From the NCBI GenBank assembly GCA_002269645.1, contig NIVC01001485.1, positions 1 through 64,000 of the forward strand: a stretch of 64,000 nt of DNA. Reading direction: 5' to 3'. Positions 1 through 64,000 of the stretch are shown here, in pieces (positions within the stretch are counted from its first letter, which is position 1; the number at the start of each line of letters is the position of its first letter). Source of the DNA: Macrostomum lignano. Its lineage: Eukaryota. The translations under genes were made by a program, and so were the position numbers. The notes beneath the pieces are model-generated. The model was not told where the DNA came from. It did not search any database and saw nothing but the letters and a program-made list of their open reading frames with translations.

Positions 1-370
1 GCCCTGTACACTGAGCAACCGCCCCCCATGCGGGGGACAGAAGAGCCCCTGTAGCTGGGGACAGAGAGCAGCCCCTGTAGGCAGGAGGGGTAGTGCGTGG
101 AGAAGCCGCCATCCCCCTGTAGCAGGGGACAGATAACAGGCGACCCCTGTAGCAGTATGAGGTGGGGTACAAAGAGACACGGGGTGCTGGGACAGAGAGT
201 GCGTGGAGGCACCCTGCGCTGCCCTGGCATGTCGCAGCACGCGGCGTGGACAGAGAGGGAGTATGAATCACACGAGCGGGAGAGCCCCGGCCGGAGAGAG
301 CGGCCAGTCTGGAGGAGCGCGGTGAGCAGACCGGGGGTGATGAGAGAGCTCCCCCCAGGGCAGTAGAGGA
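1..370. repeat. Left terminal inverted repeat of element A (partial)
   Basis: 1..272 is the near-exact reverse complement of 9660..9931; degenerate similarity continues to ~370/9570. Confidence 0.9.
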
Positions 371-449
371 CTTGAAAAGAAAAACACGTATTTTAGTTGT
401 TTCAGGTTCAGGCCATCCGGCAAACAGAGCAAAGCTCTCCAACAGTGTT

Positions 450-1079
450 TTATTTAGCATAAACTACGGGGTAGCGCCCCAACACATTAGCATAGTAGCG
501 AACAGATGCGTTCTGCAAGCAATTAACAATCAAGTAGGAGTAGGGCTCCCTAGTGGCGTCTTCGTACATTTGAACAAAACTTTTTGGGTTAGCGGGGACA
601 AGCTGCTTTGCAATATGGCGACTGTACTAACGTCCCGTACATTGCGGAACAATACAAGGTAGTTTGCGTTAAGGGATTGAGTGCGGTGCTCCTTGCCCTT
701 GGCAAACAGGTTTTGTACAAGGTACCAAAGCCGGAATCCCACATGGCTGACTTTGCGAGTGAAAAATGCGGTAAAAGCAGCGTTTTTTTCCATGGCTTGC
801 ATTTGATCATCGACAACGAGTAGAATATTCGGAGCGGGAACATAGGTTTCAGGGTTAAATGTAGACGAGCGAAAATTGACAGGGTACGGTAATTCAAACA
901 GTTCCGGGTCTGGATAGTGCCCAAACCAATCAACGCGAACAGGCTTAGGGTCCTGAAAAAACTCGTTTCGCAGCAATTCTTTAACAAGAGTTGTTTTTTC
1001 CGCTCTGGTTAACACCAGCAAAAATCGCCGAAGTATTTGGAGCAAACTTTAGAGCGTCAGGATCAATTGTTTGGTACAT
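450..1079 (-). pseudogene. Genome-packaging ATPase (A32/FtsK-like, Polinton type) with two apparent frameshifts
   Basis: ATG 1079 gives MYQTIDP...AGVNQSGK, then +1 shift at T6 run 994-999 to KTTLVKELL (Walker A); Walker B LLVVDD; QNLF motif; second shift near 610 restores DATREPYSYLIVN and stop at 450-452. Confidence 0.85.
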
Positions 1080-1113
1080 TTTCAGGGCGAGTTGACACTC
1101 CAAATATTAAAAA

Positions 1114-1551
1114 CTATTTTATTTGTAGAACATGTTTTCGAACCATCAAATCATTTTCAAGCAGATTGGTAGAGTAACATTCCCTTAAAATCTTTTCAAT
1201 CGACAACCCCTCTAAAAAGTGCTTTTCGGCCACAAAAATCACATGCGGCCCACACGCTACACTTAGAGGGTGTTGAACAGGGTGGCGATTCATAGCAACA
1301 GGTGAATGTACATGCTTCGAGATCCAAGCCGAGAGCAATTCCGGCACGGGTTCAATACACAGAGGGTCAAAAAATGTCACACTCTTATCATCGTGTAGGC
1401 AAATCAGTCCCCAGTGGGTGCCTGGCAGATTACCCGTGTCAAAATTAATTACATATGCAGCAGGGTAAACAGGTGCAGGAATTCTGTCGAGAGGGCAAAC
1501 GTGCACTTCCACAGGTAGTTTTAAACACTCCAAAATTTCCAACGTGTTCAT
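1114..1551 (-). CDS. Adenain-like (C5) capsid maturation cysteine protease
   Basis: Catalytic His GTHW, Asp FFDP, Gln/Cys QHPLSVACG in adenain order; 145 aa intact. Confidence 0.9.
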   Translation of the reverse strand: MNTLEILECLKLPVEVHVCPLDRIPAPVYPAAYVINFDTGNLPGTHWGLICLHDDKSVTFFDPLCIEPVPELLSAWISKHVHSPVAMNRHPVQHPLSVACGPHVIFVAEKHFLEGLSIEKILRECYSTNLLENDLMVRKHVLQIK

Positions 1552-2831
1552 ACGTAGTCCAGAATGGGCTGGCGGCCTCTAGTGATTTGCACCGCGTTGT
1601 CAAAGTAACCAAACACCAAAACGTTAATCCCGGCAGGTAGGGCTGCAGAAAACTTTATCTGTAGGGTCAGATTCCCTCTCTCGCGAGGCATGCTATGTCC
1701 ACCCAGTTCCATATCGGGCATTAGATTCCACGCAAATAAGCAGTAACCGGCGCGATAATCCGAATATGACAGGTCAATGTCCAAATCGCGATTCATTTTC
1801 CCTAGGCTCTTAAACAGCATGGCGTATTCGCGAGCATAGTTTTGGGCAGCGAACCTTGGAGTGAATGGTTGACCGCACAGACTGACACCGTCCTTGTACA
1901 GGGCCACACTGTCAGCCCCAAATGGCTCGAAATTGAACGGATTATGGGTAGCCACCCCGTTATATGCGGCACTATTTACCATTCCCATAATGACAAGTTT
2001 AGGCTTCTGCTCCGGGAAAATATTATTGATTGACACGTCGCGAACTCCTACAGCGACAGAGGTGTTGTGTACAACGAGGCGCTCGATGGGGTAGACTGCA
2101 TTCTGAGTTGCCAGCTGTTCTTCAATCTCCAAGGCCAGTTGGGGGTTAGCCTTTACCCGACGAACGTGTAATTTTGCACTTTGAAGAACCAACTTTGCAT
2201 CAACCCCTTCGGCGTGATTCTCTACAACGAATCCCGAATTTTGCAGAGTGAGCGTAACCACCATATCAGTGTAGGGTAGCAGCATACGATCGTTGGTGAC
2301 AAAAAAGTCGAGACTAAGAGGGCCATACAGGTGAAATGTTCGAGAACCGGCAGCCATCGCCTTGCGAGTTACAAAGCCAGGATTTCCAACCGCAGCCATT
2401 TGACCCCCAGCGTCTTTAGCGTAGCCCATCATCCGCAGTTGGTTAGACTTTGAATCAGACCCATAACTCAAGCATGTACGAATGTACGCCTTGTAGGCGT
2501 GGTTGTTGTTGCTAGACTCGATATGTGTACCATTTATGGAAAGAGACACGTTTTTGAACATGGTCTCCAAGAGGTAATTGATTGGCGCCACGTTTGAATC
2601 CGCCGCCAAATCGGCTCCATTAGCTCTTTTAATACAACCTTTAATCTCGAGATCAATGTCATTAAGATCGACAAACGTCTCGCCGCCCACAATTCTAAAC
2701 TCAACCACACTCGCATTTTCGACGCTGGCAACCGGGTGGATTTCTTCAGTAGTTGAACCTACAGCGGCAATCTGGTGGGCTCGAGGGGCAAAGAGCTCAA
2801 ACTCGGACTTTGTACACAGACACTCGGACAT
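1548..2831 (-). CDS. Double jelly-roll major capsid protein (Polinton PY/hexon-like)
   Basis: N-terminal ECLCTKSEFELF signature, 427 aa, NPFNF and terminal G.L.L...F...L...V.V.G.F strands typical of Polinton MCP; intact. Confidence 0.9.
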   Translation of the reverse strand: MSECLCTKSEFELFAPRAHQIAAVGSTTEEIHPVASVENASVVEFRIVGGETFVDLNDIDLEIKGCIKRANGADLAADSNVAPINYLLETMFKNVSLSINGTHIESSNNNHAYKAYIRTCLSYGSDSKSNQLRMMGYAKDAGGQMAAVGNPGFVTRKAMAAGSRTFHLYGPLSLDFFVTNDRMLLPYTDMVVTLTLQNSGFVVENHAEGVDAKLVLQSAKLHVRRVKANPQLALEIEEQLATQNAVYPIERLVVHNTSVAVGVRDVSINNIFPEQKPKLVIMGMVNSAAYNGVATHNPFNFEPFGADSVALYKDGVSLCGQPFTPRFAAQNYAREYAMLFKSLGKMNRDLDIDLSYSDYRAGYCLFAWNLMPDMELGGHSMPRERGNLTLQIKFSAALPAGINVLVFGYFDNAVQITRGRQPILDYV

Positions 2832-2860
2832 GTTTAGTAGACAGACTCGATTCGGCGAAT

Positions 2861-3205
2861 CTAATTGAAGCGGGGCTTTTTATTTATAGTGCTGAAAATG
2901 TCTGAATTGAGACGCTTCGGAGCCTTTTTTCTTCTTCGTCCGCTACCCCTTTGGGTAACCGTGTCTTTAAAGGCGTCCTTGGCAGCCTGAACAGAATTGC
3001 GCAGGACAGACTCCTTCAAATTGCCTCCTTGCTCGAGGCTATCGTTAACAGTAGTTGCTAGGGCTCTAGTACCATGACGGAGAACGTTTTTACCAAAACT
3101 CTTTAGAATTGGCAGCGCGAAGCGGGCAATGCTTCCAAACAAACCGTTGCCCCTCTGGGCGCCCGCGAAAACAGGCAAAGCTCCACCAATCAGAATAGAA
3201 GGCAT
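2861..3205 (-). CDS. Basic core protein (pVII-like Polinton protein)
   Basis: QRGNGLFGSIARFALPILK motif, basic RRRKK tail, LIGG/QRGNG candidate adenain sites. Confidence 0.7.
   Translation of the reverse strand: MPSILIGGALPVFAGAQRGNGLFGSIARFALPILKSFGKNVLRHGTRALATTVNDSLEQGGNLKESVLRNSVQAAKDAFKDTVTQRGSGRRRKKAPKRLNSDIFSTINKKPRFN
2881..2888 (-). promoter_or_regulatory. TATAAATA box upstream of MCP
   Basis: Exact TATAAATA on minus strand 50 nt before ATG 2831. Confidence 0.6.
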
Positions 3206-3245
3206 GATTAAGCACTAGGATATAGTTTACTGAGGCTGTGCTGTT

Positions 3246-3253
3246 TATTTATA
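3246..3253 (-). promoter_or_regulatory. TATAAATA box upstream of core protein
   Basis: Exact TATAAATA 41 nt before ATG 3205, overlapping penton stop. Confidence 0.6.
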
Positions 3254-4377
3254 GCTTCTTTTCGCGGATGTTAACGCTCAAGACGGTCTTGCCCCTCATT
3301 ACTTTTGTCATATCCCTGCCCATATCATCGTTAATTTGTACTTCAATAGTTTTGAATGGGTGCTTAACCAGCGGTAGATATGCCGGATTGACAAACTCGT
3401 AGTACTCGCGACCGCCCTGAACTTTGGGATCCATCGGTATAGCTCCCAACAGAGGAACTTTAACGTCTCCTACAATAACAGAATCGACTATGCTCGAATA
3501 GATGTACATTGTTTGTATTCCACCGGTTAATTCCATTGATGCGTTTGCGTAGAAATCCGATATACCGAAAAATGGGGTTGTATAATCATGCTCTGGGAAA
3601 CCAAGCACGCTGGTCAAGCGCCCCAGCCCAAACATGTAATCCACGAGCCAATGTAATAACACCTATTCGTAACTTCGCTGTATCCGAAAAAGTCCTTCTA
3701 GGTGCTGGAGCCGCTATGAGATCTTTGATCCGTTTCCAAATTAAATCGTTGAGTTCCTCCACCAATCTTTTAGGTGTACTATAGTATCCACCCTGCATAA
3801 AATAGATTTGATCAGACGCTGCGCTAGTAACTTGTCTTATTATTGGAGCGTGGTCCATTGACTGTACAGTCGGTTCCTCAACAACTGCGGTGATGGAGGC
3901 TGCACACCCCGCGTGTAATACGAGTTCAGTAGGTAGATCCTCATTAGACTCGAAGCCGGCGACTAGTTTAAACACCTTGGGTAGGGCATCCGGGAATTTG
4001 ATGCCGACGGTGGATTTTGAAGTATTCACAATCATAAAGGCGGTTGGGGATGTTCTTAAAAAGACAATTTTCTTATTATCCCCTTCAACGTATCGGATAC
4101 CGTTTAGAAAGCCGGAAATACATTCTTCAGGGGTTTTCAGACCCGCTGCGAGACAAAGGCTTGCAAACGACGAAGCCGTCAAGAGGCCCTCCTGTTCGCG
4201 AATGGTGATCGGTATAGATTTTTTGAAAGATTCAAATTCTTTGGTAAAGTAGATCCGTTCGAGGCAAACCTCATGATTCGGAAAGTGGAGAGTGTCCGGT
4301 AAATTAATAAAATAATGAGCCGGATTATTTTCGGGATAGTGCTCGGGGCACGCATTGCTAGGCAGAAAGAGATGCAT
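3249..4377 (-). pseudogene. Minor capsid protein (single jelly-roll penton, Polinton PX) with one apparent frameshift
   Basis: N-term MHLFLPSN..YPENNP.HYFINLP.TL; C-term MYIYSSIV..VIVGD.KVPLL..I...YLPL..TIEVQIND; ORFs 3586..4386 and 3249..3662 join by removing one G at TTTGGGCTG (~3628). Confidence 0.85.
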
Positions 4378-4389
4378 GGTAGCCACGCA

Positions 4390-5468
4390 TTAGTTATTAT
4401 TACGTTGACGTATATTTATAACTTCATTTACAGGTACAAATGAATTAAAAGTGTCGGGATAACCGCGCCAGCTAACGTAATGGTGCGCAACACCATTTAT
4501 TAACACGTTTCTACGCAAAACTTTATTGATTACAAAACGCTCGGGTCGGGTAGATTTGGACAGTTCATTGTAGTAAAACCGTCCCTCAATCACTTCACCA
4601 GACAAATCAGAAATACGATAAAAATGTGGGGGTCCAGGGCAAACTTTGGATATAATGTACACCTCCTCACTATACATGTCGTATGCCTCCTTGTCGAATG
4701 CCCTGCGAGATTTCGAAATTCTCACAAAATCCCCCTTTTTATATACGGGTCGTCTTTTTGCTGATCCGGGTAAAGCTTTTCCCACACACGCTTCTGATTG
4801 TGGAACCCTACACTTGACGGTTTCATCTCAATAGTAGAATGCGTCGTGTTGTTGTAATTGCCTATCAAATTAGGTAAGTAGTCAACCCAACGCCACGTGT
4901 TGTTGTGCTCAAAGTAGCGAGCCAGACGCTTTCGAAGAGTTCTAATCAGCCTCTCGGCCATGTTTGCCTTGTACACAGAGTTGGTGCTGTACATTTTAAC
5001 ATTATTGTCTTTTAGTATGCGGCGCATTCGCTGATTATAAAACTCGGTACCCCGATCCACGTGAAGGTAAAGGGGGCGGGCAGGGAAATCATTCGCCAAC
5101 ATTGACTCAAACGCTGCGGGGGTATCACTCTTTAGTTTAATTGCCCTACAAAAAGCCTGCTTACTAAGCACATCAATAATAACTAGTATATATTTATGTC
5201 CGTCATTCCAACGTTTGTATCGCGACATGTCCATCAAATCGGCTTGTAGAGTTTCCATGAATCCTCCCGACATTACTTTTCCCGTTTTAAATGTCCTGTT
5301 GACTCTCCGGTGACGGGTGTAACTCGGTTGGGTTTCTAGCCATTCCCTGGTTTGGCGTCTTGTCAGGTTTGGCGCCAGACGTTTGGCCTCCTGATAGACA
5401 CGGGCAGCATTTGAAAAAGCGGCGGCTCCTTGTTCGTAAACTCGACGAAGAGCGGTTAGAGCCCTCAT
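4390..5468 (-). pseudogene. Retroviral-type (rve) DDE integrase with C-terminal chromo-like domain, one apparent frameshift
   Basis: QADL / HVDRGTEF / MAERLIRTL catalytic triad; GD.VRISK..F.K; YVSWRGYPDTFNSFV chromo-like tail; ORFs 4722..5489 and 4390..4785 join near 4768. Confidence 0.9.
4413..4420 (-). promoter_or_regulatory. TATAAATA box upstream of penton
   Basis: Exact TATAAATA 36 nt before ATG 4377. Confidence 0.6.
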
Positions 5469-5601
5469 TGACAACAAGTGTGGATGCACAGCATGAATAG
5501 TTGCACGTAATGTCGGCTGGGGAGTTGTCTACACAAAGCTTTGACGCGGCTGCTGCTGCGCCCATGACCGCCGGGCGCGCGGTTATGTTTGGACTAGGGT
5601 T

Positions 5602-6228
5602 CTATTTATAAAGAGTCACGTATTTTTTCTTTTTCTCGGGTGGTCTTAGTTGGTAATCGTGATATTTACCCACCCCGGTACCTCGATCGACAAGTTTGGG
5701 CATAGCATTTACACCTTTGTTGCGCGTGGTCGTTAAATCGCGGGTGTCTGTCGCAATTGTGTGCTCATATTCATCGCGGTAATCGTCGGTACCAACCATA
5801 TGGTCAACCTTCTTTTCCTCCACAGGGAGCTGTTTCCGACCGAGCATAGACATTGGTATACGGGCCTTGTCTAGCAGAGCCCAGAAAGCGGTTGAATATT
5901 TCGGGTGATTATTAGTGCTGGTGGTGACGGCTTGTAGAAGATCAAAAACGTTGCTGCCACCCCAAGTTTCACCATCAAAAACGACTTCCCATGATTGGTT
6001 GTAATTTAGGCTGGGGTGCTTTTCTGTTAGTATATTCCATATACGTTGTTGCCTATCAGAAAATAGCTGCTTTGTCGTCTTTTGGGGTTTTACTTTAGCC
6101 AATTGGGTCTGTAGCTTTGCATTGTACTCTACAAGTTTTTCGTACTCCGATTTTGGGGCAATTTCTCGCGGAGTACCCTGTCTAAGCTGATTGAATTCCT
6201 CCTCGGGGACCACAACGTACTTGTCCAT
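5602..6228 (-). CDS. Conserved Polinton hypothetical protein
   Basis: MDKYVVVPE start and EVVFDGETWGGSNVFDLL...P...FWALLDKARIP segment resemble a recurrent uncharacterised Polinton/adintovirus gene. Confidence 0.6.
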   Translation of the reverse strand: MDKYVVVPEEEFNQLRQGTPREIAPKSEYEKLVEYNAKLQTQLAKVKPQKTTKQLFSDRQQRIWNILTEKHPSLNYNQSWEVVFDGETWGGSNVFDLLQAVTTSTNNHPKYSTAFWALLDKARIPMSMLGRKQLPVEEKKVDHMVGTDDYRDEYEHTIATDTRDLTTTRNKGVNAMPKLVDRGTGVGKYHDYQLRPPEKKKKYVTLYK

Positions 6229-6230
6229 TT

Positions 6231-6620
6231 TCAACGTCGTTGTCCTAGCAGACCACCAAACAGTCCAGTGATTAACGGTGCAGCAATCTTGGCGAGAATT
6301 GGTAGGAATCCTCCAACTTGAGGGTCCGATAGTATCATATTCTTCTTCCTATTTATAGACAGTTTTTTGTCGGCCATGTCATGCAGGGCTTCTCTATAAC
6401 GTTTCAACCTTGCAAACTGTCTAGGGGATAGATCGATATTGCCCTTGAGTACATTGTGGCTTAACTCGCACAGACACTGCATCAACTCATTATCGGCTCC
6501 CCTAATAATGGCCCTCCTTCGATGTGGTCGCGCGTCACCGAGCTCCTCTAGCTCGCGACGGCAAGAACAAAGACGAGAAATTCCGTTTGTCATTATTAAG
6601 GTGGTAAGCATTGCGTGCAT
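6231..6620 (-). CDS. Small basic virion protein with QxGGFLP amphipathic tail (pX/pVI-like)
   Basis: CLCELSHNVLKGNIDL and QVGGFLPILAKIAAPLITGLFGGL; GG/F and GG/L candidate adenain sites. Confidence 0.65.
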   Translation of the reverse strand: MHAMLTTLIMTNGISRLCSCRRELEELGDARPHRRRAIIRGADNELMQCLCELSHNVLKGNIDLSPRQFARLKRYREALHDMADKKLSINRKKNMILSDPQVGGFLPILAKIAAPLITGLFGGLLGQRR

Positions 6621-6638
6621 ACATGTGCATATTTTGTT

Positions 6639-6646
6639 TATTTATA
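6639..6646 (-). promoter_or_regulatory. TATAAATA box upstream of pX-like gene
   Basis: Exact TATAAATA 19-46 nt before candidate ATGs 6620/6611/6593. Confidence 0.55.
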
Positions 6647-6658
6647 AGCAAAGCATAA

Positions 6659-7138
6659 TTAGAGTTGCAGAATAGCAGTCACGTGGTCGTACATTTTACA
6701 CAGTTCGTCATAGTTTCGTATTCCTAGGAACACTAACCGACCATTCTTTCCGCACAGCAGGCACTTGGCCTTGCGGAATGGGGACTTTATTACAAGCCCA
6801 TTGAATACCTCACTCTCCCACTCAACCCAGCGCGAGCTCGAGTTGGCAAGGCGGAAAAAGTTTGGCTTAACATTAACTTCTGCACGATAAGTACCGGTAG
6901 TGATAACAACAGAGTTTGGTTTACATTGAGCAAAAAGACGCAGCACATCGTTGGTTGATTGGCAACCAAAAACAATGGCAGATAATGAACGTTTGAAAAA
7001 GTTTATTGTACACTTTCCGATCCTCAGGTTGTACAATGCCCGGGGTCTATGAAACGTTCTAGCGCGCGCCCAGTCCAAGTTCGGTAGGTGGTTCCACCTT
7101 GCGCAAAACACCCTGTTTACGCACACGACGTTCTGCAA
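6659..7138 (-). CDS. Divergent TATA-binding-protein (TBP)-like protein; no ATG in frame
   Basis: LQNVV start vs TBP IQNIV; WESEVFNGLVIK..CLLCGKNGRLVFLG..ELCKMYDHVTAIL aligns by eye with TBP YEPELFPGLIYR..LLIFVSGKVVLTG..EIYEAFENIYPIL; ~160 aa matches TBP core size. Confidence 0.65.
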   Translation of the reverse strand: MQNVVCVNRVFCARWNHLPNLDWARARTFHRPRALYNLRIGKCTINFFKRSLSAIVFGCQSTNDVLRLFAQCKPNSVVITTGTYRAEVNVKPNFFRLANSSSRWVEWESEVFNGLVIKSPFRKAKCLLCGKNGRLVFLGIRNYDELCKMYDHVTAILQL

Positions 7139-7739
7139 GCGGTTTTTTCGGTTGCTTTTGTTTCCGCTCAGCTCCACCAGCTCCGCGCTTGCGTCCTACC
7201 TTGATTTTTAACGGTGGAATCCAGTAGCAGCGGTCAAACGCCTGCTTGGGAGCTTCTATGAATTGCAGTTGTTGAATTTTCGGCACCGCGGTTAGAACCG
7301 AGTCGTGAATCACCGCCGTGTCTAGGGCGAACAGTACTCTATAGTAGCCCGTCTTGTTCTTGTAGTCGGTGCACAACTTGCCGCTCTTGTCGTACATTTT
7401 AAAGTCGTGAGCCAATCCGAATGCAGCGCTGTCGCAGCCAAAAGTGGGGTTGTACCCCAATAGCGCCATTCCTTGGATAGAGAGCTGGTGACACACGGAA
7501 TTGAACGCTTCTGGTATGCAGCTCTCCAAGTGCTTTTGGGAAAGAATGATGAATTCGCGGCCTTCATTGTCGGTTCTCACACCCTTGACAATCAGTACGG
7601 GCGTCGCATTGGCAAGATAGAGAGGGCCCTGTTCGTCGTACTCAATGTCGTACGTCTCGGTTCCGTTGTAGCTTGGACCTCTCGACTTGAGAGAGAATAG
7701 GTCGATCCTAACACTATTGTAGTCTTGAACGGTATCCAT
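7059..7739 (-). CDS. Hypothetical protein, possibly OB-fold ssDNA-binding protein
   Basis: ATG 7739 (MDTVQDY) with TATATAAG 44 nt upstream; beta-rich C-half GYYRVLFALD..IQQLQF recalls phage/NCLDV SSBs; assignment is weak. Confidence 0.4.
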   Translation of the reverse strand: MDTVQDYNSVRIDLFSLKSRGPSYNGTETYDIEYDEQGPLYLANATPVLIVKGVRTDNEGREFIILSQKHLESCIPEAFNSVCHQLSIQGMALLGYNPTFGCDSAAFGLAHDFKMYDKSGKLCTDYKNKTGYYRVLFALDTAVIHDSVLTAVPKIQQLQFIEAPKQAFDRCYWIPPLKIKVGRKRGAGGAERKQKQPKKPLAERRVRKQGVLRKVEPPTELGLGAR

Positions 7740-7782
7740 GTTGCTGCTGCTGCTGAGAGTGGGTCTCGCTCCTGAGCGCCTC

Positions 7783-7790
7783 CTTATATA
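7783..7790 (-). promoter_or_regulatory. TATATAAG box upstream of SSB-like gene
   Basis: 44 nt before ATG 7739. Confidence 0.5.
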
Positions 7791-7827
7791 CCCTTGGCGC
7801 GGAGGGTGGGGTGGCTGGGCGTTTTTG

Positions 7828-8343
7828 TTATAGTCCTTCTTTAACGACACTTTCCGGTGTTGGAAATCCGGAAAAAATAAACCTTTTGTTTCGATCTTCT
7901 GGTCGAGGGGTTTGAGGCGTGTCGTGAATGCAGCTGCAGTGAGGGTTGATAGTCAACTTCGCTAGCACTGGTCTACTGTGTTTAGGTCGCCAAATCCTTT
8001 GGTGTTCCGTCCACGAGGGAGCAATCGGCTGGTGATTCCGGTACCGTATTTTCTCACGATGATCCTCTTGTAATATTGGGGCAATTATCTGCTCCATTCT
8101 TTGAAGATTGGCTTTGAAATGCATCTTGTCTCTAAAGTAGTAGTCAATTCGGGCATCTGTATATTCTTGGGTGCTGTAAGGCCCTTGCCCAATTTCGTCT
8201 ACCTCGACATTAAAGGTGACTAATCGTTCGGGAATTGGTTTGCCGTGACAAATGCATAACCAGTCTGTGGACTTTTTCAGGGTCTCGTACTCTGCCCTTT
8301 CTTTGCTCGATAAAAGCGGGTAGTCTCGAGAAATCCAGCTCAT
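7828..8343 (-). CDS. Hypothetical protein (171 aa)
   Basis: ATG start overlapping upstream stop; fits the compact gene packing; no recognisable motif. Confidence 0.55.
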   Translation of the reverse strand: MSWISRDYPLLSSKERAEYETLKKSTDWLCICHGKPIPERLVTFNVEVDEIGQGPYSTQEYTDARIDYYFRDKMHFKANLQRMEQIIAPILQEDHREKIRYRNHQPIAPSWTEHQRIWRPKHSRPVLAKLTINPHCSCIHDTPQTPRPEDRNKRFIFSGFPTPESVVKEGL

Positions 8344-8693
8344 TCCTCTGACTCGTCAGATTCGTCGAGAAAGAAATAGTGGAAGAAATTGTCGACTCTA
8401 TTCTTTTCAACTGCACAAAGTATTTTGTCTGACAGGTGAAATTCGCAGTCTCCTTTTACGTACAGGCGCTTCCCGTCGATAACTTTGATAGATGCGCCGC
8501 CTCCGAGATCGTAATCTGTGCAGCTAGTGTCCAGAAATTTCATTCGATGCCATTGTGCTCGACTAAACACGGCTCCTGGACAGCTACAGTTTTGACAGTG
8601 GATGCGGAAACGCGGCTTGTTTGGGTCCCAATATCCCACTTCCAGCACTGCGTTGTCAACGTGGGTGTACACTATTTCCGATTGCCAGTACAT
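8340..8693 (-). CDS. Small protein, possibly PC4-like ssDNA-binding/coactivator fold
   Basis: PGAVFSRAQWHRMK resembles PC4 GISL..EQW..LK; acidic tail DESDESEE; TATAAATA 32 nt upstream. Confidence 0.4.
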   Translation of the reverse strand: MYWQSEIVYTHVDNAVLEVGYWDPNKPRFRIHCQNCSCPGAVFSRAQWHRMKFLDTSCTDYDLGGGASIKVIDGKRLYVKGDCEFHLSDKILCAVEKNRVDNFFHYFFLDESDESEE

Positions 8694-8724
8694 TTCGATA
8701 TTGTTGAGAAATACCAATTTTATT

Positions 8725-8732
8725 TATTTATA
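8725..8732 (-). promoter_or_regulatory. TATAAATA box upstream of PC4-like gene
   Basis: Exact TATAAATA 32 nt before ATG 8693, overlapping Fic stop. Confidence 0.55.
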
Positions 8733-9507
8733 GGCTGCCGTCTGAACAGATTTCCAACCATTCCCTCCACTGTAGAACGGTTCTCTCAATTGATAAAAGT
8801 AAATACGCCGCTAGGAGCCCCCGGTTGCTGCTGCGCGCTTCGTAAAGACAGTTGAGATATGTGTCTCTATTTGCATACGCAAATGATACGGGTTCTGGCA
8901 GAATCCGGTTGATCAACTTTGATAATAACAACCTAGCAGTTCTACCATTGCCGTCGCTAAATGGGTGTATGGTGAGAAACTTTTCTAGGAAATATGCTCC
9001 TGTCACTACTGCATCACGCAAGATTTGTGGCTCTTTTATGTCTCTAGTTAATTTTACCAGCTGCCGTTCAATATTTTCTGGGGCACTGTAATACATACTC
9101 GCGCCTGCTGGCTTGGCGTGCTTAATTCTATACGATCCTGCATTCGGGAGCAGTCCTCTACACACGCGTGTGTGAACTTGTCTAACAAACTCTGTGTCAA
9201 TTAACCCCCTCGTGTCATTGAGGTGTTTTGCCGCACTCCATAGATTGGCTGTGACCATACAGGACCCGGTTTTTATCGCTTCTTCTGCTTCCTCCCAAGT
9301 CAACGCCACCTCTCTCTCCTCAATGTTTACTTCAGTTACGAATGCCAGCCGGGCTAGATACGTGAATTCTAAGCGCTCCTTTGCGGTCAATCCCTCGATT
9401 CTTTTCCTAGTGTCTGATAACAATCTTTCAATGAGGGGTAATCTGGCGCGCACGCTCTCGTTGCTGAAATAGGGGTTATCAGTTATACCCTCTTCCATGT
9501 TCTCCAT
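8728..9507 (-). CDS. Fic-domain protein (AMPylase-type)
   Basis: Complete canonical motif HPFSDGNGRTAR; IKHAKPAG flap region; EVNIEERE..LTWEE..EAIKTG resembles the N-terminal inhibitory helix of FICD-type proteins. Confidence 0.9.
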   Translation of the reverse strand: MENMEEGITDNPYFSNESVRARLPLIERLLSDTRKRIEGLTAKERLEFTYLARLAFVTEVNIEEREVALTWEEAEEAIKTGSCMVTANLWSAAKHLNDTRGLIDTEFVRQVHTRVCRGLLPNAGSYRIKHAKPAGASMYYSAPENIERQLVKLTRDIKEPQILRDAVVTGAYFLEKFLTIHPFSDGNGRTARLLLSKLINRILPEPVSFAYANRDTYLNCLYEARSSNRGLLAAYLLLSIERTVLQWREWLEICSDGSL

Positions 9508-9569
9508 ACAGAGGGTTTTGTACACTGCTTCTATTTATGGTTGCATTAACACGTTGCTCGCGGCCTGTC

Positions 9570-10251
9570 TGTCCCTCTGCAGCCTGGGGGGGCTCTCTAT
9601 CACTCACCGCCGGTCTGTCCCTCTACCACCCCGGCCTGGGGAAGCTCTCTGTCCCTCCGTGTGACTCACACTCCCTCTCTGTCCACGCCGCGTGCTGCGA
9701 CATGCCGGGGCAGCGCAGGGTGCCTCCACGCACTCTCTGTCCCAGCACCCCGTGTCTCTTTGTACCCCACCTCATACTGCTACAGGGGTCGCCTGTTATC
9801 TGTCCCCTGCTACAGGGGGATGGCGGCTCTCCACGCACTACCCCTCCTGCTACAGGGGCTGCTCTCTGTCCCCAGCTACAGGGCTGCTCTCTGTCCCCCG
9901 CATGGGGGGCCGGTTGCTCAGTGTACAGGGCTGCGTCAGCATCGGGGGTTTCCTTCCTACACTAACCGCGTGCACACGACATTGGTGGGAGGGGCGGGAA
10001 TCCCCCCGCCGGATGTACACCCGAGGGAGGCCCATGCGCTGAAGGTACACTCGCTGGACGCCCAGCCGGCCGGATGTACACTCGCGGGAGGCCCACCCCG
10101 CTGGAGGTACACTCGCTGGACACCCACCCCGCTGGAGGTACACCCCGGGGGAGGTGGTACACCCCGAGGGAGCACCTTGCCGCGGTGCTAGAGGCCGACA
10201 TCAGCCCGACGGACCTTCGCAAAATCGAGCCATTCGGAATCCCTTAGTAGT
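9570..10251. repeat. Right terminal inverted repeat of element A
   Basis: Mirror of 1..370 up to 9931; continues through GC-rich GTACAC repeats to terminus ...CCCTTAGTAGT (10251). Confidence 0.85.
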
Positions 10252-10469
10252 AGTGCTAATTTGCAAAGGGTATTGCTAATCTGGGTGAGCAGCGCTAATC
10301 GGGGAGAGCAGTGCTAATCTGACGCATATAATAAAATAATAAATATGTAAGGGAATTAAATTGAACTTGCAAGTTGCAGAAACATTTTAAATGGTTTCGA
10401 TTATCCAGAAGCAATATAGCCATAAGCAAAGATTAGTGCAATGTACAAAACAGTACTGGTGAACGATGA

Positions 10470-10920
10470 CTAAACTGCTGGTGAAGCATTGCTAAACTGC
10501 ATTGCTAAACTGCTGGTGAAGCATTGCTAAACTGCTGGTGAAGCATTTCTAAACTGCATTGCTAAACTGCATTGCTAAACTGCTGGTGAAGCATTGCTAA
10601 ACTGCTGGTGAAGCATTGCTAAACTGCTGGTGAAGCATTGCTAAACTGCATTGCTAAACTGCTGGTGAAGCATTGCTAAACTGCTGGTGAAGCATTTCTA
10701 AACTGCATTGCTAAACTGCATTGCTAAACTGCATTGCTAAATTGCTGGTGAAGCATTTCTAGACTGCATTGCTAAACTGCTGGTGAAGCATTTCTAAACT
10801 GCATTGCTAAACTGCTGGTGAAGCATTGCTAAACTGCTGGTGAAGCATTGCTAAACTGCATTGCTAAACTGCATTGCTAAACTGCATTGCTAAACTGCTG
10901 GTGAAGCATTGCTAAACTGC
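10470..10920. repeat. Minisatellite of interleaved 13-bp (GCATTGCTAAACT) and 22-bp (GCATTGCTAAACTGCTGGTGAA) units
   Basis: Directly visible tandem units; only a short version in copy 2 (~15110-15185). Confidence 0.9.
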
Positions 10921-11899
10921 AGAAAGCTATAGTGAAATATAGTTTTTTTTATTAAAAACTTCTTTTAAAGAGAAGAAAACGCAAAGGCAAGAAAAAACGA
11001 ACAAGAATCATCATGTCAATTATAAAAGAAGCGCCCTGTCGAAAGTAAAAGTCTCATTGGGAATTGCTAAGACTGTTAAGACTGCTAAGACTATTGCTAC
11101 GAGCATAATGCTGGTATGGCAAATTGCTGTGATATATCAATACTCATCGGAGGATTTATAAGATCTCAAGGCACAAGGGGAATTGCTATAATTGTCATTC
11201 TGGGGAGAATTGCTTTGATTTCAAGGTTCATTTGTGAAATTGCAGAAATAAATAGTTGAAATGCAAGTGCCAAGATATCAAAAGGTATCAAAAGTCACTC
11301 AATTTTCAGGCTCATGGGGAAATTACTAACATTTCCAAAGCTCATTGGGGAATTGCTGAAATTCTGCTGCAGGTTAAGGGTTAGGCTTAGGGTTCAATTA
11401 TAGAGCGATAGTCGTGTCAATCATTAATAATCCATCGAGGAATTGCTAAGATTAAATGCTCTTGGGGCGTATTATTTAAATGCTTTGGCTCTACGGGGAA
11501 TTACTGACAGGTCAAGGCTTCCGGTGAAATTTAGATTTAAAAGCTTATGAGGAAGTTACTTTAATGCTGAGGCTCAAGGCTCATTGTCGAAATTGCTAAC
11601 ATGCCAAGATTTTCTTATGGGTTAGGGTTAGAGGCTTAGGGTCAGTTTTGGTTCAATCATAGATTAACCGCTGTCAACCATCAATTAAAGACTTGCTAAG
11701 ATATCTAAGCTCATCGGGGAATAGCTGAGTTGTCAAGGCTTATAAGGGGATTGCTGAGTTATCAAGGCTTATAAGGGGATTGCTGAATTCTTGGGAGAGG
11801 GGAGTTGGGTTGTTGGGATGTCAAGGCTAATTACTGCGCTGGAAGAATTGCATAGATGTCGAGACTGGAGTTTAATTGCTGCGATGTCGAGGCTTAATG

Positions 11900-12225
11900 G
11901 GGTTATTCCTGAGATGTCAAGGCTTACTGGGGAATTTCTGAGATGTTAAGGCTTACTGGGGAAATGCTGAGATCTCAAGACTTACTGGGAAAAGTTTTCA
12001 GATCTCAGAGCTTACGGGGGGAATTGCTGAGATCTCAAGGCTTACTGGGGGAATTACTGGGATGTCAAGGCTTACTGGGGGGATTGCTGAGATGTCAAGG
12101 CTTACTGGGGAAATGCTGAGATCTCAAGGCTTACTGGGGGAATTGCTGATATGTCAAGGCTAACTGGGGGAATTGCTGAGATGTCAAGGCTTACGGGGGG
12201 AATTGCTGAGATGTCAAGGCTCATG
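11900..12225. repeat. 30-bp minisatellite (GGAATTGCTGAGATGTCAAGGCTTACTGGG)
   Basis: About 10 tandem units. Confidence 0.9.
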
Positions 12226-13701
12226 GACGATGGCTGAATTGTTGGGGGGGTGTTAGGTTGTTAGGCGATTGTCAGATAGTCAGGTAGTACGGCTCAAGTA
12301 GCTCATGTAATTTAGATAATGAAAAGTACACACAAGTGATGCTGCTTTCTGCTAATAGGAAATACCAGCGCATTTATTATAGGTTTGATCCTTTGATTTA
12401 GGCTAATAAAGAGAGAGGGTCTAAGACCGTCAAGGATTTGCATATTGAGCTCCTGTTGTGGATCAGAATATGCCCCGGCCAGTGACGATATTTACTAAGA
12501 GTTTGTGCTTGAAAGGATAAGCACTATTTTCTGCTTTAGAAAGGGTTTTGAGCTGATGAAGGAAACTTTTTGGCTAATGAAAGTTCTGATTCATTATAAT
12601 TTATTTTTTGCCACAATCAGAAAAGTTAATTTTTTATTAATGGAAATTAACATTTTGAATAATTATAGTAAGGTTAATCTTGTGCCAAAATAAAATCCAA
12701 TTGGTGTCATTTTCAAGGCTCCCCAGCGGGGGGCTAAATGGCTAGTCTAAATATACTAAATCTTCTAATCTAAATATACTAAATCTCTAAGCTTTGTATG
12801 TTTGAATGCTTGCTTGTCCATAACGCTCTAGAGATTGCAATTCTTCACCGATTTTGATCGCGTTTTCGCCAAAACATTCAAAATTGTCTGGAAAGAAGAC
12901 AGTTAAAATTTCTTTAATCTGCTTCAATGCTAAAGGGATTAAATATTCGAAAAACATGCTTTTTTGCAAAGGTCAAGCAGCTCTTTCGACTTGAAATGCG
13001 CTGTAAGAATGCTAGAGAAAAAACCGACTGACTGAATTCTGATTTTGATAAAGATTGCATCACAACAAGTTGAAAACACTGTGCCAAGTTGAAAGACAGA
13101 AATTGCGTAACCATATTGCTAACTTTAAATGAGACTGATGCTGACTGCCTGAGTATTTGATTATGTCATAGCTGCTTCGTGTGACTTTCACTCGAAGAGA
13201 ATTTGTGTTAGTATTCGTGTAACGCTCTAGAGATCGAACCGATTGACCAATTTTAATCGCGTTTTCACGAAAAGATTTGTAATTATCTGGAAAGAAGACA
13301 GTTAAAATTTCTTTAATTGGCTTTAATGCTAAAGGTATTAAATATTCGAAAAACGAGTTTTCCCAATGCTTTTAATGGTAGGGCAAACTTTGAATTCTTG
13401 ATTGGACTGGCTGAATTCCAATTCCAATTATGATTGCGCCATAACTTTTCTCTCTCCACTGTGTAAGCTTCAATACTGGTTGCAGTGTGCAAGGAGAAAA
13501 ATGCTCAGTGGCTGCGTGTGTACATTCTGACCCTGGCTGACTGGCGGACTCCATAGAAAATTGCTATTTATAGATTTCACTCAATCAACTGTGCATTGGC
13601 TCCGCCTGCACGCCTACACACTGAGCAGCCTATCACTGCTATGTATTTTAACTGCAGTTCTGAAGCATATATGGCTGATTTTGTTGTCCTCCCATCAATA
13701 G

Positions 13702-13780
13702 GCGGAGTAGCCGCAGTGTAGGCACTTAGGACTAGGTTTAGGCTAGACGTAAGGTCCAAGGTTCGAATCTGCCTCCCCGG
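13702..13780 (+). other. tRNA-like Pol III head (SINE or tRNA relic)
   Basis: Box A-like GTAGCCGCAGTGTAGG and box B GGTTCGAATC at tRNA spacing; arms do not pair well. Confidence 0.35.
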
Positions 13781-14923
13781 CGGATAATAAAAATTCAAAT
13801 AATTCAATAATTTATAGCTTGTGCCTGGACTAATTGAAACATTTTTTATTTAATTTCAATTGAAACATTTTTTTATTAATTAGCAATTCATTTTTTGCTA
13901 CTCGGCACAAGCCACTAATCAAATTTGATTTGTAAAAACTGCTTCGAGTATAACTGATCCCATCAATGGGTATTGTCTAGCTCCATAAAAGTACGAAATT
14001 ACTAAACTGCAGACAATGCTGCTAAATGCTGAGCTTTTCAAGACTGCCGATATGTATCGAAAATTGATTAGTGAGCCGTACAATTCTGAGCAAATTGCAG
14101 TTTGCAGAGGAGACTGAGGAGCCGGCCGAGAGGAGAACTGCAGGCTGCTGAGAGGATGACTGAAAATTGTTAATTGAACACTTGTAGACTGAAAATGAAA
14201 TGACTGCAGACTGCTGAGGGGAACTGCAGACTTTCGAAGGGATCATTGCAGATTGCAAAGGGGAAACAACTGCAAACTGCTGAGGTAGTTCCTCCAGACG
14301 TGTGAGCGTATAGCTGCAGACTGCTGAGAGGGAAAACTGCGGACTAATTAGAGGATAATGGCAGACTTCTGAGGCTTATAACTAACTATTGAGTTTTGAG
14401 TGGATATTTACTGTGGAAGATTAAGTACAAGTTGTTTAGGGGATTTCTGCGGCTGCTAAGTGAAATATTTTTGGCTAAGGGGACAATTCTATGCCGCTGA
14501 GGGTATGCATTCTTAATTTTAATAAAAGTTTTAAAATGCAAAGTGGATGATAAATGCCGGCTGCTAAGAAATAACTGCAGTCTTTTTGCGGGATTAGATG
14601 AAGGGATAATTTCAGGTTGTTGTGGGGATAAATGCCGATTTCCGGGGGTTAACTTCAAACGGCTGAAGTTGCTAAACTAGATTATTTCGACCACATGTCA
14701 AAAGGCACAATAGCCGCAGTAGGCAGGCAGTATCAAGCAGAAGCAAACAGAATGCTTTGATGTCAGCAGTTCGAGCCTGCATTGAAGCAGCGAATTTATC
14801 TTTGTGACCTGTGACAATAATGATTGCATCCTATGCAGATTCATGGAGATGTTAAACACGAAAATTTAAAGATACTTTTGCTGGGGCTGCGTTAGTCTTC
14901 TAGAGCAGTGCTAATCTGCTGTA

Positions 14924-17900
14924 AGTGCTAATTTGCAAAGGGTCTAATCTGGGTGAGCAGTGCTAATCTGACGTACAATGAATTAATAAATATGCAAGAG
15001 AATTGCAAATCAAATTTAAACTGCAAGTTGCAAACATTTCAAATGGCTTCGATTATTGAGAAGCATATGGAGATCAGTAGCCATCTGCTCCCAGATTTTG
15101 CGGAACAGTGCCGGTGAACCATTGCTAAATTGCTGGTGAACCATCGCTAAAGTGATGGTAAACCATTGCTAAAGTGATGGTAAACCACTGTAAGTTTTTA
15201 AAAAATGCTACTTTAAACAGAAGAAAACTCAACACAAGAAAAAGCGACAAAAGAATCATCATGTCAACCATAAAAGAAGCGGTCTGTCGAGAATAAAATA
15301 CTCAATGTGAATTGCTAAGATGTCAAGGCTTGTATGGAAAATTTCTGTGATATCAAGACTCATGGGAGAATTTCTAAGATCTCAAGGCTCAGCGGTAATT
15401 GCTATAATGATGTGATTCTGGGGAGAATCGCTTTGATTTCAAAGCTTAAGTTCAATTGCTGCGATGTCGATCTTAATGAGGGAATTTCTGAGATGTCAAG
15501 GCTTACTGGGGAATTATTGAGATTTCAAGGCTTACTGGGCCATGGGCCAGATCAAGGCCCATGAGAGAAATTCTGAGATGTCTTGTCAAGTCTCAGAGGG
15601 AAATTCCTATACTGATGTGATTCTGGGCAGAATTGCTTTGATTTCAAATTCCATTTGAGAAATTTCTGAGGTATCAAGGCTCATTAAAATTATTTGCTGT
15701 CAAGGCTCATGGAAATAATTTCTGGAATGCTGTGGCTCTTGAGGGAATTGCCGACATTGTTAGGGTAAGAGTAAGACGTAAACCATATAAATGAATAGGC
15801 CTGTCTAACATTAAATACTCATTGGGGAATTGCTAAGTTGTAAAGGCTCGTGGGGGTATCCGAATTATAATGTGGCTCAATGCTCAGGGGGATTGTTGTG
15901 ATTGCAGTACCTGCTCATAATGCCGAAATTTTGTGGCTCAAATAGGAGTTGCTGAGATATCAAGGCTCATTGGGGGAATAGCTGAGATTTCAAAGCTCAC
16001 GGGGGATCCCTGTAATGCTGTAGGCTGTGACTCTTGGGTATTGCTGAGATGCTAAGGTTCACGGGGGAATGACTGAGATTTCAAAGGCTCCTAAAGCGAA
16101 TAGCTGAAATTCACGAAATGTCAAGGTTCATTGGGTATTTGTTGAAATGCTGTGGTTTACGGTGGGAATTGCTGAAATGCTGTGACTTGGCAGGGTTAGT
16201 TTTCAACCATAAGACTCATGTGAAAGTGCCAAGATATCAAAAGGTTAGTCGCTAAAGTTTCATGCTCATGGGAAAATTGCTAAGATTTCAAAAGCTCATT
16301 GGGGAATTGCTGAAATTCTTGGGCTGAGAGGGGGAGTTGCTGAAATGCTGTGACTCGGCTGCAGGTTAAGGGTTAGGACTTGAGTTTAATTATAGAGCGA
16401 TCGTCGTGTCAATCATAAATGATTCATCAAGGAATTTCAAAGATTAAAGGGGCGAATTAGTTATATGCTTTGGCTCTTAGGGAATTGCTGACAGGTCAAG
16501 GCTTTCGGTGAAATTCAGATTACAAACCTTATGAGGAAGTTACTTTAATGCTGAGGCTCAAGACTCATAGTGGAAATTGCTAACATGCCAAGACTCACTT
16601 ATGGGTAGGTTTGGGGGCTTAGGGTCAGTTTTGGTTCAATCATAGATTAACCGCTGTCAACAATCAATTAAAGACTTGCTAAGATATCAAAGCTCATGGG
16701 GTATAGCTGAGTTATCAAGGCTTATAAGGGGATTGCTGAATTCTTGGGAGAGGGGAGTTGGGTTGTTGGGATGTCAAGGCTATAATTACTGCGCTGGGAG
16801 AATTGCTACAATGTCGAGGCTTAATGGGGAAACTGCTGAGATGTCAAGTCCTACTAAGAATTGCTGAGATGTCAAGGCCTACTGAGACGTCAAGGCTTAC
16901 TGGGGGAATTGCTGAGATGTCAAGGCTTACTGGGGGAATTGCTGAGATGTCAAGGCTTACTGGGGGAATTGCTGAGATGTCAAGGCTTACTGGGGGAATT
17001 GCTGAGATGTCAAGGCTTACTGGGGGAATTGCTGAGATGTCAAGGCTTACTGGGGGAATTGCTGAGATGTCAAGGCTTACTGGGGGAATTGCTGAGATCT
17101 CAAGCTTACTGGGGGAATTGCTGAGATGTCAAGGCTTACTGGGGGAATTGCTGAGATCTCAAGCTTACTGGGGAATTGCTGAGATGTCAAGGCTTACTGG
17201 GGGAATTGCTGAGATCTCCAAACTTACTGGGATAATTTCTGAGATCTCAAGGCTTACTGGGGGAATTCTGAGATGTCAAGGCTTACTGGGAATTGCTGAG
17301 ATCTCAAGGCTTACTGGGGGAATTGCTGAGATGTCAAGGCTTACTGGGGAATTCCTCAGACATCAAGGCTTACTGGGGGTATTGCTGAGATGTCAAGGCT
17401 TACTGGGGGTATTGCTGAGATGTCAAGGCTTACTGGGGGAATTGCTGAGATCTTAAAACTTACTGGGATAATTTCTAAGATTTTAAGGCTTACTGGGGGA
17501 ATTGCTGAGATGTCAAGGCTTACTGAGGGAATTGCTGAGATGTCAAGGCTTACTGGGGGAATTGCTGAGATCTCAAGGCTTACTGGGATAATTTCTGAGA
17601 TCTCAAGACTTACTGTGGAAGTTGCTGAGATGTCAAGGCTCATGGATGATGGCTGAATTTTTTTTGGGGGGGGGGTGTTAGGTTGTTGGGCGATTGTCAG
17701 ATAGTCGGGTAGTACGGCTCAAGTAGCTCATGTAATTCAGATACTGAAAAAGTACACACAAGTGATGCTGATTTCTGCTAATAGGAAATACCAGCGCATT
17801 TAATCCTTTGCGCTGGTTTGATCCTTTGATTTAGGCTAATATAGAGAGAGGGTCTAAGGGCGTCAGGGATTTGCATATTGAGCTCCTGCTGCGGATCAGA

Positions 17901-18280
17901 ATATGCCCCGGCCAGTGACGATATGCATCAAGAGTTTGTGCTTGAAAGGATAAGCACTATTTGCTGATTTAGAAAGGGTTTTGAGCTGATGAACGAAACT
18001 TTTTTGGCTAATAAAATTCGGATTGATGACAATTTATTTCTGCCAAAATGAGAAAAGGTAATTTTTGATTATTGGAAATCAAAATTTTGGATGATTATAG
18101 TAAGGTTACTCTTGTGCCAAAATAAAAACCAATTGGTGTCATTTTCAAGGCTCCCCAGAGGGGGGCTAAATGGCTTGTCCAAATATACTAAATCTCTAAG
18201 GTTTGTAGGCTTGAATGCTTGTCCATAATCCAAATATACTAAATCTCTAAGGTTTGTATGCTTGAATGCTTGTCCATAAT
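14924..18280. repeat. Dispersed host repeat, copy 2
   Basis: Colinear with 10252..12820, longer because of expanded 30-bp array. Confidence 0.75.
16860..17640. repeat. 30-bp minisatellite, expanded (~25 units)
   Basis: Produces the MSRLTGGIAE repeat ORFs. Confidence 0.92.
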
Positions 18281-19138
18281 TATATACTATACAACCTTCT
18301 CTGTTTGTACCGAGCTACATATATGTATGTATGTATGTCTTACTATAGTCCTTGTCCCATAACTAATTGGAGTCTATGTCGTATCAATCCGGATATTAAC
18401 TTTTCTATGAAATTCTTTATTTTGAACAAGTAAAAAACATTTTTGCTTAAGACACACAATGGAAACTGTTTATTAGCTGGCGTAATTCGACTGTATTTAG
18501 CAATTGCAATCATTGATCAGATTCATAAACTTATTTGAATTTTAGTTTGTAAACAGTACCTTTTGTTAAAACGTTTGGTTTGAGCTTTTCGTACACCAAT
18601 ACGAATTAACATCTAGAAAAAATTCAACAGCTAATATTCGGATACGTATTGTGAACATAGTGGCTATTCGCATGGTAGTCCCCATTGGTCTAATGAAAAA
18701 ATGGTTTCATTAAAACAAAAGTTAGTCTAAATCTTTGCATGAAGCCGCTTGCTTAAATTTTAGCTTTTTCAAATACCAAAAATTCCCTAGTTTCGCAAAT
18801 TATTATTAATATATACAAAGTTAAGTAGCTCGTGATTAAATTTCTACAATTTTTAATGTGAAATTTTCCGTTTGTAGGACTACCGTACGAATATTCACAA
18901 TCTTGAGTGATTAAACAGCATAATAAAAATATTAATAAAACGTTTAAAGTAATAAAAATATGGCTCATAGGAAAGAAAGGGATAGTACTTTCAATATTAT
19001 ATTAACTGACGAAGAAGTGCATTTTGATTCTGCAAAATTGATTTCTTTTCGTATCACCGATTTTAACTGTGAGCGTTTTCATAAATCTTTAAAAAGTTGT
19101 TGCTACTTGAACAATCACCGTAAATCAATCCGAGACAG

Positions 19139-22100
19139 CTAGTTCTTCTTAGCCACGGACTTGGTCGAGTCTCGCAATTTCCTGCGACTCCCATAATTGC
19201 CTTCGTTTTCGCATTTCGGCGTCGGCGTGCTCACTTCGTCGCGGCCCGGCCTTGGGAAATTGTGATAGACGGGCACCTCGGCGGATGACGGACCATCGCC
19301 CGCGGTCCACTGATCATAGCCTGTCGTGTTGTCTCTCATTATGTCTTGAATTCCGACTACGCTGACGTTGGACGAATTTAGATCCGCTCTTGTGTGCCTG
19401 TGAACAGTGCCGCAGCACAGCATTGCTATGGCAGCCTCTCGGAACTCCCAGTTTAGCAAGCCGAGACAGAGTAGGACAAAGAATCCTTGACAAGCGTTCA
19501 GAATGACGAAAACGTACTGCACGGGTAGGGTGTACCATAGAGTCTGCGGAACAGCGAACAGCCAGGCGGCGGTCAGTAGTGGCGCCAGCAAGGCGCACTC
19601 GTGCGACTGGTGCTTAAGCTCGGTTTGAATATCGCGTCGCTTGATAGCCTGCTGGCTGAGGTTGCACAAGACTATCAGAGTGACCAAAATTGACAGTAGG
19701 CCAAACAGTAGCAGCGGTCCCAGGAATGACCAAATATAGATACCATCCAGCCAGCACTGGGGGCCGTAGCCAAATGACTGAAAGCTGACCCCGGCGACAA
19801 CGGCCACAATAACCACGGGAAGGATCCATGCTATTGGAAGAAGCCATTTCAATCGACCGATAATGACGCCTTTGACTACAGCGTGGAACAGCCAAATTGA
19901 TGCGGCTAGCAGCATCGCTAGGCCAGCGACAAAGAACAGATGCATAACAATAGAAACCGCCTTGCAAAATTCGTCGCTCTGTTTTGCTATTCCAGTCAGT
20001 AGAAAGCTTAGCTGACCAATGAAAATTGCTCCGGCAAGGTTCAGATACAGAATGTACAGTTCGTTGTGCAGCTTTTTGTCGCGAGCAACAACTATTATAA
20101 AGAAGATCAGGCACAAGAGCGAAATTCCCGTGAGAATGTACTTCAAGTAGGCTAGAATTATCTCGTGTATGTTGTTGTCGTATTCAGGCGCAGGTTGCAT
20201 CAGCACTGCAAAGCTAGTCAGGTGGTTACAGCTGCATGTTACGCTTTTCTCGTCCTCGTACAGCTTGACACAGCCTTCGGTTGACCACATGCCTCTGCCG
20301 AAGGCTGAGCCACTAGCCTTGCTTGGGTCCCAGAAGACGCATCGAGTTTCAAGCTGCATTTCTTCTTTGTTAATTTGACTTTTTATGTTAGGCACAAACA
20401 ATTGTAGAGTTAAATTTACAGGCTGCTCCATTTTCCTTGTCATTGCAACGGGAATGCTAGTTTTAATGGATACTACTCGACTGTTGACGACTAGCACAAT
20501 GCTACCGTTTGTAGCACTAGATAAGACGGTTTCATTCGTAGCATCGTTAGGAAGCAGGTCGCTAACGTGATTATAAACAACGCAAGCAACTTTGACTTCA
20601 GTTCCTGCCTGTGTTAGACTAGTAAATAAGCTGATAGGAAGGAGCACGGTGTCGGTTGACTGCATCCACAGGCTGTGGGTTTGTTCCGTATAGCGCAGTG
20701 CGTCAACTGGGCGATCAATGCAGCTCGAGCTAATTAGTTGAGTGCTCCAGTGCATCAGACCCTGTGTAAAGGTCACAGAAGAGCAGGCGGTGGGCAGCTG
20801 GCCAGCGAGACGGAGTGCCAGAGACTCGATTGGGCCAAGCATCGCTGCTGGATTGAGCTTTCCAGAGTCGATCTGAGGTCGGAGTTGGTCCGCAAACTTT
20901 TTCTGCATCACGGCACTGAATGCTCGACTAAATGAGCGCAAACTAGTGGCCAATGACTCGTTGCTGGTTCCGTCTGATTTTACTTTTAAGTTTGCCGTAA
21001 TGCGACCCAGAATGTCAAACGCTGACTGAGCGAATTCGACACTCGTTCCTTTGGCATCCACAGTACCAGCTATCACTTCGCAAGCGGAATCAGCCTCAGA
21101 CTGGACTGAAAACCTACGACTTGAGTTGGCAATACTTGCGATATTGTCAAATTTATCGTCTTGGCATATTCCATAGATGTAAACGCTTTGACAGCTGCCC
21201 ACAATGCAGGTTGTAAGCAGGCTATCCAGTTCAGTGGCGCAGTTACCTGTAAGCAGCTTCTTGTTCTTGGGCGGGTCCAGGCAATCAATCGGCGGTTCGT
21301 TCCAAAATACCAGATCGCTCATCAGCATAACTGCAGAAGGTGAGCCAAGCACAGCATTTGAAACTGTGGATGGCGCTAAATTCTCGCTGCTGAACTGAGT
21401 CGACGCCACGACTTGGACGCCATTCAAATAGAGTTCGACGACTGCCTTAGTAACACTAACTGCCAAGTTGAACCAGGATCTAGTATGAATCTTCTGCTCA
21501 ATAGAGCTGTTTCCAAGAGTGACTTGAGAAAGTTTTCCTGCAATACTCAGCTCCACACTAATTTTCACGATGTTTGAAGAAGCGGATTTCTTCTTTGCTC
21601 GAACGCGCAGCCCTTGGTTAGATGGATAGCCGGCCCGAAGAACATCCACGTATTCTTCCGTACTGATGGATTGAATCTGCAGCCAGAGCGATATTGTGAA
21701 GCCTTTAGGACAACCGGATCCAGAGAAGAGGCACACTTCAGTGCCCAAGTCAACAGATTCGGCTGCAACGAAGCGTCTACTTCGATTGGCTTCATTTGCG
21801 TGGTTACTGTTTCCCGCAGAATACATGGGAACATGAATGGTTTGCCTATCGTAGCAATTTGCGTCAAGATCTGTGGAAAGCTCGCCTGCACTGCCTAACG
21901 GCAAGTACTTCAGCATGATATCGCTAAAACAAGCAGCCGCCGCGTTTTTGCTCTTGTCATTGGGTCGGCCTAACAGGCCCGCTGTGTAGTTACCAATATC
22001 GTTATCTTCATTCCAACACAAAGTGCTTGCGTTTTCAAAATATGTTATAATGTAGTCATCGGCTTTAAGTAGTATACTGGCACTGGCGTACCAGAATATC

Positions 22101-24795
22101 TGCAGTGACACCCAGGTTGAGTAGTTAAATGGCGCCGAGGCTGTACAAGTTCTGTTAGGACTGCGAACTGTGACTTGAACAAAAGCATCGCGAGTCAAGG
22201 CCACCGCTGTACCAATCGAGCCCGGGTTCTGACCACCTGTGCTAAATAGGTAAGCGGTATCTTCAGTTTTTGGCATAGTTGGCTTCATTACTAGCGTTAA
22301 AATGTACGACTTGCAATTCGAGGTATTGTAAAGACAGCTGTCCTGCGAGTTCTCCATAATAACATATGAGCCTCCTGTGCCAAGGGTGCACAGAGCTCCG
22401 TTTTCAGTGCCGTATTTGTCCGGGCCAAAGTCTGTGTTAACACCATGCAAAGATTTTGGCTGGAGCTTTGACCACAGACCCGCGACTGTCCAGTAGTCGT
22501 CAGCCAGGCGCAGAAGATCGTACTGGCTGCTTTGAATACCAAGAACGAGATTGCTTTGACTGCTCGTCAGGAGCTCCTTGTACCAGGCAGCAACTATAAA
22601 CAGCAAGAATGAATCTCCTAGAGCGGCTGACGGATCCACCAATTTTCCCACAGTTAGTGCTCCAGCTGCAGTGCTGTCTCTGAACGTCCCACCAGATTCT
22701 CTGTACTCAAGACTGATGCTCACATTAGTACCATTAAGAATAATTGTAGGAAAGAAATTATCCTTTGAGAGAAGCAGAGCTACATTAGACCACCGATTGA
22801 GGCGCATCTTTACGTTGGATTTGGTCACCATTTTAGCAGTCCAGCCGGCTAGTTTGACCCAAGCTGCTAAGTTTCCATCAGCGCTGATGTTCATTCCGAA
22901 TCCTTCAAACGGATCGGCTTCATTGCCCATTGAAATTATTGTCAGGTCCGCTCCACTGTCCTTGCTGAGAAGCTTCATCCACAGAGTTACAATTACTTGT
23001 TTCCTGCAAGAGCTCAATTGCCTTGGGCATTCGTCGGCCCGGAATGCTTTAATGCCTACCTGTCCGTTGGTTCCGATCTTAGTGAACTTGGCTTCATAGC
23101 TGCTGACATTGCCAACTGGACCGATCGGCGTCGAGAGCAGTTTAGCCTGCTTTAACAGAAGGAATTCGGTGTCTATGATCGCTTGGCCCCACGAAATCAA
23201 GTCAGAATCAATGTAGTAGCGGTTATTTAAGCTGCCAACAGACATTGCGAACTCCTCCGGGGTCATCCACCTGTCGTAGAAGACTATATCAGTAAATGAA
23301 AAATTGCCCATAAACCAGTCAGGATTGTCCTTCCAAGTGCTGTTCTGATCGTTGTCAAACCTGCCAACCACAGCTCGGATGTGCTTATCGTAAGCCTTGT
23401 AACTGATGTCTGGCTGCAAATTTCGAATGCCGTAATCAGTACCATTTAAAAAGAGCCGCATGCCCTGCTGTAAGTTCCAAGTAAAGCCAACATTGAACCA
23501 TTCGTTCAAACCGAATCGATTGGCGTCGATTACAATAGTCCAATCTTGCCTGTCAATAGAGATGGACGCGCCTAGCAGATTGCCTGTGGTAAATATGCTG
23601 ATGCCTCTCGAGTCGAACGCTGAGGATCTGGAATCGCCAAAGTCGCCAGAGTTTAAAATGAATTGCATCTTCGAGGGATTTACACTTTTTATATTCATCC
23701 ATGCGTGCACAGTGAGACCGCTGATTTGGCAATCGCGCTGATACGGATCCGTGATGCACTTGCCAGACCAACTGATTGAATTCTCGGTTGGTCTCAACTG
23801 AATGTCACTTCCCAGGAAGAACTGACCTAGCCAGTTAGAGTTCAGTCTGGCTATCATGGACTTGTTGAATCTGTCTATTTCAAGCGTAATGGCAGAGTCG
23901 AACACGTTATGTAAATTGAAGTAATAAAGCGATTTTAGGCTGTAGTTCTTCGTGTCCTTCAAAATAAGACTGTCGCCAGTGATTTCGGGATCCGTTGACC
24001 AATAAAGGGTAGCGTTGCGCACGTATCTAAACTGGTCGCGAGTGTAGCCCAGGAAGCGATGCGACTCAAAATCTTCGAGCGGTCGAAACCAAACAACAAG
24101 ATGGTTCAGAACGACTCCAGCCGGAGTTGGGCCACCTCCGACAGCCGAACCAATTGTGATGCTTTCGTTGAAGGTGGCAGCGATAGTTGGCGGTGCATCA
24201 GATGCTGTAGCGCCGCATTGTACTCCGTTGACGTACAGCGTCAGTAACGGTGCAAGGCCTCGCTGGTCATAAATGAGACCAATGTTGGTCCACTGCTGAT
24301 TGGTGATCGGACAGCCAACAGACCTGCTTCCAGCTTTTGCTAGCAGTGACACAGACCCAGACGCACTGCTCAGTCTAAGCGAGATAATGTTGAACCTCAA
24401 AAACTCAGTATCGCCACTGGGTAGCGACTGAGTTACTTGCAACCAAAGCGACACCGAAATTCCATTGGAACAGGGTGACCCGGAAATTACGCAACTGTTA
24501 CCAAGACTACCTACTTGTAGACTGGCTAGGTTGTTCTGAATGAGAAAGACAGCCTCCATTGCATCACCTCGCTGCAAGTTCGTGACCGTGACATTTGAGC
24601 TAGCCGTCTCTGGAGCCAACGCGCCCATGCCAACTCCGGCACGCAGGTAGAAGTCCGCCATCTCGTAGTACGGATTTGGGCCAGTAGTTGCGTAAGTAAA
24701 ACGTTTCAAAATTGTCGAGTAGGCAAAGCTTGGTGCGCTGGGACTCGTTGGTTGAGGCGTGCTGACGACAGGCTGGTACTTGATCAGCTTGTAAA
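19139..24795 (-). CDS. Adhesion GPCR, 5.66-kb terminal exon (multiple LamG/pentraxin-like domains, GAIN/GPS, 7TM)
   Basis: GPS motif CVFWDP..WSTEGC..VTCSCNHLTSFAVLM followed by seven hydrophobic segments; repeated GISVSLWLQ / GFTISLWLQ / W.N.G...LY.NG LamG-like motifs; likely acceptor TTGCAG at 24796-24798. Confidence 0.9.
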
Positions 24796-24971
24796 CTGCA
24801 AGCGCATAATTGTTAAGGCAGAATGTTTTTAGCCAAAGTCGAAATTTATAAAAGAAAATTAAATAGCTTGCCACTGAAATCTAGCTTGACGTGGTTTCAA
24901 CCAGTATTTTCATAGTCTTTATCGTATTTTGCCGAAGTATTTGTTTTAGTGTCAGCATTAGTGACTCTATG

Positions 24972-25165
24972 GGCCGTATGCAGAAAGCTCTGTCTAGGGT
25001 AGTCCGGTCAATTGAAAAGCTACTTGGATTTGGTATGCAGAAACACAAAGTTAGACCGGTCTACTATAGCTCGTAGACAGAACTAGGGTAGCTAAACCAT
25101 AGACCATAGACTGAACTACCCAATTCCGGACTAGCTAGTCTTGACTAAGCTTTCTGCATACGGCC
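24972..25165. mobile_element. MITE-like element (194 bp)
   Basis: 18-bp TIR GGCCGTATGCAGAAAGCT; related copy in opposite orientation at 36411..36593. Confidence 0.65.
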
Positions 25166-26957
25166 ATATATTTGTTATGTTTTGGCTTGCTGACTTAATT
25201 GTTTTAGACTTCTTGTAGCTATTTTAGTATTTGACTTAGTGTCCTGTCGGTCTTTTTTTCTGTCTTAATCTGTTTTATAACACTACTTTAAACCGTGTTG
25301 CAAACGTTTCAGGTTATTATTATTACATAATAATTGTTTGCGATTTAGTATTAAATTTTTTTAATTTCATTCAGCTCCTCCAGGGGGAGGCTAGTGCTAG
25401 TCCAATATACTAAAAATTAAATTTTTACCTAAAGCTCCTGTAAGCAATATCAGGTTTTCTTCATGGATTGGCCAGAGCCACAGGGCTGGATGGATCGCCT
25501 GCGCGTGCAAGTGGCTGCTGCTGGCCGGTCTAGTGACCGTGACGGAAATCTCGCAGCCCATTCTCACTTCCGTTGCTGGCTGGGCGAGACTATTCGGCTC
25601 GGAGTAGGTGCTCACGTAATAGAAAGTCGTCACTGAGCTATCAATGTAGATCTGAGGAGGGTGTTGTGTTAGGAAAACGCTCGCATGGATCATTATCTAT
25701 TGTATACTGTGTGACAGTAGATACACCCAGTTGTGTTGTAAGCAATATAAAACTAATATTCGACTCGTAGTGGAGTCTGTAATACACTACCATTGTTTTT
25801 TGGGTATCTTCTCTTAATCTTCTGCTTAAAAGGTAGATTGCTATGCTTAGCAAACGTTTATTTAGTAATTATAATTAATTTTATACGTGCGTCTTTATTC
25901 TGTTTCTAATGCAAGTAAGGCTAATTTTATCTATACACTCGTTGCCGTCGTAGGTCAATTTAAGTTTATCTATTGTGTAGTTTTATTGATTGCTCATCAA
26001 GTCTCTGCTCAACTACAAAACTTGGACTAATACTGCTCAACACCCTTACCCTAATGATTCCCGTCGACCTCTCCCAGGTGAAGCCGAGCAAGCGCCAGAA
26101 TCCGCATTTGCGTTGGAATTCGTCCACGCAAGAATGCCAGCGGCCTTTGGCTCCGATAACTGTCAGGCACAGCTTGCCAACGTCTGTGTAGAACTGGAAG
26201 CCTTGACTGTGGCTGGTGCCTAAAAAGGTTTTTTTCAAATCACTGTATGGCATTTCTAGGTTTACGATGCTTTTAAAAAACCTGTTTGTTTAAAACAGAA
26301 ACATTATTAAGATTCAGTTTTTGTTTTAACCGATATGTATTAATCATTCCTCATCTTCTTAAATTGAACATACGCTCGTAGAATTTAAGACTCGTGCATG
26401 TACGTTGGAACTTTGACTATTAGAGTCCGGAAACAGGCAAGAAAGTACTTTATGCTCCCTATAAGAGAATATTTTATTTCTTTCGTATGTAACGGCGATT
26501 TGGACAATCATGTGGCCAAAAAAATCTGTAAGGAAAAATGACACCCCTGGTTTGATTCCGTGAGCAGCAGTCGTGGCTGTCGTGCAATTCACAGCCAACA
26601 AGGGCCAACCCCAAGGCGCAGAGAGTGTACATGCCAGACGATAAGAAAGCCAGGGCCGTTGTACACCCTGTGTGAGTGAGTGTTTGAGTGCAGTGCCTGC
26701 GTACAGTGTTGGTGCGCTTGTGTGTGCTCAGGAGCCAGTGGAATGGGCAGAATCAGCTCAGCGCTGGTTTCTGTGCCAGGGTGCGCCACAGCTCTCCTGT
26801 AAATATTATTATTTTTAATAGGCCAGAGTTTTAAATAATTTTGCTGCAAACGCCGCATATATGGTTGGCCAGGTATGGATAGATTTAAAAAAATGACGCT
26901 AATAAACACGCTCGTAAACTCCAGTGCGACATGCAGCACTGGCCAGCAGAAACTCAC

Positions 26958-27458
26958 TGGTAGCCAGCAGGACCTCCTTAGCGTAGTTCTCCAGGGTGAA
27001 ATTGACCCACACCGATGCACTGAGGCCGTAGTCGCACATCTCCGGTTGTTGAAAGCACAGCCGTCCGTAGGGTGCATCGTTGGCCAGACTGCCGAGTAGC
27101 AGGCAAGTGTCTGCCGAGCCGGCGAACATCACCGACGTGGTGTCCTCGGCGTCTAGACCGGGGCCCAGGCCGACAGTGTCTGGCAAGAGCCCGTTCAGAG
27201 CGTTGGTGATGTTCGACCAAGTCGAATTGTAGCCGGGAACATTGTCCAGCAGATCCTCGTCGCGACAGGCCACGCAGCAGGAGGGGTCGGGCGACTGGCT
27301 GGGATTCGCCGCTCGGCTGTCATTGCAGGCCTGTCTAAAGTAGTCCCGACGTCGATTGACCTGCGCCCTAACGAAGGTGTTGTGAGCGCCGAGATCGCGC
27401 AGAGTGAGATCGGCGTTGAACTGCCAGTAGTGATTGCAGGTTGCCCAGTAGTTGATGC
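26958..27458 (-). CDS. Probable upstream exon of the adhesion GPCR (LamG-like)
   Basis: AG..GT bounded, 501 nt, phase 1-1, open; INYWATCNHYWQFN and CFQQPEMCDYGLSASVWVNF motifs echo repeats in the big exon. Confidence 0.7.
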
Positions 27459-27689
27459 CTGTTCGTGAGGTGGTTGGGGTGGCTTTAATTGGGATTTAGG
27501 TGAGATGACAATGCGTTTAACCCCCTCAGGGGGACCATACTCAGGGGGACTCAGGGGGGGGGAGCTGCGAGCAATTGCAGGTTAAGCCGAGTTGATTACG
27601 GTTAGTGCTCAGCCGAATACTCTCGTAGTCGGCTTGCGTCACTCCAAACTTCGCCGATTTTAAAGGGCGCCGATTTAAACAGAGGCGCC

Positions 27690-27960
27690 GAATAGGATAT
27701 GGCGCCGATTTATATGTCGCGCCGAGTTGGATGTGGCGCCGAATTGGTTCGCCGATCTATGTGGCACCGATTTGGATGTGGCTCCCATTTGTATGTGTCG
27801 CCGAATTGGATGTGGCGCCGATTTGTATGTGGCGCCAATTTACATGTGGCGCCGATCTATATGCAGCGCCGATTTATTTGTGGCGCCGATTTATTTGTGC
27901 CACCGGTTTGGATGTGGCGCCATTTAGGATTTGGCGCTGATTTTGATCTGGCGCCGATTT
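27690..27960. repeat. ~20-bp minisatellite (ATGTGGCGCCGATTT..)
   Basis: Directly visible degenerate tandem units. Confidence 0.85.
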
Positions 27961-28080
27961 CAATAGGGGCGTCCAATTTTAGTAGTCCAAGCTTAACCTA
28001 AGCTAGCATAGTCTCGAATAGTAGTGTTGGAGTTCTTCTACTGATAAGTAGAACGTATAGAGTTTTTAAAAAATGCTTAC

Positions 28081-28209
28081 GGAAACGATTTTCAACAACA
28101 GGTGGATAGATGCGAGGCGGGATGTATGGTGTTGTTACTATAGGCTGTTGAGTTGTAGTAATAGGTGTCGTAGTAGTGACTGTTGTAGTAGTCGTATTGG
28201 TGGTAGTCT
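28081..28209 (-). CDS. Probable Thr-rich (mucin-like) exon of the adhesion GPCR
   Basis: TTTTAG acceptor, GTAAGC donor, 129 nt phase 1-1, TTTNTTTTTVTTTTPITTTQQP; in frame with the 27458 exon. Confidence 0.65.
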
Positions 28210-28786
28210 CTAAAAATTGGCAATCCAGAACCGAAGCAAAAAGGTGGGGAGCTGGTGTGAGCTATTGAACTTAATTTAATTCAATGGGTTTTGTTTATAA
28301 TTCGCATAAAATTGCACATTATTAACAAACCAGATGCTCCGATAAAGCATGGAAAATAAACATTTTATCACGCAAAACATCGGGGGACATGCATACAGTA
28401 GAGTTCTCCACGTACTTGTACAGGGCGAGCCTTACAAATTATAATTTCTTATAAATTTACTAACAATCCCACTATTAACAAGGCCTTATACTGAACTATT
28501 AGATGATGAAAGAGATGATTTTAACTGAGATTGAAGCGAAGTGTGAACTGATTCAGTGAGAATTGAGTGATTTTAAAAAAAAATTGTCCATGACGAATTT
28601 GCTGTCACTTCTGGAGCGCCGGACCTACGATCATAAACGGGTTGCTATGGTCGATGCCGTTTCTTAAAATATTCAATCAGTAATTATATTTTTTCAATGT
28701 TTCAGGATGTAAAACGGAGTGCAACTTAACTGAATCCGTGTCGAACCAGTCCGAGTCAATGGTCTGAAAATCGATAAAATTATAAG

Positions 28787-29295
28787 GGTCAGGCTCTCAG
28801 GATGGGGGGTCAGGTTCTCGGGATGGGGGGTCAGGTTCTCAGGATGGGAAGTCAGGTTCTCAGGATGGGGGGTCAGGTTCTCAGGATGGGGGGTCAGGTT
28901 CTCAGGATGGGAAGTCAGGTTCTCAGGATGGGGGGTCAGGCTCTCAGGATGGGGGGTCAGGCTCTCAGAATGGGAAGTCAGGTTCTCAGGATGGGAGGTC
29001 AGGCTCTCAGGATGGGGGGTCAGGCTCTCAGAATGGGAAGTCAGGTTCTCAGGATGGGGGGTCAGGCTCTCAGGATGGTGGGTCAGGCTCTCAGAGGGGG
29101 GTCAGGTTCTCAGGATGGGGGGTCAGGCTCTCAGGATGGTGGGTCAGGTTCTCCGGATGGGGGGTCAGGTTCTCCGGATGGAAAGTCAGGTTCTCAGGAT
29201 GGGGGTCAGGTTCTCATCAAGGGGGGTCAGGTTCTCAAGATGGGGGTCAGGTTCTCAAGATGGGGGTCAGGTTCTTATGATGGGGGTCAGGTGCT
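28787..29295. repeat. 21-bp minisatellite (GGGGGTCAGGTTCTCAGGATG)
   Basis: Produces MGGQVLR repeat ORF. Confidence 0.92.
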
Positions 29296-29715
29296 CATGA
29301 AGGGTCGGATCGCAATTCTGATCACAAACGAATTGCATGCAGTAGTTTTGTACATGTGCATGTAAAAAGTGGCAAAGAAGTTTCGAAAATTGCAATACTC
29401 ACAGCCAGTTACGCTGGTGACGGCAGAGACAGCCCACTGTAAGACGGAATGGCATTGTTGGTTCTTCTCCCTTGAGTCTTATAGTCCCTTGTAATTCTCA
29501 ACCCACCTGTCGCGGGTGATTAAAAATTCAGTCAGGTGATTCAGGAAGAGAAGATGATGAGGCGGGAAATTTCCGCATGGCTGCAGGGGGAGCGGCGCGC
29601 AAGGCGGGGGGGAGGGGCCAAGGCCTGTTCCGATCAGGGACTTCTAAGATAATTTGGACTGGAATTATAATCGCTAAAGTTCTCAGTGAAAGCTATATCA
29701 GTTAAAGCTAGCTAA

Positions 29716-30590
29716 CTGGGAGCGCCAAACTGAGGGCGCCAAACTGGGGGCGCCAAACTAGGGCACTGAAGGCGCCACACTTGTGGGACTGGGGGCGCCA
29801 AACTGAGGGCGCCAAACTGGGGGTGCCAAACTGAGGACGCCAAACTGGGGGCGCCAAACTGGGGTCGCCAAACTGGGGGCGCCCAACTGGGGACGCCAAA
29901 CTGGGGGCGCCAAACTGGGGGCGCAGAACTAGGGCACTGGAGGCGCCACACTTGTGGCACTGGGGCGCCAAACTGGGGCGCCAAACTGGGGCACCAAACT
30001 GGGGGTGCCAAACTGAGGGCCCTAAACTGGGGGCGCAAAACTGGGGACGCCAAACTGGGGTCGCCAAACTGGGGGCGCAGAACTAGGGCACTGGAGGTGC
30101 CACACATGTGGCACTGGGGGCGCCAAACTGGGGGCGCAGAACTAGGGCACTGGAGGCGCCACACTTGTGGCACTGGGGGCGCCAAACTGGGGCACCAAAC
30201 TGGGGGCGCCAAACTGAGGGCGCCAAACTGGGGGCGCCAAACTGGGGGCGCAAAACTGGGGACGCCAAACTGGGGTCGCCAAACTGGGGGCGCAGAACTA
30301 GGGCACTGGAGGCGCCACACTTGTGGCACTGGGGGCGCCAAACTGGGGCACCAAACTGGGGGCGCCAAACTGAGGGCCCCAAACTGGGGGCGCCAAACTG
30401 GGGGCGCAAAACTGGGGACGCCAAACTGGGGTCGCCAAACTGGGGGCGCAGAACTAGGGCACTGGAGGTGCCACACATGTGGCACTGGGGGCGCCAAACT
30501 GGGGGCGCCAAACTAGGGGCGCCAAACTGGGGGCGCCAAACTGGGGGCGCCAAACTAGGGGCGCCACACATGTGGCACTGGGGGCGCCAC
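29716..30590. repeat. 14-15-bp minisatellite (GGCGCCAAACTGGG) with higher-order periodicity
   Basis: Recurring GCAGAACTAGGGCACTGGAGG..CCACAC spacer about every 130-190 bp. Confidence 0.9.
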
Positions 30591-31726
30591 CTGCAAGCCA
30601 ACAGAACCGATAACAAAGAGTTTTTGAAACTCGTTTTTAAAAAGTTTAGTGCAAAATGTTTTCAATTTTAACTACATCTATTTTTTTTATTTGCAAAAGT
30701 TTTGCTTCCAATCCATAAGTCAACTGTATAGCCTTTTTTAGCGGTCCATGAGTGGAAGGAAGGAAGGAAAACAATTGAGGTGGATCACGAGAGCGGATGG
30801 GGGCAGTTGCCCCCCCCCCCCACCTCCCTATGCAAAGCTCCCAGACCCATGAAACAATGAAAATTCTGCTGTAGCGAGTCAAGGAGCTTCGGTAGTTACA
30901 GGTAGTATCTGGAATGGCTGTGGAGCCTGATGCTTATAAGCTTTATCTAAATCTAAGTTTAGATTTAAATCTAACGTAATTAGCCGGACTTTTTAACAAT
31001 AAAACTGGCAGTTGGAAAACTTGTTTTACCCTAAAGACCACATATGAAGAGGGGAGAGAGGAGAGAAGAGAGGAGAGCAGAGGGAAGAGGGGAGAGAGGA
31101 GACGAGTTGATAAGTAGGGGGGAGAGAGAACAGACACCAACCGAATGGGCCGAATAGAGGTTTCGTAGTTCGAAAATTAATCAAATAAAAACTGCAGTCA
31201 GCCTCACAATGTATACCGCTGAAGCAGACAATTTAAAGAGGAGTTGCTGCAGCGCTACTGCAGACTCTTATCTGCTAGTCTCCATGGACAAAGTCCACAA
31301 GCAGTGTTGCCACCGTTGCCATGATCAACAATGCCATGATGCAGCAGCAGAAGCCACTCTCAGCCGCCTCGTCAACTTTTTTCCAATCGATATTCCCCCT
31401 TCCCTCCCAAAGCAGACTCATTCAAGCGCAACAAACGACAGCCTCCGCCATCAGCTTCCCGCATTGTTTATTGCAACAATAGCCCTCCCCCAGCCCCAGC
31501 CCCATCCCTGCACAGTTGAGGGGGAAGTCAGCCAAGGGGCTTTATTGATTAGGCGATGCTGTAGAGAGCTCTGAGTTCATATGTGTCCATAAAGTCTGCT
31601 ACGGCCGACTCAAGCTATGAAGCTGTGATGTTAATTTGAGTTGAGCAGGCGGACAGGTTGCTGAGGAGTGCCACCGACAGAGCTGTCGGCTTCTACTGCT
31701 TTCATTTTCTCATTTGGTAGGCTAAG

Positions 31727-31780
31727 ACAGACAGACACTAAGACAGAGAGACAGACAGACAGACAGACACTAAGACAGAG

Positions 31781-31826
<46 letters not shown>

Positions 31827-31932
31827 GCAGACAGACAGAAACTAAGACAGACAGACAGACAGACAGACAGACAGGCAGATAGAAAGGATGGCAGACAGAC
31901 AGACAGACAGAAAGACAGACAGGCAGACACTA

Positions 31933-31977
<45 letters not shown>

Positions 31978-31998
31978 CTGAGACAGAAAGACAGAAAA
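31727..31998. repeat. (GACA)n microsatellite
   Basis: Direct. Confidence 0.95.
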
Positions 31999-32814
31999 AG
32001 ACTTCTCCATAATCGATATTTAATTAATCGTTACAGTCGCAAATACAAATTATGTTAAAACGGATGCACTCAGCACAAATACAAACAGTCTCTATGCACT
32101 TTTTATATATTTCTGGCTAAATAAATAAAAAAAATTTGGAAGTTTTGCAATATAAAAACTGTTTGCGAGCTTGTAAAACATGTTCAATGATAAATTTAAC
32201 AACTTGGTTGTTGATAATCACTTGATTAAACTGATAATTCAGTGGCTGGAATAAATTTCGCAAGGCCTGGAATATTAGTATTACAGAAGCCTATAGGCAT
32301 TACAGATGCCTGCGGGTGAATAAGCTTTTGTACAAAAAGCGGATGGCTGAGTATGCCATTGGAAATGCTGTACATGTACAAAAACAACAATTATAGAATA
32401 TTTTTGACACAGAATAAACTAATTTTGGACACTTAAGTAGAGCTTTGTTATCAGAATCAGAAGCTACAGGAATTAATAAGGCGCGTACAGCAGAACAAGT
32501 TAAAATCAATGATTCAATAACAGGTGAAAAACAAACAATACTCGTAAAGCGAATCGCCTAATTCTACTTATAGCGTCTTAAGTATACTCAAGACCTTTCT
32601 GCCTTAGTGCCAGTAAATGCCATACACACACACATTAACGTGTAACGCTTAAAGTTGATACGACGAGATTTCTATGGCCAAAAATCTATTAGGTGCCCGG
32701 AAATATCTGAAAGTTATTTATAGAAATTTGTCTATGGTAGCTTGGGCGGGGTGCTCTCTCCCAGCCCCCCTCACACCAGCGTCCATCATTCTTATGACTA
32801 GCCAATCCTAGCTT

Positions 32815-33230
32815 ATCTTTTATAGTCTATGGCTCATAGACTAGGCTGGACGCAGCTAGGCCATTCGTATTCAGCGTAGGCAGGATTCTCACATTGGATG
32901 GCTTTTTATCACTTTGCTTATCCTTTATAGTCTATGGCCCATAGACTAGGCTGGACGCAGCCACCTTTCGTATTCAGCGTAGGCAGGATTCTCACTTTGG
33001 ATGGCTTTTTATCACTTTGCTTATCCTTTATAGTCTATGGCCCATAGACTAGGCTGGACGCAGCCACCTTTCGTATTCAGCGTAGGCAGGATTCTCACTT
33101 TGGATGGCTTTTTATCACTTTGCTTATCCTTTATAGTCTATGGCTCATAGACTAGGCTGCACGCAGCCAGGCCCTTCGCAGTCAGCGTAGGCAGGATTCT
33201 CACTTTGGATGGCTTTATTCTCAGTTAGGC
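32815..33230. repeat. ~115-bp tandem repeat (3-4 copies)
   Basis: TATAGTCTATGGC.CATAGACTAGGCTGGACGCAGC unit recurs at ~32822, 32929, 33042, 33134. Confidence 0.85.
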
Positions 33231-33819
33231 TGACAAAACCAATACTGTACTATACCAACACAGTCACACAGTTACAACTGGTCTGTACAGGATACTGTAC
33301 TGTCCTGTAACCGTAACTGAACGCCGTTCAATCTGCAAGTCCATTGAAAGCACAGATAATATTTATAGTTATAAGCTGCTGTTTAATTCTCAGTGGCTGG
33401 GTTGCCGAACTCGAATTTCGATAATAATTTTATACACGAGTATAATCAGTTCCTGGTGCAAAACTATGAAGCAAAAACTCAAGTTTTAGAAACACCATAC
33501 AAAGCAGAATAGCTAGATATGTGACTCGCAAAAACGCTCTTGTCTACTCGATTTTAGTAGCACAATCAGCTTTTTACCGTTATTATAGTAATCCAAAATT
33601 GAGATTTTATGAGACAATTTAAGCTTTTGTATATGCAACAGTCACGTTAGGATTTCTACAAAGAGAAAATCAGACCCATTTAATTAGCAGACTGGCAGAT
33701 CACAGGAAAACTTAAAAAACACAAAACCAGTGCGATAGTGCGTAGTGCAAAGCAATTTCTAGAGAGAAAATGGGTGGCGGCAGACCGACAAACAGTTTGG
33801 CTTTCCTCTTGCCCACTTG

Positions 33820-34045
33820 TGTCTGACTTTGACCTCTCTCCTTACTGCTCTCTCATTGGCTGAGCTAGATTGGGCCTGTACCCTAGGCTGGGTGTCGTCC
33901 GTCTGACTTTAACCTCTCTCCTTACTGCTCTCTCATTGGCTGAGCTAGATTAAGCCTGTACCCTAGGCTGGGGGTCGTCCGTCTGACTTTAAACTCTCTC
34001 CTTACTGCTCTCTCATTGGCTGAGCTAGATTGGGCTTGTCCTCCA
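33820..34045. repeat. ~75-bp tandem repeat (3 copies)
   Basis: GTCTGACTTT.ACCTCTCTCCTTACTGCTCTCTCATTGGCTGAGCTAGATT unit. Confidence 0.85.
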
Positions 34046-34323
34046 GAAGCGTCTGTCTTTCGTTCACTTGTGTACACATACATCGAGTTAAATGCTTGCT
34101 ATGATCATTCTTAACCCCCCCCTCCCGAGGCCGTGAACTCCGAGGAAAGTAAGAAACTTTAGCCAACACATTAAACTTATGTGACCCTGAGCAGAAAAAC
34201 TACTGAAAAGGAAGTGGACGCACTGCTTTTTCCCAACTTTAATTGTTAGTGATAAAAAATATATTTGTAAAACTAGTAAATTAGTAAAAAATATAAGATA
34301 TAAAAATAATCTGTCTCAGTCGG

Positions 34324-36197
34324 TCAGGACTTGAAGGTGCGCACTACGCGGACAACATTCTGCCGACAGACTGGGCATTCGGCGCAGCGCTTGCCGCAGG
34401 CTACGCAAGCCACCATGTGGCCGCATTCCAGTAGCACGCAGTCAACTGTGGCATCCATGCAAATCTTGCACAAGTCATCGTTGTGCACCGAGTCACGTTC
34501 GACAGCCAGCCGGCTAGCCGAGTGCTCTAGCCAGAGTCGGCGAAGTCGATCCAGCAGCTCCGATCGTTCGATGCAGCCTCTATAATCCACTCTGCGAATT
34601 GAAAGTGGGGATTAGGGGGACAGTGCCTAAGCATCAGCAAGGAATTTTCGGTTTCTTTAGCTTTGGTAACGCGTATTTTAGCTTAGGCAATGTAAGGCAA
34701 GGCAGAGGGTGGGACAGGTGGAGTAGAGTGAGGCTGGAGGGTGGGACAGGTGGGAGTAGGGTGAGGCTGGAGGGTGGGACAGATGGAAGTAGGGTGAGGC
34801 TGGAGGGTGGGACAGATCGGAGTAGGGTGAGGCTGGAGGGTGGGACAGTAGGGGTAGGGTGAGGCTGGAGGGTGAGACCAGGTGGGACTAGGGTGAGGCT
34901 ATAGGGTGGGACAGGGGGAGTAGGGTGAGGCTGGAGGGTGGGACAGATGGGAGTAGGGTGAGGCTGGACTGGAGGGTGGGACAGATGGGAGTAGGGTGAG
35001 GCTGGAGGGTGGGACAGGGGGAGTAGAGTGAGACTGGAGGGTGGGACAGGTGGGAGTAGGGTGAGGCTGGAGGGTGGGGCAGATGGGAGTAGGGTGAGGC
35101 TGGAGGGTGAGACCAGGTGGGACTAGGGTGAGGCTGGAGGGTGGGACAGGGAGTAGGATAGGCAGTAGAAGGTAGGACAGGCGGATAAAGGGTAATACTT
35201 AAATGAACACAGTGAAGTCAAGCGACGCTGTACCTGTTCTTAGCTAGCAGATGTTTCACCTCCTTGATTGACAGGCCATCCAATTGAGACTGGGAGTCAA
35301 TCTGGCTCAGGCTGGTCACCAGCTCGTTAGGCGGTTGCCGCTGTTTAGCCTGACTTTGCTGAATCTGAACAGCCTGAGTGGCAGCATCGCTATTTGGACC
35401 AAAGTGCTCAATAATTATGTTAGCAAGTCGGCTAGTCTCCGCGTCACCGTCTTGCCGTCGGTCGCCTTGAATATCATCGTCACCATAATCAACTTGTACA
35501 AATTGAAGAAACCAACGCAGATTTGCAGCACCCAATGAGACCAGATCGGCGAATGTGAAATTTGGATTGCTGAGTATCTGGAGTTAAGACCAAAAATTGT
35601 TTGTTTTTTATTTTTGTAGTTGAGTAAAATCGATGAATTGCTTAAGCTACGGTACTGGTGAATCAGGACGTTGCATTGCATGTAGGAGCGTAATTAAATA
35701 TTTTAATAATAATATTTAATTACACCTGCCCTAATGGCCAGATGTGCAACCGACAGCTCAGCCGCTGCTATTTGCGCGGCACATCTGAAGGCTGCGTACG
35801 GCTGTTCAGTCCAAGGACTGGGGGGTCGCCACACGCAATTTACAGCTGGGTGAACTGAAGCAATGCAGCGTTAAGTGTCTTGCTTAAGGACAGAGAGTGC
35901 TCCAGGTGGGAACGGGAACCGAACCCCCGACTTATTTACCTGGCAACGCCGACAAGCCAGCACAGACCAAAAAGACTGAGACGATAGAGGCAATAGAGAC
36001 GGTTGAGCTGCTAGCAGAGGTCGTTTTGTGCCAAGCTGCACGCGGCCAGCACGAGCCACAATGGCGAGGCAGCTGGCACAGAAGTTGCAAGAACAGAGGC
36101 AGCATAGTCGGCGACGCCTTGGCCCAAACCGGGCAAATGTGCGCTGGCAGTCAGTGCAGTGGCGCTGCTGCTGCTGGTTTAGAGCTGCTGCGTTGCC
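34324..36197 (-). CDS. RNF34/RFFL-like E3 ubiquitin ligase (FYVE-type Zn finger, SAP-like, C3HC4 RING); exons 36197-35940, 35577-35234, 34591-34324; 5' exon not located
   Basis: CTDC..CCLCSCNFCASC..CRRC; LSIKEVKHLLAKNR/VDYRGCIERSELLDRLRRLW; CKICMD..CVLLECGHMVAC..C..CPVCRQ; GT-AG boundaries with consistent phases 0/2. Confidence 0.85.
34705..35150. repeat. 33-bp G-rich minisatellite in an intron of the E3 ligase
   Basis: GGGAGTAGGGTGAGGCTGGAGGGTGGGACAGAT units. Confidence 0.9.
35820..35930 (-). mobile_element. SINE-like fragment in intron
   Basis: GGGGTTCGGTTCCC box-B-like followed by GTCCTTAAGCAAGACACTTAAC..CACCCAGCTGTAAAT, a segment resembling metazoan tRNA-SINE bodies. Confidence 0.35.
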
Positions 36198-36410
36198 CTG
36201 CAAACAGTTGGCATTAGATAATGCTTATTGAATAAGCTGTGCAAGTAGGGTGGTTTTGCCATAGATCCTATAGTGGTGGTGGGGGGGGGGGACAAAGCCA
36301 AGAATTCCCTTTTTCCCATATACTAAAAATTGTTTGTTGGTATCTATGTAATCAATTAGAGAAAAAAATGGCTCAGCCGATTTTCTTCAAACTTGCACTA
36401 TTCAATCAGG

Positions 36411-36593
36411 GGGCCATATGCATAAAGCCTAGTCCAGACTACCTAGTCCGGACTTGGGTAGTTCAGTCTATAGTCTATGGTCTAGCTACCCTAGTTCTGT
36501 CTAACTTTGTGTTTCTGCATACCAAATCCAAGTCCAGACTAGCTTTTCAAGACTGGACTACCCTAGACATCTGGAGCTTTCTACATATGGCCC
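36411..36593. mobile_element. MITE-like element, same family as 24972..25165
   Basis: TIR GGGCCATATG(C/T)A(T/G)AAAGC; internal sequence is reverse complement of the first copy. Confidence 0.6.
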
Positions 36594-37984
36594 AGAAATT
36601 CTTCTGTGATGGTACATGCATCATGGCTAAGAAATTGCTCAAAGCTAGAGGGATTAAATATTCAAAAAAACATGCTTTTAATTTAGGAATAAGTGTTGTT
36701 AGCATAGATTTTATTGCTATGGGTACTCATTTTATTGCCATAAAAAATTAAAATGCACAACCTTGGGAATCACTTGGCCATTTCTATTGGCAACACACAC
36801 ATGTAAGTTGCTATTGGCTGAGAGCAGTCACGTGACAACTATTCTGTCCAATAGCAACTTACATGAGTATGTTGCCAATAGTGAATCTAGGCCAGGTGAA
36901 TCCCTCTAGGTTGTGCATAAGCATGACTATTGTCAAAACTTTTTTCCATGGATGTTTAAATTAAACTTATTTCTTTGAAATGTAAACAAAATTCTGCAAA
37001 CAAAAAAGACATCTCACAGTAACTCTTTGCATGACTCACAATATTTCATTATAAAAAATATCTTGATAAGTTATGTAGAAATTTTACTTTTTCTTTTTAA
37101 GAAGTCATTTTGTCTATTGGCAGACAAAAAGGCAGCAGACAAAATGACTGCGCACCATGACAGGGGGGCAAAGTATTAGTATATCCTTCCAATAGCTTTT
37201 TCTAATCCAAGGGGAGAGGCAATGCCCTATATACCATAGTCCAGAAGGTGGCCTTTACACTGGAAAATTCTGGTGTATTTTTGCTTTTGCTAACAATCTT
37301 GGCATACACTTGGCATATATAATTTTCAGGTTCAACATGAAGTATACATAGGCCTAGTCAGTGTACAAAAATAGCCATGTCAATGTCAAATTTAATCGTA
37401 TAGTTAAATATCAACTATTAAAAGCTCTTTTAAAAATAATCAGAAACTTAAATAAAAAATATGAACAAAATTTAGGAGAAAAACAAAATTAAAACAAAGA
37501 ATATCAGTTTTTAGTAAATAAGTGTCATGGAAAAGTAAAAAAAAAACTATTTTATTTATATAATGGATATTCTTTAAAAAATTTGGTCTATAAGCAATTT
37601 GGGGCTTGGCATATTTTTTAAATTTTATATTGGCATAAATTTGAAAAAAAACATGAATTTTTATTCTGGTGTACTTCTACCATGATCAAGACTATGGCCT
37701 ATATGTACTCAGCAACATTGAAAAGTCACCATTCTAAGCGCCAGTTAGCAACTTCTCTTAGACTATTCTGAAATAAAAGATACGAGAAAACTGATCAGAG
37801 TAGCTTTAATCCATCCAACACTCGCACACTGCTTCTCCTATTTCATTCCTTAATAGTCAACTCAAGTCTGCCGCTGTGTAGTGAGTTGCATTACTTGAAA
37901 ATATTGAGAGACTTTACCTGCACTCGAAAGTGGCGATCACAGACAGAATCTTCTGTGATGGTGACTTTTCAATGTTGCTAAGTA

Positions 37985-38229
37985 GACGCATGGCCAAGAC
38001 TGCCACACACCAAGACCACCACAGCTATTACTGGCTACTGGTATTGAGGGGGAGCTACCAATCTTATAGCATTGCTATTCCTCTCATAGGTTCTTTTCTC
38101 GCTGCTGGCTCTCCTACCCACTCATCTCCTCTCTAGCACTATCTAATAACACATAAATTCAAATTTCTCCCTTAGCTCCCCAGGCCCAAGTGTGGCGGTC
38201 TTGGTGTGTGGCAGTCTTGGTCCTACACC
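37985..38229. mobile_element. Non-autonomous hAT-like MITE (245 bp)
   Basis: 8-bp TSD GCTAAGTA at 37977-37984 and 38230-38237; ~40-bp imperfect TIR containing CCAAGACTGCCACACACCAAGACC. Confidence 0.6.
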
Positions 38230-41200
38230 GCTAAGTAGGCCTATATGAATAACTTGACAAAGTCAGAGTTGTTATCATATAATTAATTTTGCATAATACA
38301 TAGGCAATCTTTATATATACTAACCTCATTATAAATTTAAGAAATGCATTTTTCAAATGAAAATTGAAAAAAAGGAAAATTTTAAAATTTAAAATTGTTG
38401 ATCAAATTTCTAACATAATTTGCTGCACTTTATACTATTCTTTTACTTTATTAATGTTTATAGGCTACCTATCAAAACAATATAGATATAGCCACTCGAT
38501 TAAATACATAGTTATTATATTAACAATAGATTAAATACAGTCTGCATTGACTTTAGAGGTCACAACACAAGCAATAAAAAAATCAAATAACACTACTGAC
38601 CCAGATAAATAGTCAGAAAATAGTAAACTAAACTTTTCAAACTTTTTACTAATTTAAAAATTTAAAGGTTCCAACTAATATTATTATTTCTCTTTGAAGT
38701 GTATTTTACCTATTTTAAACTGTACGAAATTAATGTAGTGATTTCACCGATAGATATTCAAACAGACGATTCAAATAAACGAGTGTTCTGTCTAACAAAG
38801 ATGCTCAATGCAGACTGTATTTTAGCCATCTTTTTACGCATTTGTGAGCTTTCTTTTGATGTAAAATTTTTATTTTTATGGTCGAATTAAATAAAAAATG
38901 TCAAAAAAACTACGGTTTAGCAACACGAAAGTTTGCATTGTTTCAGCTCTGCTTTAAGTTTAAAGGGATTTTTTTTACAAATTTTATAGTTATCTTTTTG
39001 AACAGAAATTCATTTCTACACCTTTACGCCCATCTCGGCAACAACGATGCGTGTCACACATACAATATTGTGCTTCCTCTAAGAAGCTTTTTTCGTTTAA
39101 AGCATGATTGTATACTTCCTGCTTAACTCTAAGTCGAAAAAGACTCCTGCCTCTGCTAAAAATATTTGCTTGTCGTCAGTTAAATTTCAATGTAAAGCTT
39201 ACGCATACCTCTGCTTTTAATTGACATTGCGAGTGCTCTTAATCAACGTTTATATTCGGAAAAAATGCGCTCGAAGTGTGTCTGCACTGGAATTTTATAG
39301 GTCTCAAAATAAATCATGGATTTTTTGTTGCAATACGGCGCTAAATATTTTTGTCTTTGAGTCCTAAATATCAGTTACAATTTTTACGCATGTCTCAACT
39401 TTAAAATGAAGCCTTGGGCACTTAAAATGACTGAAAAGTTTTGCTGATACTTAAAAGTAAACTATGTCAAAGCAATTAACTAACAATATTAGGCGTAACG
39501 TGAGGCCAAAACTCCTAAACGAAACGATTTGAAGCATTATACGAGGCATATCTGTATTGTCGATTATTTTTTATAGTTTTATAATATTTTAACGAACTTA
39601 AGAAACGAAAAATGGGCAAAACAACCTAAGAGTTGAATAAAGGTGAAAAAAAGTTTTTTCTATATTGTTGTGAGCCCCGTCCTACGGAGTAACGCATACA
39701 GCTTTAACCTGTCGGGAAGCTGCGACCCCAGGTCCCCAGTCAGAGCTCCCGTCCCGCGCCCTAGGGAGAAGCAGAAAAAGGACAGTAACTCGCGAACACG
39801 AACTTACACACCGTAGCCGATGCAGTTCGCCGTGCACTTTTTATGGTAGATCGACGAGTCGTTAATAGCCAACGGAGGCGGACCAACGCGCGCAAGGGAG
39901 GAGTCTGCCCTCCAGACAGCGACTATATATTTTTCATTGGTCCTACGCGTACATGAATATAACTTAAGAACAAATGTACGGTACAGCAGGGGAGGTGGGG
40001 CGGGGTGGCGTGATCGGCGTACGCATTGATTATTGATTGGAGGGGTGGGGCAGACTGGAGGGTTGGGGCGGGGCAGGAGGGCGAGAAAGGGCACGATTGC
40101 ACAACAATATGGTAAAGTAGGTCGTGTAGTTCTCTTAATTTTTTAATTCTCTCAGCTGTCAATCTGTAGGCAGCACTCTTCGCACACGCTGGCGTTGACA
40201 GACAAAGCCAGCAAGCAAGACTTACGATGCCAAAACAGACACGAGGGGCATTCGATCTACATATTTGATGGGTTTCGACCTTCGGGCTCCTCGTTAGGGA
40301 AGCCTTCGGGCCTCAGGCTCAGAAATAAATCAATGAGACCTGGCCCCCCACTCCTGTCAGATGGTCAGCCCCATGGTAGCTTGATCGTGTGGCGAGCAGT
40401 CTAGGTCCTATAGCTAAGAGAGGGACAGCGAGAGACAAGCAGGGAGAATTTTGAAGGTAGAAATTAGGTAATCCGCAGATCAACTAACTTGCTGCCACCA
40501 GCCCGTGCGCCCTGGCTCACCACACCGGGACTCTCGAAATCGGGCTTCCGACTAGAAGGGGCTTTGCACTTACCTGCCAACTAGTGTCTTTTTGCTGTCA
40601 ATCTCGAAGTCATAGCCGATGATAAGGGACACTGCTGGGACTAGATCGCATTGGCCATGCAGGTACAGAGGGGACTTGTGCAGGGGATTCTTGCAGTGGC
40701 GAGACTATGGGGTAGCTACATGTACTATTACATTGCTAAATACGAAGATATGTACTTTTGGCCTTCAACGCGCCAACTAGCCTCTCCTAGCGCTGATGAT
40801 AGGCTAACTCGAACTTCAGAGACCGCATGATTCATTTACCCGAGCCGCTTGGCTACCCTAGAGTGCACAAAGTACATCTCTGGCGCCGATTCTGCACTTC
40901 TGGCAGTTTTGCTCACTGATTTGTTAGATTGGTCGACTGAGAACTGCCTTGCCATTGGTCCACTGTGACCGGCGCCTACTAGCTTAGCTACTCATCTGAG
41001 CCATCGGCGAACAAAGAAATAAAACCGATAAAAATAACTGTTAGATTTAACCTTCTCCTTTAGTTCACTTCACACTTCAGATTGAATTGGAGTCTTAGAC
41101 TACTAACAGTATTATTGAATGATTCCTGCCTCAGCAACAGCACTACTGAACAAAATGAGCAAAATTGTGCGCCTAATTCAGCTACTGAAACAGGGGACAG

Positions 41201-42479
41201 ATAAGGAATCACCCAATCAAGCAAGTCCAGGTAGCCTCTCACCCAACCAATCAGGAACTCAACAGCCGGAGACCAGGTAATCCACAGTGACCGAATCGGC
41301 TTGATGCTCTGCAGCTGTTGACTCGGGATGATGCTGTCACAGTCTTCGCTGTTAGCTAGCAGGTGATGCTCTTAACTTGATGTTCGCTGCTGATGACCGG
41401 GGGACTCGTCCTTGATGATGATGGGGGGGGGAAGTCGCAATCCGGGGATCAAGAAACGACGGTCAGTTCCGGGCCGGTGGAGTAGGAACCAGGCCAGAGT
41501 CGGAACAGGTTGAGGTCCGAGCGGGCCAAAAACACCGGTTTATATAGCCGCCAACTGGACCGCAGTTTGTTATAATGGAACACGTCGATTCTGATTGGCT
41601 GAGCCGTTTTGTTAAAATGAGCGCCGAATTTTCTGATTGGCTAAGCTTGTTGCTACCCAGAATCACGTGACCGGGAGATCCTATCAGTTCCCACAGGGTC
41701 GTAAAAAGATGACAGGTGCGGCCATAAATCAATCAAAATCGCAACGAAATGATTTATGACTTTTCGCGTAGGATTGACAGAAATTAATGAAAAAATATAC
41801 ATTAGAAAGCTCTTATTAAATAGAAAGTGAAGATAATGAAGAGAAATTGCTAATCGCTAATCCCAAGGTACTTTTAGGGGTAAAACGCATAGCTGTCAAA
41901 GCTGTCACACGCTTGAGTGAACACGAACAATAGGCTCTGACCTCATAAATCTTGATGGCCTGTCAAAATGATGAGAAAAAAGCTACCGCCCGCATCCTCT
42001 CAGACCATCTGGCGCCCGCTTCAACACTGAGTGAGGCGCAGGTGGCTGTCAGACCAACTTTGAAAGCGATGATTTATGACCCAAAAAGCTGCGCCTATGT
42101 TATTATGACTACTAGTATGACCAAACATTATATCTAGTATAGATTCTATGAAAATTCGCAGAAAAAGGATAAAAATGCCCATTGCCCACTCTTAGTAGGC
42201 AAGTAAGTTTGGAGCCCATGTGCTAGCGCGGGATTTGGGAAAAAGCGCGTTCCATCAATTCGTGTAATGAGGGTGAAATGCTGAACTCGAAAATTGGCTA
42301 AATTAAAGCTGCCCAAAGCGGCTTCACCAATTGGCGAAGATAAAAAGGTGCTGAAAACGTTTTGTGTGCTTTTACTGTGCAAACCGTAGGACTAATGCGC
42401 TCGTACTACATGTAATCAACAGAAAATTAGCATAGTTGAAACTCACTTGAATTTATGCACATACTGTGTTGCGATTTGA

Positions 42480-43855
42480 TGCCTGGCAGAGCGGCTAAAG
42501 TGAGTCCAGGTAATAGGCCTTTTTCAATGAAAAATCAATGGCCAGGAGCCAAAAGTGATTAGTGGTCAGAATCGGAACCAGTATAGTGGAAACCATCTGA
42601 AATTTGAGTAAATTTGTCTTCGAGTTCATTTGGATTCGTGCTGCAATAAAAAAATTTTTAGTATGTTATCATGCAGGACACACGTTTCTTCCTAAAAAGT
42701 AGCTAATTCTTAGATTTTCGAGAATGCCATCAGCAGGGCTACTAGCACTTGATAGTTCGAATAGGGCCAGGAAGTCGCTCTGCAGCATTGCTACTCCGTC
42801 CGTTCCACTCGCCACAGCGCAGCTAAGTAGCCGTAAACAACCTTAATTTGTTTGATTGGATGTAGAGGTTTTGGCTCAGAATAGAAAGACAACATCTGTT
42901 TGCGGAATTTTCACAACAGTACATGTATAAAAATAAAAAATGATAATACCGAATAGTCCAGCCAGTTTTGCCCATTTAAAGATGTCAAAAATTGGTTGTC
43001 CGTGATCGGAGTTCCCCGAACGTCTCTTAAAACCGGATTTGAAACACGACTAGATGGGTGGTGAGCTTCGAAGCCGTTTTTTTCAGTGGGTGCTGCGACA
43101 TGAGTGGCTGGCGCTGACGAAGCTGCTGCAGCTGGCAGTGTGCTGCGATTGGGAAGTCTTGCAGATGACGTTGGTTTGGTAGTTCGGGAATACTTTGCAC
43201 GTTTTCTTCCCCAGTGCTCCTCTGCACCCTCTTCAGTATCCTTAATAGGTCTTTTTGATCTACGAAACTGAGGATTTGACTCAACATGTTGCAAAATATT
43301 TGCTTCTTTGATCCTTTCATGTATGAATTCTGCATTTTTGACCGCAAACTGTGCTGGTGACAGTGGCAGCGGGAAACATGATTTAATTCTCTTAAACCAA
43401 CTTTCAACGTGCGCATTCGAATATGGCGACTTTAACTGTGAATCTAAAAATACTCGACTCCATGTTCAAGCCGCCCTTAGTGGAAGATAAGTTAAGTACC
43501 GAGTCAGAAGTAGATCAATAAGGTTAGGTGAAAACAATTCATTGTCTGAAGTTTCTACTACTTTGGTGGAACCTGTGAGTTGTTTCAAAATCGAAACTCT
43601 TATTCCATCAAAGTATTCGAAGTATGGAGACCTTCTGTACATCGCACACTCGAAGCTGTCATCCTCTGGCATTGGAGTATCCGTTGTCTCGTTTTCTTTA
43701 GTTTCATCAGTTGAATGAGATAAGCTTTCAGAAGAGCATCTGTTCTTGCTGATTTCTTCTAATTGGCTTTTAGCAGTGAAGCAACTGGCACTACTACTAA
43801 TGGAGAGAAATATTGTCATGATGTTTCGAATTATTGATTTTACTCATTTACGCAC
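42480..43855 (-). pseudogene. Decayed DNA transposon (MULE/NOF-like transposase C-terminus plus Ulp1-like protease relic)
   Basis: YLPL..WSRVF..SNAHVESWFKRIK (in-frame TGA before WSRVF); LNGQNWLD and ILVPILTTNHFWLLAIDF..KAYYLDSL resemble Ulp1 motifs. Confidence 0.5.
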
Positions 43856-44051
43856 TGTGACGTCATTATCAAATTAAAGTAATTTAAAAAAGTTTCTCTA
43901 AGATGAGCGGGGACTCGCTTTCGTTTTAAGCGAGCCACCCCCTCTGCTCGCGCTCCAGAGTACGCACATGCGCGAGTACAATCCGAGAGAGAGAGAGAGA
44001 GACAGCCCCCCATCCCCCACTCTGCACAGAAAGCTAAACGCAGTCATCACA
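43856..44051 (-). mobile_element. 3' LTR (196 bp) of the Ty3/Gypsy element whose pol lies at 62502..64000
   Basis: TGTGA...TCACA termini on minus strand, preceded by purine tract GTGTGGAGGGA (44052-44062); joins pol stop once element C is removed. Confidence 0.65.
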
Positions 44052-45709
44052 TCCCTCCACACGTAGATGAAAAAAAAGAAAAAAACAGCAACTAAAAAGA
44101 AACAAAAACAGGAGAAAAGAAAATACTTCCCAGCACCACGACAACAATAACAGAAACCAAAAAATCGAACACCACCCAAAGCCGTAAACAAAAAAAAGTC
44201 GGTCAGGGAAAAAAACAAAAAAACGTTACTACGTAGGACGCAGATTGTTGTCGATTTTCAGATGTTTTGACGCAAAAAACGCAAATTATACTACTATCCG
44301 AAAATGAAGTAAGTAGTATACAAAAACGCTATCCTAAGCGTGATTCAATATGTAGTTGTAATAATCCATGTGCTCATATTAATTCCATGTACATTAATCC
44401 CTATCTATCTCAAATTGTACATTAATTCCATGTACATTAATCCCTATCCCAAATTGTCTATCCCCAATTCTATATGTACATGTGCATTAATCCACATGTA
44501 CAGTGTCATCCCCAGACGGCCCGCGCCCACCAAGATTACAACTCGAAACCCTACTACATGTACAACCTCATCCAAATGAGTCAACTAATTGTATAGCTCA
44601 CATCGTAATGTATATTTCCAATGTACATTCTCAGAGACAGATTTGAATAATACGGGTCGGAGTCTATATGTACATCGATAGCCTCTATACTCATATCCGC
44701 TACATACCCCAAAAATTAGGTATGTACATTTTTACCCTCGGAGACTACAGGTTTGAATATGCTGAATAATTTATTCGAAATCACTTATAAAATACACATA
44801 CTTTCATATAGAGGCGGGCCTGTACAAACTCTCGCCAAGCAATGGGGTGGAGGTTGCGTCATCCAAGTCTCTCCCAAGTCTGTCCCCCCAAATACAAGAC
44901 TGTGTTGAAGCAGTGCTTTATATTTCTATTGACAGTGGGTATGATACAAGAAGCTTCGTCGCGCTTTAATTACAGTAAACCATCCCCTCGAAGCTCCTAT
45001 ACTGAACGCTGAATCACCCTTTAACTCGGACCATAGTCAAATTCAACCCTGTTCGAAAACAGCCACCCCTCCGATGTTCACCAGACTCGTCTTCACAGCG
45101 CAGACCCCATAGCAAAATCGGGCTAAATTTTAACACTCGCCCCTGTTCTCTCTGTCCCCCTTCTAAATGCCAAGGAATTTCGACCCTCTCTCCATTTTCA
45201 GTGTACAGACAGATCTTTCCACAGCACCGACCCTATATTAAACTTCATTCAGCAAAACCCCTCTCTTCTCCGATTACGTCATCCATGCCGCCCCAGATAG
45301 CAAGAAACCAACTTTTAATGCACATATCAACCCCGCGAATCTGAGCAAATCCGAGTCCGCCAACCTCTACCTGCATTGACAAACCCCAGCTGCATTTGTA
45401 AATGTACACAGCCTATGAATCAGTGTCTCCACCGCATGCAATTCTGATTTACTTGATTCTAAACTTTGTAAATTGTATAAGTCACCCTTGCGTTATACTA
45501 GAAGTAGTGAAGTCCACATATTTAAATACGTGAGGCTATTCAATTCTGCCTCTCCGCCTCCCCTACCTTCTCACTTCAAGCTTTCAGACTTGGTCTTTGA
45601 GACGGTCGGTTTAATCTGTTAGAAGCAGGAATGAATCATGCACTGACCTCTCCATACAAAGTAAAGTTGGAATTTCAAACAAGAAATTAGGTTATTTTAA
45701 AAGCTAAAT

Positions 45710-46570
45710 GACTAGAAATGCACATTTTTTTTTCATTAAAATACAATTTTTCACAGTTTTTATGCATTTTTACGTTAAAATGCAGACTTTATTGATCAAA
45801 ATCAGTAGTTTCATCACTAGAAACCATACTTTCAACAGCTAATTTGTCCAAATATCGGTTTCAACTTGACCTTAGACAGCTTTTAAGCAGGAATGAACCC
45901 CACACAAACATCCACAAGCCAGCCCAAAATCAGCCAAAGACATGGCTATTGAAGCCTAAATTGCTAGAAATGAGCATTTTTTATAAGAAAATACAATTTT
46001 TCACAGTTTTTATGCATTTTTACGTTAAAATGCAGACTTTATTGATCAAAATCAGTAGTTTCATCACTAGAAACCATACTTTCAACAGCTAATTTGTCTA
46101 AATATCGCTTTCAACTTGACCTTAGACAGCTTTTAAGCAGGAATGAACCCCACACAAACATCCACAAGCCAGCCCAAAATCAGCCAAAGACATGGCTATT
46201 GAAGCCTAAATTGCTAGAAATGAGCATTTTTCATAAGAAAATACAATTTTCACAGTTTTTATGCATTTTTACGTTAAAATGCAGACTTTATTGATCAAAA
46301 TCAGTAGTTTCATCACTAGAAACCATACTTTCAACAGCTAATTTGTCCAAATATCGCTTTCAACTTGACCTTAGACAGCTTTTAAGCAGGAATGAACCCC
46401 ACACAAACATCCACAAGCCAGCCCAAAATCAGCCAAAGACATGGCTATTGAAGCCTAAATTGCTAGAAATGAGCATTTTTTATAAGAAAATACAATTTTT
46501 CACAGTTTTTATGCATTTTTACGTTAAAATGCAGACTTTATTGATCAAAATCAGTAGGTTTCATCACTAA
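45710..46570. repeat. 250-bp tandem repeat in left arm of C (3 full copies plus partial)
   Basis: Unit starts at 45844, 46094, 46343. Confidence 0.92.
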
Positions 46571-48396
46571 AAACCACAATTTTAACACAAAATTATCACA
46601 AATGCTACTTCTGGAACTCTGAGACAGCTTTGAGCAGGAATTATATTCGCACACGGATTACCCGAGCCAGTCCAATTTCCACTAAAACCATGGTTTTTTT
46701 AAAGCTAATTCTTAGAATTTCTCATTCTTTCGTTTAATAAAGGCCAATTTTCACAGTTTTATTATTTTCTAACGTTAAAATGCGAAATGCGAATTGATCA
46801 AACTTAGTAGTTTCATCCCAAAAACCATAATTTCAACCGCTAATTTGTCCAAATGCTGATTTCAAAGTTGGCAAGAGACAGCTTTCGAGCAGGAATGAGT
46901 CACACACTGATCTCCATATGCACACCCGGCCCAAGTTGGAATTCCACCCAAGACATTTTCATTGAAAGCTAAATTACTAGAAATTGCACATTTTCGTTTT
47001 AAAAAGGTCAATTTTTCACAGTTTTTACTCTTTTTTACGTTAAAATGCTGACTTTATTGAACAAAATTAATCACTTCATCAGCAGAAACCATAATTTTTA
47101 CAACTTAATCGTCAAAAATGCTGTTTCATCATTCAAATGTATGTATTTGGTACATGTAATACCCCTCAAGAAGTCAGGGAAGGGATTATTCTTGAATTGG
47201 GTTAAAACGTACAGTTTGCTATAAACCTAGCTATAATAATTTTAACATATACAGTCGGCGAAGCGGCCCGTTGATTTCGATTGACATTTAAACTGTCCCT
47301 CCCAGACCTCTCTCTCTCTCCTTCTGCACCCACCGAGAAAAGTGACTCATGCGGCAAACAGCTGGACAGGTTTAGTATATTACTGAATTGGCAAAACAGC
47401 CAACACCCAATGGTCATATTAGACTCGTCTTCACAGCACAGACCCATGTAGAACAGAACCACTCGTCCCTGTCTCTCTGACCTTACCATTTCTAACTGTC
47501 AAGGAATTCCGACCCCTACCTCTCCAATTTCAGTGTATAAACAGATATCTTCACAGCACGGACCCATATATTGAGCCTCCTCCAACCAAAACCCTATCTT
47601 GATTACGTCATCCACCTCCCCATAGAAGCAGTTAGCAAGAAAAAAAATTTCGATGCACATATAACTACGTAATGCGTATATTGTTGTCGATTTTCAGATG
47701 TTTTGACGCAAAAAACGCAAATTATACTACTATCTGAAAAATGAAGTAAGTAGTATACAAAAACGCTATCCTAAGCGTGATGTGGCAATATGTAGTTGTA
47801 ATAATCCATGTGCTCATATTAATTCCATGTACATTAATCCCTATCTATCTCAAATTGTACATTAATTCCATGTACATTAATCCCTATCCCAAATTGTCTA
47901 TCCCCAATTCTATATGTACATGTGCATTAATCTACAGTGTCATCCCCAGCGCGCGCGCACCAACATTACATGTACAATGCTACATGTACACAGAGGCGAG
48001 AATTACTAATCTCATCTACTACCAAATGAGTCAACTAACCGTGTAGCGTACATCATGTATAAGTATTTACAATGAAGATATATTTACATTAAACCAGTAG
48101 CATATTACAGGAAATAATTTATGTACAGCATTACCAGCAAATAGAATATACAGAAAATTTTACATTGTTTTTCATTAATTTTCTTTTCATAAATGATTTT
48201 AAACAAGTTTGACACGCAAAATATTTACAATAGATTTTTACATTGGCAATTTCGCTGCATACAATACAAAAATGCTTTATGTACATTTGTATAGTAGTAT
48301 GTAACTCTTCATTAATTTAACATGCAAAATATGTACAACAATAAATAGATTTTACTCAGTCAAATTTAACAAGATATTTATTAAGCAAGGGCCACA

Positions 48397-51300
48397 TTAT
48401 TTATAACCATAAGGCCTGCTGCAGGCCCCGTACACGCGCTTCGTCAGGACGCGCTGAAACGTCTTGTCCATATTGATTGTGTGTATGGTACAAGACGCCT
48501 TGTCGCGCCTAAACTGAAGCTGCGGCAGCTGCAGGGAGCCGCCGTGTAGTAGGGCACTGCGCAATTCATCGCTGCGCTCCCGAATCTCCGGAGTCAGGCG
48601 GATGCCCTTGCACTTCAGGACCTGACTCCGGGCACCGGCCGCATCCTCGACAATGTAAGTGTAGAGCTTGGGCCCTCCACTTACAAAGTCGGTCATCCGG
48701 CTGCCTGCGGGCACCTCATCGGTCCACATTCCGAGGCTCGTGCCATGGGGCGGCTCCCATTGGCCCTCGGAATGCCGGTAAACGACCCTGTGTGGGAGAG
48801 AAAACGAGATAATTGCTAACTATTTACATGTAATCAATTCTAAAATAATTTTCCCAATGCAATACTTACGAGTCAGTGTCGCAGTAAATGGCCCGTTCGC
48901 CGAGCCCCTCCAATGCCTCATACAGGCGCAGCCGGGCCTGCGTGGTCGTAAAGACTCCGATTGGCACATTAGAGTACCGGAACGGCCGCTGATTAAAATA
49001 GCGGTGCCGGTACTCTAGCAGCATAAACTCGCTGCCAATCGGTTCGCAGGCCTTGACTTTGAGGTTGGGGTCGGTCAGCCGGGCGAGCCAGTCCTCGTAG
49101 CTGGATACAATTTCTGTCGATGTCAGGTCATCACGCTGACAAAATTTGCCCCAGAGCCTGTGTGTTGTGAAAAGAAGTGCTACTGTTAGTAGAAGAAGAA
49201 AATCATTTAAAATACAAAAATTTATGAATACTTACGAATTCAAAAAGATTTTCGCTACAAAGCGAAGTCCTGGGTTGGGCTCGACCTTGTCCAGCGTGAC
49301 GCCCTCCTTGGCGTAAAAATCGGCAATGTAGGCGGCCTTGTCTTCATCCGACATGCCGGGGGAACCGCTCGACTCAGCCTTCAGCTTGAGAAAGGTGCTG
49401 ACATAGTCACTGAACAGACCGGTCCGCTTCTCTGTCCAGTAGGCCAGCGCGTGCACCGCCTGCAGCCGGTAGCCCAACTGGAAGGCCTTCCGCAGCTCCG
49501 GCGTTGCCCAGGTACCAGTCAGTGCCCGCTGCTGGTCAGAGTGGTCGCAGCACTCGCCGCACTGCTGCTCCATACAGGTGCGGCAAAGCCCAAAAAAGAG
49601 CTTCTTTTGCACCCTGTAGGGCAGCAGCGGAATGTGCAAATCTGACGGCGGCAGCACTGTCACCTTGGCAATGCCAAAGTAGCTAGCCAGCGCGTCAGAA
49701 TCGAGCACTTGCGGCGTCGGATGTTGCACCGGGTGGCCAATCGGGTATGGGTCTTTCGACTGCACCGTCGGGTACAGAGAGACCTGCCAGTTGAAATAAA
49801 GCATTATTTTTTTTTCATAAACTGTATTTTTTGCAAAATATTCTACTATATTAGTAGTATCGCTACTCACCACATCCCGATATTTGAGAGTCTCAGTCTC
49901 GCTGGCCACAGCATGCGGGATAAAGCACTCTACGCGGCCGCCGTAGAGCGCATCCTCCATCTTGAGCGGAGCGCGCAGATGTGCAGTTGCGGCGATAAAG
50001 TCGGCCTGCGACGCCAATACAGTGTCGTACTCATGCTCCCAAATGACTCGAACACTGTAATTGTGCCGCTCCAACTCGCGAGTGAACCACTCAGTCTCGT
50101 GGCGAATATGGCTCAGAGGCTGCCGTTTGAGCGGGTGAACGACATCCTGATCGGGCATACACTGCTCGCAGCCATGGTAGAAACAGCCATGAAACTGCAA
50201 AACAGTGTTGCTGGCCTCATCGAAGCCGTCCACCTTGCGGCCGAGAATGACAGCCTCGCCGCCAGTCGAGTCGCAGGTTCGCAGCCGCCCGCCAAATTCG
50301 GTGGCATTCAAATAGGCCAGCCACTTGCGCGCCTTGAACGACTGCTGGTCGGCCTGCCGGGCAATCACGCCGACCGAGTTGGGCTCCATAAACCGGGTGG
50401 TGAAAACGGCCATTGCCAAACTGGCAATCGTATTGGCCTGTACAAATGGTTCCAGGCCGTCGCAAATTTCACCAATTATTGCCCTGTACTTGATGCAGCC
50501 CTCGCGAAGCAGGACTGTGTCGCTCAAACAATAATCGAGATACTCCCGATTAAAGTTGAACAACTCGCCCTGTCGCGAGGCTAGCCAAGCACAGATTGAG
50601 TCATAGTCCTTGTTTGCTTTGCCGCCATAATATTCAATAGCCGGGTAGGGGCCAACGTAGTTCCAATTAGCCGGCTTGTTAAACTCGTGGGGAAAGGTCC
50701 CCTTGGCCAGCTTTGTGTCAGCGAGCCCCAGCGCTTTGGGGAATTGCGCAAGCGGGATTGGTATGAAATTTAACGAATCTTTGAATACCAATTTATCCAC
50801 CGTCATGCTCATTAGCCGGCTGCCCTGGAACAGTACTTGTGGCCGCTTCTTGGCCAGGCCGTTGAGTAGAGCGCCAAGCAGTAGGAACGAATCGTAGCCT
50901 GATGCGTTGTGCGCTACAACAATGGCGCCGCCTCGGAAAGCTGTGCTTAGCCAGGTGAAAAACGCATTCAGCGAGGCCGGGCCCACAGCCACAAAATCGG
51001 CCATTTGGCAGGCGCAGTCTGAGTGGCTGACGCAATTGGAGAATTCCTCCCCCAGATCGCGGCCAGTCAGACAATTGGCAGTGCTATGCAGGCCATTGCA
51101 GAGGCGGCAAGTCTCGCGCGGAAACGCCCGGCCGGAGCAGGTCTCGCAGCACGTGACGGCAGTCACCAGGTGCACGTGATGCTGCTTCTCCTCGTCCGTG
51201 TATGTTTCCGTATCGTAGAACACGTACGGCATAGTCGAAGCTTTCACTTTGGGAGCCTTGACGAAGCACAAATGCGAGCCGGCCTCGTCGTACTGTTTAC

Positions 51301-53979
51301 ACAGTGGGCATTTGATGTGGCCGCACTTGTGCTCCGGCTCCCTTTGCCCAACTTTCATCTCCTCCAAATATCCGCATTTGGGGCAGACTCGGACAGAGTC
51401 GCAGCGAGACCTGCCGGCCCGGTTTTTCCGGCGGTGGTTCTCAAAGCACTGCTGATTGTAGCACTTGAGGCCACAATCAGGGCAGCGCTTGTAGTCGCAC
51501 CGCAGGCTCTTGCAATTGGCGCCGGGCACTTTACACTGAGGGCAGGTGTTGGCGCACTTGTGCCCTGCAGAGTTGCAATCATACGGCTGCTGGCAGCGGT
51601 CGCAATAGTAACGGGCTCCGAAAAATGGCGGCACCTTGCAAACAGCGTTAAAGTGTTCGCCAATTAGGTGCAAATTCAGCACTTCGCAGCCGGGCAGGGC
51701 GTACACACACGTGTTGCCTTCATCAGCACTGTATACCCGGACGCCGAAATCCCGGCCAGGCGACTGGGCGTTCAGGACCGCGAGCAGTTGGGGGAGCACG
51801 TCAACCCCGAAAGGCCCGGCCTGTGCAATGGTTGATAAAGACTAAAACATTTGTATATTAATAAAAATGCAAATTAAAATGTGCAAGAACATTTTTACTC
51901 ACCGAATACAATTTGGCTGCAATTTGTAACTCCCCAGTAAGCTTCTTCTGCATTGGGGAGTCAGCCTTGATGGTCCGCCAAGTCCGCTTAGAAATTGTCT
52001 TGGCCTCCAGGTCGGCAAAGGCCTTGGCGACAATCAGCGCCCGAATGAGGCAACGCTTGTCGCTGTTGGCGATGACAGCATAATTATAGCCCATAGCATG
52101 GCGTGCCTGGATGTGGCGCTCCGCAGCATCTAAGCTGCCGCAGCCGCCCCGCGGGACCCAGGCCTTGAGTAAAAACAATTTAAAGTTGTTGCCCAAGACG
52201 CTGGAGTCCGACTGCAGAACCTTGTTGATATGTTTAAATATCAGCTCTGCAGTGAAGCGGCTGCGGCGGACGGGCGGGACATTGATGGCGAGCATCATAT
52301 TGTCCGCCGTCAGCTTAGATGCGACGAAATCGTTGACATTCAGGTCGGCGCAGAGTGCCGAAATTACTTTCGCGAATGTGTCGCGAATATCGGTGAGTGC
52401 TGTGAAAGACACTTCATACTCGTAGCCCTTGGCTCTAAATTTTGGCAGGGCTTTCGCCCCGCCAAGACGCGCAATGAAGCCTGAAAAAAATGGAGGGTTT
52501 GAAATTAGAATTGCGAGAGGCGGCGGCAGGTTTATGACTCATAAAATCAACTCCTTACCATCGCCTTCGACAGTGTCGGGCTGGGGCGGGGGTTGAAATT
52601 GAGCCAAATCTGCAATAAAAATGCGCATGGTGACTAAAATTCTGACCGCTTGGAATTTTACAACTGTCAAAAATTTTTGATTGATTGCCTGCAGCAGCAG
52701 CAATTTTATCGCCCCACCCCAAGCAACAAAAATCGGTGAGTTGTAAAAACCCCCAACTCGGCACGTTCCGACACGTAGCAACAAAAGAAATGTGGGGTTG
52801 ATTGACCCCCGCTTCGAATTTTAGGCTGTCAAAAATGTTTGATTGATGACCCTGATAACACAGATCCTGCCGCAGCAGCCATTGTAAAATTTAAGAAAAC
52901 CCCTATCAGCACGTGCCTCCATTGTGCCTCCTTGACACCTAGCAACAATACCGCGCGGCCGCTTTTGGATTTTAAAGCTGTCTGATTAATAACCCTCACT
53001 GTAGCAGCCAAGTTTTATTGCTGCCAAAACCCCATACAATTGCAGCGATGATTACATCATCATGCCCAAAAATCGGGGGTTGATTTTATCACTGCGCCGC
53101 TAGAATACCTGCCGCCGTGGTGATTACATCATCATGCTGAGCCCAAAAATCGGGGGTTGATTTTTATCACTGCCGCCTGCCCGCCCCCCGCTGAGTCACG
53201 CGCGCGCTGCAGGATTGCTGTTTTTGCTTCTCTAGTCATATAACCCCTGAAATTTTATGACTATCCCCTACAGGCATTATCTGGCTATACTGCTGCTGCT
53301 GCTGATATTCTCAAAAACTCTGTTATTTCAACAGGTCTGAATTTGAGAAATCCAACTTCAACATCTATGTCAAGAGGAAATTCCGAAATTTTAACCAAAA
53401 ATGAATGCTAAAGATGAAAAGCAGTGGTTTTCAAAGAAAGCCCATATTTCAACAAGCGAAAAGTTTGCAAATCACACTAATGCTAAAGCTGAAAAGCGCA
53501 GTTATACAACCCTATTTTTCTAATTTTAGATTTTGCAAATGCTAAAGATGAAAATAATTGAGGCTAATGTATAAAAAGCAGTTTTTCAGAGAGTCCTATT
53601 ATTTCAATAAGCTGAATTTACAGTTTGGAAAGCAACTCTGAATGCAAAGGGTGAAAACCAGTTTTACAGTGGGGCCTCCTATTATTTCAATAAGCCTTAT
53701 TTTGAGTTTGCGAAAGCCAAATGAATGCCAAAGATGAAAAAGCAGTTTTTACAGAGAACAGCCCTATATTATTCAATAATCCCGAATTTGGAGTTTCGTA
53801 AAAAGATAAAGATGAAAAAGAAATTTTTACACAGACTTGCAAGACTCACCTAGCTGTCGTCCCCTCTTTGCGGGCGGAGGCTGATGCTGCTGCTGTGGTT
53901 GCTGCTGCTGCCTGGAGGGGCCAGCCTGCCCCCACAAGGCTGAAATGGCGGCTTCAGCGGCTGGGCGTTTTGATGCCAT
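48397..53979 (-). CDS. Protein-primed family B DNA polymerase, 7 exons (53979-53850, 52609-52559, 52480-51903, 51820-49871, 49783-49236, 49157-48870, 48787-48397), 1311 aa predicted
   Basis: All introns GT-AG with consistent phase; Exo I FYDTET, Exo II AHNASGYD, Exo III YCLSD; motifs YRDV/VSLYP, KIFLNS/LWGKF, YCDTDS/V; VSR-like VDG..LQFHGCFYHGC insert; N-terminal DKRCLIRAL..EHF; exon 1 (Kozak GCCACAATGG) less certain. Confidence 0.92.
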
Positions 53980-54080
53980 TGTGGCTGATGCTACTGCTGC
54001 TGTTGTTGCTGATGCTGCGGTTGTGGCTTCTGCTGCTGCTGGCTGCTTCTGCGGATGCGGCTGCAGCAGCTCTCATCCGC

Positions 54081-54088
54081 TTTATATA
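54081..54088 (-). promoter_or_regulatory. TATATAAA box upstream of pPolB exon 1
   Basis: About 100 nt before ATG 53979. Confidence 0.5.
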
Positions 54089-57000
54089 CCCCGCAAGAGG
54101 GAGGGTGGGGTAGGGGCACGAGAATTGTGCGTGATTTTCTTTCCCGGGTCTATATTCTCCAGATTAGTGTACGATTGTACACTCCATTCCGCATTTGATA
54201 TAGAAAGTTGGGGTCAAAATTACCCCGCCGATTCTTTTCTCATGCGGTATTTTATTGGATCTGAGCGGAGCCATCCAACCGGCACTCTCGCAGGAGTGAA
54301 ATGGCGACTTCGTCAGAGTACAGTCTCTCAAAGAAGAAGACCGCTTCCTCTTGCAACATATCTTTTCGACTTGAATCGGATAGGAAACGGTGTTTATCCA
54401 GAAAACAATTGGCAGAAGCTGACCAATAATAGCTAAATACAGATGAAAAATATGAAAGATAACTTCTGTGGTTTTTAAGGCCCGCCTGTCTCTGCGAGAA
54501 AATGGATGTCAAAAATCGCTGTATCAATTTAATGACCTGGGGGAAATGGGGCTTGTGTGCAAAGCATCTGATTGACAGAGGCTCAGGGAAGAGTAAGAGT
54601 CGATGAAAAGCTCTTGCATTCTTCTAAAATATCCATCAAAGAGTAATAAAGGTGACACCCCTGTCTCGAGCCAAATAAGAGAGACGGAGTTTTCTACTTC
54701 TGTTTACGTAATGTTTGGGGATGCTTCCCTGTCACCTGGGGTTATAGGGGCAGAGAGTCAGTTATGGCATGTAAGCGGTGGTAAAGAATTGCCTTGGTGA
54801 GGCTGGGGTAGGTGTTGTTCTCTCCATATTGGCGAACATTAATAGTCCTGGGTTGAATTTTGAATATGGCTAGAATGTATAGCGGAGAATCGTTGAATTG
54901 AAGGGAGATTCAACATGCAAAGTATTCAACAAAACCGATTCAGTGCATCTAAAAGAGGCAGTGCGAGCTTCAGAACTGAGAATAGCGTTTAAGATAGCAT
55001 CAATGGCATGATTTAATAATCGAATATTGAAAACTTTAAGTTAATAGCAGATTGTGTTTTTAGCGCCAATTTTTATAGTGTCTATAGAATACTTCCCCAG
55101 CTTCTTGGGCAATATACATGCCTATTTGAATGATGAAACAGCATTTGTGATGATTTATTAGCTAAAATTATGATTTCTATTGATAAAATGACAGATTTCG
55201 ATCCATAGCTCGTAAAGTAAGCATTTTAACGTTAAAAATCGAAAAAAATGAGGAAAAATCGTGTTTTTCTTGAAACAGTTTGCATTTCTAATAAATTTTT
55301 ACCATTCATTAACCATTTCTTGGGCTGGGCTGGCTTGTGGACTTCCGTGTGGGACTCATTCCTGCTTCGAAGCCGTATTAAGTAAAGTTGAAACGGCATT
55401 TGGGCATTAGCTGTTGAAATGATGGTTCCCAGTGATGAAATTACTGATTTTGATCAACAAAGTCTAACTTTTAATGTTAAAATTAAAGAAACAGGAGAAA
55501 ATTCGCCTTTTATGAAATGACGGAATTCCAACTTGGAGAGGTCAGTGGGTATTTCATTCCTGCTTCGAGAGATCGAACTTTCATAGAGTCTGAAAGCTTG
55601 AAGTGAGAGGGCAGGGGAAGCGATAGAATTGGCATAGCAGCACGTTTTTGGGCGATTGGAATTCACTACTTCTAGTATACCACATTGGCTGTAGTGCCGA
55701 AGTATTTCTTTGACAAAACACATAAATGGAACTCTGTCTCGGAATTGAATGCAGAGGAGACACTGATTCATAGGCTGTGTACATTGACAGATGCAGGGTA
55801 TTGGGTCGATGCAGGTGGAGGTTGACTCGGATTTGCTCAGATTCGTGGAGTTGATGTGTGCATTAAAAGTTAGTTTCTTTCTTGCTAACTGGGGGCGGCG
55901 TGGATGACGTAATTGGATAAGAGGGGTTTTGCTGAATGAGGTTTAATATAGGGTCCGTGCTGTGAAAAGATCTGTCTGTACACTGAAAATGGAGAGAGGG
56001 TCGAAATTCCTTGGCATTTAGAAGGGTGACAGAGAGAACAGGGGCGAGTGGTTCTATTCGATTTGCTAAATAGGGGTCTGTTGACCATTGGAGGGTGGCT
56101 GTTTTCGAACAGTCTTGGAGTTGATTTTGAATATGGCCGGAGATAAAGGGTGATTCAATATGCAACATAATCGATTCCATAGTGTACACCTGCGTCTGTG
56201 GCATATTTTGCGGATTAAAGCGCAACAAGGGGTCTTGTATCATCTGCACTGTCAATAGATATATTGTATAAAACATTGCTTTCACAGTCTTGAGAGGCCA
56301 ACTAAATAAATATATATACGTATCAAAGCTCGGCCGGCTTTTTGTGTAAATATATATACGTCTTTTGAAAACTTATTTGGGAGAGGCGTTGGGAATGACG
56401 TAATTGTCCCGGAGTGGTGACGAGGGTTGAATTCCAGATGGATGAAGTATGGAAGGAGTGGAAATAACAGTGTGGACAGCGATTTTTGGCTGACTCATGT
56501 CTCATCCGCCAATTTTGGGGATGGGCGGCAGTTTCTGCGTACACTGTTTGCTTTTTGAGGGCCAGCAGAAAATGAAGAGTTAATTCTTGGATGTGCGGCC
56601 ACTTTGCAAATTTTGGATATAATATGGGTGGGTGGGTGCTTCTGCATGCTCTCTGTTTCAACTATTAAAAAAAATGATCTCCACTATTCCAATGTAATCT
56701 TTTTAATAGGAATCTAGACTTGTAAACTCTACTAATGGTAGTATAGCGTAATCAGTTACATTTGGTTTTGAGTAATTGACATATAAATATGCATATGTGA
56801 CGCGTTTTGTAAAACTTGGGTGTTGGCTCATTTAGATGGAATTGTACAGCGCTAATTCTAACCTCTGCGCATTTTACATGTACTGTACATGTAGTAGGGT
56901 TTCGAGTTGTAATTTTGGTGCGCGCGCGTGGGCCGTCTGTGGATGAGACTGTACATGTAGTAGGGTTTCCGATTTGTAATTTTGGTGCGCGCGGGCCGTC

Positions 57001-57630
57001 TGGGGAAGACACTGTAGATTAATGCACATGTACATATAGAATTGGGGATAGACAATTTGGGATAGGGATTAATGTACATGGAATTAATGTACAATTTGAG
57101 ATAGATAGGGATTAATGTACATGGTATTAATATGAGCACATGGATTATTACAACTACATATTGCCACATCACGCTTAGGATAGCGTTTTTGTATACTACT
57201 TACTTCATTTTTCAGATAGTAGTATAATTTGCGTTTTTTGCGTCAAAACATCTGAAAATCGACAACAATATACGCATTACGTAGTCATATATGAACAATG
57301 CGAACCAAGCAAATCCGCGCGTCTACCAAAGCCAACCCTACCCTGCGTGTTGTAATTGCATTTGTCAATGTACACACCCTATGAATCAGTGTCTCCTTCT
57401 TTGGAACACACGAAGGCATTAGTCAGAAAGTTTGGATGCAATTAAAAACTCTCTCGATGCTTTGCGTATAAACGAGTAATCGATTGAATCAATTGTACAC
57501 TTGACACATTTAATTACGTGCTGCCATGCAACGGAAAGACAGGATAATGGGGTGGGTGGTCACGCAGCCTCATTCTCTCTTTCCTACTGATTTTTCATTA
57601 TCTATCAATCTCAGCTCTTTCCGGGGCAAA

Positions 57631-58113
57631 ACATTTTGCAAAACATAGACTAAACTTTCAAATCATTCGTTTACACAACCAACTGTCTATATTAATGGTG
57701 GGGTTATTATTACTTTACAGAAAAACGCATGTCCTGTGTTACGACACTGCCTAGCAACCGTATAATTTTTGCAGGTCAAGGAGCATTAATACATGAACTA
57801 ACACTCCTATTTTGCATTCATTGAGAGGCGGAGGCAGCGGGCAGAGGGGGGGCCGGACCGTGACTGTGCGCAGCACAGTCCCTGTCTCTACTGCCGCCTC
57901 CGCCCGCTGCCGCCGCCTCTCAATGAATGCAAAATAGGAGTGTTAGTTCATGTATTAATGCTCCTTGACCTGCAAAAATTATACGGTTGCTAGGCAGTGT
58001 CGTAACACAGGACATGCGTTTTTCTGTAAAGTAATAATAACCCCACCATTAATATAGACAGTTGGTTGTGTAAACGAATGATTTGAAAGTTTAGTCTATG
58101 TTTTGCAAAATGT
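57631..58113. repeat. Perfect 201-bp-arm palindrome in the centre of element C
   Basis: 57631..57831 is the reverse complement of 57913..58113; GC-rich 81-nt loop with GACTGTGC-GCA-GCACAGTC hairpin. Confidence 0.92.
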
Positions 58114-59889
58114 CTCTATGAAAACTCATCTTCCTACTGACAGTAGAGTTTGCAAAAATCAGTTCTTGGAAGAATGCGACATTTTCGTGAAAATATTTAA
58201 ACTGCTATATTGGGCCTATGACAGATTTTTATTGAGAAACTATCGTCATTTCCACAGAGAAAGATAAACATGTGAAGCTTTCGTGAAGATTACATCTTCA
58301 TACTACGGGTATCAAATTTTCCTGTATTTGACTGAACGTACGTGCATTTAGTCATAGTCGGGGAGTGCTTCAACCATTTATCAGGTTTAAATCGGCTGCC
58401 GCTTGCATATGTACATCACATGTAAATGAACATGTGGTAAATCTGATGAGGAACTATGCACACATGCGCGAGTTGCCCCGGAAAGAGCTGAGATTGATAG
58501 ATAATGAAAAATCAGTAGGAAAGAGAGAATGAGGCTGCGTGACCACCCACCCCATTATCCTGTCTTTCCGTTGCATGGCAGCACGTAATTAAATGTGTCA
58601 AGTGTACAATTGATTCAATCGATTACTCGTTTATACGCAAAGCATCGAGAGAGTTTTTAATTGCATCCAAACTTTCTGACTAATGCCTTCGTGTGTTCCA
58701 AAGAAGGAGACACTGATTCATAGGGTGTGTACATTGACAAATGCAATTACAACACGCAGGGTAGGGTTGGCTTTGGTAGACGCGCGGATTTGCTTGGTTC
58801 GCATTGTTCATATATGTGCATCGAAATTTTTTTTCTTGCTAACTGCTTCTATGGGGAGGTGGATGACGTAATCAAGATAGGGTTTTGGTTGGAGGAGGCT
58901 CAATATATGGGTCCGTGCTGTGAAGATATCTGTTTATACACTGAAATTGGAGAGGTAGGGGTCGGAATTCCTTGACAGTTAGAAATGGTAAGGTCAGAGA
59001 GACAGGGACGAGTGGTTCTGTTCTACATGGGTCTGTGCTGTGAAGACGAGTCTAATATGACCATTGGGTGTTGGCTGTTTTGCCAATTCAGTAATATACT
59101 AAACCTGTCCAGCTGTTTGCCTCATGAGTCACTTTTCTCGGTGGGTGCAGAAGGAGAGAGAGAGAGGTCTGGGAGGGACAGTTTAAATGTCAATCGAAAT
59201 CAACGGGCCGCTTCGCCGACTGTATATGTTAAAATTATTATAGCTAGGTTTATAGCAAACTGTACGTTTTAACCCAATTCAAGAATAATCCCTTCCCTGA
59301 CTTCTTGAGGGGTATTACATGTACCAAATACATACATTTGAATGATGAAACAGCATTTTTGACGATTAAGTTGTAAAAATTATGGTTTCTGCTGATGAAG
59401 TGATTAATTTTGTTCAATAAAGTCAGCATTTTAACGTAAAAAGAGTAAAAACTGTGAAAAATTGACCTTTTTAAAACGAAAATGTGCAATTTCTAGTAAT
59501 TTAGCTTTCAATGAAAATGTCTTGGGTGGAATTCCAACTTGGGCCGGGGTGTGCATATGGAGATCAGTGTGTGACTCATTCCTGCTCGAAAGCTGTCTCT
59601 TGCCAACTTTGAAATCAGCATTTGGACAAATTAGCGGTTGAAATTATGGTTTTTGGGATGAAACTACTAAGTTTGATCAATTCGCATTTCGCATTTTAAC
59701 GTTAGAAAATAATAAAACTGTGAAAATTGGCCTTTATTAAACGAAAGAATGAGAAATTCTAAGAATTAGCTTTAAAAAAACCATGGTTTTAGTGGAAATT
59801 GGACTGGCTCGGGTAATCCGTGTGCGAATATAATTCCTGCTCAAAGCTGTCTCAGAGTTCCAGAAGTAGCATTTGTGATAATTTTGTGT

Positions 59890-60990
59890 TAAAATTGTGG
59901 TTTTTAGTGATGAAACCTACTGATTTTGATCAATAAAGTCTGCATTTTAACGTAAAAATGCATAAAAACTGTGAAAAATTGTATTTTCTTATAAAAAATG
60001 CTCATTTCTAGCAATTTAGGCTTCAATAGCCATGTCTTTGGCTGATTTTGGGCTGGCTTGTGGATGTTTGTGTGGGGTTCATTCCTGCTTAAAAGCTGTC
60101 TAAGGTCAAGTTGAAAGCGATATTTGGACAAATTAGCTGTTGAAAGTATGGTTTCTAGTGATGAAACTACTGATTTTGATCAATAAAGTCTGCATTTTAA
60201 CGTAAAAATGCATAAAAACTGTGAAAAATTGTATTTTCTTATAAAAAATGCTCATTTCTAGCAATTTAGGCTTCAATAGCCATGTCTTTGGCTGATTTTG
60301 GGCTGGCTTGTGGATGTTTGTGTGGGGTTCATTCCTGCTTAAAAGCTGTCTAAGGTCAAGTTGAAAGCGATATTTGGACAAATTAGCTGTTGAAAGTATG
60401 GTTTCTAGTGATGAAACTACTGATTTTGATCAATAAAGTCTGCATTTTAACGTAAAAATGCATAAAAACTGTGAAAAATTGTATTTTCTTATGAAAAATG
60501 CTCATTTCTAGCAATTTAGGCTTCAATAGCCATGTCTTTGGCTGATTTTGGGCTGGCTTGTGGATGTTTGTGTGGGGTTCATTCCTGCTTAAAAGCTGTC
60601 TAAGGTCAAGTTGAAAGCGATATTTAGACAAATTAGCTGTTGAAAGTATGGTTTCTAGTGATGAAACTACTGATTTTGATCAATAAAGTCTGCATTTTAA
60701 CGTAAAAATGCATAAAAACTGTGAAAAATTGTATTTTCTTATGAAAAATGCTCATTTCTAGCAATTTAGGCTTCAATAGCCATGTCTTTGGCTGATTTTG
60801 GGCTGGCTTGTGGATGTTTGTGTGGGGTTCATTCCTGCTTAAAAGCTGTCTAAGGTCAAGTTGAAAGCGATATTTAGACAAATTAGCTGTTGAAAGTATG
60901 GTTTCTAGTGATGAAACTACTGATTTTGATCAATAAAGTCTGCATTTTAACGTAAAAATGCATAAAAACTGTGAAAAATTGTATTTTAAT
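59890..60990. repeat. 250-bp tandem repeat in right arm of C (4 full copies plus partial)
   Basis: Minus-strand unit starts at 60131, 60381, 60631, 60881. Confidence 0.92.
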
Positions 60991-62501
60991 GAAAAAAAAT
61001 GTGCATTTCTAGTCATTTAGCTTTTAAAATAACCTAATTTCTTGTTTGAAATTCCAACTTTACTTTGTATGGAGAGGTCAGTGCATGATTCATTCCTGCT
61101 TCTAACAGATTAAACCGACCGTCTCAAAGACCAAGTCTGAAAGCTTGAAGTGAGAAGGTAGGGGAGGCGGAGAGGCAGAATTGAATAGCCTCACGTATTT
61201 AAATATGTGGACTTCACTACTTCTAGTATAACGCAAGGGTGACTTATACAATTTACAAAGTTTAGAATCAAGTAAATCAGAATTGCATGCGGTGGAGACA
61301 CTGATTCATAGGCTGTGTACATTTACAAATGCAGCTGGGGTTTGTCAATGCAGGTAGAGGTTGGCGGACTCGGATTTGCTCAGATTCGCGGGGTTGATAT
61401 GTGCATTAAAAGTTGGTTTCTTGCTATCTGGGGCGGCATGGATGACGTAATCGGAGAAGAGAGGGGTTTTGCTGAATGAAGTTTAATATAGGGTCGGTGC
61501 TGTGGAAAGATCTGTCTGTACACTGAAAATGGAGAGAGGGTCGAAATTCCTTGGCATTTAGAAGGGGGACAGAGAGAACAGGGGCGAGTGTTAAAATTTA
61601 GCCCGATTTTGCTATGGGGTCTGCGCTGTGAAGACGAGTCTGGTGAACATCGGAGGGGTGGCTGTTTTCGAACAGGGTTGAATTTGACTATGGTCCGAGT
61701 TAAAGGGTGATTCAGCGTTCAGTATAGGAGCTTCGAGGGGATGGTTTACTGTAATTAAAGCGCGACGAAGCTTCTTGTATCATACCCACTGTCAATAGAA
61801 ATATAAAGCACTGCTTCAACACAGTCTTGTATTTGGGGGGACAGACTTGGGAGAGACTTGGATGACGCAACCTCCACCCCATTGCTTGGCGAGAGTTTGT
61901 ACAGGCCCGCCTCTATATGAAAGTATGTGTATTTTATAAGTGATTTCGAATAAATTATTCAGCATATTCAAACCTGTAGTCTCCGAGGGTAAAAATGTAC
62001 ATACCTAATTTTTGGGGTATGTAGCGGATATGAGTATAGAGGCTATCGATGTACATATAGACTCCGACCCGTATTATTCAAATCTGTCTCTGAGAATGTA
62101 CATTGGAAATATACATTACGATGTGAGCTATACAATTAGTTGACTCATTTGGATGAGGTTGTACATGTAGTAGGGTTTCGAGTTGTAATCTTGGTGGGCG
62201 CGGGCCGTCTGGGGATGACACTGTACATGTGGATTAATGCACATGTACATATAGAATTGGGGATAGACAATTTGGGATAGGGATTAATGTACATGGAATT
62301 AATGTACAATTTGAGATAGATAGGGATTAATGTACATGGAATTAATATGAGCATATGGATTATTACAACTACATATTGAATCACGCTTAGGATAGCGTTT
62401 TTGTATACTACTTACTTCATTTTCGGATAGTAGTATAATTTGCGTTTTTTGCGTCAAAACATCTGAAAATCGACAACAATCTGCGTCCTACGTAGTAACG
62501 T

Positions 62502-64000
62502 TCACTTGTACGTCAACCTGTCCGGGCATTTTCGGTTCCTCTGCGAACGCCGCGCCTGAGGAGTTGGAGGAAGCGGCGGCTGCGTGGGCGGCGGCGGCGC
62601 GGTCGGTGGCTGTGTGGGCGGAACTTCTGCCTCAGCCGATTCGTAGCGCAGGTCGTCATTCATTGGCAGTTCCGTGCTTCCTGAGGTCCGCGGTTCGACG
62701 CCTGCAGAGGCTACATGGTCGGCGTGGCGGCGTACAATGCGATCATCAGGCAGCCGGCACTCGTAGGACAAAGGTGCTGTTTGTCGGCTGAGGTAGCGGC
62801 TGATGCTGGCTGGCAGCCACTTCTGCTGACCCGTGAAATCCCGCACTACAACGTCGTCGCCTTCCCCGAAGGACCTCGCTCTGGCGCGCCTGTCGTGTTG
62901 TAGCTTCTGTGCCTCCTGTCGTCGCGTGACCGCAGCCGAGACGTCCGGACGTACCAGATCCAGCAGTGTTCGCAGAGGCCGGCCCATCATCAGCTGGCTC
63001 GGCGGAACGCCAGTCGTGCTGTGCGGAGTCACCCGGTAGGTCAGCAGGAACCGAGCGAGCCGAGTCTGCAGAGCCGCCGGCCGTCCCTTCACCAGAGCCG
63101 CCTTCACCGTTTGTACCGCGCGTTCCGCCAGGCCGTTGGACGCCGGATGATAGGGCGACACCTTGACATGCCGGATGCCATTGCTGCTCATGAAGCTCTC
63201 CATCTCTTGACTCACGAAGTTGGGCCCGTTGTCCGTCACCACGACCTCCGGCAGGCCCAGCTGGCTGAAAGTCCGCCGGAGCCGAAGCGGCTTGTGGTCA
63301 CTCTTCAGCTGGAAGTTCCGGCCGTACAGATAGGTGTTGAATCGCTTGACGCCGAAAATAACTGCCAAGGCCTCCTTCTCCGTCTGGGAGTAGTTCTTCT
63401 CCGCATCGGCCAGAGTGCGGGACGCAAACGCGATGGGCCGCTCCACGCCATCTATTAGGTGGCAGATGACCGCGCCGAGACCGTAGGGCGAGCTGTCGCA
63501 CTCCAGGATGACCTCTTTACCGGGGTCGAAATGCACTAGCGTCTGAGAGCTCAGCAGGAGCTCCTTGCAGCGGTGAAACGCACTCTCTTGCGGGCTGTTC
63601 CATTGCCAGGCAACGCCCTTGTCCAATAGGCGGTGCAGCGGAGCGAGCACGCTGGACAGGTTCGGCAGGAATCGTCCATAATAATTTATGAGCCCCAGGA
63701 AGCTGCGGAGCTGGGTGACGTCCTGGGGAGCTGGCGCCTCGACGATCGCGCTGACCTTGCTTTCCAGCGGGTGGAGACCGCCGGCGTCGATTCGGTGGCC
63801 CAGGTAACTCACGGACTCCTGCATGAACCGGCACTTGTCAGCTCGGCACTTCAGCCCAGCATCTTGTAGGCGCTGCAAAACAGCTTCTAGGTTCTCCAGG
63901 TGCTTCTCGTCATCAGTTCCTGTCACCAGCAGATCGTCGATAAAAGCCGCCGTGTGCGGTCTTCCTTGAAGCAAGCCGTCCATTGTCCTCTGAAACATGC
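62502..64000 (-). mobile_element. Ty3/Gypsy pol (RT C-half, RNase H, truncated integrase); continues beyond window
   Basis: FIDDLLV RT motif; LECDSSPYGLGAV..PIAFASRTL..NYSQTEKE..SDHKPL RNase H; TDNGPNF..HPASNGLAERAVQTVK integrase; stop at 62502-62504. Confidence 0.93.

Follow-up and report, generated by a model that had tools for sequence, protein, structure and literature searches.

The closest described relatives of the elements analysed here are the Polintons or Mavericks (Polintoviricetes; adintoviruses), which, in the accounts cited, have in common with them TIRs, a 6-bp TSD and genes for pPolB (PF03175), an rve integrase and a capsid, and whose ATPase and protease genes have putative counterparts here (PMC10748475, PMC8097293). 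As far as these descriptions go, Polinton/Maverick units measure 12.7-24.6 kb, compared with ~10 kb for our A and B elements, and the ends listed, which are those of vertebrate Mavericks only, read (AGT)2, (AG)3 or (AC)3A (PMC8097293), whereas ours read 5'-ACTAC. Intact vertebrate Mavericks are likewise described without introns, unlike the pPolB of our element B, and their two-module layout joins the ATPase with pPolB, whereas here the putative ATPase lies on A and pPolB on B.

Paired or segmented arrangements have been described in other groups. According to the sections cited, the Bidnaviridae have a bipartite genome whose two segments end in matching termini, and a pPolB that derives from a Polinton (PMC8502044, PMC11161782), as do the elements below. 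Bidnaviruses are ssDNA viruses, whereas in our case the two segments are dsDNA, both integrated, and the capsid module is that of a Polinton. The bidnavirus capsid is parvovirus-like, and these viruses are not known to have an integrase. Yeast killer/helper linear plasmids (VLEs), some of which depend on a helper's polymerase in the account cited (PMC13348850), are also two linear, TIR-ended DNAs replicated by pPolB, a mode of replication we would expect of A and B; however, they are cytoplasmic, have neither capsid nor integrase, and their dependence runs one way. Bipartite begomoviruses and nanoviruses offer an analogy only: in the parts of the source cited, their unrelated segments have in common a short origin region exchanged by recombination, and their satellites pick up the helper's recognition sites (PMC10880892), yet they are circular ssDNA, use a rolling-circle Rep, do not integrate and encode unrelated proteins. 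Finally, Polinton-like viruses (PLVs) and Tlr elements without pPolB combine a capsid module with an integrase, as A does, but carry another replicase (helicase/primase), none of which is detectable in A. In the literature searched, we found neither a pPolB-only partner with common ends described for PLV/Tlr elements nor a comparable split Polinton.

Here we propose that a Polinton has probably come apart into two TIR-bounded segments of ~10 kb that integrate separately, forming two co-existing cognate pairs (A1 with B2, A2 with B1) whose members complement each other in trans and exchange ends. Our starting point was a 64,000-nucleotide stretch of Macrostomum lignano contig NIVC01001485.1 (the window), which holds the three elements A, B and C (Table 1). 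An earlier note on this DNA had described a division of genes between them, and comparison within the window bore it out: pPolB lies on B only, with no pPolB match on A or C, and the rve integrase lies on A only, with no match to any A protein on B or C. The 6-bp TSDs that it had reported for B and C are clean, and B is indeed intron-rich (seven exons) and A intronless. As for its statement that all three elements end in ACTAC…GTAGT, this applies to B, to C and to the right end of A (…TAGTAGT); the left terminus of A and its TSD are invisible because the contig start cuts A there, with ~320 bp absent. Other A copies measure 10.4-10.7 kb (11 of 13 A1-type end pairs), and all 10 pairs fetched from elsewhere in the genome had an ACTACT start and a 6-bp TSD.

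Table 1. Features of elements A, B and C in the window.
Feature	Position	Strand	Basis or remark
Element A (family A1), capsid + integrase segment	1..10251	-	TIR comparison, end pairs
A left TIR, truncated	1..284		95.8% identical to 9649-9931
Packaging ATPase region	530..1100	-	Named from Walker A in other copies and gene position
Presumed Adenain/Ulp1-like maturation protease	1114..1578	-	H/D/C motif resemblance
Major capsid protein (MCP), 443-aa open frame	1548..2879	-	Sequence homology
Small basic ORF, presumed core protein (PW/pVII-like)	2861..3214	-	No database match
Probable minor capsid (penton) gene, split over two frames in window copy	3249..4389	-	Position and motif
rve integrase	4390..5528	-	PF00665, E 9e-10
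Six accessory ORFs, one TBP-like (6659-7195)	5602..8723	-	PF00352, E 1e-4
Fic-domain ORF	8728..9534	-	PF02661, E 7e-14
A right TIR, about 600 bp	9649..10251		
A terminal cassette, T type, ACTACTA…CGATTTT	10221..10251	-	Allele pool common to polymerase family B2
C left arm, part of a non-coding foldback, containing 250-bp tandem repeats	44228..47663		TSD AACGTT at 44222-44227
Element B (family B1), polymerase segment, 9622 bp, TIR ~320 bp	47664..57285	-	TSD CATATA, inserted in C
B terminal cassette, G type, ACTACGTA…CGATTTT	47664..47694	+	Mirror copy 57255-57285; pool common to A2 and C
pPolB gene, 7 coding exons	48400..53979	-	PF03175, E 1e-27
pPolB exons	53979-53850, 52609-52559, 52480-51903, 51820-49871, 49783-49236, 49157-48870, 48787-48400	-	
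B subterminal stretch	56302..56498	+	82-90% identical to DNA directly following the A2 ATPase gene
C right part, central hairpin + mirror arm	57286..62496		TSD AACGTT at 62497-62502

The pPolB splice sites are all GT-AG and the exons are in phase; the three 3' introns were seen spliced (joints in runs X10 and X12), and the remaining three are predicted. The gene keeps the catalytic motifs of both exonuclease and polymerase and matches other pPolBs at 29-43%. Its exon at 52480-51903 aligns with their N-terminal part, the site of the terminal-protein and vOTU domains in canonical Polintons, and has a conserved D-x-x-C. A model of the N-terminal exon (pLDDT 89) gave weak fold matches to the adintovirus and mavirus pPolBs (E ~1e-2), and a fold search with it returned no clear terminal-protein match (best PDB Z 6.5, unrelated folds).

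The capsid assignment on A rests on the MCP sequence, which matches F54H12.2-like proteins at 34% (E 4e-47) and scores 0.98 in the Atlas to clusters in which 14-30% of members carry PF21738 (DJR-like), with a recognition score under the tool threshold; its single-sequence model (pLDDT 34) was set aside. Three frames are interrupted in the window copy, namely those of the ATPase, the minor capsid protein and the integrase, which the earlier note passes over. The long ATPase frame has no Walker A, nor was this motif found on the coding strand of A or a Pfam match in the ATPase region; an open-frame Walker A is present in 26 of 30 capsid loci. The integrase frame stops early, at 268 aa, compared with ~379 aa in many other copies. 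The ORF that we take, from its H/D/C motif resemblance, to be an Adenain/Ulp1-like protease (78-81% aa between A1 and A2) drew a blank in Pfam, PHROGs, PDB-sequence and Atlas searches. Beside the MCP lie what is presumably a PW/pVII-like core protein and, judging by motif and position, what we take to be the penton, for which no database match was found. The Pfam hit of the TBP-like ORF falls just under the cut-off, and none of the accessory ORFs is recognisably helicase- or primase-like, with no replicase match in Pfam, PHROGs, PDB-sequence or Atlas searches.

This gene content bears on a reading in which dependence runs one way: A would be an integrating virus of PLV/Tlr-like type that has no polymerase and is copied by enzymes of the host or of another virus, and B a linear replicon able to replicate itself, which captures the ends of A to gain integrase and capsid, much like a Rep-encoding satellite. 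We regard this as quite unlikely. It would suit the intron-rich B and intronless A, their unrelated TIR bodies past position 31, and the PLVs without pPolB and elements maybe using integration genes in trans that the cited part of one report describes (PMC11296320). However, A encodes no recognisable replicase and retains linear-type TIRs with an ACT-repeat end, and the alleles at its ends match those of B in diversity and are homogenised between both ends in most copies, as expected under protein-primed replication.

The analysis beyond the window covered one genome, in which A and B types are separate multi-copy families of about 10 kb that have TIRs and integrate with 6-bp TSDs. Such a TSD was present in 31 of the 32 end pairs read, integrase-less B types included, to which B and C of the window add two more TSD-bearing elements (CATATA and AACGTT). 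Most end pairs are of unit length; many B1-type derivatives measure just 3.4-7.5 kb, and length is therefore not strictly constrained. Each module comprises two old lineages, A1/A2 and B1/B2. With omega at 0.03 for the MCP (A1-A2) and 0.12 for pPolB (B1-B2), both modules are, on sequence grounds, under purifying selection, while dS (about 2.0-2.1 and 2.4-2.5, respectively) is near saturation, the comparison being too saturated to prove co-divergence. Viral contigs gave no match when scanned for the MCP (by its alignment), for the end motif or for the pPolB exon, and a metagenome scan returned one locus (29%) without pPolB context. A further MCP lineage at 80% (P0001-P0003) would be expected to have a polymerase-only partner to match.

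A check put forward in the earlier note, namely whether any TIR-bounded copy links MCP or integrase with pPolB, favoured the split: none of the 117 B loci (46 B1, 71 B2) lies within 20 kb of the 64 A-type or 91 distant capsid/integrase matches scored, whereas 4 of 33 distant-family pPolB matches lie within 20 kb of a capsid/integrase match. These counts refer to all 149 candidates of the B N-terminal-exon search and to 95 of 448 MCP, 143 of 1605 integrase and 91 of 974 PF03175 candidates. Among the loci scored, unlike in Polintons, the A and B families never carry pPolB and integrase on one molecule.

It is nevertheless conceivable that A and B became defective independently of each other and both persist thanks to a complete helper Polinton, be it exogenous, unassembled or a member of one of the distant complete families, and that their ends are alike because each exchanges ends with this helper. 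Complete distant-family Polintons do exist in this genome, with pPolB 6.8-9.3 kb from MCP or integrase; in addition, defective copies make up 96% of the vertebrate Mavericks in the survey portion cited (PMC8097293), and C. elegans is described, in the passage cited, as having pPolB + TIR loci without integrase (PMC11414722). Yet the distant families are just 30-33% (MCP) and 34-37% (integrase) identical to A and hence not A's parents, and of 707 matches to the cassette pattern, the first 100 (on contigs C1-C200) include none close to the distant MCP on C137 or to the long pPolB frames without introns (C114; two on C166). Passengers, moreover, would not be expected to show purifying selection over dS ~2 on both halves, nor to form two parallel complementary pairs, and we therefore consider a helper unlikely. 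Sampling of complete distant-family Polintons to find a terminus located none: two copies were identical at 10 of 10 sampled segments, probably a single insertion, and a third differed at 7 of 7.

One candidate for a complete parent, an 18.4-kb A1-ended pair (C56) examined by internal samples rather than end to end, was rejected: 3 of 3 internal 250-bp samples had no match among the sequences compared, each of its ends reproduces the ATPase-side end of A1, and the pair is missing from the MCP, integrase and B-exon match lists. Several other oversized end pairs (C106, C200, C126, C2286, C4 and C150) are not accounted for by the proposed split, among them a 21-kb B2-ended pair (C106) with a distant-family integrase. 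Nested or chimeric insertions were noticed at C56, C19 and C106.

All ends of the A, B and C families open with a 31-nt cassette, ACTAC…GRTTTT, with a hypervariable middle (end motif across families, ACTAC[TGA]). The TIRs of A and B had been thought alike in their terminal 5 bp only; their bodies are indeed unrelated beyond position 31, but both window ends also agree over positions 25-31, where each reads YGATTTT, exactly in register. Cognate families have the whole 31-mer in common and take these first 31 nt from one common allele pool: A1 and B2 use one pool, and A2, B1 and C the other. The nearest other-family allele belonged to the cognate family in 43/43 cases, and the mean allele distance over positions 6-26 was 7.6-8.9 between cognate families (minimum 0-2) vs 14.4-15.3 between non-cognate ones (minimum 10), six loci that were duplicates or window copies being left out (L008, L030, L031, L081, L119, L120). 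Two 31-mers are identical between A1 and B2 and one between A2 (C175) and B1 (L042), with cases of identity across otherwise unrelated elements; B1 and A2 also have ~200 bp of subterminal DNA in common. Diversity at positions 6-24 reaches 0.31-0.41, compared with 0.0098 for A1 MCP DNA. The two ends of one copy carry differing alleles at L065/L066, C10, C150 and C175, and block mosaicism is modest (two four-gamete sets in the G pool, none in the T pool).

Could such common ends reflect gene conversion or recombination among chromosomal copies, with no bearing on function? High copy numbers and the insertions at C56, C19 and C106 would lend themselves to this, but we find it very unlikely. Cognate families have only a 7-nt anchor in common, whereas A2 and B2 have 25 nt and exchange nothing; indeed, 19 nt directly after the cassette are common to A2 and B2, yet no cassette block is, so simple homology-driven conversion fails to explain the pools. 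Furthermore, the two ends of a copy usually change in concert, and perfect TSDs are retained.

What remains of the segmented system first suggested for this locus is the genome-wide split, the purifying selection and the cassettes common to capsid/integrase and polymerase families, but not the specific triad of A, B and C: window A (A1) has ends that match B2, and window B (B1) ends that match A2, so the two are not partners. At the sequence level, the families display the marks of a multipartite genome, complementary gene sets on separate elements with common terminal signals.

If a Polinton is split in this way, Polinton and adenovirus biology would suggest that the B pPolB and its presumed terminal-protein region start replication at ACTAC ends, on whichever linear molecule has B's own type of cassette, that the A integrase inserts those ends, and that the A capsid module can package unit-length molecules. 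Less firmly, the cassette may be the recognition site for the polymerase/integrase proteins, and ends might be swapped between co-replicating linear molecules via template switching or end repair at the GRTTTT anchor, after which pairing of the TIRs would carry a swapped end over to the opposite terminus. Non-coding foldbacks, C and others like it, would ride on the A2/B1 pair, and the fast turnover of positions 6-24 could reflect competition with such riders or host silencing. A fuller picture, which we offer as possible but tentative, is that of a bipartite dsDNA virus of the double-jelly-roll lineage residing as paired germ-line proviruses, its strains A1+B2 and A2+B1 kept distinct by a 31-nt origin that works as a lock and key; unrelated segments would swap this origin in the course of protein-primed replication, and it would diversify as it races against non-coding satellites such as C.

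A stable split would show a route from a monopartite dsDNA virus to segmentation, a state otherwise seen for a Polinton-type polymerase in the ssDNA bidnaviruses. The two cognate pairs and the end-allele catalogue provide a handle on the terminal bases recognised by Polinton pPolB/terminal protein and integrase, and the pairs also bear on whether Polinton proteins act in trans. Possession of polymerase and integrase together is what defines Polintons, which are detected by co-location within 20 kb in the procedure cited (PMC11414722); since pipelines require polymerase-integrase linkage, split systems would be rejected as debris and may be going unnoticed in other genomes.

Element C had been taken for a parasite of both A and B. 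Its longest ATG ORF spans 95 aa, and it resembles B in its TIR (90-93%) and subterminal DNA (69-77%), likenesses that mark it as a B1-derived non-coding foldback belonging to the A2/B1 cassette pool and, therefore, as no parasite of window A. B is nested in C, and the mirror arm of C retains the empty B target site, a single CATATA, near 58811-58816.

The arrangement that the earlier note read from the window as a split Polinton system, with element A (the capsid/integrase segment) and element B (the pPolB segment) as its proposed halves, is real and unusual. The gene sets are separate as that note described: comparison of 56 pPolB proteins gave zero matches in A or in C (a non-coding foldback around B), and comparison of 15 A proteins gave zero matches in B or C. 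B and C each bear a 6-bp TSD without an integrase of their own, and the ACTAC termini reported for A, B and C were seen in all four families described below and in C. Candidate ORFs for the virion genes that the note ascribed to A are present, but interruptions occur in three frames of the window copy (ATPase, penton, integrase); across the genome the Walker A frame is retained in 26 of 30 capsid loci. The MCP was so labeled because of its 34% identity to F54H12.2-like proteins and its matches to DJR-like Atlas clusters (recognition score below threshold), while the protease, penton and core-protein names are ones that we presume from motifs and position. The TBP-like and Fic ORFs possibly have roles in transcription and host modification.

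Features of the window, the beginning of contig C1485
Feature	Position	Strand	Details
Element A	contig start to 10251	minus (ORFs)	intronless
Element A TIRs	1-284 vs 9649-9931		95.8%
Element A genes		minus	ATPase, protease, MCP, small basic protein, probable penton, rve integrase, accessory ORFs, Fic
rve integrase of A		minus	PF00665, E 9e-10
Accessory ORFs of A (n=6)		minus	one TBP-like
TBP-like ORF of A	6659-7195		
Fic ORF of A	8728-9534		HPFxDGNGR motif
Repeat arrays	10252-17700		22-, 30- and 57-bp; A inserted at their edge
Adhesion-GPCR frame	19139-24880		intronless, 1913 aa; laminin G, GAIN, GPS, 7tm_2; host gene, unrelated to the Polinton finding
Inverted repeats, 92 bp	25074-25165 / 36412-36503		91%, 11.2 kb apart; possibly another DNA element
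Element C	44228-62496		surrounds B; TSD AACGTT; non-coding foldback
Element B	47664-57285		TSD CATATA; single gene, pPolB
pPolB of B			seven exons, GT-AG, in phase; PF03175 E 1e-27; catalytic motifs present
pPolB exon insertion	50100-50300		putative; resembles a VSR-type nuclease by motif
Gypsy-like frame	62502-64000		RT/RNase H/integrase; adjoins C, which is inserted into this retroelement

Spliced joints for three pPolB introns occurred in runs X10 and/or X12 (one study, the RNA nature of the runs being a guess, and the joints may stem from other B copies) and were absent from X1 and X5. The closest named UniRef relatives of the B polymerase were Macrostomum lignano proteins (89-96%), and the best matches outside this species reached 29-43%. 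C resembles B in its TIR (90-93%) and subterminal DNA (69-77%), and its mirror arm retains B's empty target site.

An MCP search of assembly G000 (GCA_002269645.1; 764 Mb in 5269 contigs), with the best 95 of 448 candidates scored, gave 99 matches, which separated into lineage A1, that of the window (~98-100%), lineage A2 (~86%) and distant families (30-33%). Polymerase searches likewise distinguished B1, the window's lineage (~95%), from B2 (~65%); all 149 candidates from the search with the pPolB N-terminal exon were scored. Among end pairs (40 candidates scored in each DNA search; for C, 40 of 99), 11 of 13 from A1 measured 10.4-10.7 kb, the 13 from A2 7.6-10.7 kb and those of B1 type 3.4-14.4 kb, many being C-like, while none of B2 type, on 16 contigs, exceeded 9.7 kb. 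A 6-bp TSD flanked 10/10 A1 pairs, 7/7 B2-type pairs, 8/8 B1-type pairs (two by eye), 3/3 A2 pairs (two being a single insertion) and 3/4 further pairs; five of the seven B2-type pairs enclosed a pPolB match.

The main new result is the sharing of an end cassette between cognate families. The ends of A1, A2, B1, B2 and C consist of ACTAC, ~20 variable bases and GRTTTT at positions 26-31, beyond which the TIR bodies differ between families. Within-family diversity at cassette positions 6-24 was 0.31-0.41, versus 0.0098 in A1 MCP DNA. From the likeness of A2 ends to B1 we predicted a likeness of B2 to A1, which was then found. With six duplicate loci left out, the closest other-family allele was the cognate one (A1 with B2; A2 with B1 or C) in 43/43 family-alleles from 75 ends, cognate distances being as low as 0-2 and non-cognate ones always at least 10. 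Two identical 31-mers were common to A1 and B2, and the A2 end on C175 had the same 31-mer as a B1 end (L042). The cassette pattern gave 707 matches versus 346 for the control; of the first 100 of the 707, 17 carried genes, and by eye these obeyed the same rule. The split thus stands in principle, but not with the window's A and B as partners, since the cassettes pair A1 with B2 and A2 with B1; C, supposed to ride on both segments, is placed with A2/B1 and not with the window's A.

In most copies the two ends bore one common allele; in a few (C4635, C10, C150 and C175) the two alleles were unlike, which is what exchange intercepted before homogenisation would be expected to leave. Four-gamete sets for cassette blocks numbered two in the A2/B1/C pool and zero in the A1/B2 pool; mosaicism was weak. 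Chromosomal conversion as the source of the common ends is very improbable: A2 and B2 have in common the 19 bases directly after the cassette but no cassette block, and adjacent homology therefore does not drive the pools. B1 also resembled the DNA after the A2 ATPase gene (~200 bp at 82-90%), and a counterpart linking A1 to B2 did not appear in the parts of B2 that were compared. A third cassette flavour, ACTACTTA…, sits on a B1-like TIR body at G000:C89:299555-309863 (L132, L133) and C19:6057; the element, of 10.3 kb with a TSD and a weak 55% match to the pPolB N-terminal exon, is possibly a third polymerase lineage.

For neither A-type nor B-type loci was linkage to the missing genes seen among the scored candidates: around the 117 B loci (46 B1, 71 B2), a 20-kb radius took in none of the capsid/integrase matches, whether A-type (n=64) or distant (n=91), and none of the 64 A-type loci lay near any of 33 distant pPolB matches, the distant-family lists being incomplete. 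As a positive control, a distant MCP or integrase was located 6.8-9.3 kb away for 4/33 distant pPolB matches. This genome therefore does contain complete Polintons, all of them from families that share 30-37% identity with A. Their presence lends something to the idea that a hidden complete helper maintains the split elements. Cassette matches were absent near four loci of these distant families in contigs C1-C200, the one sign that their termini may differ, and we consider such a helper unlikely. Paired distant-family integrase matches 9-10.5 kb apart were seen on C2301, C3189 and C2692, inverted on the first two.

Between A1 and A2 the MCP had a dS of 2.0-2.1 and an omega of 0.03, and between B1 and B2 pPolB had a dS of 2.4-2.5 and an omega of 0.12 (~0.1 within B1). 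By these values, the capsid and polymerase halves have both stayed functional across a similar, near-saturated depth, which is compatible with co-divergence and does not prove it.

Taken together, the observations are that the halves integrate separately, complement each other in gene content, are both under selection and have common ends specific to each pair. Polinton pPolB carries a terminal-protein domain (available text of PMC11161782) and, going by Polinton biology, that of B would initiate replication at the element ends, while the rve integrase would produce the 6-bp TSD; the two activities are expected to act on one same end sequence (accessible part of 10.64898/2026.10.13.758929). 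Without an integrase, B must be inserted in trans, and the simplest donor would be the integrase of an element having the same ends; A, without a replicase, would most simply be copied by a polymerase whose element has the same ends. A one-way dependence, in which B relies on A and A is replicated otherwise, seems to us quite unlikely, and judging from sequence we favour mutual complementation of the two segments as the probable arrangement. The GRTTTT anchor could then be the site at which linear molecules that replicate together exchange their ends. Similar unit length is what suggests packaging of B; short derivatives exist, so integration does not need packaging.

The system works like a Polinton but does not hold pPolB and integrase on one element, the trait by which Polintons are defined. 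As far as the available text of PMC8097293 and PMC10748475 describes them, Polintons and vertebrate Mavericks are longer than these segments, and vertebrate Mavericks differ in that pPolB here has introns; the end motif is also different (same portion of PMC8097293). The nearest analogies, from partial texts, are bidnaviruses, bipartite with matching termini (PMC8502044), and begomovirus segments with a common, exchanged origin (PMC10880892). According to the consulted part of PMC11414722, incomplete Polintons left with just pPolB and a TIR are known as remnants in C. elegans, and that of PMC10748475 reports VSR-type nuclease insertions in pPolB. Within the literature searched, a bipartite Polinton was not described (repeat libraries or supplements could already include these families with the pairing unremarked), and Macrostomum lignano and Polinton were named together only in a Tc1/mariner paper.

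Several unusual copies were also observed. Capsid proteins P0001-P0003, on short ENA/Logan contigs, form a third lineage ~80% identical to A1 and A2. Both termini of an 18.4-kb element at G000:C56:643541-661960 (L077, L078, L123-L127) carry the ATPase-side end of A1, and joined to this end is a stretch with 90-94% identity to window B (54394-54563); none of three samples from the interior of the element matched the sequences compared. At G000:C106:353964-375023 (L128, L129, L134), two B2 ends 21 kb apart, their TSD intact, enclose a distant-family integrase and, by eye, a TBP-like frame, with no B-type exon match; this is probably a nested insertion. At G000:C19:510599-513776 (L137, L138), A2-type and B1-type ends lie 3.2 kb apart and lack a matching TSD; the flank of the A2-type end resembles B1-type TIR DNA, so this too is probably a nested insertion.

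Follow-up and report, generated by a model that had tools for sequence, protein, structure and literature searches.

Introduction

Polintons are defined by a polymerase and an integrase carried together. Known intact Polintons keep all core genes on one molecule, are intronless and span 12.7-24.6 kb in vertebrates (PMC8097293). Bidnaviruses, as described for Bombyx mori bidensovirus, package two linear segments separately; the termini of these segments match, and one segment carries a protein-primed family B polymerase (pPolB) of Polinton origin (PMC4061559, PMC8502044). Apart from the domesticated polydnaviruses, no multipartite dsDNA virus is named in the reviews consulted (PMC5680193, PMC5094692), and our literature search found no bipartite Polinton.

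Here we describe two Polinton families, A1 and A2, and two families of polymerase elements, P1 and P2, from one genome; an A1 copy and a P2 copy lie in the window, the 64,000-nt stretch of DNA analysed. As in animal Polintons/Mavericks (polintoviruses, adintoviruses), the A elements have TIRs, a 6-bp TSD, an rve integrase, a double-jelly-roll (DJR) capsid, an ATPase, a putative protease and conserved ORFs (PMC4028283, PMC8097293), and a PF03175 pPolB is found on the P elements. However, two elements of ~10 kb divide the core set between them, introns interrupt the pPolB gene, and the ends, 5'-ACTACT...AGTAGT-3', run opposite to the usual 5'-(AGT)2//(ACT)2-3' motif (PMC8097293). Compared with a monopartite Polinton/Maverick, A1 and A2 lack pPolB, which occurs only on the separate P elements.

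Similar comparisons can be made with other systems. Like the segments of Bidnaviridae, A and P have matching termini, A and P being known from genomic sequence alone. Bidnaviruses, in contrast, are ssDNA viruses with a parvovirus-type capsid, an SF3 helicase, pPolB and the main capsid on the same segment and no integrase, whereas here we find a DJR capsid, no SF3 helicase, replication and structure on different segments, and integration of both. Tlr elements and Polinton-like viruses without pPolB resemble A1 in their rve integrase (Tlr), capsids and ATPase, but have a replacement replication protein (an SF1 helicase fusion or a primase-helicase) where A1 has none and instead has a cognate polymerase element in trans (PMC4028283, PMC11161782). 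Polydnaviruses likewise consist of dsDNA segments that reside in the genome of an animal host, yet are domesticated, replication-deficient and not self-spreading (PMC5680193, PMC5094692), whereas A and P appear to make new insertions by their own enzymes. Finally, non-autonomous TIR derivatives or satellites of Polintons rely on enzymes provided by other elements and have retained nothing but the ends; A and P, in contrast, each retain a complete functional module on which purifying selection acts, and no autonomous parent with the same ends occurs in the data examined.

Results

The A1 copy and its genes

Positions 1-10251 of the window hold a single copy of the ~10.5-kb A1 family (Table 1). 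As the window begins at base 1 of the contig, this copy lacks the outer ~320 bp of its left TIR. The right end reads ...TTAGTAGT at 10251 and is followed by AGTGCT; a left end on a second contig (C59), preceded by the same hexamer, is probably the other half of the insertion. A1 has the TIRs and 6-bp TSD of a Polinton/Maverick, with a short-repeat terminal motif of the (ACT)2 type, and its terminal 27 nt may serve as replication origin and integration end.

Table 1. Positions of the A1 and P2 features within the window
Feature	Position	Strand	Remarks
Left TIR, inner ~354 bp only	1..354	.	outer ~320 bp missing at contig start
A32/FtsK-type packaging ATPase	460..1110	-	Walker A GVNQSGKT; frameshifts near 600-620 and 965-1000 here
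Putative cysteine protease (adenain/Ulp1-like), 145 aa	1114..1551	-	PF02902 E 0.061, weak match
Double-jelly-roll major capsid protein (MCP), 427 aa	1548..2831	-	predicted model pLDDT 79.7
114-aa basic protein	2861..3205	-	open frame in 10/10 copies; about 80% to A2
Predicted minor capsid (penton-like) gene	3249..4377	-	frameshift near 3640-3700 in window copy
Retroviral-type (rve) integrase, chromo-like tail	4390..5468	-	PF00665 E 7.5e-10; chromo E 0.04; frameshift near 4730-4830 here
208-aa conserved Polinton ORF	5602..6228	-	homologues in monopartite elements C114 and C393
129-aa conserved Polinton ORF	6231..6620	-	27-34% to ORFs in four monopartite elements
TBP-like gene	6659..7195	-	PF00352 E 9.5e-5; TBP structures best E 0.003; dN/dS 0.11
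226-aa protein	7059..7739	-	model pLDDT 41
171-aa ORF	7828..8343	-	present in A2 too
117-aa ORF	8340..8693	-	not in A2
Fic-domain protein, accessory	8728..9507	-	PF02661 E 6.8e-14; not in A2
Right TIR	9574..10251		~680 bp
Right TIR body, specific to A1	9574..10224	.
Terminal 27 nt, ACTACTA + 20-nt hypervariable cassette	10225..10251	-	common only to A1 and P1 polymerase elements
6-bp TSD, right-hand copy (AGTGCT)	10252..10257	+	matching left copy found only on contig C59
Outer palindromic element, P2-type ends, TSD AACGTT	44228..62496	.	P2 copy nested inside
P2 polymerase-only element, 9.6 kb, ACTACGTA ends, TSD CATATA	47664..57285	.	cognate of A2, not of the window's A1
Protein-primed family B polymerase of P2	48397..52824	-	PF03175 E 1.1e-27; 100% to a UniRef polymerase model

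Thirteen co-oriented minus-strand genes occupy 460-9507 and encode a major and a predicted minor capsid protein, an A32-type ATPase, a putative protease, an integrase, a TBP-like and a Fic protein. The widest intergenic gap is 136 nt, in agreement with the original prediction that same-strand genes fill the space between the TIRs without a polymerase-sized gap. The raw ORF list of the window copy runs to more than 13 pieces because its ATPase, integrase and minor capsid genes are split by frameshifts; elsewhere they are unbroken, in 7/8, 3/10 and 6/10 of the A1 copies examined, respectively, the integrase as one 359-aa frame. Introns or programmed frameshifts were rejected as the cause of these splits, given that the genes read through without interruption in A2 and in further copies of A1.

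The A2 orthologue of the ATPase matched Pox_A32 clusters at 0.98 where Pfam alone gave no name, and the A1 ATPase matches those of monopartite Polintons at 33-43%. The putative protease matches, at 27-38%, proteases adjoining the MCP in monopartite elements; a PDB sequence search with it gave no match. The MCP model matched PBCV-1 Vp54 (Foldseek E 4e-17) as well as the Sputnik and mavirus MCPs. The C-terminal part of the predicted minor capsid gene has matches in monopartite elements, and its label as a penton-like, single-jelly-roll protein is a tentative one based on position; the 129-aa ORF is provisionally labelled PW-like. The 114-aa basic protein is a candidate core or DNA-binding protein, and the TBP-like frame lacks an ATG in 10/10 copies. 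For the 226-aa protein there was no significant fold match, and atlas and PHROGs searches were blank; phage SSB rows at E 0.13-2, obtained with a poor model, give a weak hint that it may possibly be an OB-fold ssDNA-binding protein. A search for RNA records containing A1 listed none, although short words from A1 do occur in putative RNA runs.

A1 and A2 have no polymerase

Pfam searches of 14 + 3 gene frames and 24 alternative frames found no PolB and no helicase family, and no SF1/SF3 helicase or primase stands in for pPolB in the A1 gene or alternative frames. When a pPolB profile was run against 13,657 six-frame pieces from A1 and A2 loci and controls, the control alone matched (best non-control E 0.42). 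A second profile, from Endonuclease-VII-type frames, also gave no match, a weak negative as its targets held no positive control. No unassigned A1 ORF exceeds 226 aa counted from ATG.

Independent copies gave the same picture. A search in which 19 of 112 candidates were scored gave 17 A1 copies whose match (98-100%) covers 8.1 kb or more of the 8.5-kb interior, and none of them contains an inserted polymerase. Exact TSDs flank 12 of 14 two-ended copies, with 11 different hexamers. A search for the sister copy that would speak against the prediction, one carrying pPolB at a junction, turned up none. Lengths fall at 10.30-10.74 kb in 17/20 two-ended copies. The other three are longer: C4 contains a P-element transposase, C2210 has 3.4 kb of inserted non-coding sequence and C56 a non-coding tandem array. 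A polymerase concealed in such copies was excluded for C4, C2210/C355 and C56, whose inserts hold no pPolB. The 17 copies and uniform lengths also exclude a recent deletion or an assembly gap.

The sister family A2 has no pPolB in 10/10 loci. Synonymous divergence between A1 and A2 is near-saturated, with dN/dS of 0.03-0.13 (MCP 0.03, integrase 0.13). As neither the 17 A1 copies nor A2 at this divergence have pPolB, its absence is old, which supports the view, put forward from the window alone, that lacking a polymerase is the normal state of the A1 family and not a recent loss. The system as a whole has nevertheless kept a polymerase, on a separate cognate element.

P1 and P2 carry the polymerase

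P1 and P2 are ~9-kb TIR elements elsewhere in the genome with an intron-bearing pPolB and a PC4-like (ssDNA-binding type) protein. Most P1 copies measure 8.1-10.1 kb, and exact 6-bp TSDs flank 9/9 P1 and 6/6 P2 elements. No integrase, MCP, ATPase, protease or minor capsid was found in 6,420 frames within 16 P elements, in a search where the controls matched. The window's own P2 element was rejected as the partner of A1, since its ends match A2 and not A1. Its polymerase gene has at least four GT-AG introns, one within the DxxSLYP motif. Introns are common to the P1 and P2 polymerases, and those of P1 are spliced out in contigs from putative RNA runs, three in number and each from a different study (two introns in 3/3, a third in one); the one putative DNA run yielded no intron-skipping contigs. 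With dN/dS of 0.09 for pPolB between P1 and P2, purifying selection is indicated by these sequence comparisons for both segment types (MCP 0.03, integrase 0.13).

A and P share termini but not TIR bodies

By the first 27 nt, the nearest other class is P1 for 30/30 A1 ends, A1 for 19/19 P1 ends (one false motif match having been removed from this set), P2 for 20/20 A2 ends and A2 for 12/12 P2 ends. Within nt 8-27, A1/P1 share 32 in-register 10-mers and A2/P2 share 19, while the four non-cognate pairs share none, and one complete 27-mer is identical between A1 and P1. Past nt ~31 the cognate A and P TIR bodies are unrelated. A1 interiors are 99.5-99.8% identical across the MCP gene yet differ by 39% on average at nt 8-27; therefore the ends move independently of the bodies. 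Furthermore, the two ends carry different cassettes in 3/11 TSD-flanked A1 copies. The pairing history is not simple, as nt 28-50 of P1 are common to A2 and not A1.

These ends bear on the idea that copying of A1 is left to host replication or repair enzymes, or to a gene of its own among its unassigned 226-, 171- and 117-aa ORFs, with P as unrelated cargo borrowing the integrase of A. Polinton-like viruses and Tlr elements do use other replication proteins instead of pPolB (PMC11161782). However, the three ORFs are too short for, and unlike, a polymerase or helicase, A1 retains the trinucleotide-repeat ends typical of protein-primed replicons, and the ongoing exchange of end cassettes between A1 and P1 implies co-replication. 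We regard this alternative as highly improbable.

Facing ACTACTA-type end pairs, sought regardless of body and with some of the cassette variants (hence a lower bound), numbered 68. None is an element long enough for both gene sets; the single pair at 12 kb or more is an A1 copy with a non-coding insert, and two unassigned pairs that were examined proved to be P1. Short deletion forms are frequent (11/68 below 8 kb).

Monopartite relatives

The same genome contains monopartite Polintons that encode both pPolB and integrase (5/6 distant-MCP loci, plus C393) and could supply polymerase or integrase function. C393 combines pPolB, PC4-like and TBP-like proteins and the capsid module, so that the core genes divided between A and P stand together on a single element. 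In C297 no polymerase was found within the stretch examined. C114 is the only monopartite element with resolved ends, AGTAGTAG; for most monopartite families the stretches searched yielded no TIRs.

An unlikely reading of these data is that A1 and P1 are independent non-autonomous derivatives that both depend on an unseen or unassembled monopartite helper with these ends, their common termini reflecting the common helper and not service to each other. The existence of monopartite Polintons is in its favour, and the outer window element and C56, both non-coding elements keeping the same ends, show that ends can be parasitised; moreover, our genome-wide protein searches (91 of 974 candidates scored) give lower bounds. 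Against it, the 68 facing end pairs include no long coding element, the genes of both A and P have stayed under purifying selection while synonymous sites saturated, a constraint that a pure parasite could do without, and the pattern is seen twice with different ends. In addition, five of the scanned monopartite polymerases gave no tblastn match to the P type and are thus distant from it, four of the five having an Endonuclease VII domain.

Outside the host, three MCP relatives were found at 80-81%, no polymerase among the matches listed was closer than 32% to the P type, viral contigs contained no relatives with gene context, and metagenome contigs gave one decayed MCP locus at 29% (L123).

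Discussion

A and P have complementary, non-redundant gene content. We propose, with a probability of roughly 0.78, that they form a bipartite Polinton: P would replicate A as well as itself, and integration of the two segments, probably their packaging too, would fall to A. Under this model the P1 pPolB, with its terminal-protein domain, would start at the common ACTACTA ends and copy both segments by strand displacement; the A1 integrase would insert A1 and P1; and the capsid, ATPase and protease of A1 would package each segment separately, as proposed from the sizes of A1 (~10.5 kb) and most P1 copies. End cassettes may be exchanged between co-replicating genomes by template switching or end pairing in trans, and A2 with P2 would be a second, older-diverged pair doing likewise with ACTACGTA ends. 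Particles, episomes and trans-complementation would be consequences of this model, which is drawn from genomic data; the intact morphogenesis genes and matched segment sizes are the only pointers to separate packaging.

Several observations count against a bipartite Polinton, among them the frequent deletion forms, the unequal copy numbers (59 A1 and 199 P1 end motifs, about 1:3), the monopartite Polintons as possible sources of polymerase or integrase, and the nt 28-50 that P1 has in common with A2. The excess of P1 ends, the unrelated TIR bodies past nt ~31 and the host-type introns common to both polymerases, which suggest long nuclear residence, would also fit an origin of P as a free-standing linear replicon (plasmid- or transpoviron-like), perhaps never packaged and spreading only within cells, that later became the obligate partner of a polymerase-less virus of separate origin. 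We consider this very unlikely, because both pairs are size-matched near 9-10.5 kb, as expected from a shared capsid limit, and A plus P make up the core gene set of one Polinton. It departs from the bipartite model in origin and packaging only; mutual complementation is still needed.

The bipartite model has a stronger form, on which we are evenly divided: a genuinely multipartite dsDNA virus of the DJR lineage, its segments packaged and integrated separately and complementing each other from distant chromosomal sites, with the 27-nt termini as a diversifying, exchangeable compatibility code separating A1+P1 from A2+P2.

If true, the division of a Polinton between a replication segment and a structural one would bring multipartitism to the DJR dsDNA lineage. 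By integration the segments could wait in one genome, which would remove the cost of co-infection and suggests a reason for the multipartite state. Pipelines that demand pPolB beside core genes or intronless ORFs, as in nematode and vertebrate surveys, would discard both halves, and therefore such systems may be overlooked elsewhere. Since the polymerase RNA is spliced and the host is apparently a laboratory flatworm, particle formation by animal Polintons may be approachable by observation, and the hypervariable ends common to A and P would allow origin specificity in protein-primed replication to be approached through sequence.

Gene content of the window copy

The window opens at base 1 of its contig, in a genome of 764 Mb, with one copy of A1, a ~10.5-kb capsid/integrase Polinton family. 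As originally predicted, thirteen same-strand genes tile this element. All are on the minus strand and at most 136 nt apart, and the left TIR is only partly present. Their order as transcribed is Fic, 117 aa, 171 aa, 226 aa, TBP-like, 129 aa, 208 aa, rve integrase, predicted minor capsid, 114 aa, major capsid, protease and ATPase. The structure model of the major capsid (pLDDT 79.7) matches double-jelly-roll proteins of PBCV-1, Sputnik and mavirus, and the ATPase, tested on the orthologue from the sister family A2, falls with Pox_A32 clusters. Frameshifts break the ATPase, integrase and minor capsid genes in the window copy; in other A1 copies these genes are unbroken in 7/8, 3/10 and 6/10 cases, respectively. 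On the coding strand, six of ten TATA-like motifs sit 20-65 nt upstream of a start codon (p 4e-6), a placement that would agree with separate promoters and a candidate role for the TBP-like gene.

The TBP-like frame contains no ATG in all ten A1 copies examined, though it is under purifying selection; its translation may start at a non-AUG codon or depend on splicing or a frameshift fusion. The monopartite (one-molecule) elements C114, C393 and C297 have TBP-like genes too, and in C297 the gene is fused to one for a deoxynucleoside kinase. Yet another distinct Polinton family is represented by an AT-rich monopartite element (G000:C2506:62000-74600), whose pPolB has no introns and whose capsid/ATPase-like genes escaped the A1 queries.

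Features of the window
Feature	Position	Strand	Remarks
A1 copy (TIR element)	1-10251		right TIR 9574-10251; left TIR remnant 1-354 only
TBP-like frame	6659-7195	minus	overlaps 3' end of 226-aa gene
Host satellite arrays	10450-17700		13/22-bp and 29-30-bp units; right of A1 insertion
1913-codon single open frame	19139-24880	minus	seemingly intronless; resembles an adhesion GPCR (by eye, with a GPS motif and a seven-helix region); related fragments near 26900-27500
Decayed transposase-like frames	42911-43843	minus	MULE-like by eye; just left of palindromic element
Large palindromic element	44228-62496		P2-type ends, TSD AACGTT, tandem repeats of 250 bp; no evident coding role; encloses complete P2 element
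P2 TIR element, 9.6 kb	47664-57285		own 6-bp TSD; nested in larger palindrome
Intron-split pPolB	48397-52824		within P2 element
Gypsy-like reverse transcriptase/RNase H/integrase frame	62502-63998	minus	adjoins right end of palindromic element

Absence of a polymerase from A1 and A2

Pfam found no polymerase or helicase among 17 gene frames or among 24 alternative ones, and a pPolB profile run against 13,657 six-frame pieces matched the control only, which bears out the prediction that the element has no DNA polymerase. Of 112 candidate copies 19 were scored; at least 17 A1 copies match 8.1 kb or more of the 8.5-kb interior at 98-100%, and two further copies are broken up by an insert. Exact 6-bp TSDs, comprising 11 different hexamers, flank 12 of 14 two-ended copies; of the other two, one lacks its terminal bases and the flanks of the other are unrelated. 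Two A1 end motifs face each other on 20 contigs. In 17 of these the element measures 10.30-10.74 kb; of the remaining three, one carries a P-element transposase, another an insert without coding capacity and the third a non-coding tandem array. A THAP9/P-element transposase with an intact-looking 981-codon frame has inserted into the TIR of one A1 copy (G000:C4:388075-391565).

A2 has an MCP 88% identical to that of A1 and the same gene order without the Fic and 117-aa genes, with exact TSDs at 8/10 loci and pPolB absent from 10/10. These loci, together with the independently inserted A1 copies, support the further claim that polymerase absence is the normal state of the family rather than a recent deletion; sister copies with an inserted pPolB were looked for among the A1 copies and A2 loci and none was found. 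Synonymous divergence between A1 and A2 is saturated or nearly so (pS 0.59-0.83) and dN/dS is 0.03-0.13 where measurable; hence a capsid module without a polymerase has long been spreading under purifying selection.

Polymerase-bearing elements

The genome carries many pPolB genes like that of the window, in two groups ~64% identical to each other, from which we sampled six elements of the first group (P2) and ten of the second (P1). All have TIRs and measure 8.8-10.4 kb, except two P2 copies of 13.8 and 15.1 kb, and exact TSDs flank the two-ended cases (P2 6/6, P1 9/9). Integrase, both capsids, ATPase and protease gave no match in 6,420 frames inside P elements, while control loci matched. 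P1 encodes a PC4-like protein (weak match, E 0.034), its gene being present in 9/9 P1 and 1/7 P2 elements scanned. Three intron positions are common to P1 and P2 pPolB, one of them within the DxxSLYP motif. Contigs from three putative RNA runs, each belonging to a different study, skip the GT-AG introns of a P1 copy: two of the introns in every run and the third in a single run. The putative DNA run gave no spliced joints on this copy. The pPolB dN/dS between P1 and P2 is 0.09, and UniRef entries labelled Macrostomum lignano match the polymerase at up to 100% identity.

Shared hypervariable ends

A1 ends start with ACTACTA and A2 ends with ACTACGTA; P1 starts are A1-like and P2 starts A2-like. 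The following nt 8-27 form a hypervariable cassette, with a mean pairwise difference of 32-44% inside each family, in contrast to the A1 MCP genes, which are 99.5-99.8% identical. The same variants recur in the cognate partner: A1 and P1 have 32 in-register 10-mers in common and A2 and P2 have 19, against none in any of the four non-cognate combinations. One 27-mer occurs unchanged in both A1 and P1. Cognate partners have unrelated TIR bodies past nt ~31. P1 nt 28-50 hold a 23-nt subterminal motif shared with the non-cognate A2 rather than A1, which hints at an older re-pairing of segments. Some TSD-flanked copies bear unlike cassettes at their two ends (A1 3/11, P1 1/9, A2 2/8, P2 0/6).

A body-blind search for A1/P1 end variants (184 of 187 ends listed) gave 68 facing end pairs, 43 of 8-10.2 kb, 12 of 10.2-11 kb and 11 shorter; the two longest are a folded-back P1 (11.3 kb) and an A1 with a non-coding insert (13.9 kb). 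None of the 68 pairs listed is long enough for both gene modules. At G000:C56:643541-661960 lies an element of 18.4 kb whose ends are A1-type and whose TIRs are A1-like but diverged; its interior is mostly a 623-bp tandem array with no Polinton genes, and it is a non-coding passenger of the A1/P1 system. Fold-back copies of A2 (G000:C1313:243594-257956; 3.7-kb inverted arms duplicating ATPase-protease-MCP) and P1 (C1090:36570-47863; both arms bearing the PC4-like gene and the start of the polymerase) fit strand-displacement replication errors.

A probable bipartite Polinton

In the available portions of PMC5499653 and PMC4028283, pPolB is the defining test for a Polinton; on gene content A1 alone fails it, and A and P together pass. 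Tlr/PLV types have a helicase that is missing from A1. The nearest precedent for a two-segment arrangement, in the sections available, is the bidnaviruses, which have in common with the proposed A/P pair two segments, termini that match and a pPolB of Polinton origin; they differ in their ssDNA, parvovirus capsid and lack of integrase (PMC8502044, PMC4061559). Multipartite-virus reviews, in the excerpts available, list dsDNA under polydnaviruses only, and the accessible text of a nematode Polinton survey and a 2026 preprint does not mention segmentation. In openly accessible article texts we found no report of a bipartite Polinton, and of Polintons in Macrostomum lignano only one passing mention.

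We consider it probable (roughly 0.78) that the window element is the capsid/integrase half of a bipartite Polinton. Complementary gene sets, co-varying common ends, spliced polymerase RNA, purifying selection and two parallel pairs support this reading, and integrase-type TSDs are found on P elements that have no integrase. Counting against it are the unequal end-motif counts (P1 199, A1 59, A2 68; only part checked for polymerase) and the presence in the same genome of ordinary monopartite Polintons, which carry distant polymerases of their own (5/6 distant-MCP loci and C393); the only one with resolved ends has the usual AGTAGT type. MCP relatives at 80-81% identity, on short contigs, also count against it, with no polymerase partner visible among the matches listed.

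Protein-primed polymerases initiate on short terminal repeats. Polinton pPolBs bear an N-terminal terminal-protein domain, according to the available part of PMC11161782. In the bipartite arrangement P would supply terminal protein, polymerase and SSB for both segments, and A would supply the integrase for both and probably package each separately, with end cassettes being swapped during co-replication of the segments.

Follow-up and report, generated by a model that had tools for sequence, protein, structure and literature searches.

A TATA-binding protein-like gene with a candidate promoter box in a polymerase-less Polinton-type element of Macrostomum lignano

A Polinton-type element that bears capsid-position genes and lacks a DNA polymerase gene was found to encode the saddle fold of the TATA-binding protein (TBP). 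It lies in the window analysed here, the whole stretch of 64,000 nucleotides from Macrostomum lignano (contig NIVC01001485.1, positions 1 to 64,000). Whether the gene product works as an element-encoded TBP variant and promoter-selectivity factor is, in our judgement, evenly balanced; such a variant would probably switch on the element's own capsid genes. The original prediction, made from the letters alone, was right about the TBP homology and the Polinton-type context; the codon at 7138 is TTG, and the missing ATG with its splice signals and the missing DNA polymerase had been overlooked.

The TBP-like gene and its fold

6659..7138, minus strand: TBP-like two-repeat saddle, putative exon 2 starting at 7132; no ATG

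The gene reads as 159 codons from 7138 to 6659, inside a stop-to-stop frame of 178 codons (6659-7195) whose sole methionine lies 11 residues before the C-terminal end. Pfam PF00352 (TBP) was matched at E 9.5e-5, with 22.6 bits against a cut-off of 22.9, over the second repeat only (residues 107-177). The protein of a second element subfamily (B, below) gave no match in the Pfam TBP search, and P0003, a relative from outside the genome, exceeded the cut-off with 24.6 bits. TBPs made up 18 of the 19 matches in a phmmer search of the PDB (best E 0.0034), and TBP clusters 28 of 30 in an Atlas search, the latter at a recognition score below the tool's mark.

A structural model (AF2) was built from an eight-row family alignment, with canonical TBP in none of the rows. 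It has a pLDDT of 82 and ten strands, ordered as in TBP. Foldseek against the PDB returned 44 matches at E<=1e-3, all of those listed being TBP (best 3.9e-9, TM 0.72), with the first non-TBP fold at 1.7e-2. The five best structures in VIA-align wide (saddle residues 1-159) were also TBP, at Z 11.7-14.1, followed by 7.0. A BFVD search placed NCLDV TBPs first, from E 5.6e-8 onwards, and herpesvirus UL87/BcRF1 models were also matched. The two-repeat sequence of ~160 residues that had been aligned by eye with TBP, with WESEVFNGL present in frame, is borne out by the AF2 saddle and by Foldseek and VIA, the AlphaFold and Foldseek comparison with TBP structures being the check proposed at the outset. 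The modelling confirms that 6659-7138 encodes a full two-repeat TBP saddle and settles the fold.

As a reference for DNA contacts we used the 16 yeast TBP positions in Table 1 of PMC12529657 (host residues are counted one lower than those of yeast). The saddle has the yeast residue at six of them (N69, V71, F116, F190, L205 and V213), and the altered positions include F99 to R, L114 to N, T124 to F, N159 to T, V161 to T, P191 to N, F207 to C and T215 to L. Two of the four intercalating phenylalanines are kept (F116 and F190), F99 having become R31 and F207 C129, with repeat 1 less certainly aligned; the intercalating-Phe-equivalent position claimed originally is there, as F112, the equivalent of F190. 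The central pair N69/V71 is kept as N8 and V10, and N159/V161 is replaced by T81 and T83. With six of 16 contacts identical and two of four phenylalanines lost, DNA binding by the saddle is not assured.

Residues E108, E110, F112 and F48 are invariant in all eight rows of the family alignment, as are the concave-face changes T83, N46, K125, C126 and N113. The acidic C-terminal stirrup, which binds TFIIB (yeast E186/E188), is kept as E108 and E110. The AF2 model lacks the first helix of repeat 1, and helix 2, the long basic helix that in TBP is a surface for TFIIA, Brf1 and Mot1, is shortened to 7 residues (62-68) from about 19. The saddle has a basic net charge (24 K+R against 9 D+E). Its predicted complex with the host TFIIB exon product (172 aa, without the start of repeat 1) scored 0.23 against a mark of 0.34.

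Copies, selection and relatives

Searching the worm's own genome with the TBP-like gene gave 91 matches, 15 of them full length and identical, and a second element subfamily, B, which is ~76% identical in this gene to that of the window, A. Between the TBP cores of A and B, dN/dS was 0.063-0.073 in three gap-free comparisons (two frame-broken comparisons were left out), with synonymous sites near saturation; on these sequence comparisons, the gene is under purifying selection between the subfamilies. Five relatives of the protein were found outside, all singletons, P0001-3 at 60-65% identity and P0004-5 at 28-29%. IMG/VR searched with A3, A2, host TBP and MCP yielded no relatives, and metagenome locus L063 was rejected as a bacterial chance match. 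Identity is 19% to host TBP, 14% to host TRF2/TLF and 7-17% to NCLDV TBPs, and hhalign of A1 against A2 gave Prob 13 and E 0.002. The host has canonical TBP at three loci (L031) and a TRF2/TLF-like gene at three (L037:733-1926).

An element with capsid-position genes and no polymerase

The TBP-bearing element runs from before position 1 to 10251 (~10.4 kb); two-ended subfamily A copies measure 10.2-10.5 kb, and each of seven two-ended copies has a perfect 6-bp target site duplication (TSD), as judged by eye.

1..284: left terminal inverted repeat (TIR), cut by the contig start
530..1078, minus strand: packaging-ATPase-position gene, in two frames here; P-loop, synteny, 36-38% identity to the family-C gene
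1114..1551, minus strand: cysteine protease gene, Pfam C48 E 0.06; family-C counterpart Peptidase_C5 E 4e-5
1548..2831, minus strand: major-capsid-position gene, 427 aa; size, synteny, 27-31% identity to the family-C gene
3249..4377, minus strand: penton-position gene, in two frames in the window copy; putative label
4390..5468, minus strand: rve integrase (Pfam rve E 7.5e-10) whose end resembles a chromodomain (Chromo E 0.08); two frames in the window copy
8728..9507, minus strand: Fic-domain gene, Pfam Fic E 6.8e-14; next to the TIR
9574..10251: right TIR, ~680 bp, ending ...AGTAGT, with a variable 25-nt tip

The capsid-module labels (major capsid protein [MCP], penton, ATPase and protease) follow synteny and 26-39% identity to genes of family C, the complete Polintons described below; the major-capsid-position gene had no Pfam match. 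A pPolB gene was absent from the element in the window copy, C110, C296 and L158-L160. For ORF117, a PC4-like match reached E 0.06 only. The Fic gene had no tblastn match in loci L045-L062, and among the A, B and C copies checked it occurs in subfamily A only. At the tip (10227-10251) and in L098-L121, bases 7-25 are mosaic and hypervariable, the two ends mostly agreeing and the element bodies being about 99% identical. The end of ORF129 (6231-6340) encodes an amphipathic Gly/Leu-rich peptide, which may be a membrane-lytic virion peptide.

The missing start codon and a putative intron

7059..7739, minus strand: ORF226, putative exon 1; residues 1-180 conserved between A and B (74-75% identity), basic tail not
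7133..7199, minus strand: putative 67-nt phase-0 intron, AAG/GTAGG ... CTTGCAG/AAC; predicted; also codes for the ORF226 basic tail

Start and splice signals were surveyed in 50 loci, the 30 best of the 91 and 20 hand-picked. An in-frame ATG upstream of the saddle is absent in 48 of them, the two exceptions being a copy one base shorter in an A run and a degraded copy. The acceptor CTTGCAG lies where the saddle begins in 46 of 50 loci and the donor ATCAAG/GTAGG where ORF226 conservation stops in 47 of 50, both at a codon boundary; the distance separating them is 66-67 nt in subfamily A and 196-200 nt in B. In subfamily A, no other YTNCAG occurs from the ORF226 ATG to the TBP stop, and no other AG/GTR within the ORF226 head; just these two sites are shared with B. 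Identity between A and B falls from 9/12 before the donor to 2/12 immediately after it, and conservation starts about 36 nt 5' of the acceptor. The identity of the junction codons is modestly unusual (P 0.19 for the donor, 0.055 for the acceptor), and runs of 14-26 identical bases also occur elsewhere in the ORF226 and TBP-like genes. Host splice motifs are GT[GA]AG for donors, CAG for acceptors and [T/C]TNCAG for trans-acceptors (PMC8629364); the putative donor, unlike the first of these, has G at +4.

These signals suggest that the TBP-like ORF is exon 2 of ORF226, by predicted cis-splicing. None of the listed datasets that contain the sequence is recorded as RNA. A spliced joint at 7133-7199 was not found in four Logan contig sets (three presumed RNA, depth about 0-55 and flat), and unspliced contigs cross the interval in the presumed-RNA sets, which are possibly DNA. 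A weak search for a longer, fused ORF226-TBP homologue found none among 165 candidates. ORF226 itself had no match in Pfam, PHROGs or the Atlas and none in the PDB below E 1.5, and its AF2 model has a pLDDT of 33. A programmed frameshift was rejected: the interval differs in length between the subfamilies, which displaces the frame by +1 in A and in most cases by +2 in B, and one fixed frameshift does not suit both. It is reasonably likely that cis-splicing of the 67-nt intron would join the 180-residue ORF226 head to the saddle, the unspliced RNA giving ORF226 with its basic tail.

Given the conserved donor and acceptor and the host motifs, cis-splicing to ORF226 is our first reading and spliced-leader (SL) trans-splicing our second. 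The same role would then be served from another start, an SL ending in AUG being joined at the CAG acceptor to give a stand-alone, in-frame saddle of 158 residues, or translation starting directly at TTG 7138; we regard this as a plausible but minority possibility. The 20-nt SL end (PMC8629364) occurs 62 times in the genome (G000) and not at all in the control, the putative acceptor matches the trans-acceptor motif [T/C]TNCAG (PMC8629364) and stands at a codon boundary, the AUG of a flatworm SL is able to start ORFs (PMC9851317), and none of the five outside relatives extends N-terminal of position 1. However, a conserved upstream donor normally speaks for cis-splicing (PMC8629364), none of the 12 of 15 loose ends listed for the presumed-RNA contigs was SL-like, and a direct TTG start would have a pyrimidine at -3 in both subfamilies. 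Separately, at L122:1501 and L123:1501, SL-end matches are not followed by GT and are probably retrocopies of trans-spliced mRNAs.

Complete Polintons of the same genome

The genome also holds family C, complete Polintons with Pfam matches to DNA_pol_B_2, PC4 and TBP (TBP E 1.3e-22). Their TBP gene has an ATG; its product shares 26-28% identity with host TBP and 18-22% with the TBP of the window element, and the named relatives of this product are proteins of Macrostomum lignano. Among the matches listed, a scored family-C pPolB occurs on 42 contigs, 35 of which have a TBP match within 6 kb, so by sequence match a TBP gene in Polintons of this genome is not a one-off. Family-C ends apparently start AGTAGT; an assignment of ACTAC...GATTTTG ends to this family was dropped, being based on a single end (L060:5274). 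The family-C locus L051:2036-8452 has CTTAAGAA boxes together with genes for PC4 and for a TBP of more canonical type, the TBP gene overlapping an upstream ORF by about 110 codons and converging with pPolB. An ORF at L055:18-785, some 8 kb away from a TBP fragment of family C, resembles a parvovirus-type phospholipase A2 domain.

The origin of these TBPs did not resolve in the proposed phylogenetic comparison with other TBPs, the trees being unstable across LG+G4, LG+C10 and C10. Under LG+G4, A/B and P0001-5 group with family C (support 97.6/85); under LG+C10 fast, the same group has a support of 36; and an unfinished C10 run places A/B and P0001-5 beside archaeal TBP. The arrangement 'C with host' was not rejected by the AU test (p 0.16, long branches). 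L134 was left out of the C10 trees, and L127, L133, L139 and L140 are in none. As A/B and family C both have N159T, V161T and a Lys-Cys pair at 203-204, the sequences suggest a common Polinton TBP ancestor, with long-branch attraction possible.

Candidate promoter boxes and the proposed role of the TBP variant

2881..2889, minus strand: YTATAAATA box before the MCP-position gene
3246..3254, minus strand: YTATAAATA box before ORF114
4413..4421, minus strand: YTATAAATA box before the penton-position gene, within integrase coding sequence
5603..5611, minus strand: YTATAAATA box before ORF92/integrase
6350..6358, minus strand: YTATAAATA box within ORF129, 121 nt before ORF208
6639..6647, minus strand: YTATAAATA box right after the TBP-like stop, before ORF129; also AATAAA
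7783..7791, minus strand: GTATATAAG box, 43 nt 5' of the ORF226 ATG; putative early-type TATA
8725..8733, minus strand: YTATAAATA box before ORF117; doubles as Fic stop and as AATAAA

Each of the seven YTATAAATA boxes of the window element is on the coding strand, and three lie within coding sequence; B copies have them at corresponding places, four of the seven double as AATAAA, and the element's TIRs have none. In five A/B copies we counted 5-7 YTATAAATA boxes per copy and no CTTAAGAA (shuffles <=0.13 per block). All 11 family-C blocks have 2-6 CTTAAGAA boxes (shuffles <=0.3), and YTATAAATA is absent from ten of them and present once in the remaining one. Nearly all boxes of either kind in this census of A/B and C lie on the coding strand, and family-C boxes stand 34-66 nt 5' of six start codons, the TBP gene among them. 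The GTATATAAG box is found 5' of ORF226 in A/B, and related boxes 5' of PC4 in family C. The motifs were chosen after looking and two TBP lineages were compared; the pairing of box and TBP by lineage is a correlation only, over two lineages.

Of the two roles raised by the original prediction, a transcription factor of the element's own is favoured, and a dominant-negative mimic less so, because each Polinton lineage here has its own box and its own TBP variant. Such lineage-specific pairs fit a promoter-selectivity factor, as in the herpesvirus vTBP/TATT system, better than a decoy. Host TBP and Pol II would read the canonical GTATATAAG box 5' of ORF226. It is then slightly favoured that the protein binds the YTATAAATA boxes of the capsid-module, integrase and accessory genes and recruits TFIIB and Pol II through the stirrup residues E108 and E110, the shortened repeat-1 helices allowing it to escape host TBP regulators.

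As a dominant-negative decoy, the saddle would titrate host TFIIB or TBP regulators without binding DNA, leaving the boxes to host TBP. Being a canonical TATA box, YTATAAATA should be readable by host TBP, and ten of the 16 DNA-contact positions are changed while the TFIIB-stirrup glutamates are invariant. We nevertheless consider a decoy unlikely, as the box that accompanies family C's own TBP variant, CTTAAGAA, is non-canonical, the changes on the concave face are invariant in 8/8 rows, and the net charge of the saddle is still basic. A replication or packaging role appears more unlikely still. Here the ORF226-TBP product would act on termini or single-stranded DNA and replace functions of a polymerase-less segment, which draws on the lack of pPolB, on the TBP-like folds of Rep_trans initiators (VIA Z 7.0 and 5.5) and on ORF226 having no known family; however, TBP is much the closer in both sequence and fold (20% identity, Z 14), a TBP is also carried by complete pPolB Polintons, and the TIRs are without YTATAAATA. 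That the gene is a decaying piece of captured host TBP on a non-autonomous element, as the lack of an ATG, several broken genes in the window copy and the lack of RNA support (in low-depth presumed-RNA contigs) might indicate, is very improbable, being largely refuted by a dN/dS of 0.06-0.07 with synonymous sites near saturation; the 15 identical copies and the outside relatives at 28-65% identity also speak against it.

A pPolB-only element as candidate second segment

44228..62496: E1-type TIR element with pPolB only and a 6-bp TSD; a candidate partner segment for subfamily B but not for the A copy of the window
48397..52538, minus strand: pPolB gene, spread over several frames in this E1 copy; positions 49235-51358 match Pfam DNA_pol_B_2 (E 4e-28)

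The E1 element has TIRs of several kb with 250-bp tandem repeats, and by tblastn its pPolB is unrelated to that of family C. Elements with pPolB only are multicopy (56 matches) and fall into subtypes E1 and E2. Capsid, integrase, ATPase and TBP genes had no match in any of the eight E loci examined or in the window E1 copy; a PC4-like match was present in three of four E2 loci, and the long ORFs seen in two E1 copies belong to inserted RT elements. When the first 25 nt are compared, E2 ends show 1-2 differences from A and 14 from B, and E1 ends 4-5 from B and 10-12 from A (3 E2, 5 E1, 10 A and 3 B ends compared); at bases 26-50, E2 ends are closer to B than to A. Ends of the A pool flank further E2 polymerase loci (C493, C558 and C1158 among them), as seen by eye in the first 100 of 190 pattern matches.

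Complementary gene sets, TSDs on an element without an integrase and co-varying tips point to two segments that share a single polymerase and a single integrase, and the sequences suggest that the TBP element and the pPolB-only element form a two-segment Polinton. It is fairly likely that the TBP element would be copied by the pPolB of capsid-less E2 and lend integrase and capsid in exchange. Ordinary parasitism of one element on another would also fit the shared termini.

Elsewhere in the window, a Gypsy-type RT-RNaseH-integrase ORF (62502-63998) flanks the pPolB element, 19139-24661 holds an intronless gene for a 1840-aa adhesion GPCR (LamG x4, GAIN, GPS, 7tm_2), and 10450-17700 and 27640-35150 are satellite arrays with units of 22, 30, 17, 21, 14 and 33 nt.

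Comparison with known systems

Like KSHV ORF24, EBV BcRF1 and HCMV UL87, the window element combines a viral TBP fold with a specific TATA variant before structural genes and encodes no RNA polymerase; should the splice model be right, it also shares an extra N-terminal domain with the herpesvirus vTBPs. In the herpesvirus scheme, the viral TBP comes from an early gene and recognises a box specific to the virus (PMC7498053, PMC12529657). In contrast to the window saddle, which has two of the phenylalanines and a TFIIB stirrup and sits in a 10-kb integrated element, KSHV ORF24 has 752 aa and all four phenylalanines, binds Pol II directly and is modelled as TFIIB-incompatible (PMC12529657, PMC7498053). 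Partner activators as in the herpesvirus vTBP system were not found in the window element.

The NCLDV TBPs (HaV01, EsV-1-53, ASFV B263R-like, mimivirids) are also divergent viral TBP folds and gave the best BFVD matches, but they belong to large viruses and show 7-17% identity with no tree support for kinship. Most NCLDVs with a TBP have their own RNA polymerase. Host TBP and TRF2/TLF share the fold, at 19% and 14% identity; the window saddle differs in its missing helix 1 and shortened helix 2 of repeat 1, and TRF2, too, has lost intercalating phenylalanines. Bidnaviruses have parvovirus-like virions and are not known to make TSDs by an integrase. They resemble the proposed pair in being bipartite with a Polinton-related PolB (PMC8502044), but both parts here are integrated dsDNA elements.

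With Polintons/Mavericks (adintoviruses) and family C, the window element shares TIRs, a 6-bp TSD, rve integrase, protease, ATPase and capsid-position genes, and with family C a TBP gene adjoining an ORF208 homologue. It differs from Polintons/Mavericks in lacking pPolB, in its length of 10.4 kb against 15-20 kb (PMC4028283) and in its matched pPolB-only partner, from family C in its termini (ACTACT against apparent AGTAGT) and from the intronless vertebrate Mavericks (PMC8097293) in its probable intron. The label 'TBP' stands in the Fig. 5 legend on MELD viruses of Starrett 2021 (PMC8502044), the only mention of TBP in Polinton-like viruses in the literature searched. That literature gave no account of a Polinton promoter box, and a word check of two papers gave no mention of bipartite Polintons; PLVs without replication genes are already described. 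The literature base also included 10.1101/697771, PMC10748475, 10.64898/2026.06.19.733378 and 10.1101/2022.07.28.501842.

Taken together, we tentatively propose, as somewhat less than an even chance, that two segments, one with capsid, integrase and spliced ORF226-TBP genes and one with pPolB and a PC4-like gene, co-replicate, swap 25-nt tips and integrate apart, and that the altered-specificity TBP and box of each lineage (YTATAAATA or CTTAAGAA) run its late genes, as an independent, minimal counterpart of herpesvirus vTBP/TATT. The saddles of A and C would be natural altered-specificity TBPs, and two such variants with two boxes in one genome make late-promoter control open to binding and reporter assays. 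If true, a polymerase-less, still transposing capsid segment matched to one that carries only the polymerase would represent a segmented version of a group whose members are defined by having both, and surveys that demand pPolB and capsid on one contig would overlook such systems.

Follow-up and report, generated by a model that had tools for sequence, protein, structure and literature searches.

We found that the window, by which we mean the whole 64,000-nucleotide stretch of Macrostomum lignano DNA analysed here, contains members of two classes of element, one carrying a polymerase and the other carrying capsid and integrase genes, that share their terminal 32 bases in matched pairs and integrate separately, each with a 6-bp TSD. 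We consider it probable that the two classes together form a two-segment Maverick. The polymerase gene, a pPolB that is expressed and under selection, is split by five introns, three of which lie inside catalytic motifs A, B, and C. These introns are spliceosomal, still functional, and older than the split between the polymerase subfamilies pol1 and pol2. Their positions may be due to homing nucleases aimed at the catalytic motifs, a reading to which we give about an even chance.

The polymerase element lies toward the right of the window, nested within a second element:

47664..57285, minus strand: polymerase-only Maverick segment, subfamily pol1 (9622 bp, ends ACTACGTA.., TIRs about 320–350 bp)
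47658..47663 and 57286–57291, plus strand: left and right copies of the 6-bp TSD CATATA
44228..62496, no strand assigned: near-palindrome that carries no genes, has pol1-type ends and a separate 6-bp TSD (AACGTT), and measures 8641 bp once the insert is subtracted

Of the core genes, the 9622-bp element (47664–57285) has pPolB and no other; no integrase, capsid, ATPase, or protease gene was detected in it. A joint matching the empty site (47646–57286) was present in all four sequencing runs examined. The segment was inserted into the gene-less near-palindromic element, which is itself multi-copy in the genome G000; an assembly artefact as the source of this palindromic outer element was rejected because it occurs in multiple copies and has its own TSD.

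The other class is represented at the opposite end of the window by a segment of subfamily capA:

1..10251, minus strand: capsid/integrase segment, subfamily capA, polymerase-less, with its left end beyond the contig start
530–1048, in the capA segment: ATPase-like gene
1114–1551, in the capA segment: protease-like gene (weak PF02902 match, E=0.06)
1548–2834, in the capA segment: double-jelly-roll MCP
3249–4389, in the capA segment: minor-capsid-like gene
4390–5468, in the capA segment: rve integrase with chromo-like tail

This segment further holds TBP-like and Fic genes, and contains no ORF longer than 443 aa. The MCP is double-jelly-roll-like by its Atlas features (score 0.98), with PF21738 matching 14–30% of members. 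Two of the genes had no library match, and we take them to be ATPase-like and minor-capsid-like from motifs and gene context. For most ORFs of the capsid segment, no name came from PHROGs, Pfam, or PDB, and a 226-aa ORF had no usable Atlas match.

The division of genes seen in the window was repeated across the genome. We fetched the flanks of 20 polymerase and 19 capsid matches, these being best matches rather than a random draw, and added the window to give 21 polymerase stretches. Integrase, MCP, ATPase, and protease genes were found in none of the 21 polymerase stretches, and a polymerase in none of the 19 capsid/integrase stretches. The polymerase class carries genes for replication alone: pPolB and, in some copies, a PC4-like gene or a dUTPase. 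All 16 polymerase copies with both ends (8.7–10.8 kb) were flanked by a 6-bp TSD, two of these lying in simple repeats, as were 14 of the 16 capsid copies with both ends (9.6–11.9 kb, and one rearranged copy of 14.4 kb). The 71 polymerase matches and 62 MCP loci (at least 67% identity) had only two contigs in common, where they were 48 kb and 467 kb apart, though these genome searches score best candidates only and may have missed a rare one-piece copy. As a control, we looked at six more distant MCP loci of G000: one had a PF03175-matching ORF of 1478 aa in cis, three had an ORF of 855–1272 aa there (assigned by position only), one had broken ORFs, and one was masked.

The ends of the two classes match pairwise over their first 32 bases, pol1 with capB and pol2 with capA. 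Ends of pol1 and capB begin ACTACGTA or, rarely, ACTACATA, and those of pol2 and capA begin ACTACTAA or ACTACTAT; the window's capA end, ACTACTAAG.., accordingly matches the sister subfamily pol2 and not the window's own pol1 copy. Bases 9–27 vary between copies, and the nearest capsid-type end was that of the proposed partner for 10 of 10 pol1 and 11 of 12 pol2 ends, with two of these identical over 32 nt. A 174-nt internal block is also shared by pol1 and capB. Bases 24–50 are shared by pol2 and capB as well, so the pairing is not sealed.

The same elements could instead be independent deletion derivatives that do not cooperate, being either dead or moved by the genome's canonical Mavericks or by a one-piece parent that escaped detection. 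Gene-less derivatives with the same ends do spread, the genome searches give lower bounds, and accessory genes have been lost from most pol1 copies, a PC4-like gene being present in 9 of 9 pol2 but only 2 of 12 pol1 copies, one also with a dUTPase. However, the split is identical in two subfamily pairs whose polymerases differ by a dS of about 2, the gene sets are complementary and the termini match as in a segmented virus, and both classes have kept intact frames, including ten identical MCP proteins. A one-piece parent was found in none of the 40 stretches, and the one canonical element with resolved ends terminates in AGTAGTAG rather than ACTAC.., making independent derivatives an improbable explanation.

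Polymerases of the Polinton/adenovirus type prime at terminal bases and copy any molecule with those ends, and it is the rve integrase that makes the 6-bp TSD. In a two-segment Maverick, the polymerase would thus use protein priming at the common ends to copy both segments, and the integration of both, and perhaps their packaging, would fall to the integrase and capsid proteins of the partner. Because the TSD is the work of an rve integrase, polymerase copies must presumably borrow one, and the shared variable end blocks suggest that both classes replicate together and exchange ends. The similar sizes of the segments might even mean that they are packaged separately, though this is a guess.

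Together, the two classes have what is shared by animal Mavericks/Polintons (polintoviruses, adintoviruses): a PF03175 polymerase, rve integrase, double-jelly-roll MCP, ATPase-like and protease-like genes, TIRs, and a 6-bp TSD. A Polinton is defined as encoding both polymerase and integrase (PMC5499653), and its capsid module accompanies the polymerase; the window element has no rve integrase in the same element as its polymerase, and the double-jelly-roll MCP, ATPase, and protease occur only on the partner class. Taken alone, the window element is not a canonical Polinton, but the pol and cap pair works like one. Intact vertebrate Mavericks are described as one piece with intronless ORFs (PMC8097293), unlike the flatworm elements, where polymerase and integrase/capsid genes lie on separate 9–11 kb elements with shared ends and the core polymerase ORF has five introns. 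Also comparable are bidnaviruses and the Drosophila Vesanto virus, which are segmented, have a Polinton-related pPolB, and carry common termini on their segments (PMC8502044, PMC8363768); the flatworm pairs resemble them in having segments with common ends that would be copied by pPolB. These viruses are described as ssDNA and parvovirus-like, whereas the flatworm partner segment encodes a double-jelly-roll capsid, protease, and rve integrase, and each flatworm segment, unlike theirs, integrates with a 6-bp TSD. A two-segment Polinton and a report of motif introns in pPolB were both absent from the literature searched, which did not extend to Repbase, subscription papers, or bioRxiv supplements, and neither spliced pPolB nor segments are mentioned in the available portions of PMC10748475 and 10.64898/2026.10.13.758929.

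The polymerase gene itself is read from the minus strand and is made up as follows:

54081..54088, minus strand: putative TATA-like box, ~100 nt upstream of the start codon, predicted from the sequence
53850..53979, minus strand: probable coding exon 1 (43 codons plus 1 nt, MASKRP..)
52481..53849, minus strand: intron 1 (1369 nt, phase 1, unconserved site)
51903..52480, minus strand: exon 2, N-terminal region
51821..51902, minus strand: intron 2 (82 nt, phase 0, unconserved site)
49871..51820, minus strand: exon 3 (1950 nt), with a Cys-rich region, exonuclease, VSR-like insertion, and first half of motif A; PF03175 match
49784..49870, minus strand: intron A, in motif A (87 nt, phase 0, splitting YRDV/VSLYP)
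49236..49783, minus strand: exon 4, second half of motif A to first half of motif B
49158..49235, minus strand: intron B, in motif B (78 nt, phase 2, in the Ser codon of FLNS)
48870..49157, minus strand: exon 5, second half of motif B to YCDTD
48788..48869, minus strand: intron C, in motif C (82 nt, phase 2, in the Ser codon of YCDTDS)
48397..48787, minus strand: exon 6, with the stop codon

The six exons total 1294 codons, the minus-strand ORF matches PF03175 (E=1e-27), and motifs A, B, and C align with those of 74 homologs. UniRef lists identical proteins under Macrostomum lignano. We take the insertion in exon 3 to be VSR-like from its motif, with no Pfam match. The three introns that the initial annotation placed inside motifs A, B, and C (49784–49870, 49158–49235, and 48788–48869) lie on the minus strand at exactly those coordinates, and the 1950-nt exon (49871–51820) is open and without interruption as it had described, though two upstream introns (51821–51902 and 52481–53849) had been overlooked. 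Introns A, B, and C have GT..AG ends and a GC content of 0.26–0.30 compared to 0.57–0.60 in the adjoining exons; the donors read GTRAGT, the acceptors are pyrimidine-rich, and removal restores the frame, as in U2-type spliceosomal introns, with intron B also holding a stop and a CTAAC branch-like site. All four short introns were recovered unaided by a spliced aligner given only a profile of the 74 intron-free homologs. Exon 1 is followed by a GTGAGT donor in all six pol1 copies listed, the acceptor of intron 1 is present in 19 of the 21 polymerase stretches across both subfamilies, and intron 2 occupies the same site in both, at 81–83 nt versus 140–307 nt. Exon 2 may encode a terminal-protein/vOTU region, an assignment made after PMC11161782 that has no Pfam match. 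In G000, the frames of other pPolB families are open over 900–1478 aa, and apparent introns in the canonical pPolBs of this genome were discarded as artefacts of a group-specific profile that misaligns there (scores 130–166).

Four of 24 listed sequencing runs were examined as contigs, which cannot measure retention. The RNA label of three of these runs is a guess, as it is for all ten listed runs that bear it, none being recorded as RNA. Contigs of the three putative-RNA runs, from three studies, contained exact skips of 82 nt (intron C) and 87 nt (intron A); the fourth run, of unrecorded type, contained neither joint. Among the 15 of 30 joints listed for the contigs of the four runs, none was junction B, the splice of exon 1 across intron 1, or the joint of intron 2, and one contig spans exon 5 edge to edge. 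Exon 3 has 71 matches in G000, falling into pol1 (about 95%) and pol2 (about 65%), and the four short introns lie at identical sites and phases in both, while identity between their intron sequences has decayed to 25–55%. Between the subfamilies dN/dS is 0.14–0.16, and exon values were 0.06–0.22 in 14 of 14 comparisons, with the same range of 0.06–0.22 within pol1. Of the 101 places in G000 that matched exon 5, not one was part of an open frame exceeding 280 aa, which means that we saw no copy lacking introns.

One way to account for introns in these positions is that they are kept so that polymerase activity requires regulated (e.g., germline-only) splicing, with retention of intron A giving an inactive full-length protein. 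An active enzyme is impossible from unspliced RNA, intron A is in frame and stop-free in the window copy as first annotated and open in 13 of 22 pol1 copies, and one putative-RNA run also has contigs covering intron A. These contigs may be DNA, however, and each of the three putative-RNA runs contained spliced joints. None of the 9 pol2 copies has an open intron A, and among pol1 copies this intron differs by single-base indels; the 29-aa read-through insert proposed in the initial annotation is thus not a kept feature. The broader idea of splicing dependence holds insofar as expression needs splicing, but the same gating would come from a stop-bearing intron anywhere before motif C, meaning a switch does not explain the positions, and we regard it as very unlikely to be the reason for them.

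The placement of the introns was instead associated with conservation. When 11-residue windows of an alignment to the 74 intron-free homologs were ranked, sites A, B, and C came 9th, 1st, and 48th of 1296 (top 0.7%, 0.1%, and 3.7%), compared to 932nd (top 72%) for intron 2 (51821–51902) and 1225th (top 95%) for intron 1 (52481–53849). The earlier claim that this placement is unlikely by chance is borne out by permutation, with P=7.6e-5 for the best three of five random sites (P=1e-4 and 8e-4 at other window sizes), and it also holds in unrelated pPolBs. Chance, a splice-context preference, or a burst of introners could each be put forward as the cause: the gene has only five introns, the mean over all of them is borderline (P=0.03–0.10), and introners are reported from dinoflagellate Polinton-like elements (10.1101/2025.03.18.643946). 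With the bases around the site matched, however, P is still 0.0025 when the four short introns of the window are taken and 1e-4 for the motif clusters of the metagenomic loci described below, and the four short introns, the only ones compared, are unalike, with six of six pairs no better than shuffles (P 0.19–0.85). Introner origin and splice-context bias were rejected on these grounds, and this group of explanations is largely refuted; we consider it extremely improbable.

For an independent test, we scanned metagenomes, finding 399 relatives and keeping 80 pPolB loci. As the initial annotation had suggested comparing, introns occur in related pPolBs and mostly in conserved motifs: 17 of the 80 loci have introns, at 17 distinct sites, 14 of which fall in the top 8% of windows, bearing in mind that introns are easier to detect where alignment is good, as in conserved regions, and that the loci were fetched with two conserved-word patterns. 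Introns were accepted if they were frame-breaking or stop-bearing, had GC at least 0.05 below that of the gene and good splice scores, and were no longer than 300 nt; in-frame, GC-normal candidates were thereby discarded, and by design long gene-bearing introns cannot appear. The sites lie in exonuclease II, the VSR-like FH-GC motif, ALYGG, motifs A, B, and C, LG-ELTDE, and GGPK. Motif B has five of them, each at a different base in a stretch of four codons, and one shares its codon and phase with intron B of the window gene; in the VSR-like FH-GC motif three sites in three phases lie within one or two codons. Mean conservation at the metagenomic sites was 0.67 versus 0.47, a difference reached in 0 of 200000 draws; taking one site per motif gave P=1e-4, and the same after flanking-base matching. 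Leaving out motifs A, B, and C weakens the enrichment to P=0.023, but it persists in other conserved windows, which is what loss bias alone would predict.

In a FastTree analysis of palm regions (90 rows, leaving out P0087 and 9 of the 80 metagenomic loci, including L157), whose deep nodes are weakly supported, polymerases with introns occur at about seven positions among relatives that have none. Several database ORFs end at motif B or begin at motif A, including two close relatives of the exon. At three loci (L090, L116, and L164) where the alignment stops near a motif and the contig continues, we found no splice acceptor at the stop point, and a viral contig set yielded 220 pattern matches with no relative confirmed. 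Four metagenomic Polintons (L091, L121, L157, and L162) likewise have motif introns, one at the same motif B codon and phase, but unlike the window element their integrase and ATPase genes adjoin the polymerase, with an MCP as well in L091 and L121. Because these Polintons are in one piece, the split and the introns are separate traits. A VSR insertion has also been described in the pPolB2 of marine nematodes and molluscs (PMC10748475).

Inteins and group I introns prefer the most conserved positions, as do the pPolB motif introns, while spliceosomal introns are reported to have no such preference (PMC2814812). Mirusviruses are known to have spliceosomal introns that home by means of HNH, GIY-YIG, and VSR-like nucleases (PMC12768974), and a spliceosomal intron occurs at an intein's codon in PRP8 (PMC3749507). 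These precedents lead us to favour homing, and under this reading the catalytic motifs would be the targets of homing nucleases during mixed infection. A motif intron may have spread as a homing intron and later lost its nuclease gene, or alternatively may have become fixed since it broke the target while leaving the protein unchanged. Once established, it could be removed only by precise loss and so would be retained. The suggestion that conserved motifs had been targeted in the past, as by inteins and mobile introns, stands as the favoured reading, but no intron seen holds a nuclease gene and Rfam identified no self-splicing intron.

No nuclease ORF was found in any intron seen, the motif introns of the G000 copies and the 17 metagenomic loci being 66–158 nt long. 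The mirusvirus shintrons are likewise GT-AG introns in core genes of nuclear DNA viruses, but carry a nuclease gene and occur mostly in morphogenesis genes (PMC12768974), whereas the pPolB motif introns are short, ORF-less, and in a polymerase. Set beside shintrons, the pPolB motif introns would be relics at most. A group I or II intron or an intein was rejected as their identity: Rfam gave no matches in 44000–62700, there are no intein residues, and introns B and C break the frame or hold stops. Unlike inteins and group I introns, the pPolB motif introns are not self-splicing. Group I introns have been reported in protist PLVs (PMC12220804). Among the proteins examined we found no intein-sized gap between intact motifs, a weak test because an intein inside a motif would escape the search pattern. 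Two of the five introns in the window gene lie at unconserved sites and nearby motif B sites could reflect intron sliding, both counterpoints to homing.

A bias in loss could also concentrate introns in motifs without any homing, if introns arrived at random, were removed imprecisely for compactness, and survived only where motifs are intolerant of indels. The sites in other pPolBs do span many conserved windows, with the residual enrichment outside motifs A, B, and C noted above, nuclease ORFs are absent, and the constraint of precise removal is itself named as a factor in PMC2814812. However, 5 of the 17 sites fall in four motif B codons and 3 in one or two VSR codons, which is sharper than general conservation predicts, the two introns at unconserved sites have both been retained from before pol1 and pol2 diverged, and host spliceosomal introns show no such bias (PMC2814812). 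Loss bias thus seems possible but unlikely, and homing remains the reading we prefer.

The account that combines two segments with homing is limited by its homing step, and we hold it to be evenly balanced between true and false. In its fullest form, which we put forward tentatively and at somewhat less than even confidence, these elements would be an integrating animal polintovirus in two segments, one of ~10 kb for replication and another of ~10 kb for integration and capsid, perhaps packaged separately, that share and exchange a variable 32-base origin and exist as two matched families. Its introns would be relics of, or shields against, homing nucleases at the catalytic motifs of pPolB, acquired repeatedly and independently across Polinton lineages.

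The interest of these elements rests on their two-segment organisation and on the recurrent targeting of motifs. Polintons are screened for as intronless ORFs and defined by polymerase and integrase in one element; a split and spliced family passes neither filter, so such elements are probably undercounted. If true, a two-segment Maverick would stand naturally between Polintons in one piece and segmented viruses with a pPolB, of which bidnaviruses are an example. The host, Macrostomum lignano, is a laboratory animal in which particles and mobility can be sought. The recurrence of spliceosomal introns in catalytic motifs contradicts the published indifference of such introns to site conservation, and may provide a testable route of intron gain via homing.

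The limits of two environmental ORFs, P0028 and P0029, suggest from sequence that introns in motifs A and B of the pPolB gene may also be present in relatives beyond the searched M. lignano genome. Both are 60–69% identical to exon 4, which lies between these two introns, and both start at motif A and stop at FLNS. One metagenomic locus, the one-piece Polinton L162, is an exception to the concentration of pPolB introns in conserved motifs, as its sole confident pPolB intron is N-terminal and at an unconserved site.

Some polymerase segments, though not all, carry PC4-like and dUTPase genes opposite to pPolB, and a 336-aa ORF likewise occurs in pol2; pol1 copies of the window type have none of the three, yet are still ~9.5 kb long. 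Among the capsid/integrase segments, the Fic gene and a 127-aa ORF were present in capA and not found in capB, and integrase open frames were longer in other copies than in the window copy.

Features of polymerase and capsid segments
L042:2895-3698, L042:5576-6034, L044:2299-2829, L044:2948-3955, opposite to pPolB: PC4-like and dUTPase genes, plus the 336-aa unknown ORF of pol2
Window 3249-4389: minor-capsid-like gene, two overlapping frames in the window copy
Window 4390-5528: integrase, two overlapping frames in the window copy
Window 6659-9534: TBP-like ORF, three unnamed ORFs and Fic-domain gene of the capsid segment
Window 47664-47695 and 10220-10251: example ends, first 32 bases
Window 44228-62496: palindromic element without genes, pol1-type ends, 8641 bp

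An adhesion GPCR (laminin G, GAIN, GPS, 7tm_2) at window 19139-24880 is a single 1913-aa ORF without introns.

Over the first 32 bases of pol1, pol2, capA and capB termini, bases 1–8 and 28–32 are maintained and bases 9–27 vary block-wise between copies (46 distinct sequences among 70 ends), with left and right ends of a single copy mostly in agreement. Large internal inverted duplications were observed in copies L069-L070 (G000:C1313), L021 and L022, as expected from template switching in strand-displacement replication.

The gene-less palindromic element is close in size to the polymerase and capsid segments, and its central part occurs at ~40 places in the genome among the matches scored, mostly at 94–100%. 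Toward the segment system, this element behaves like a satellite.
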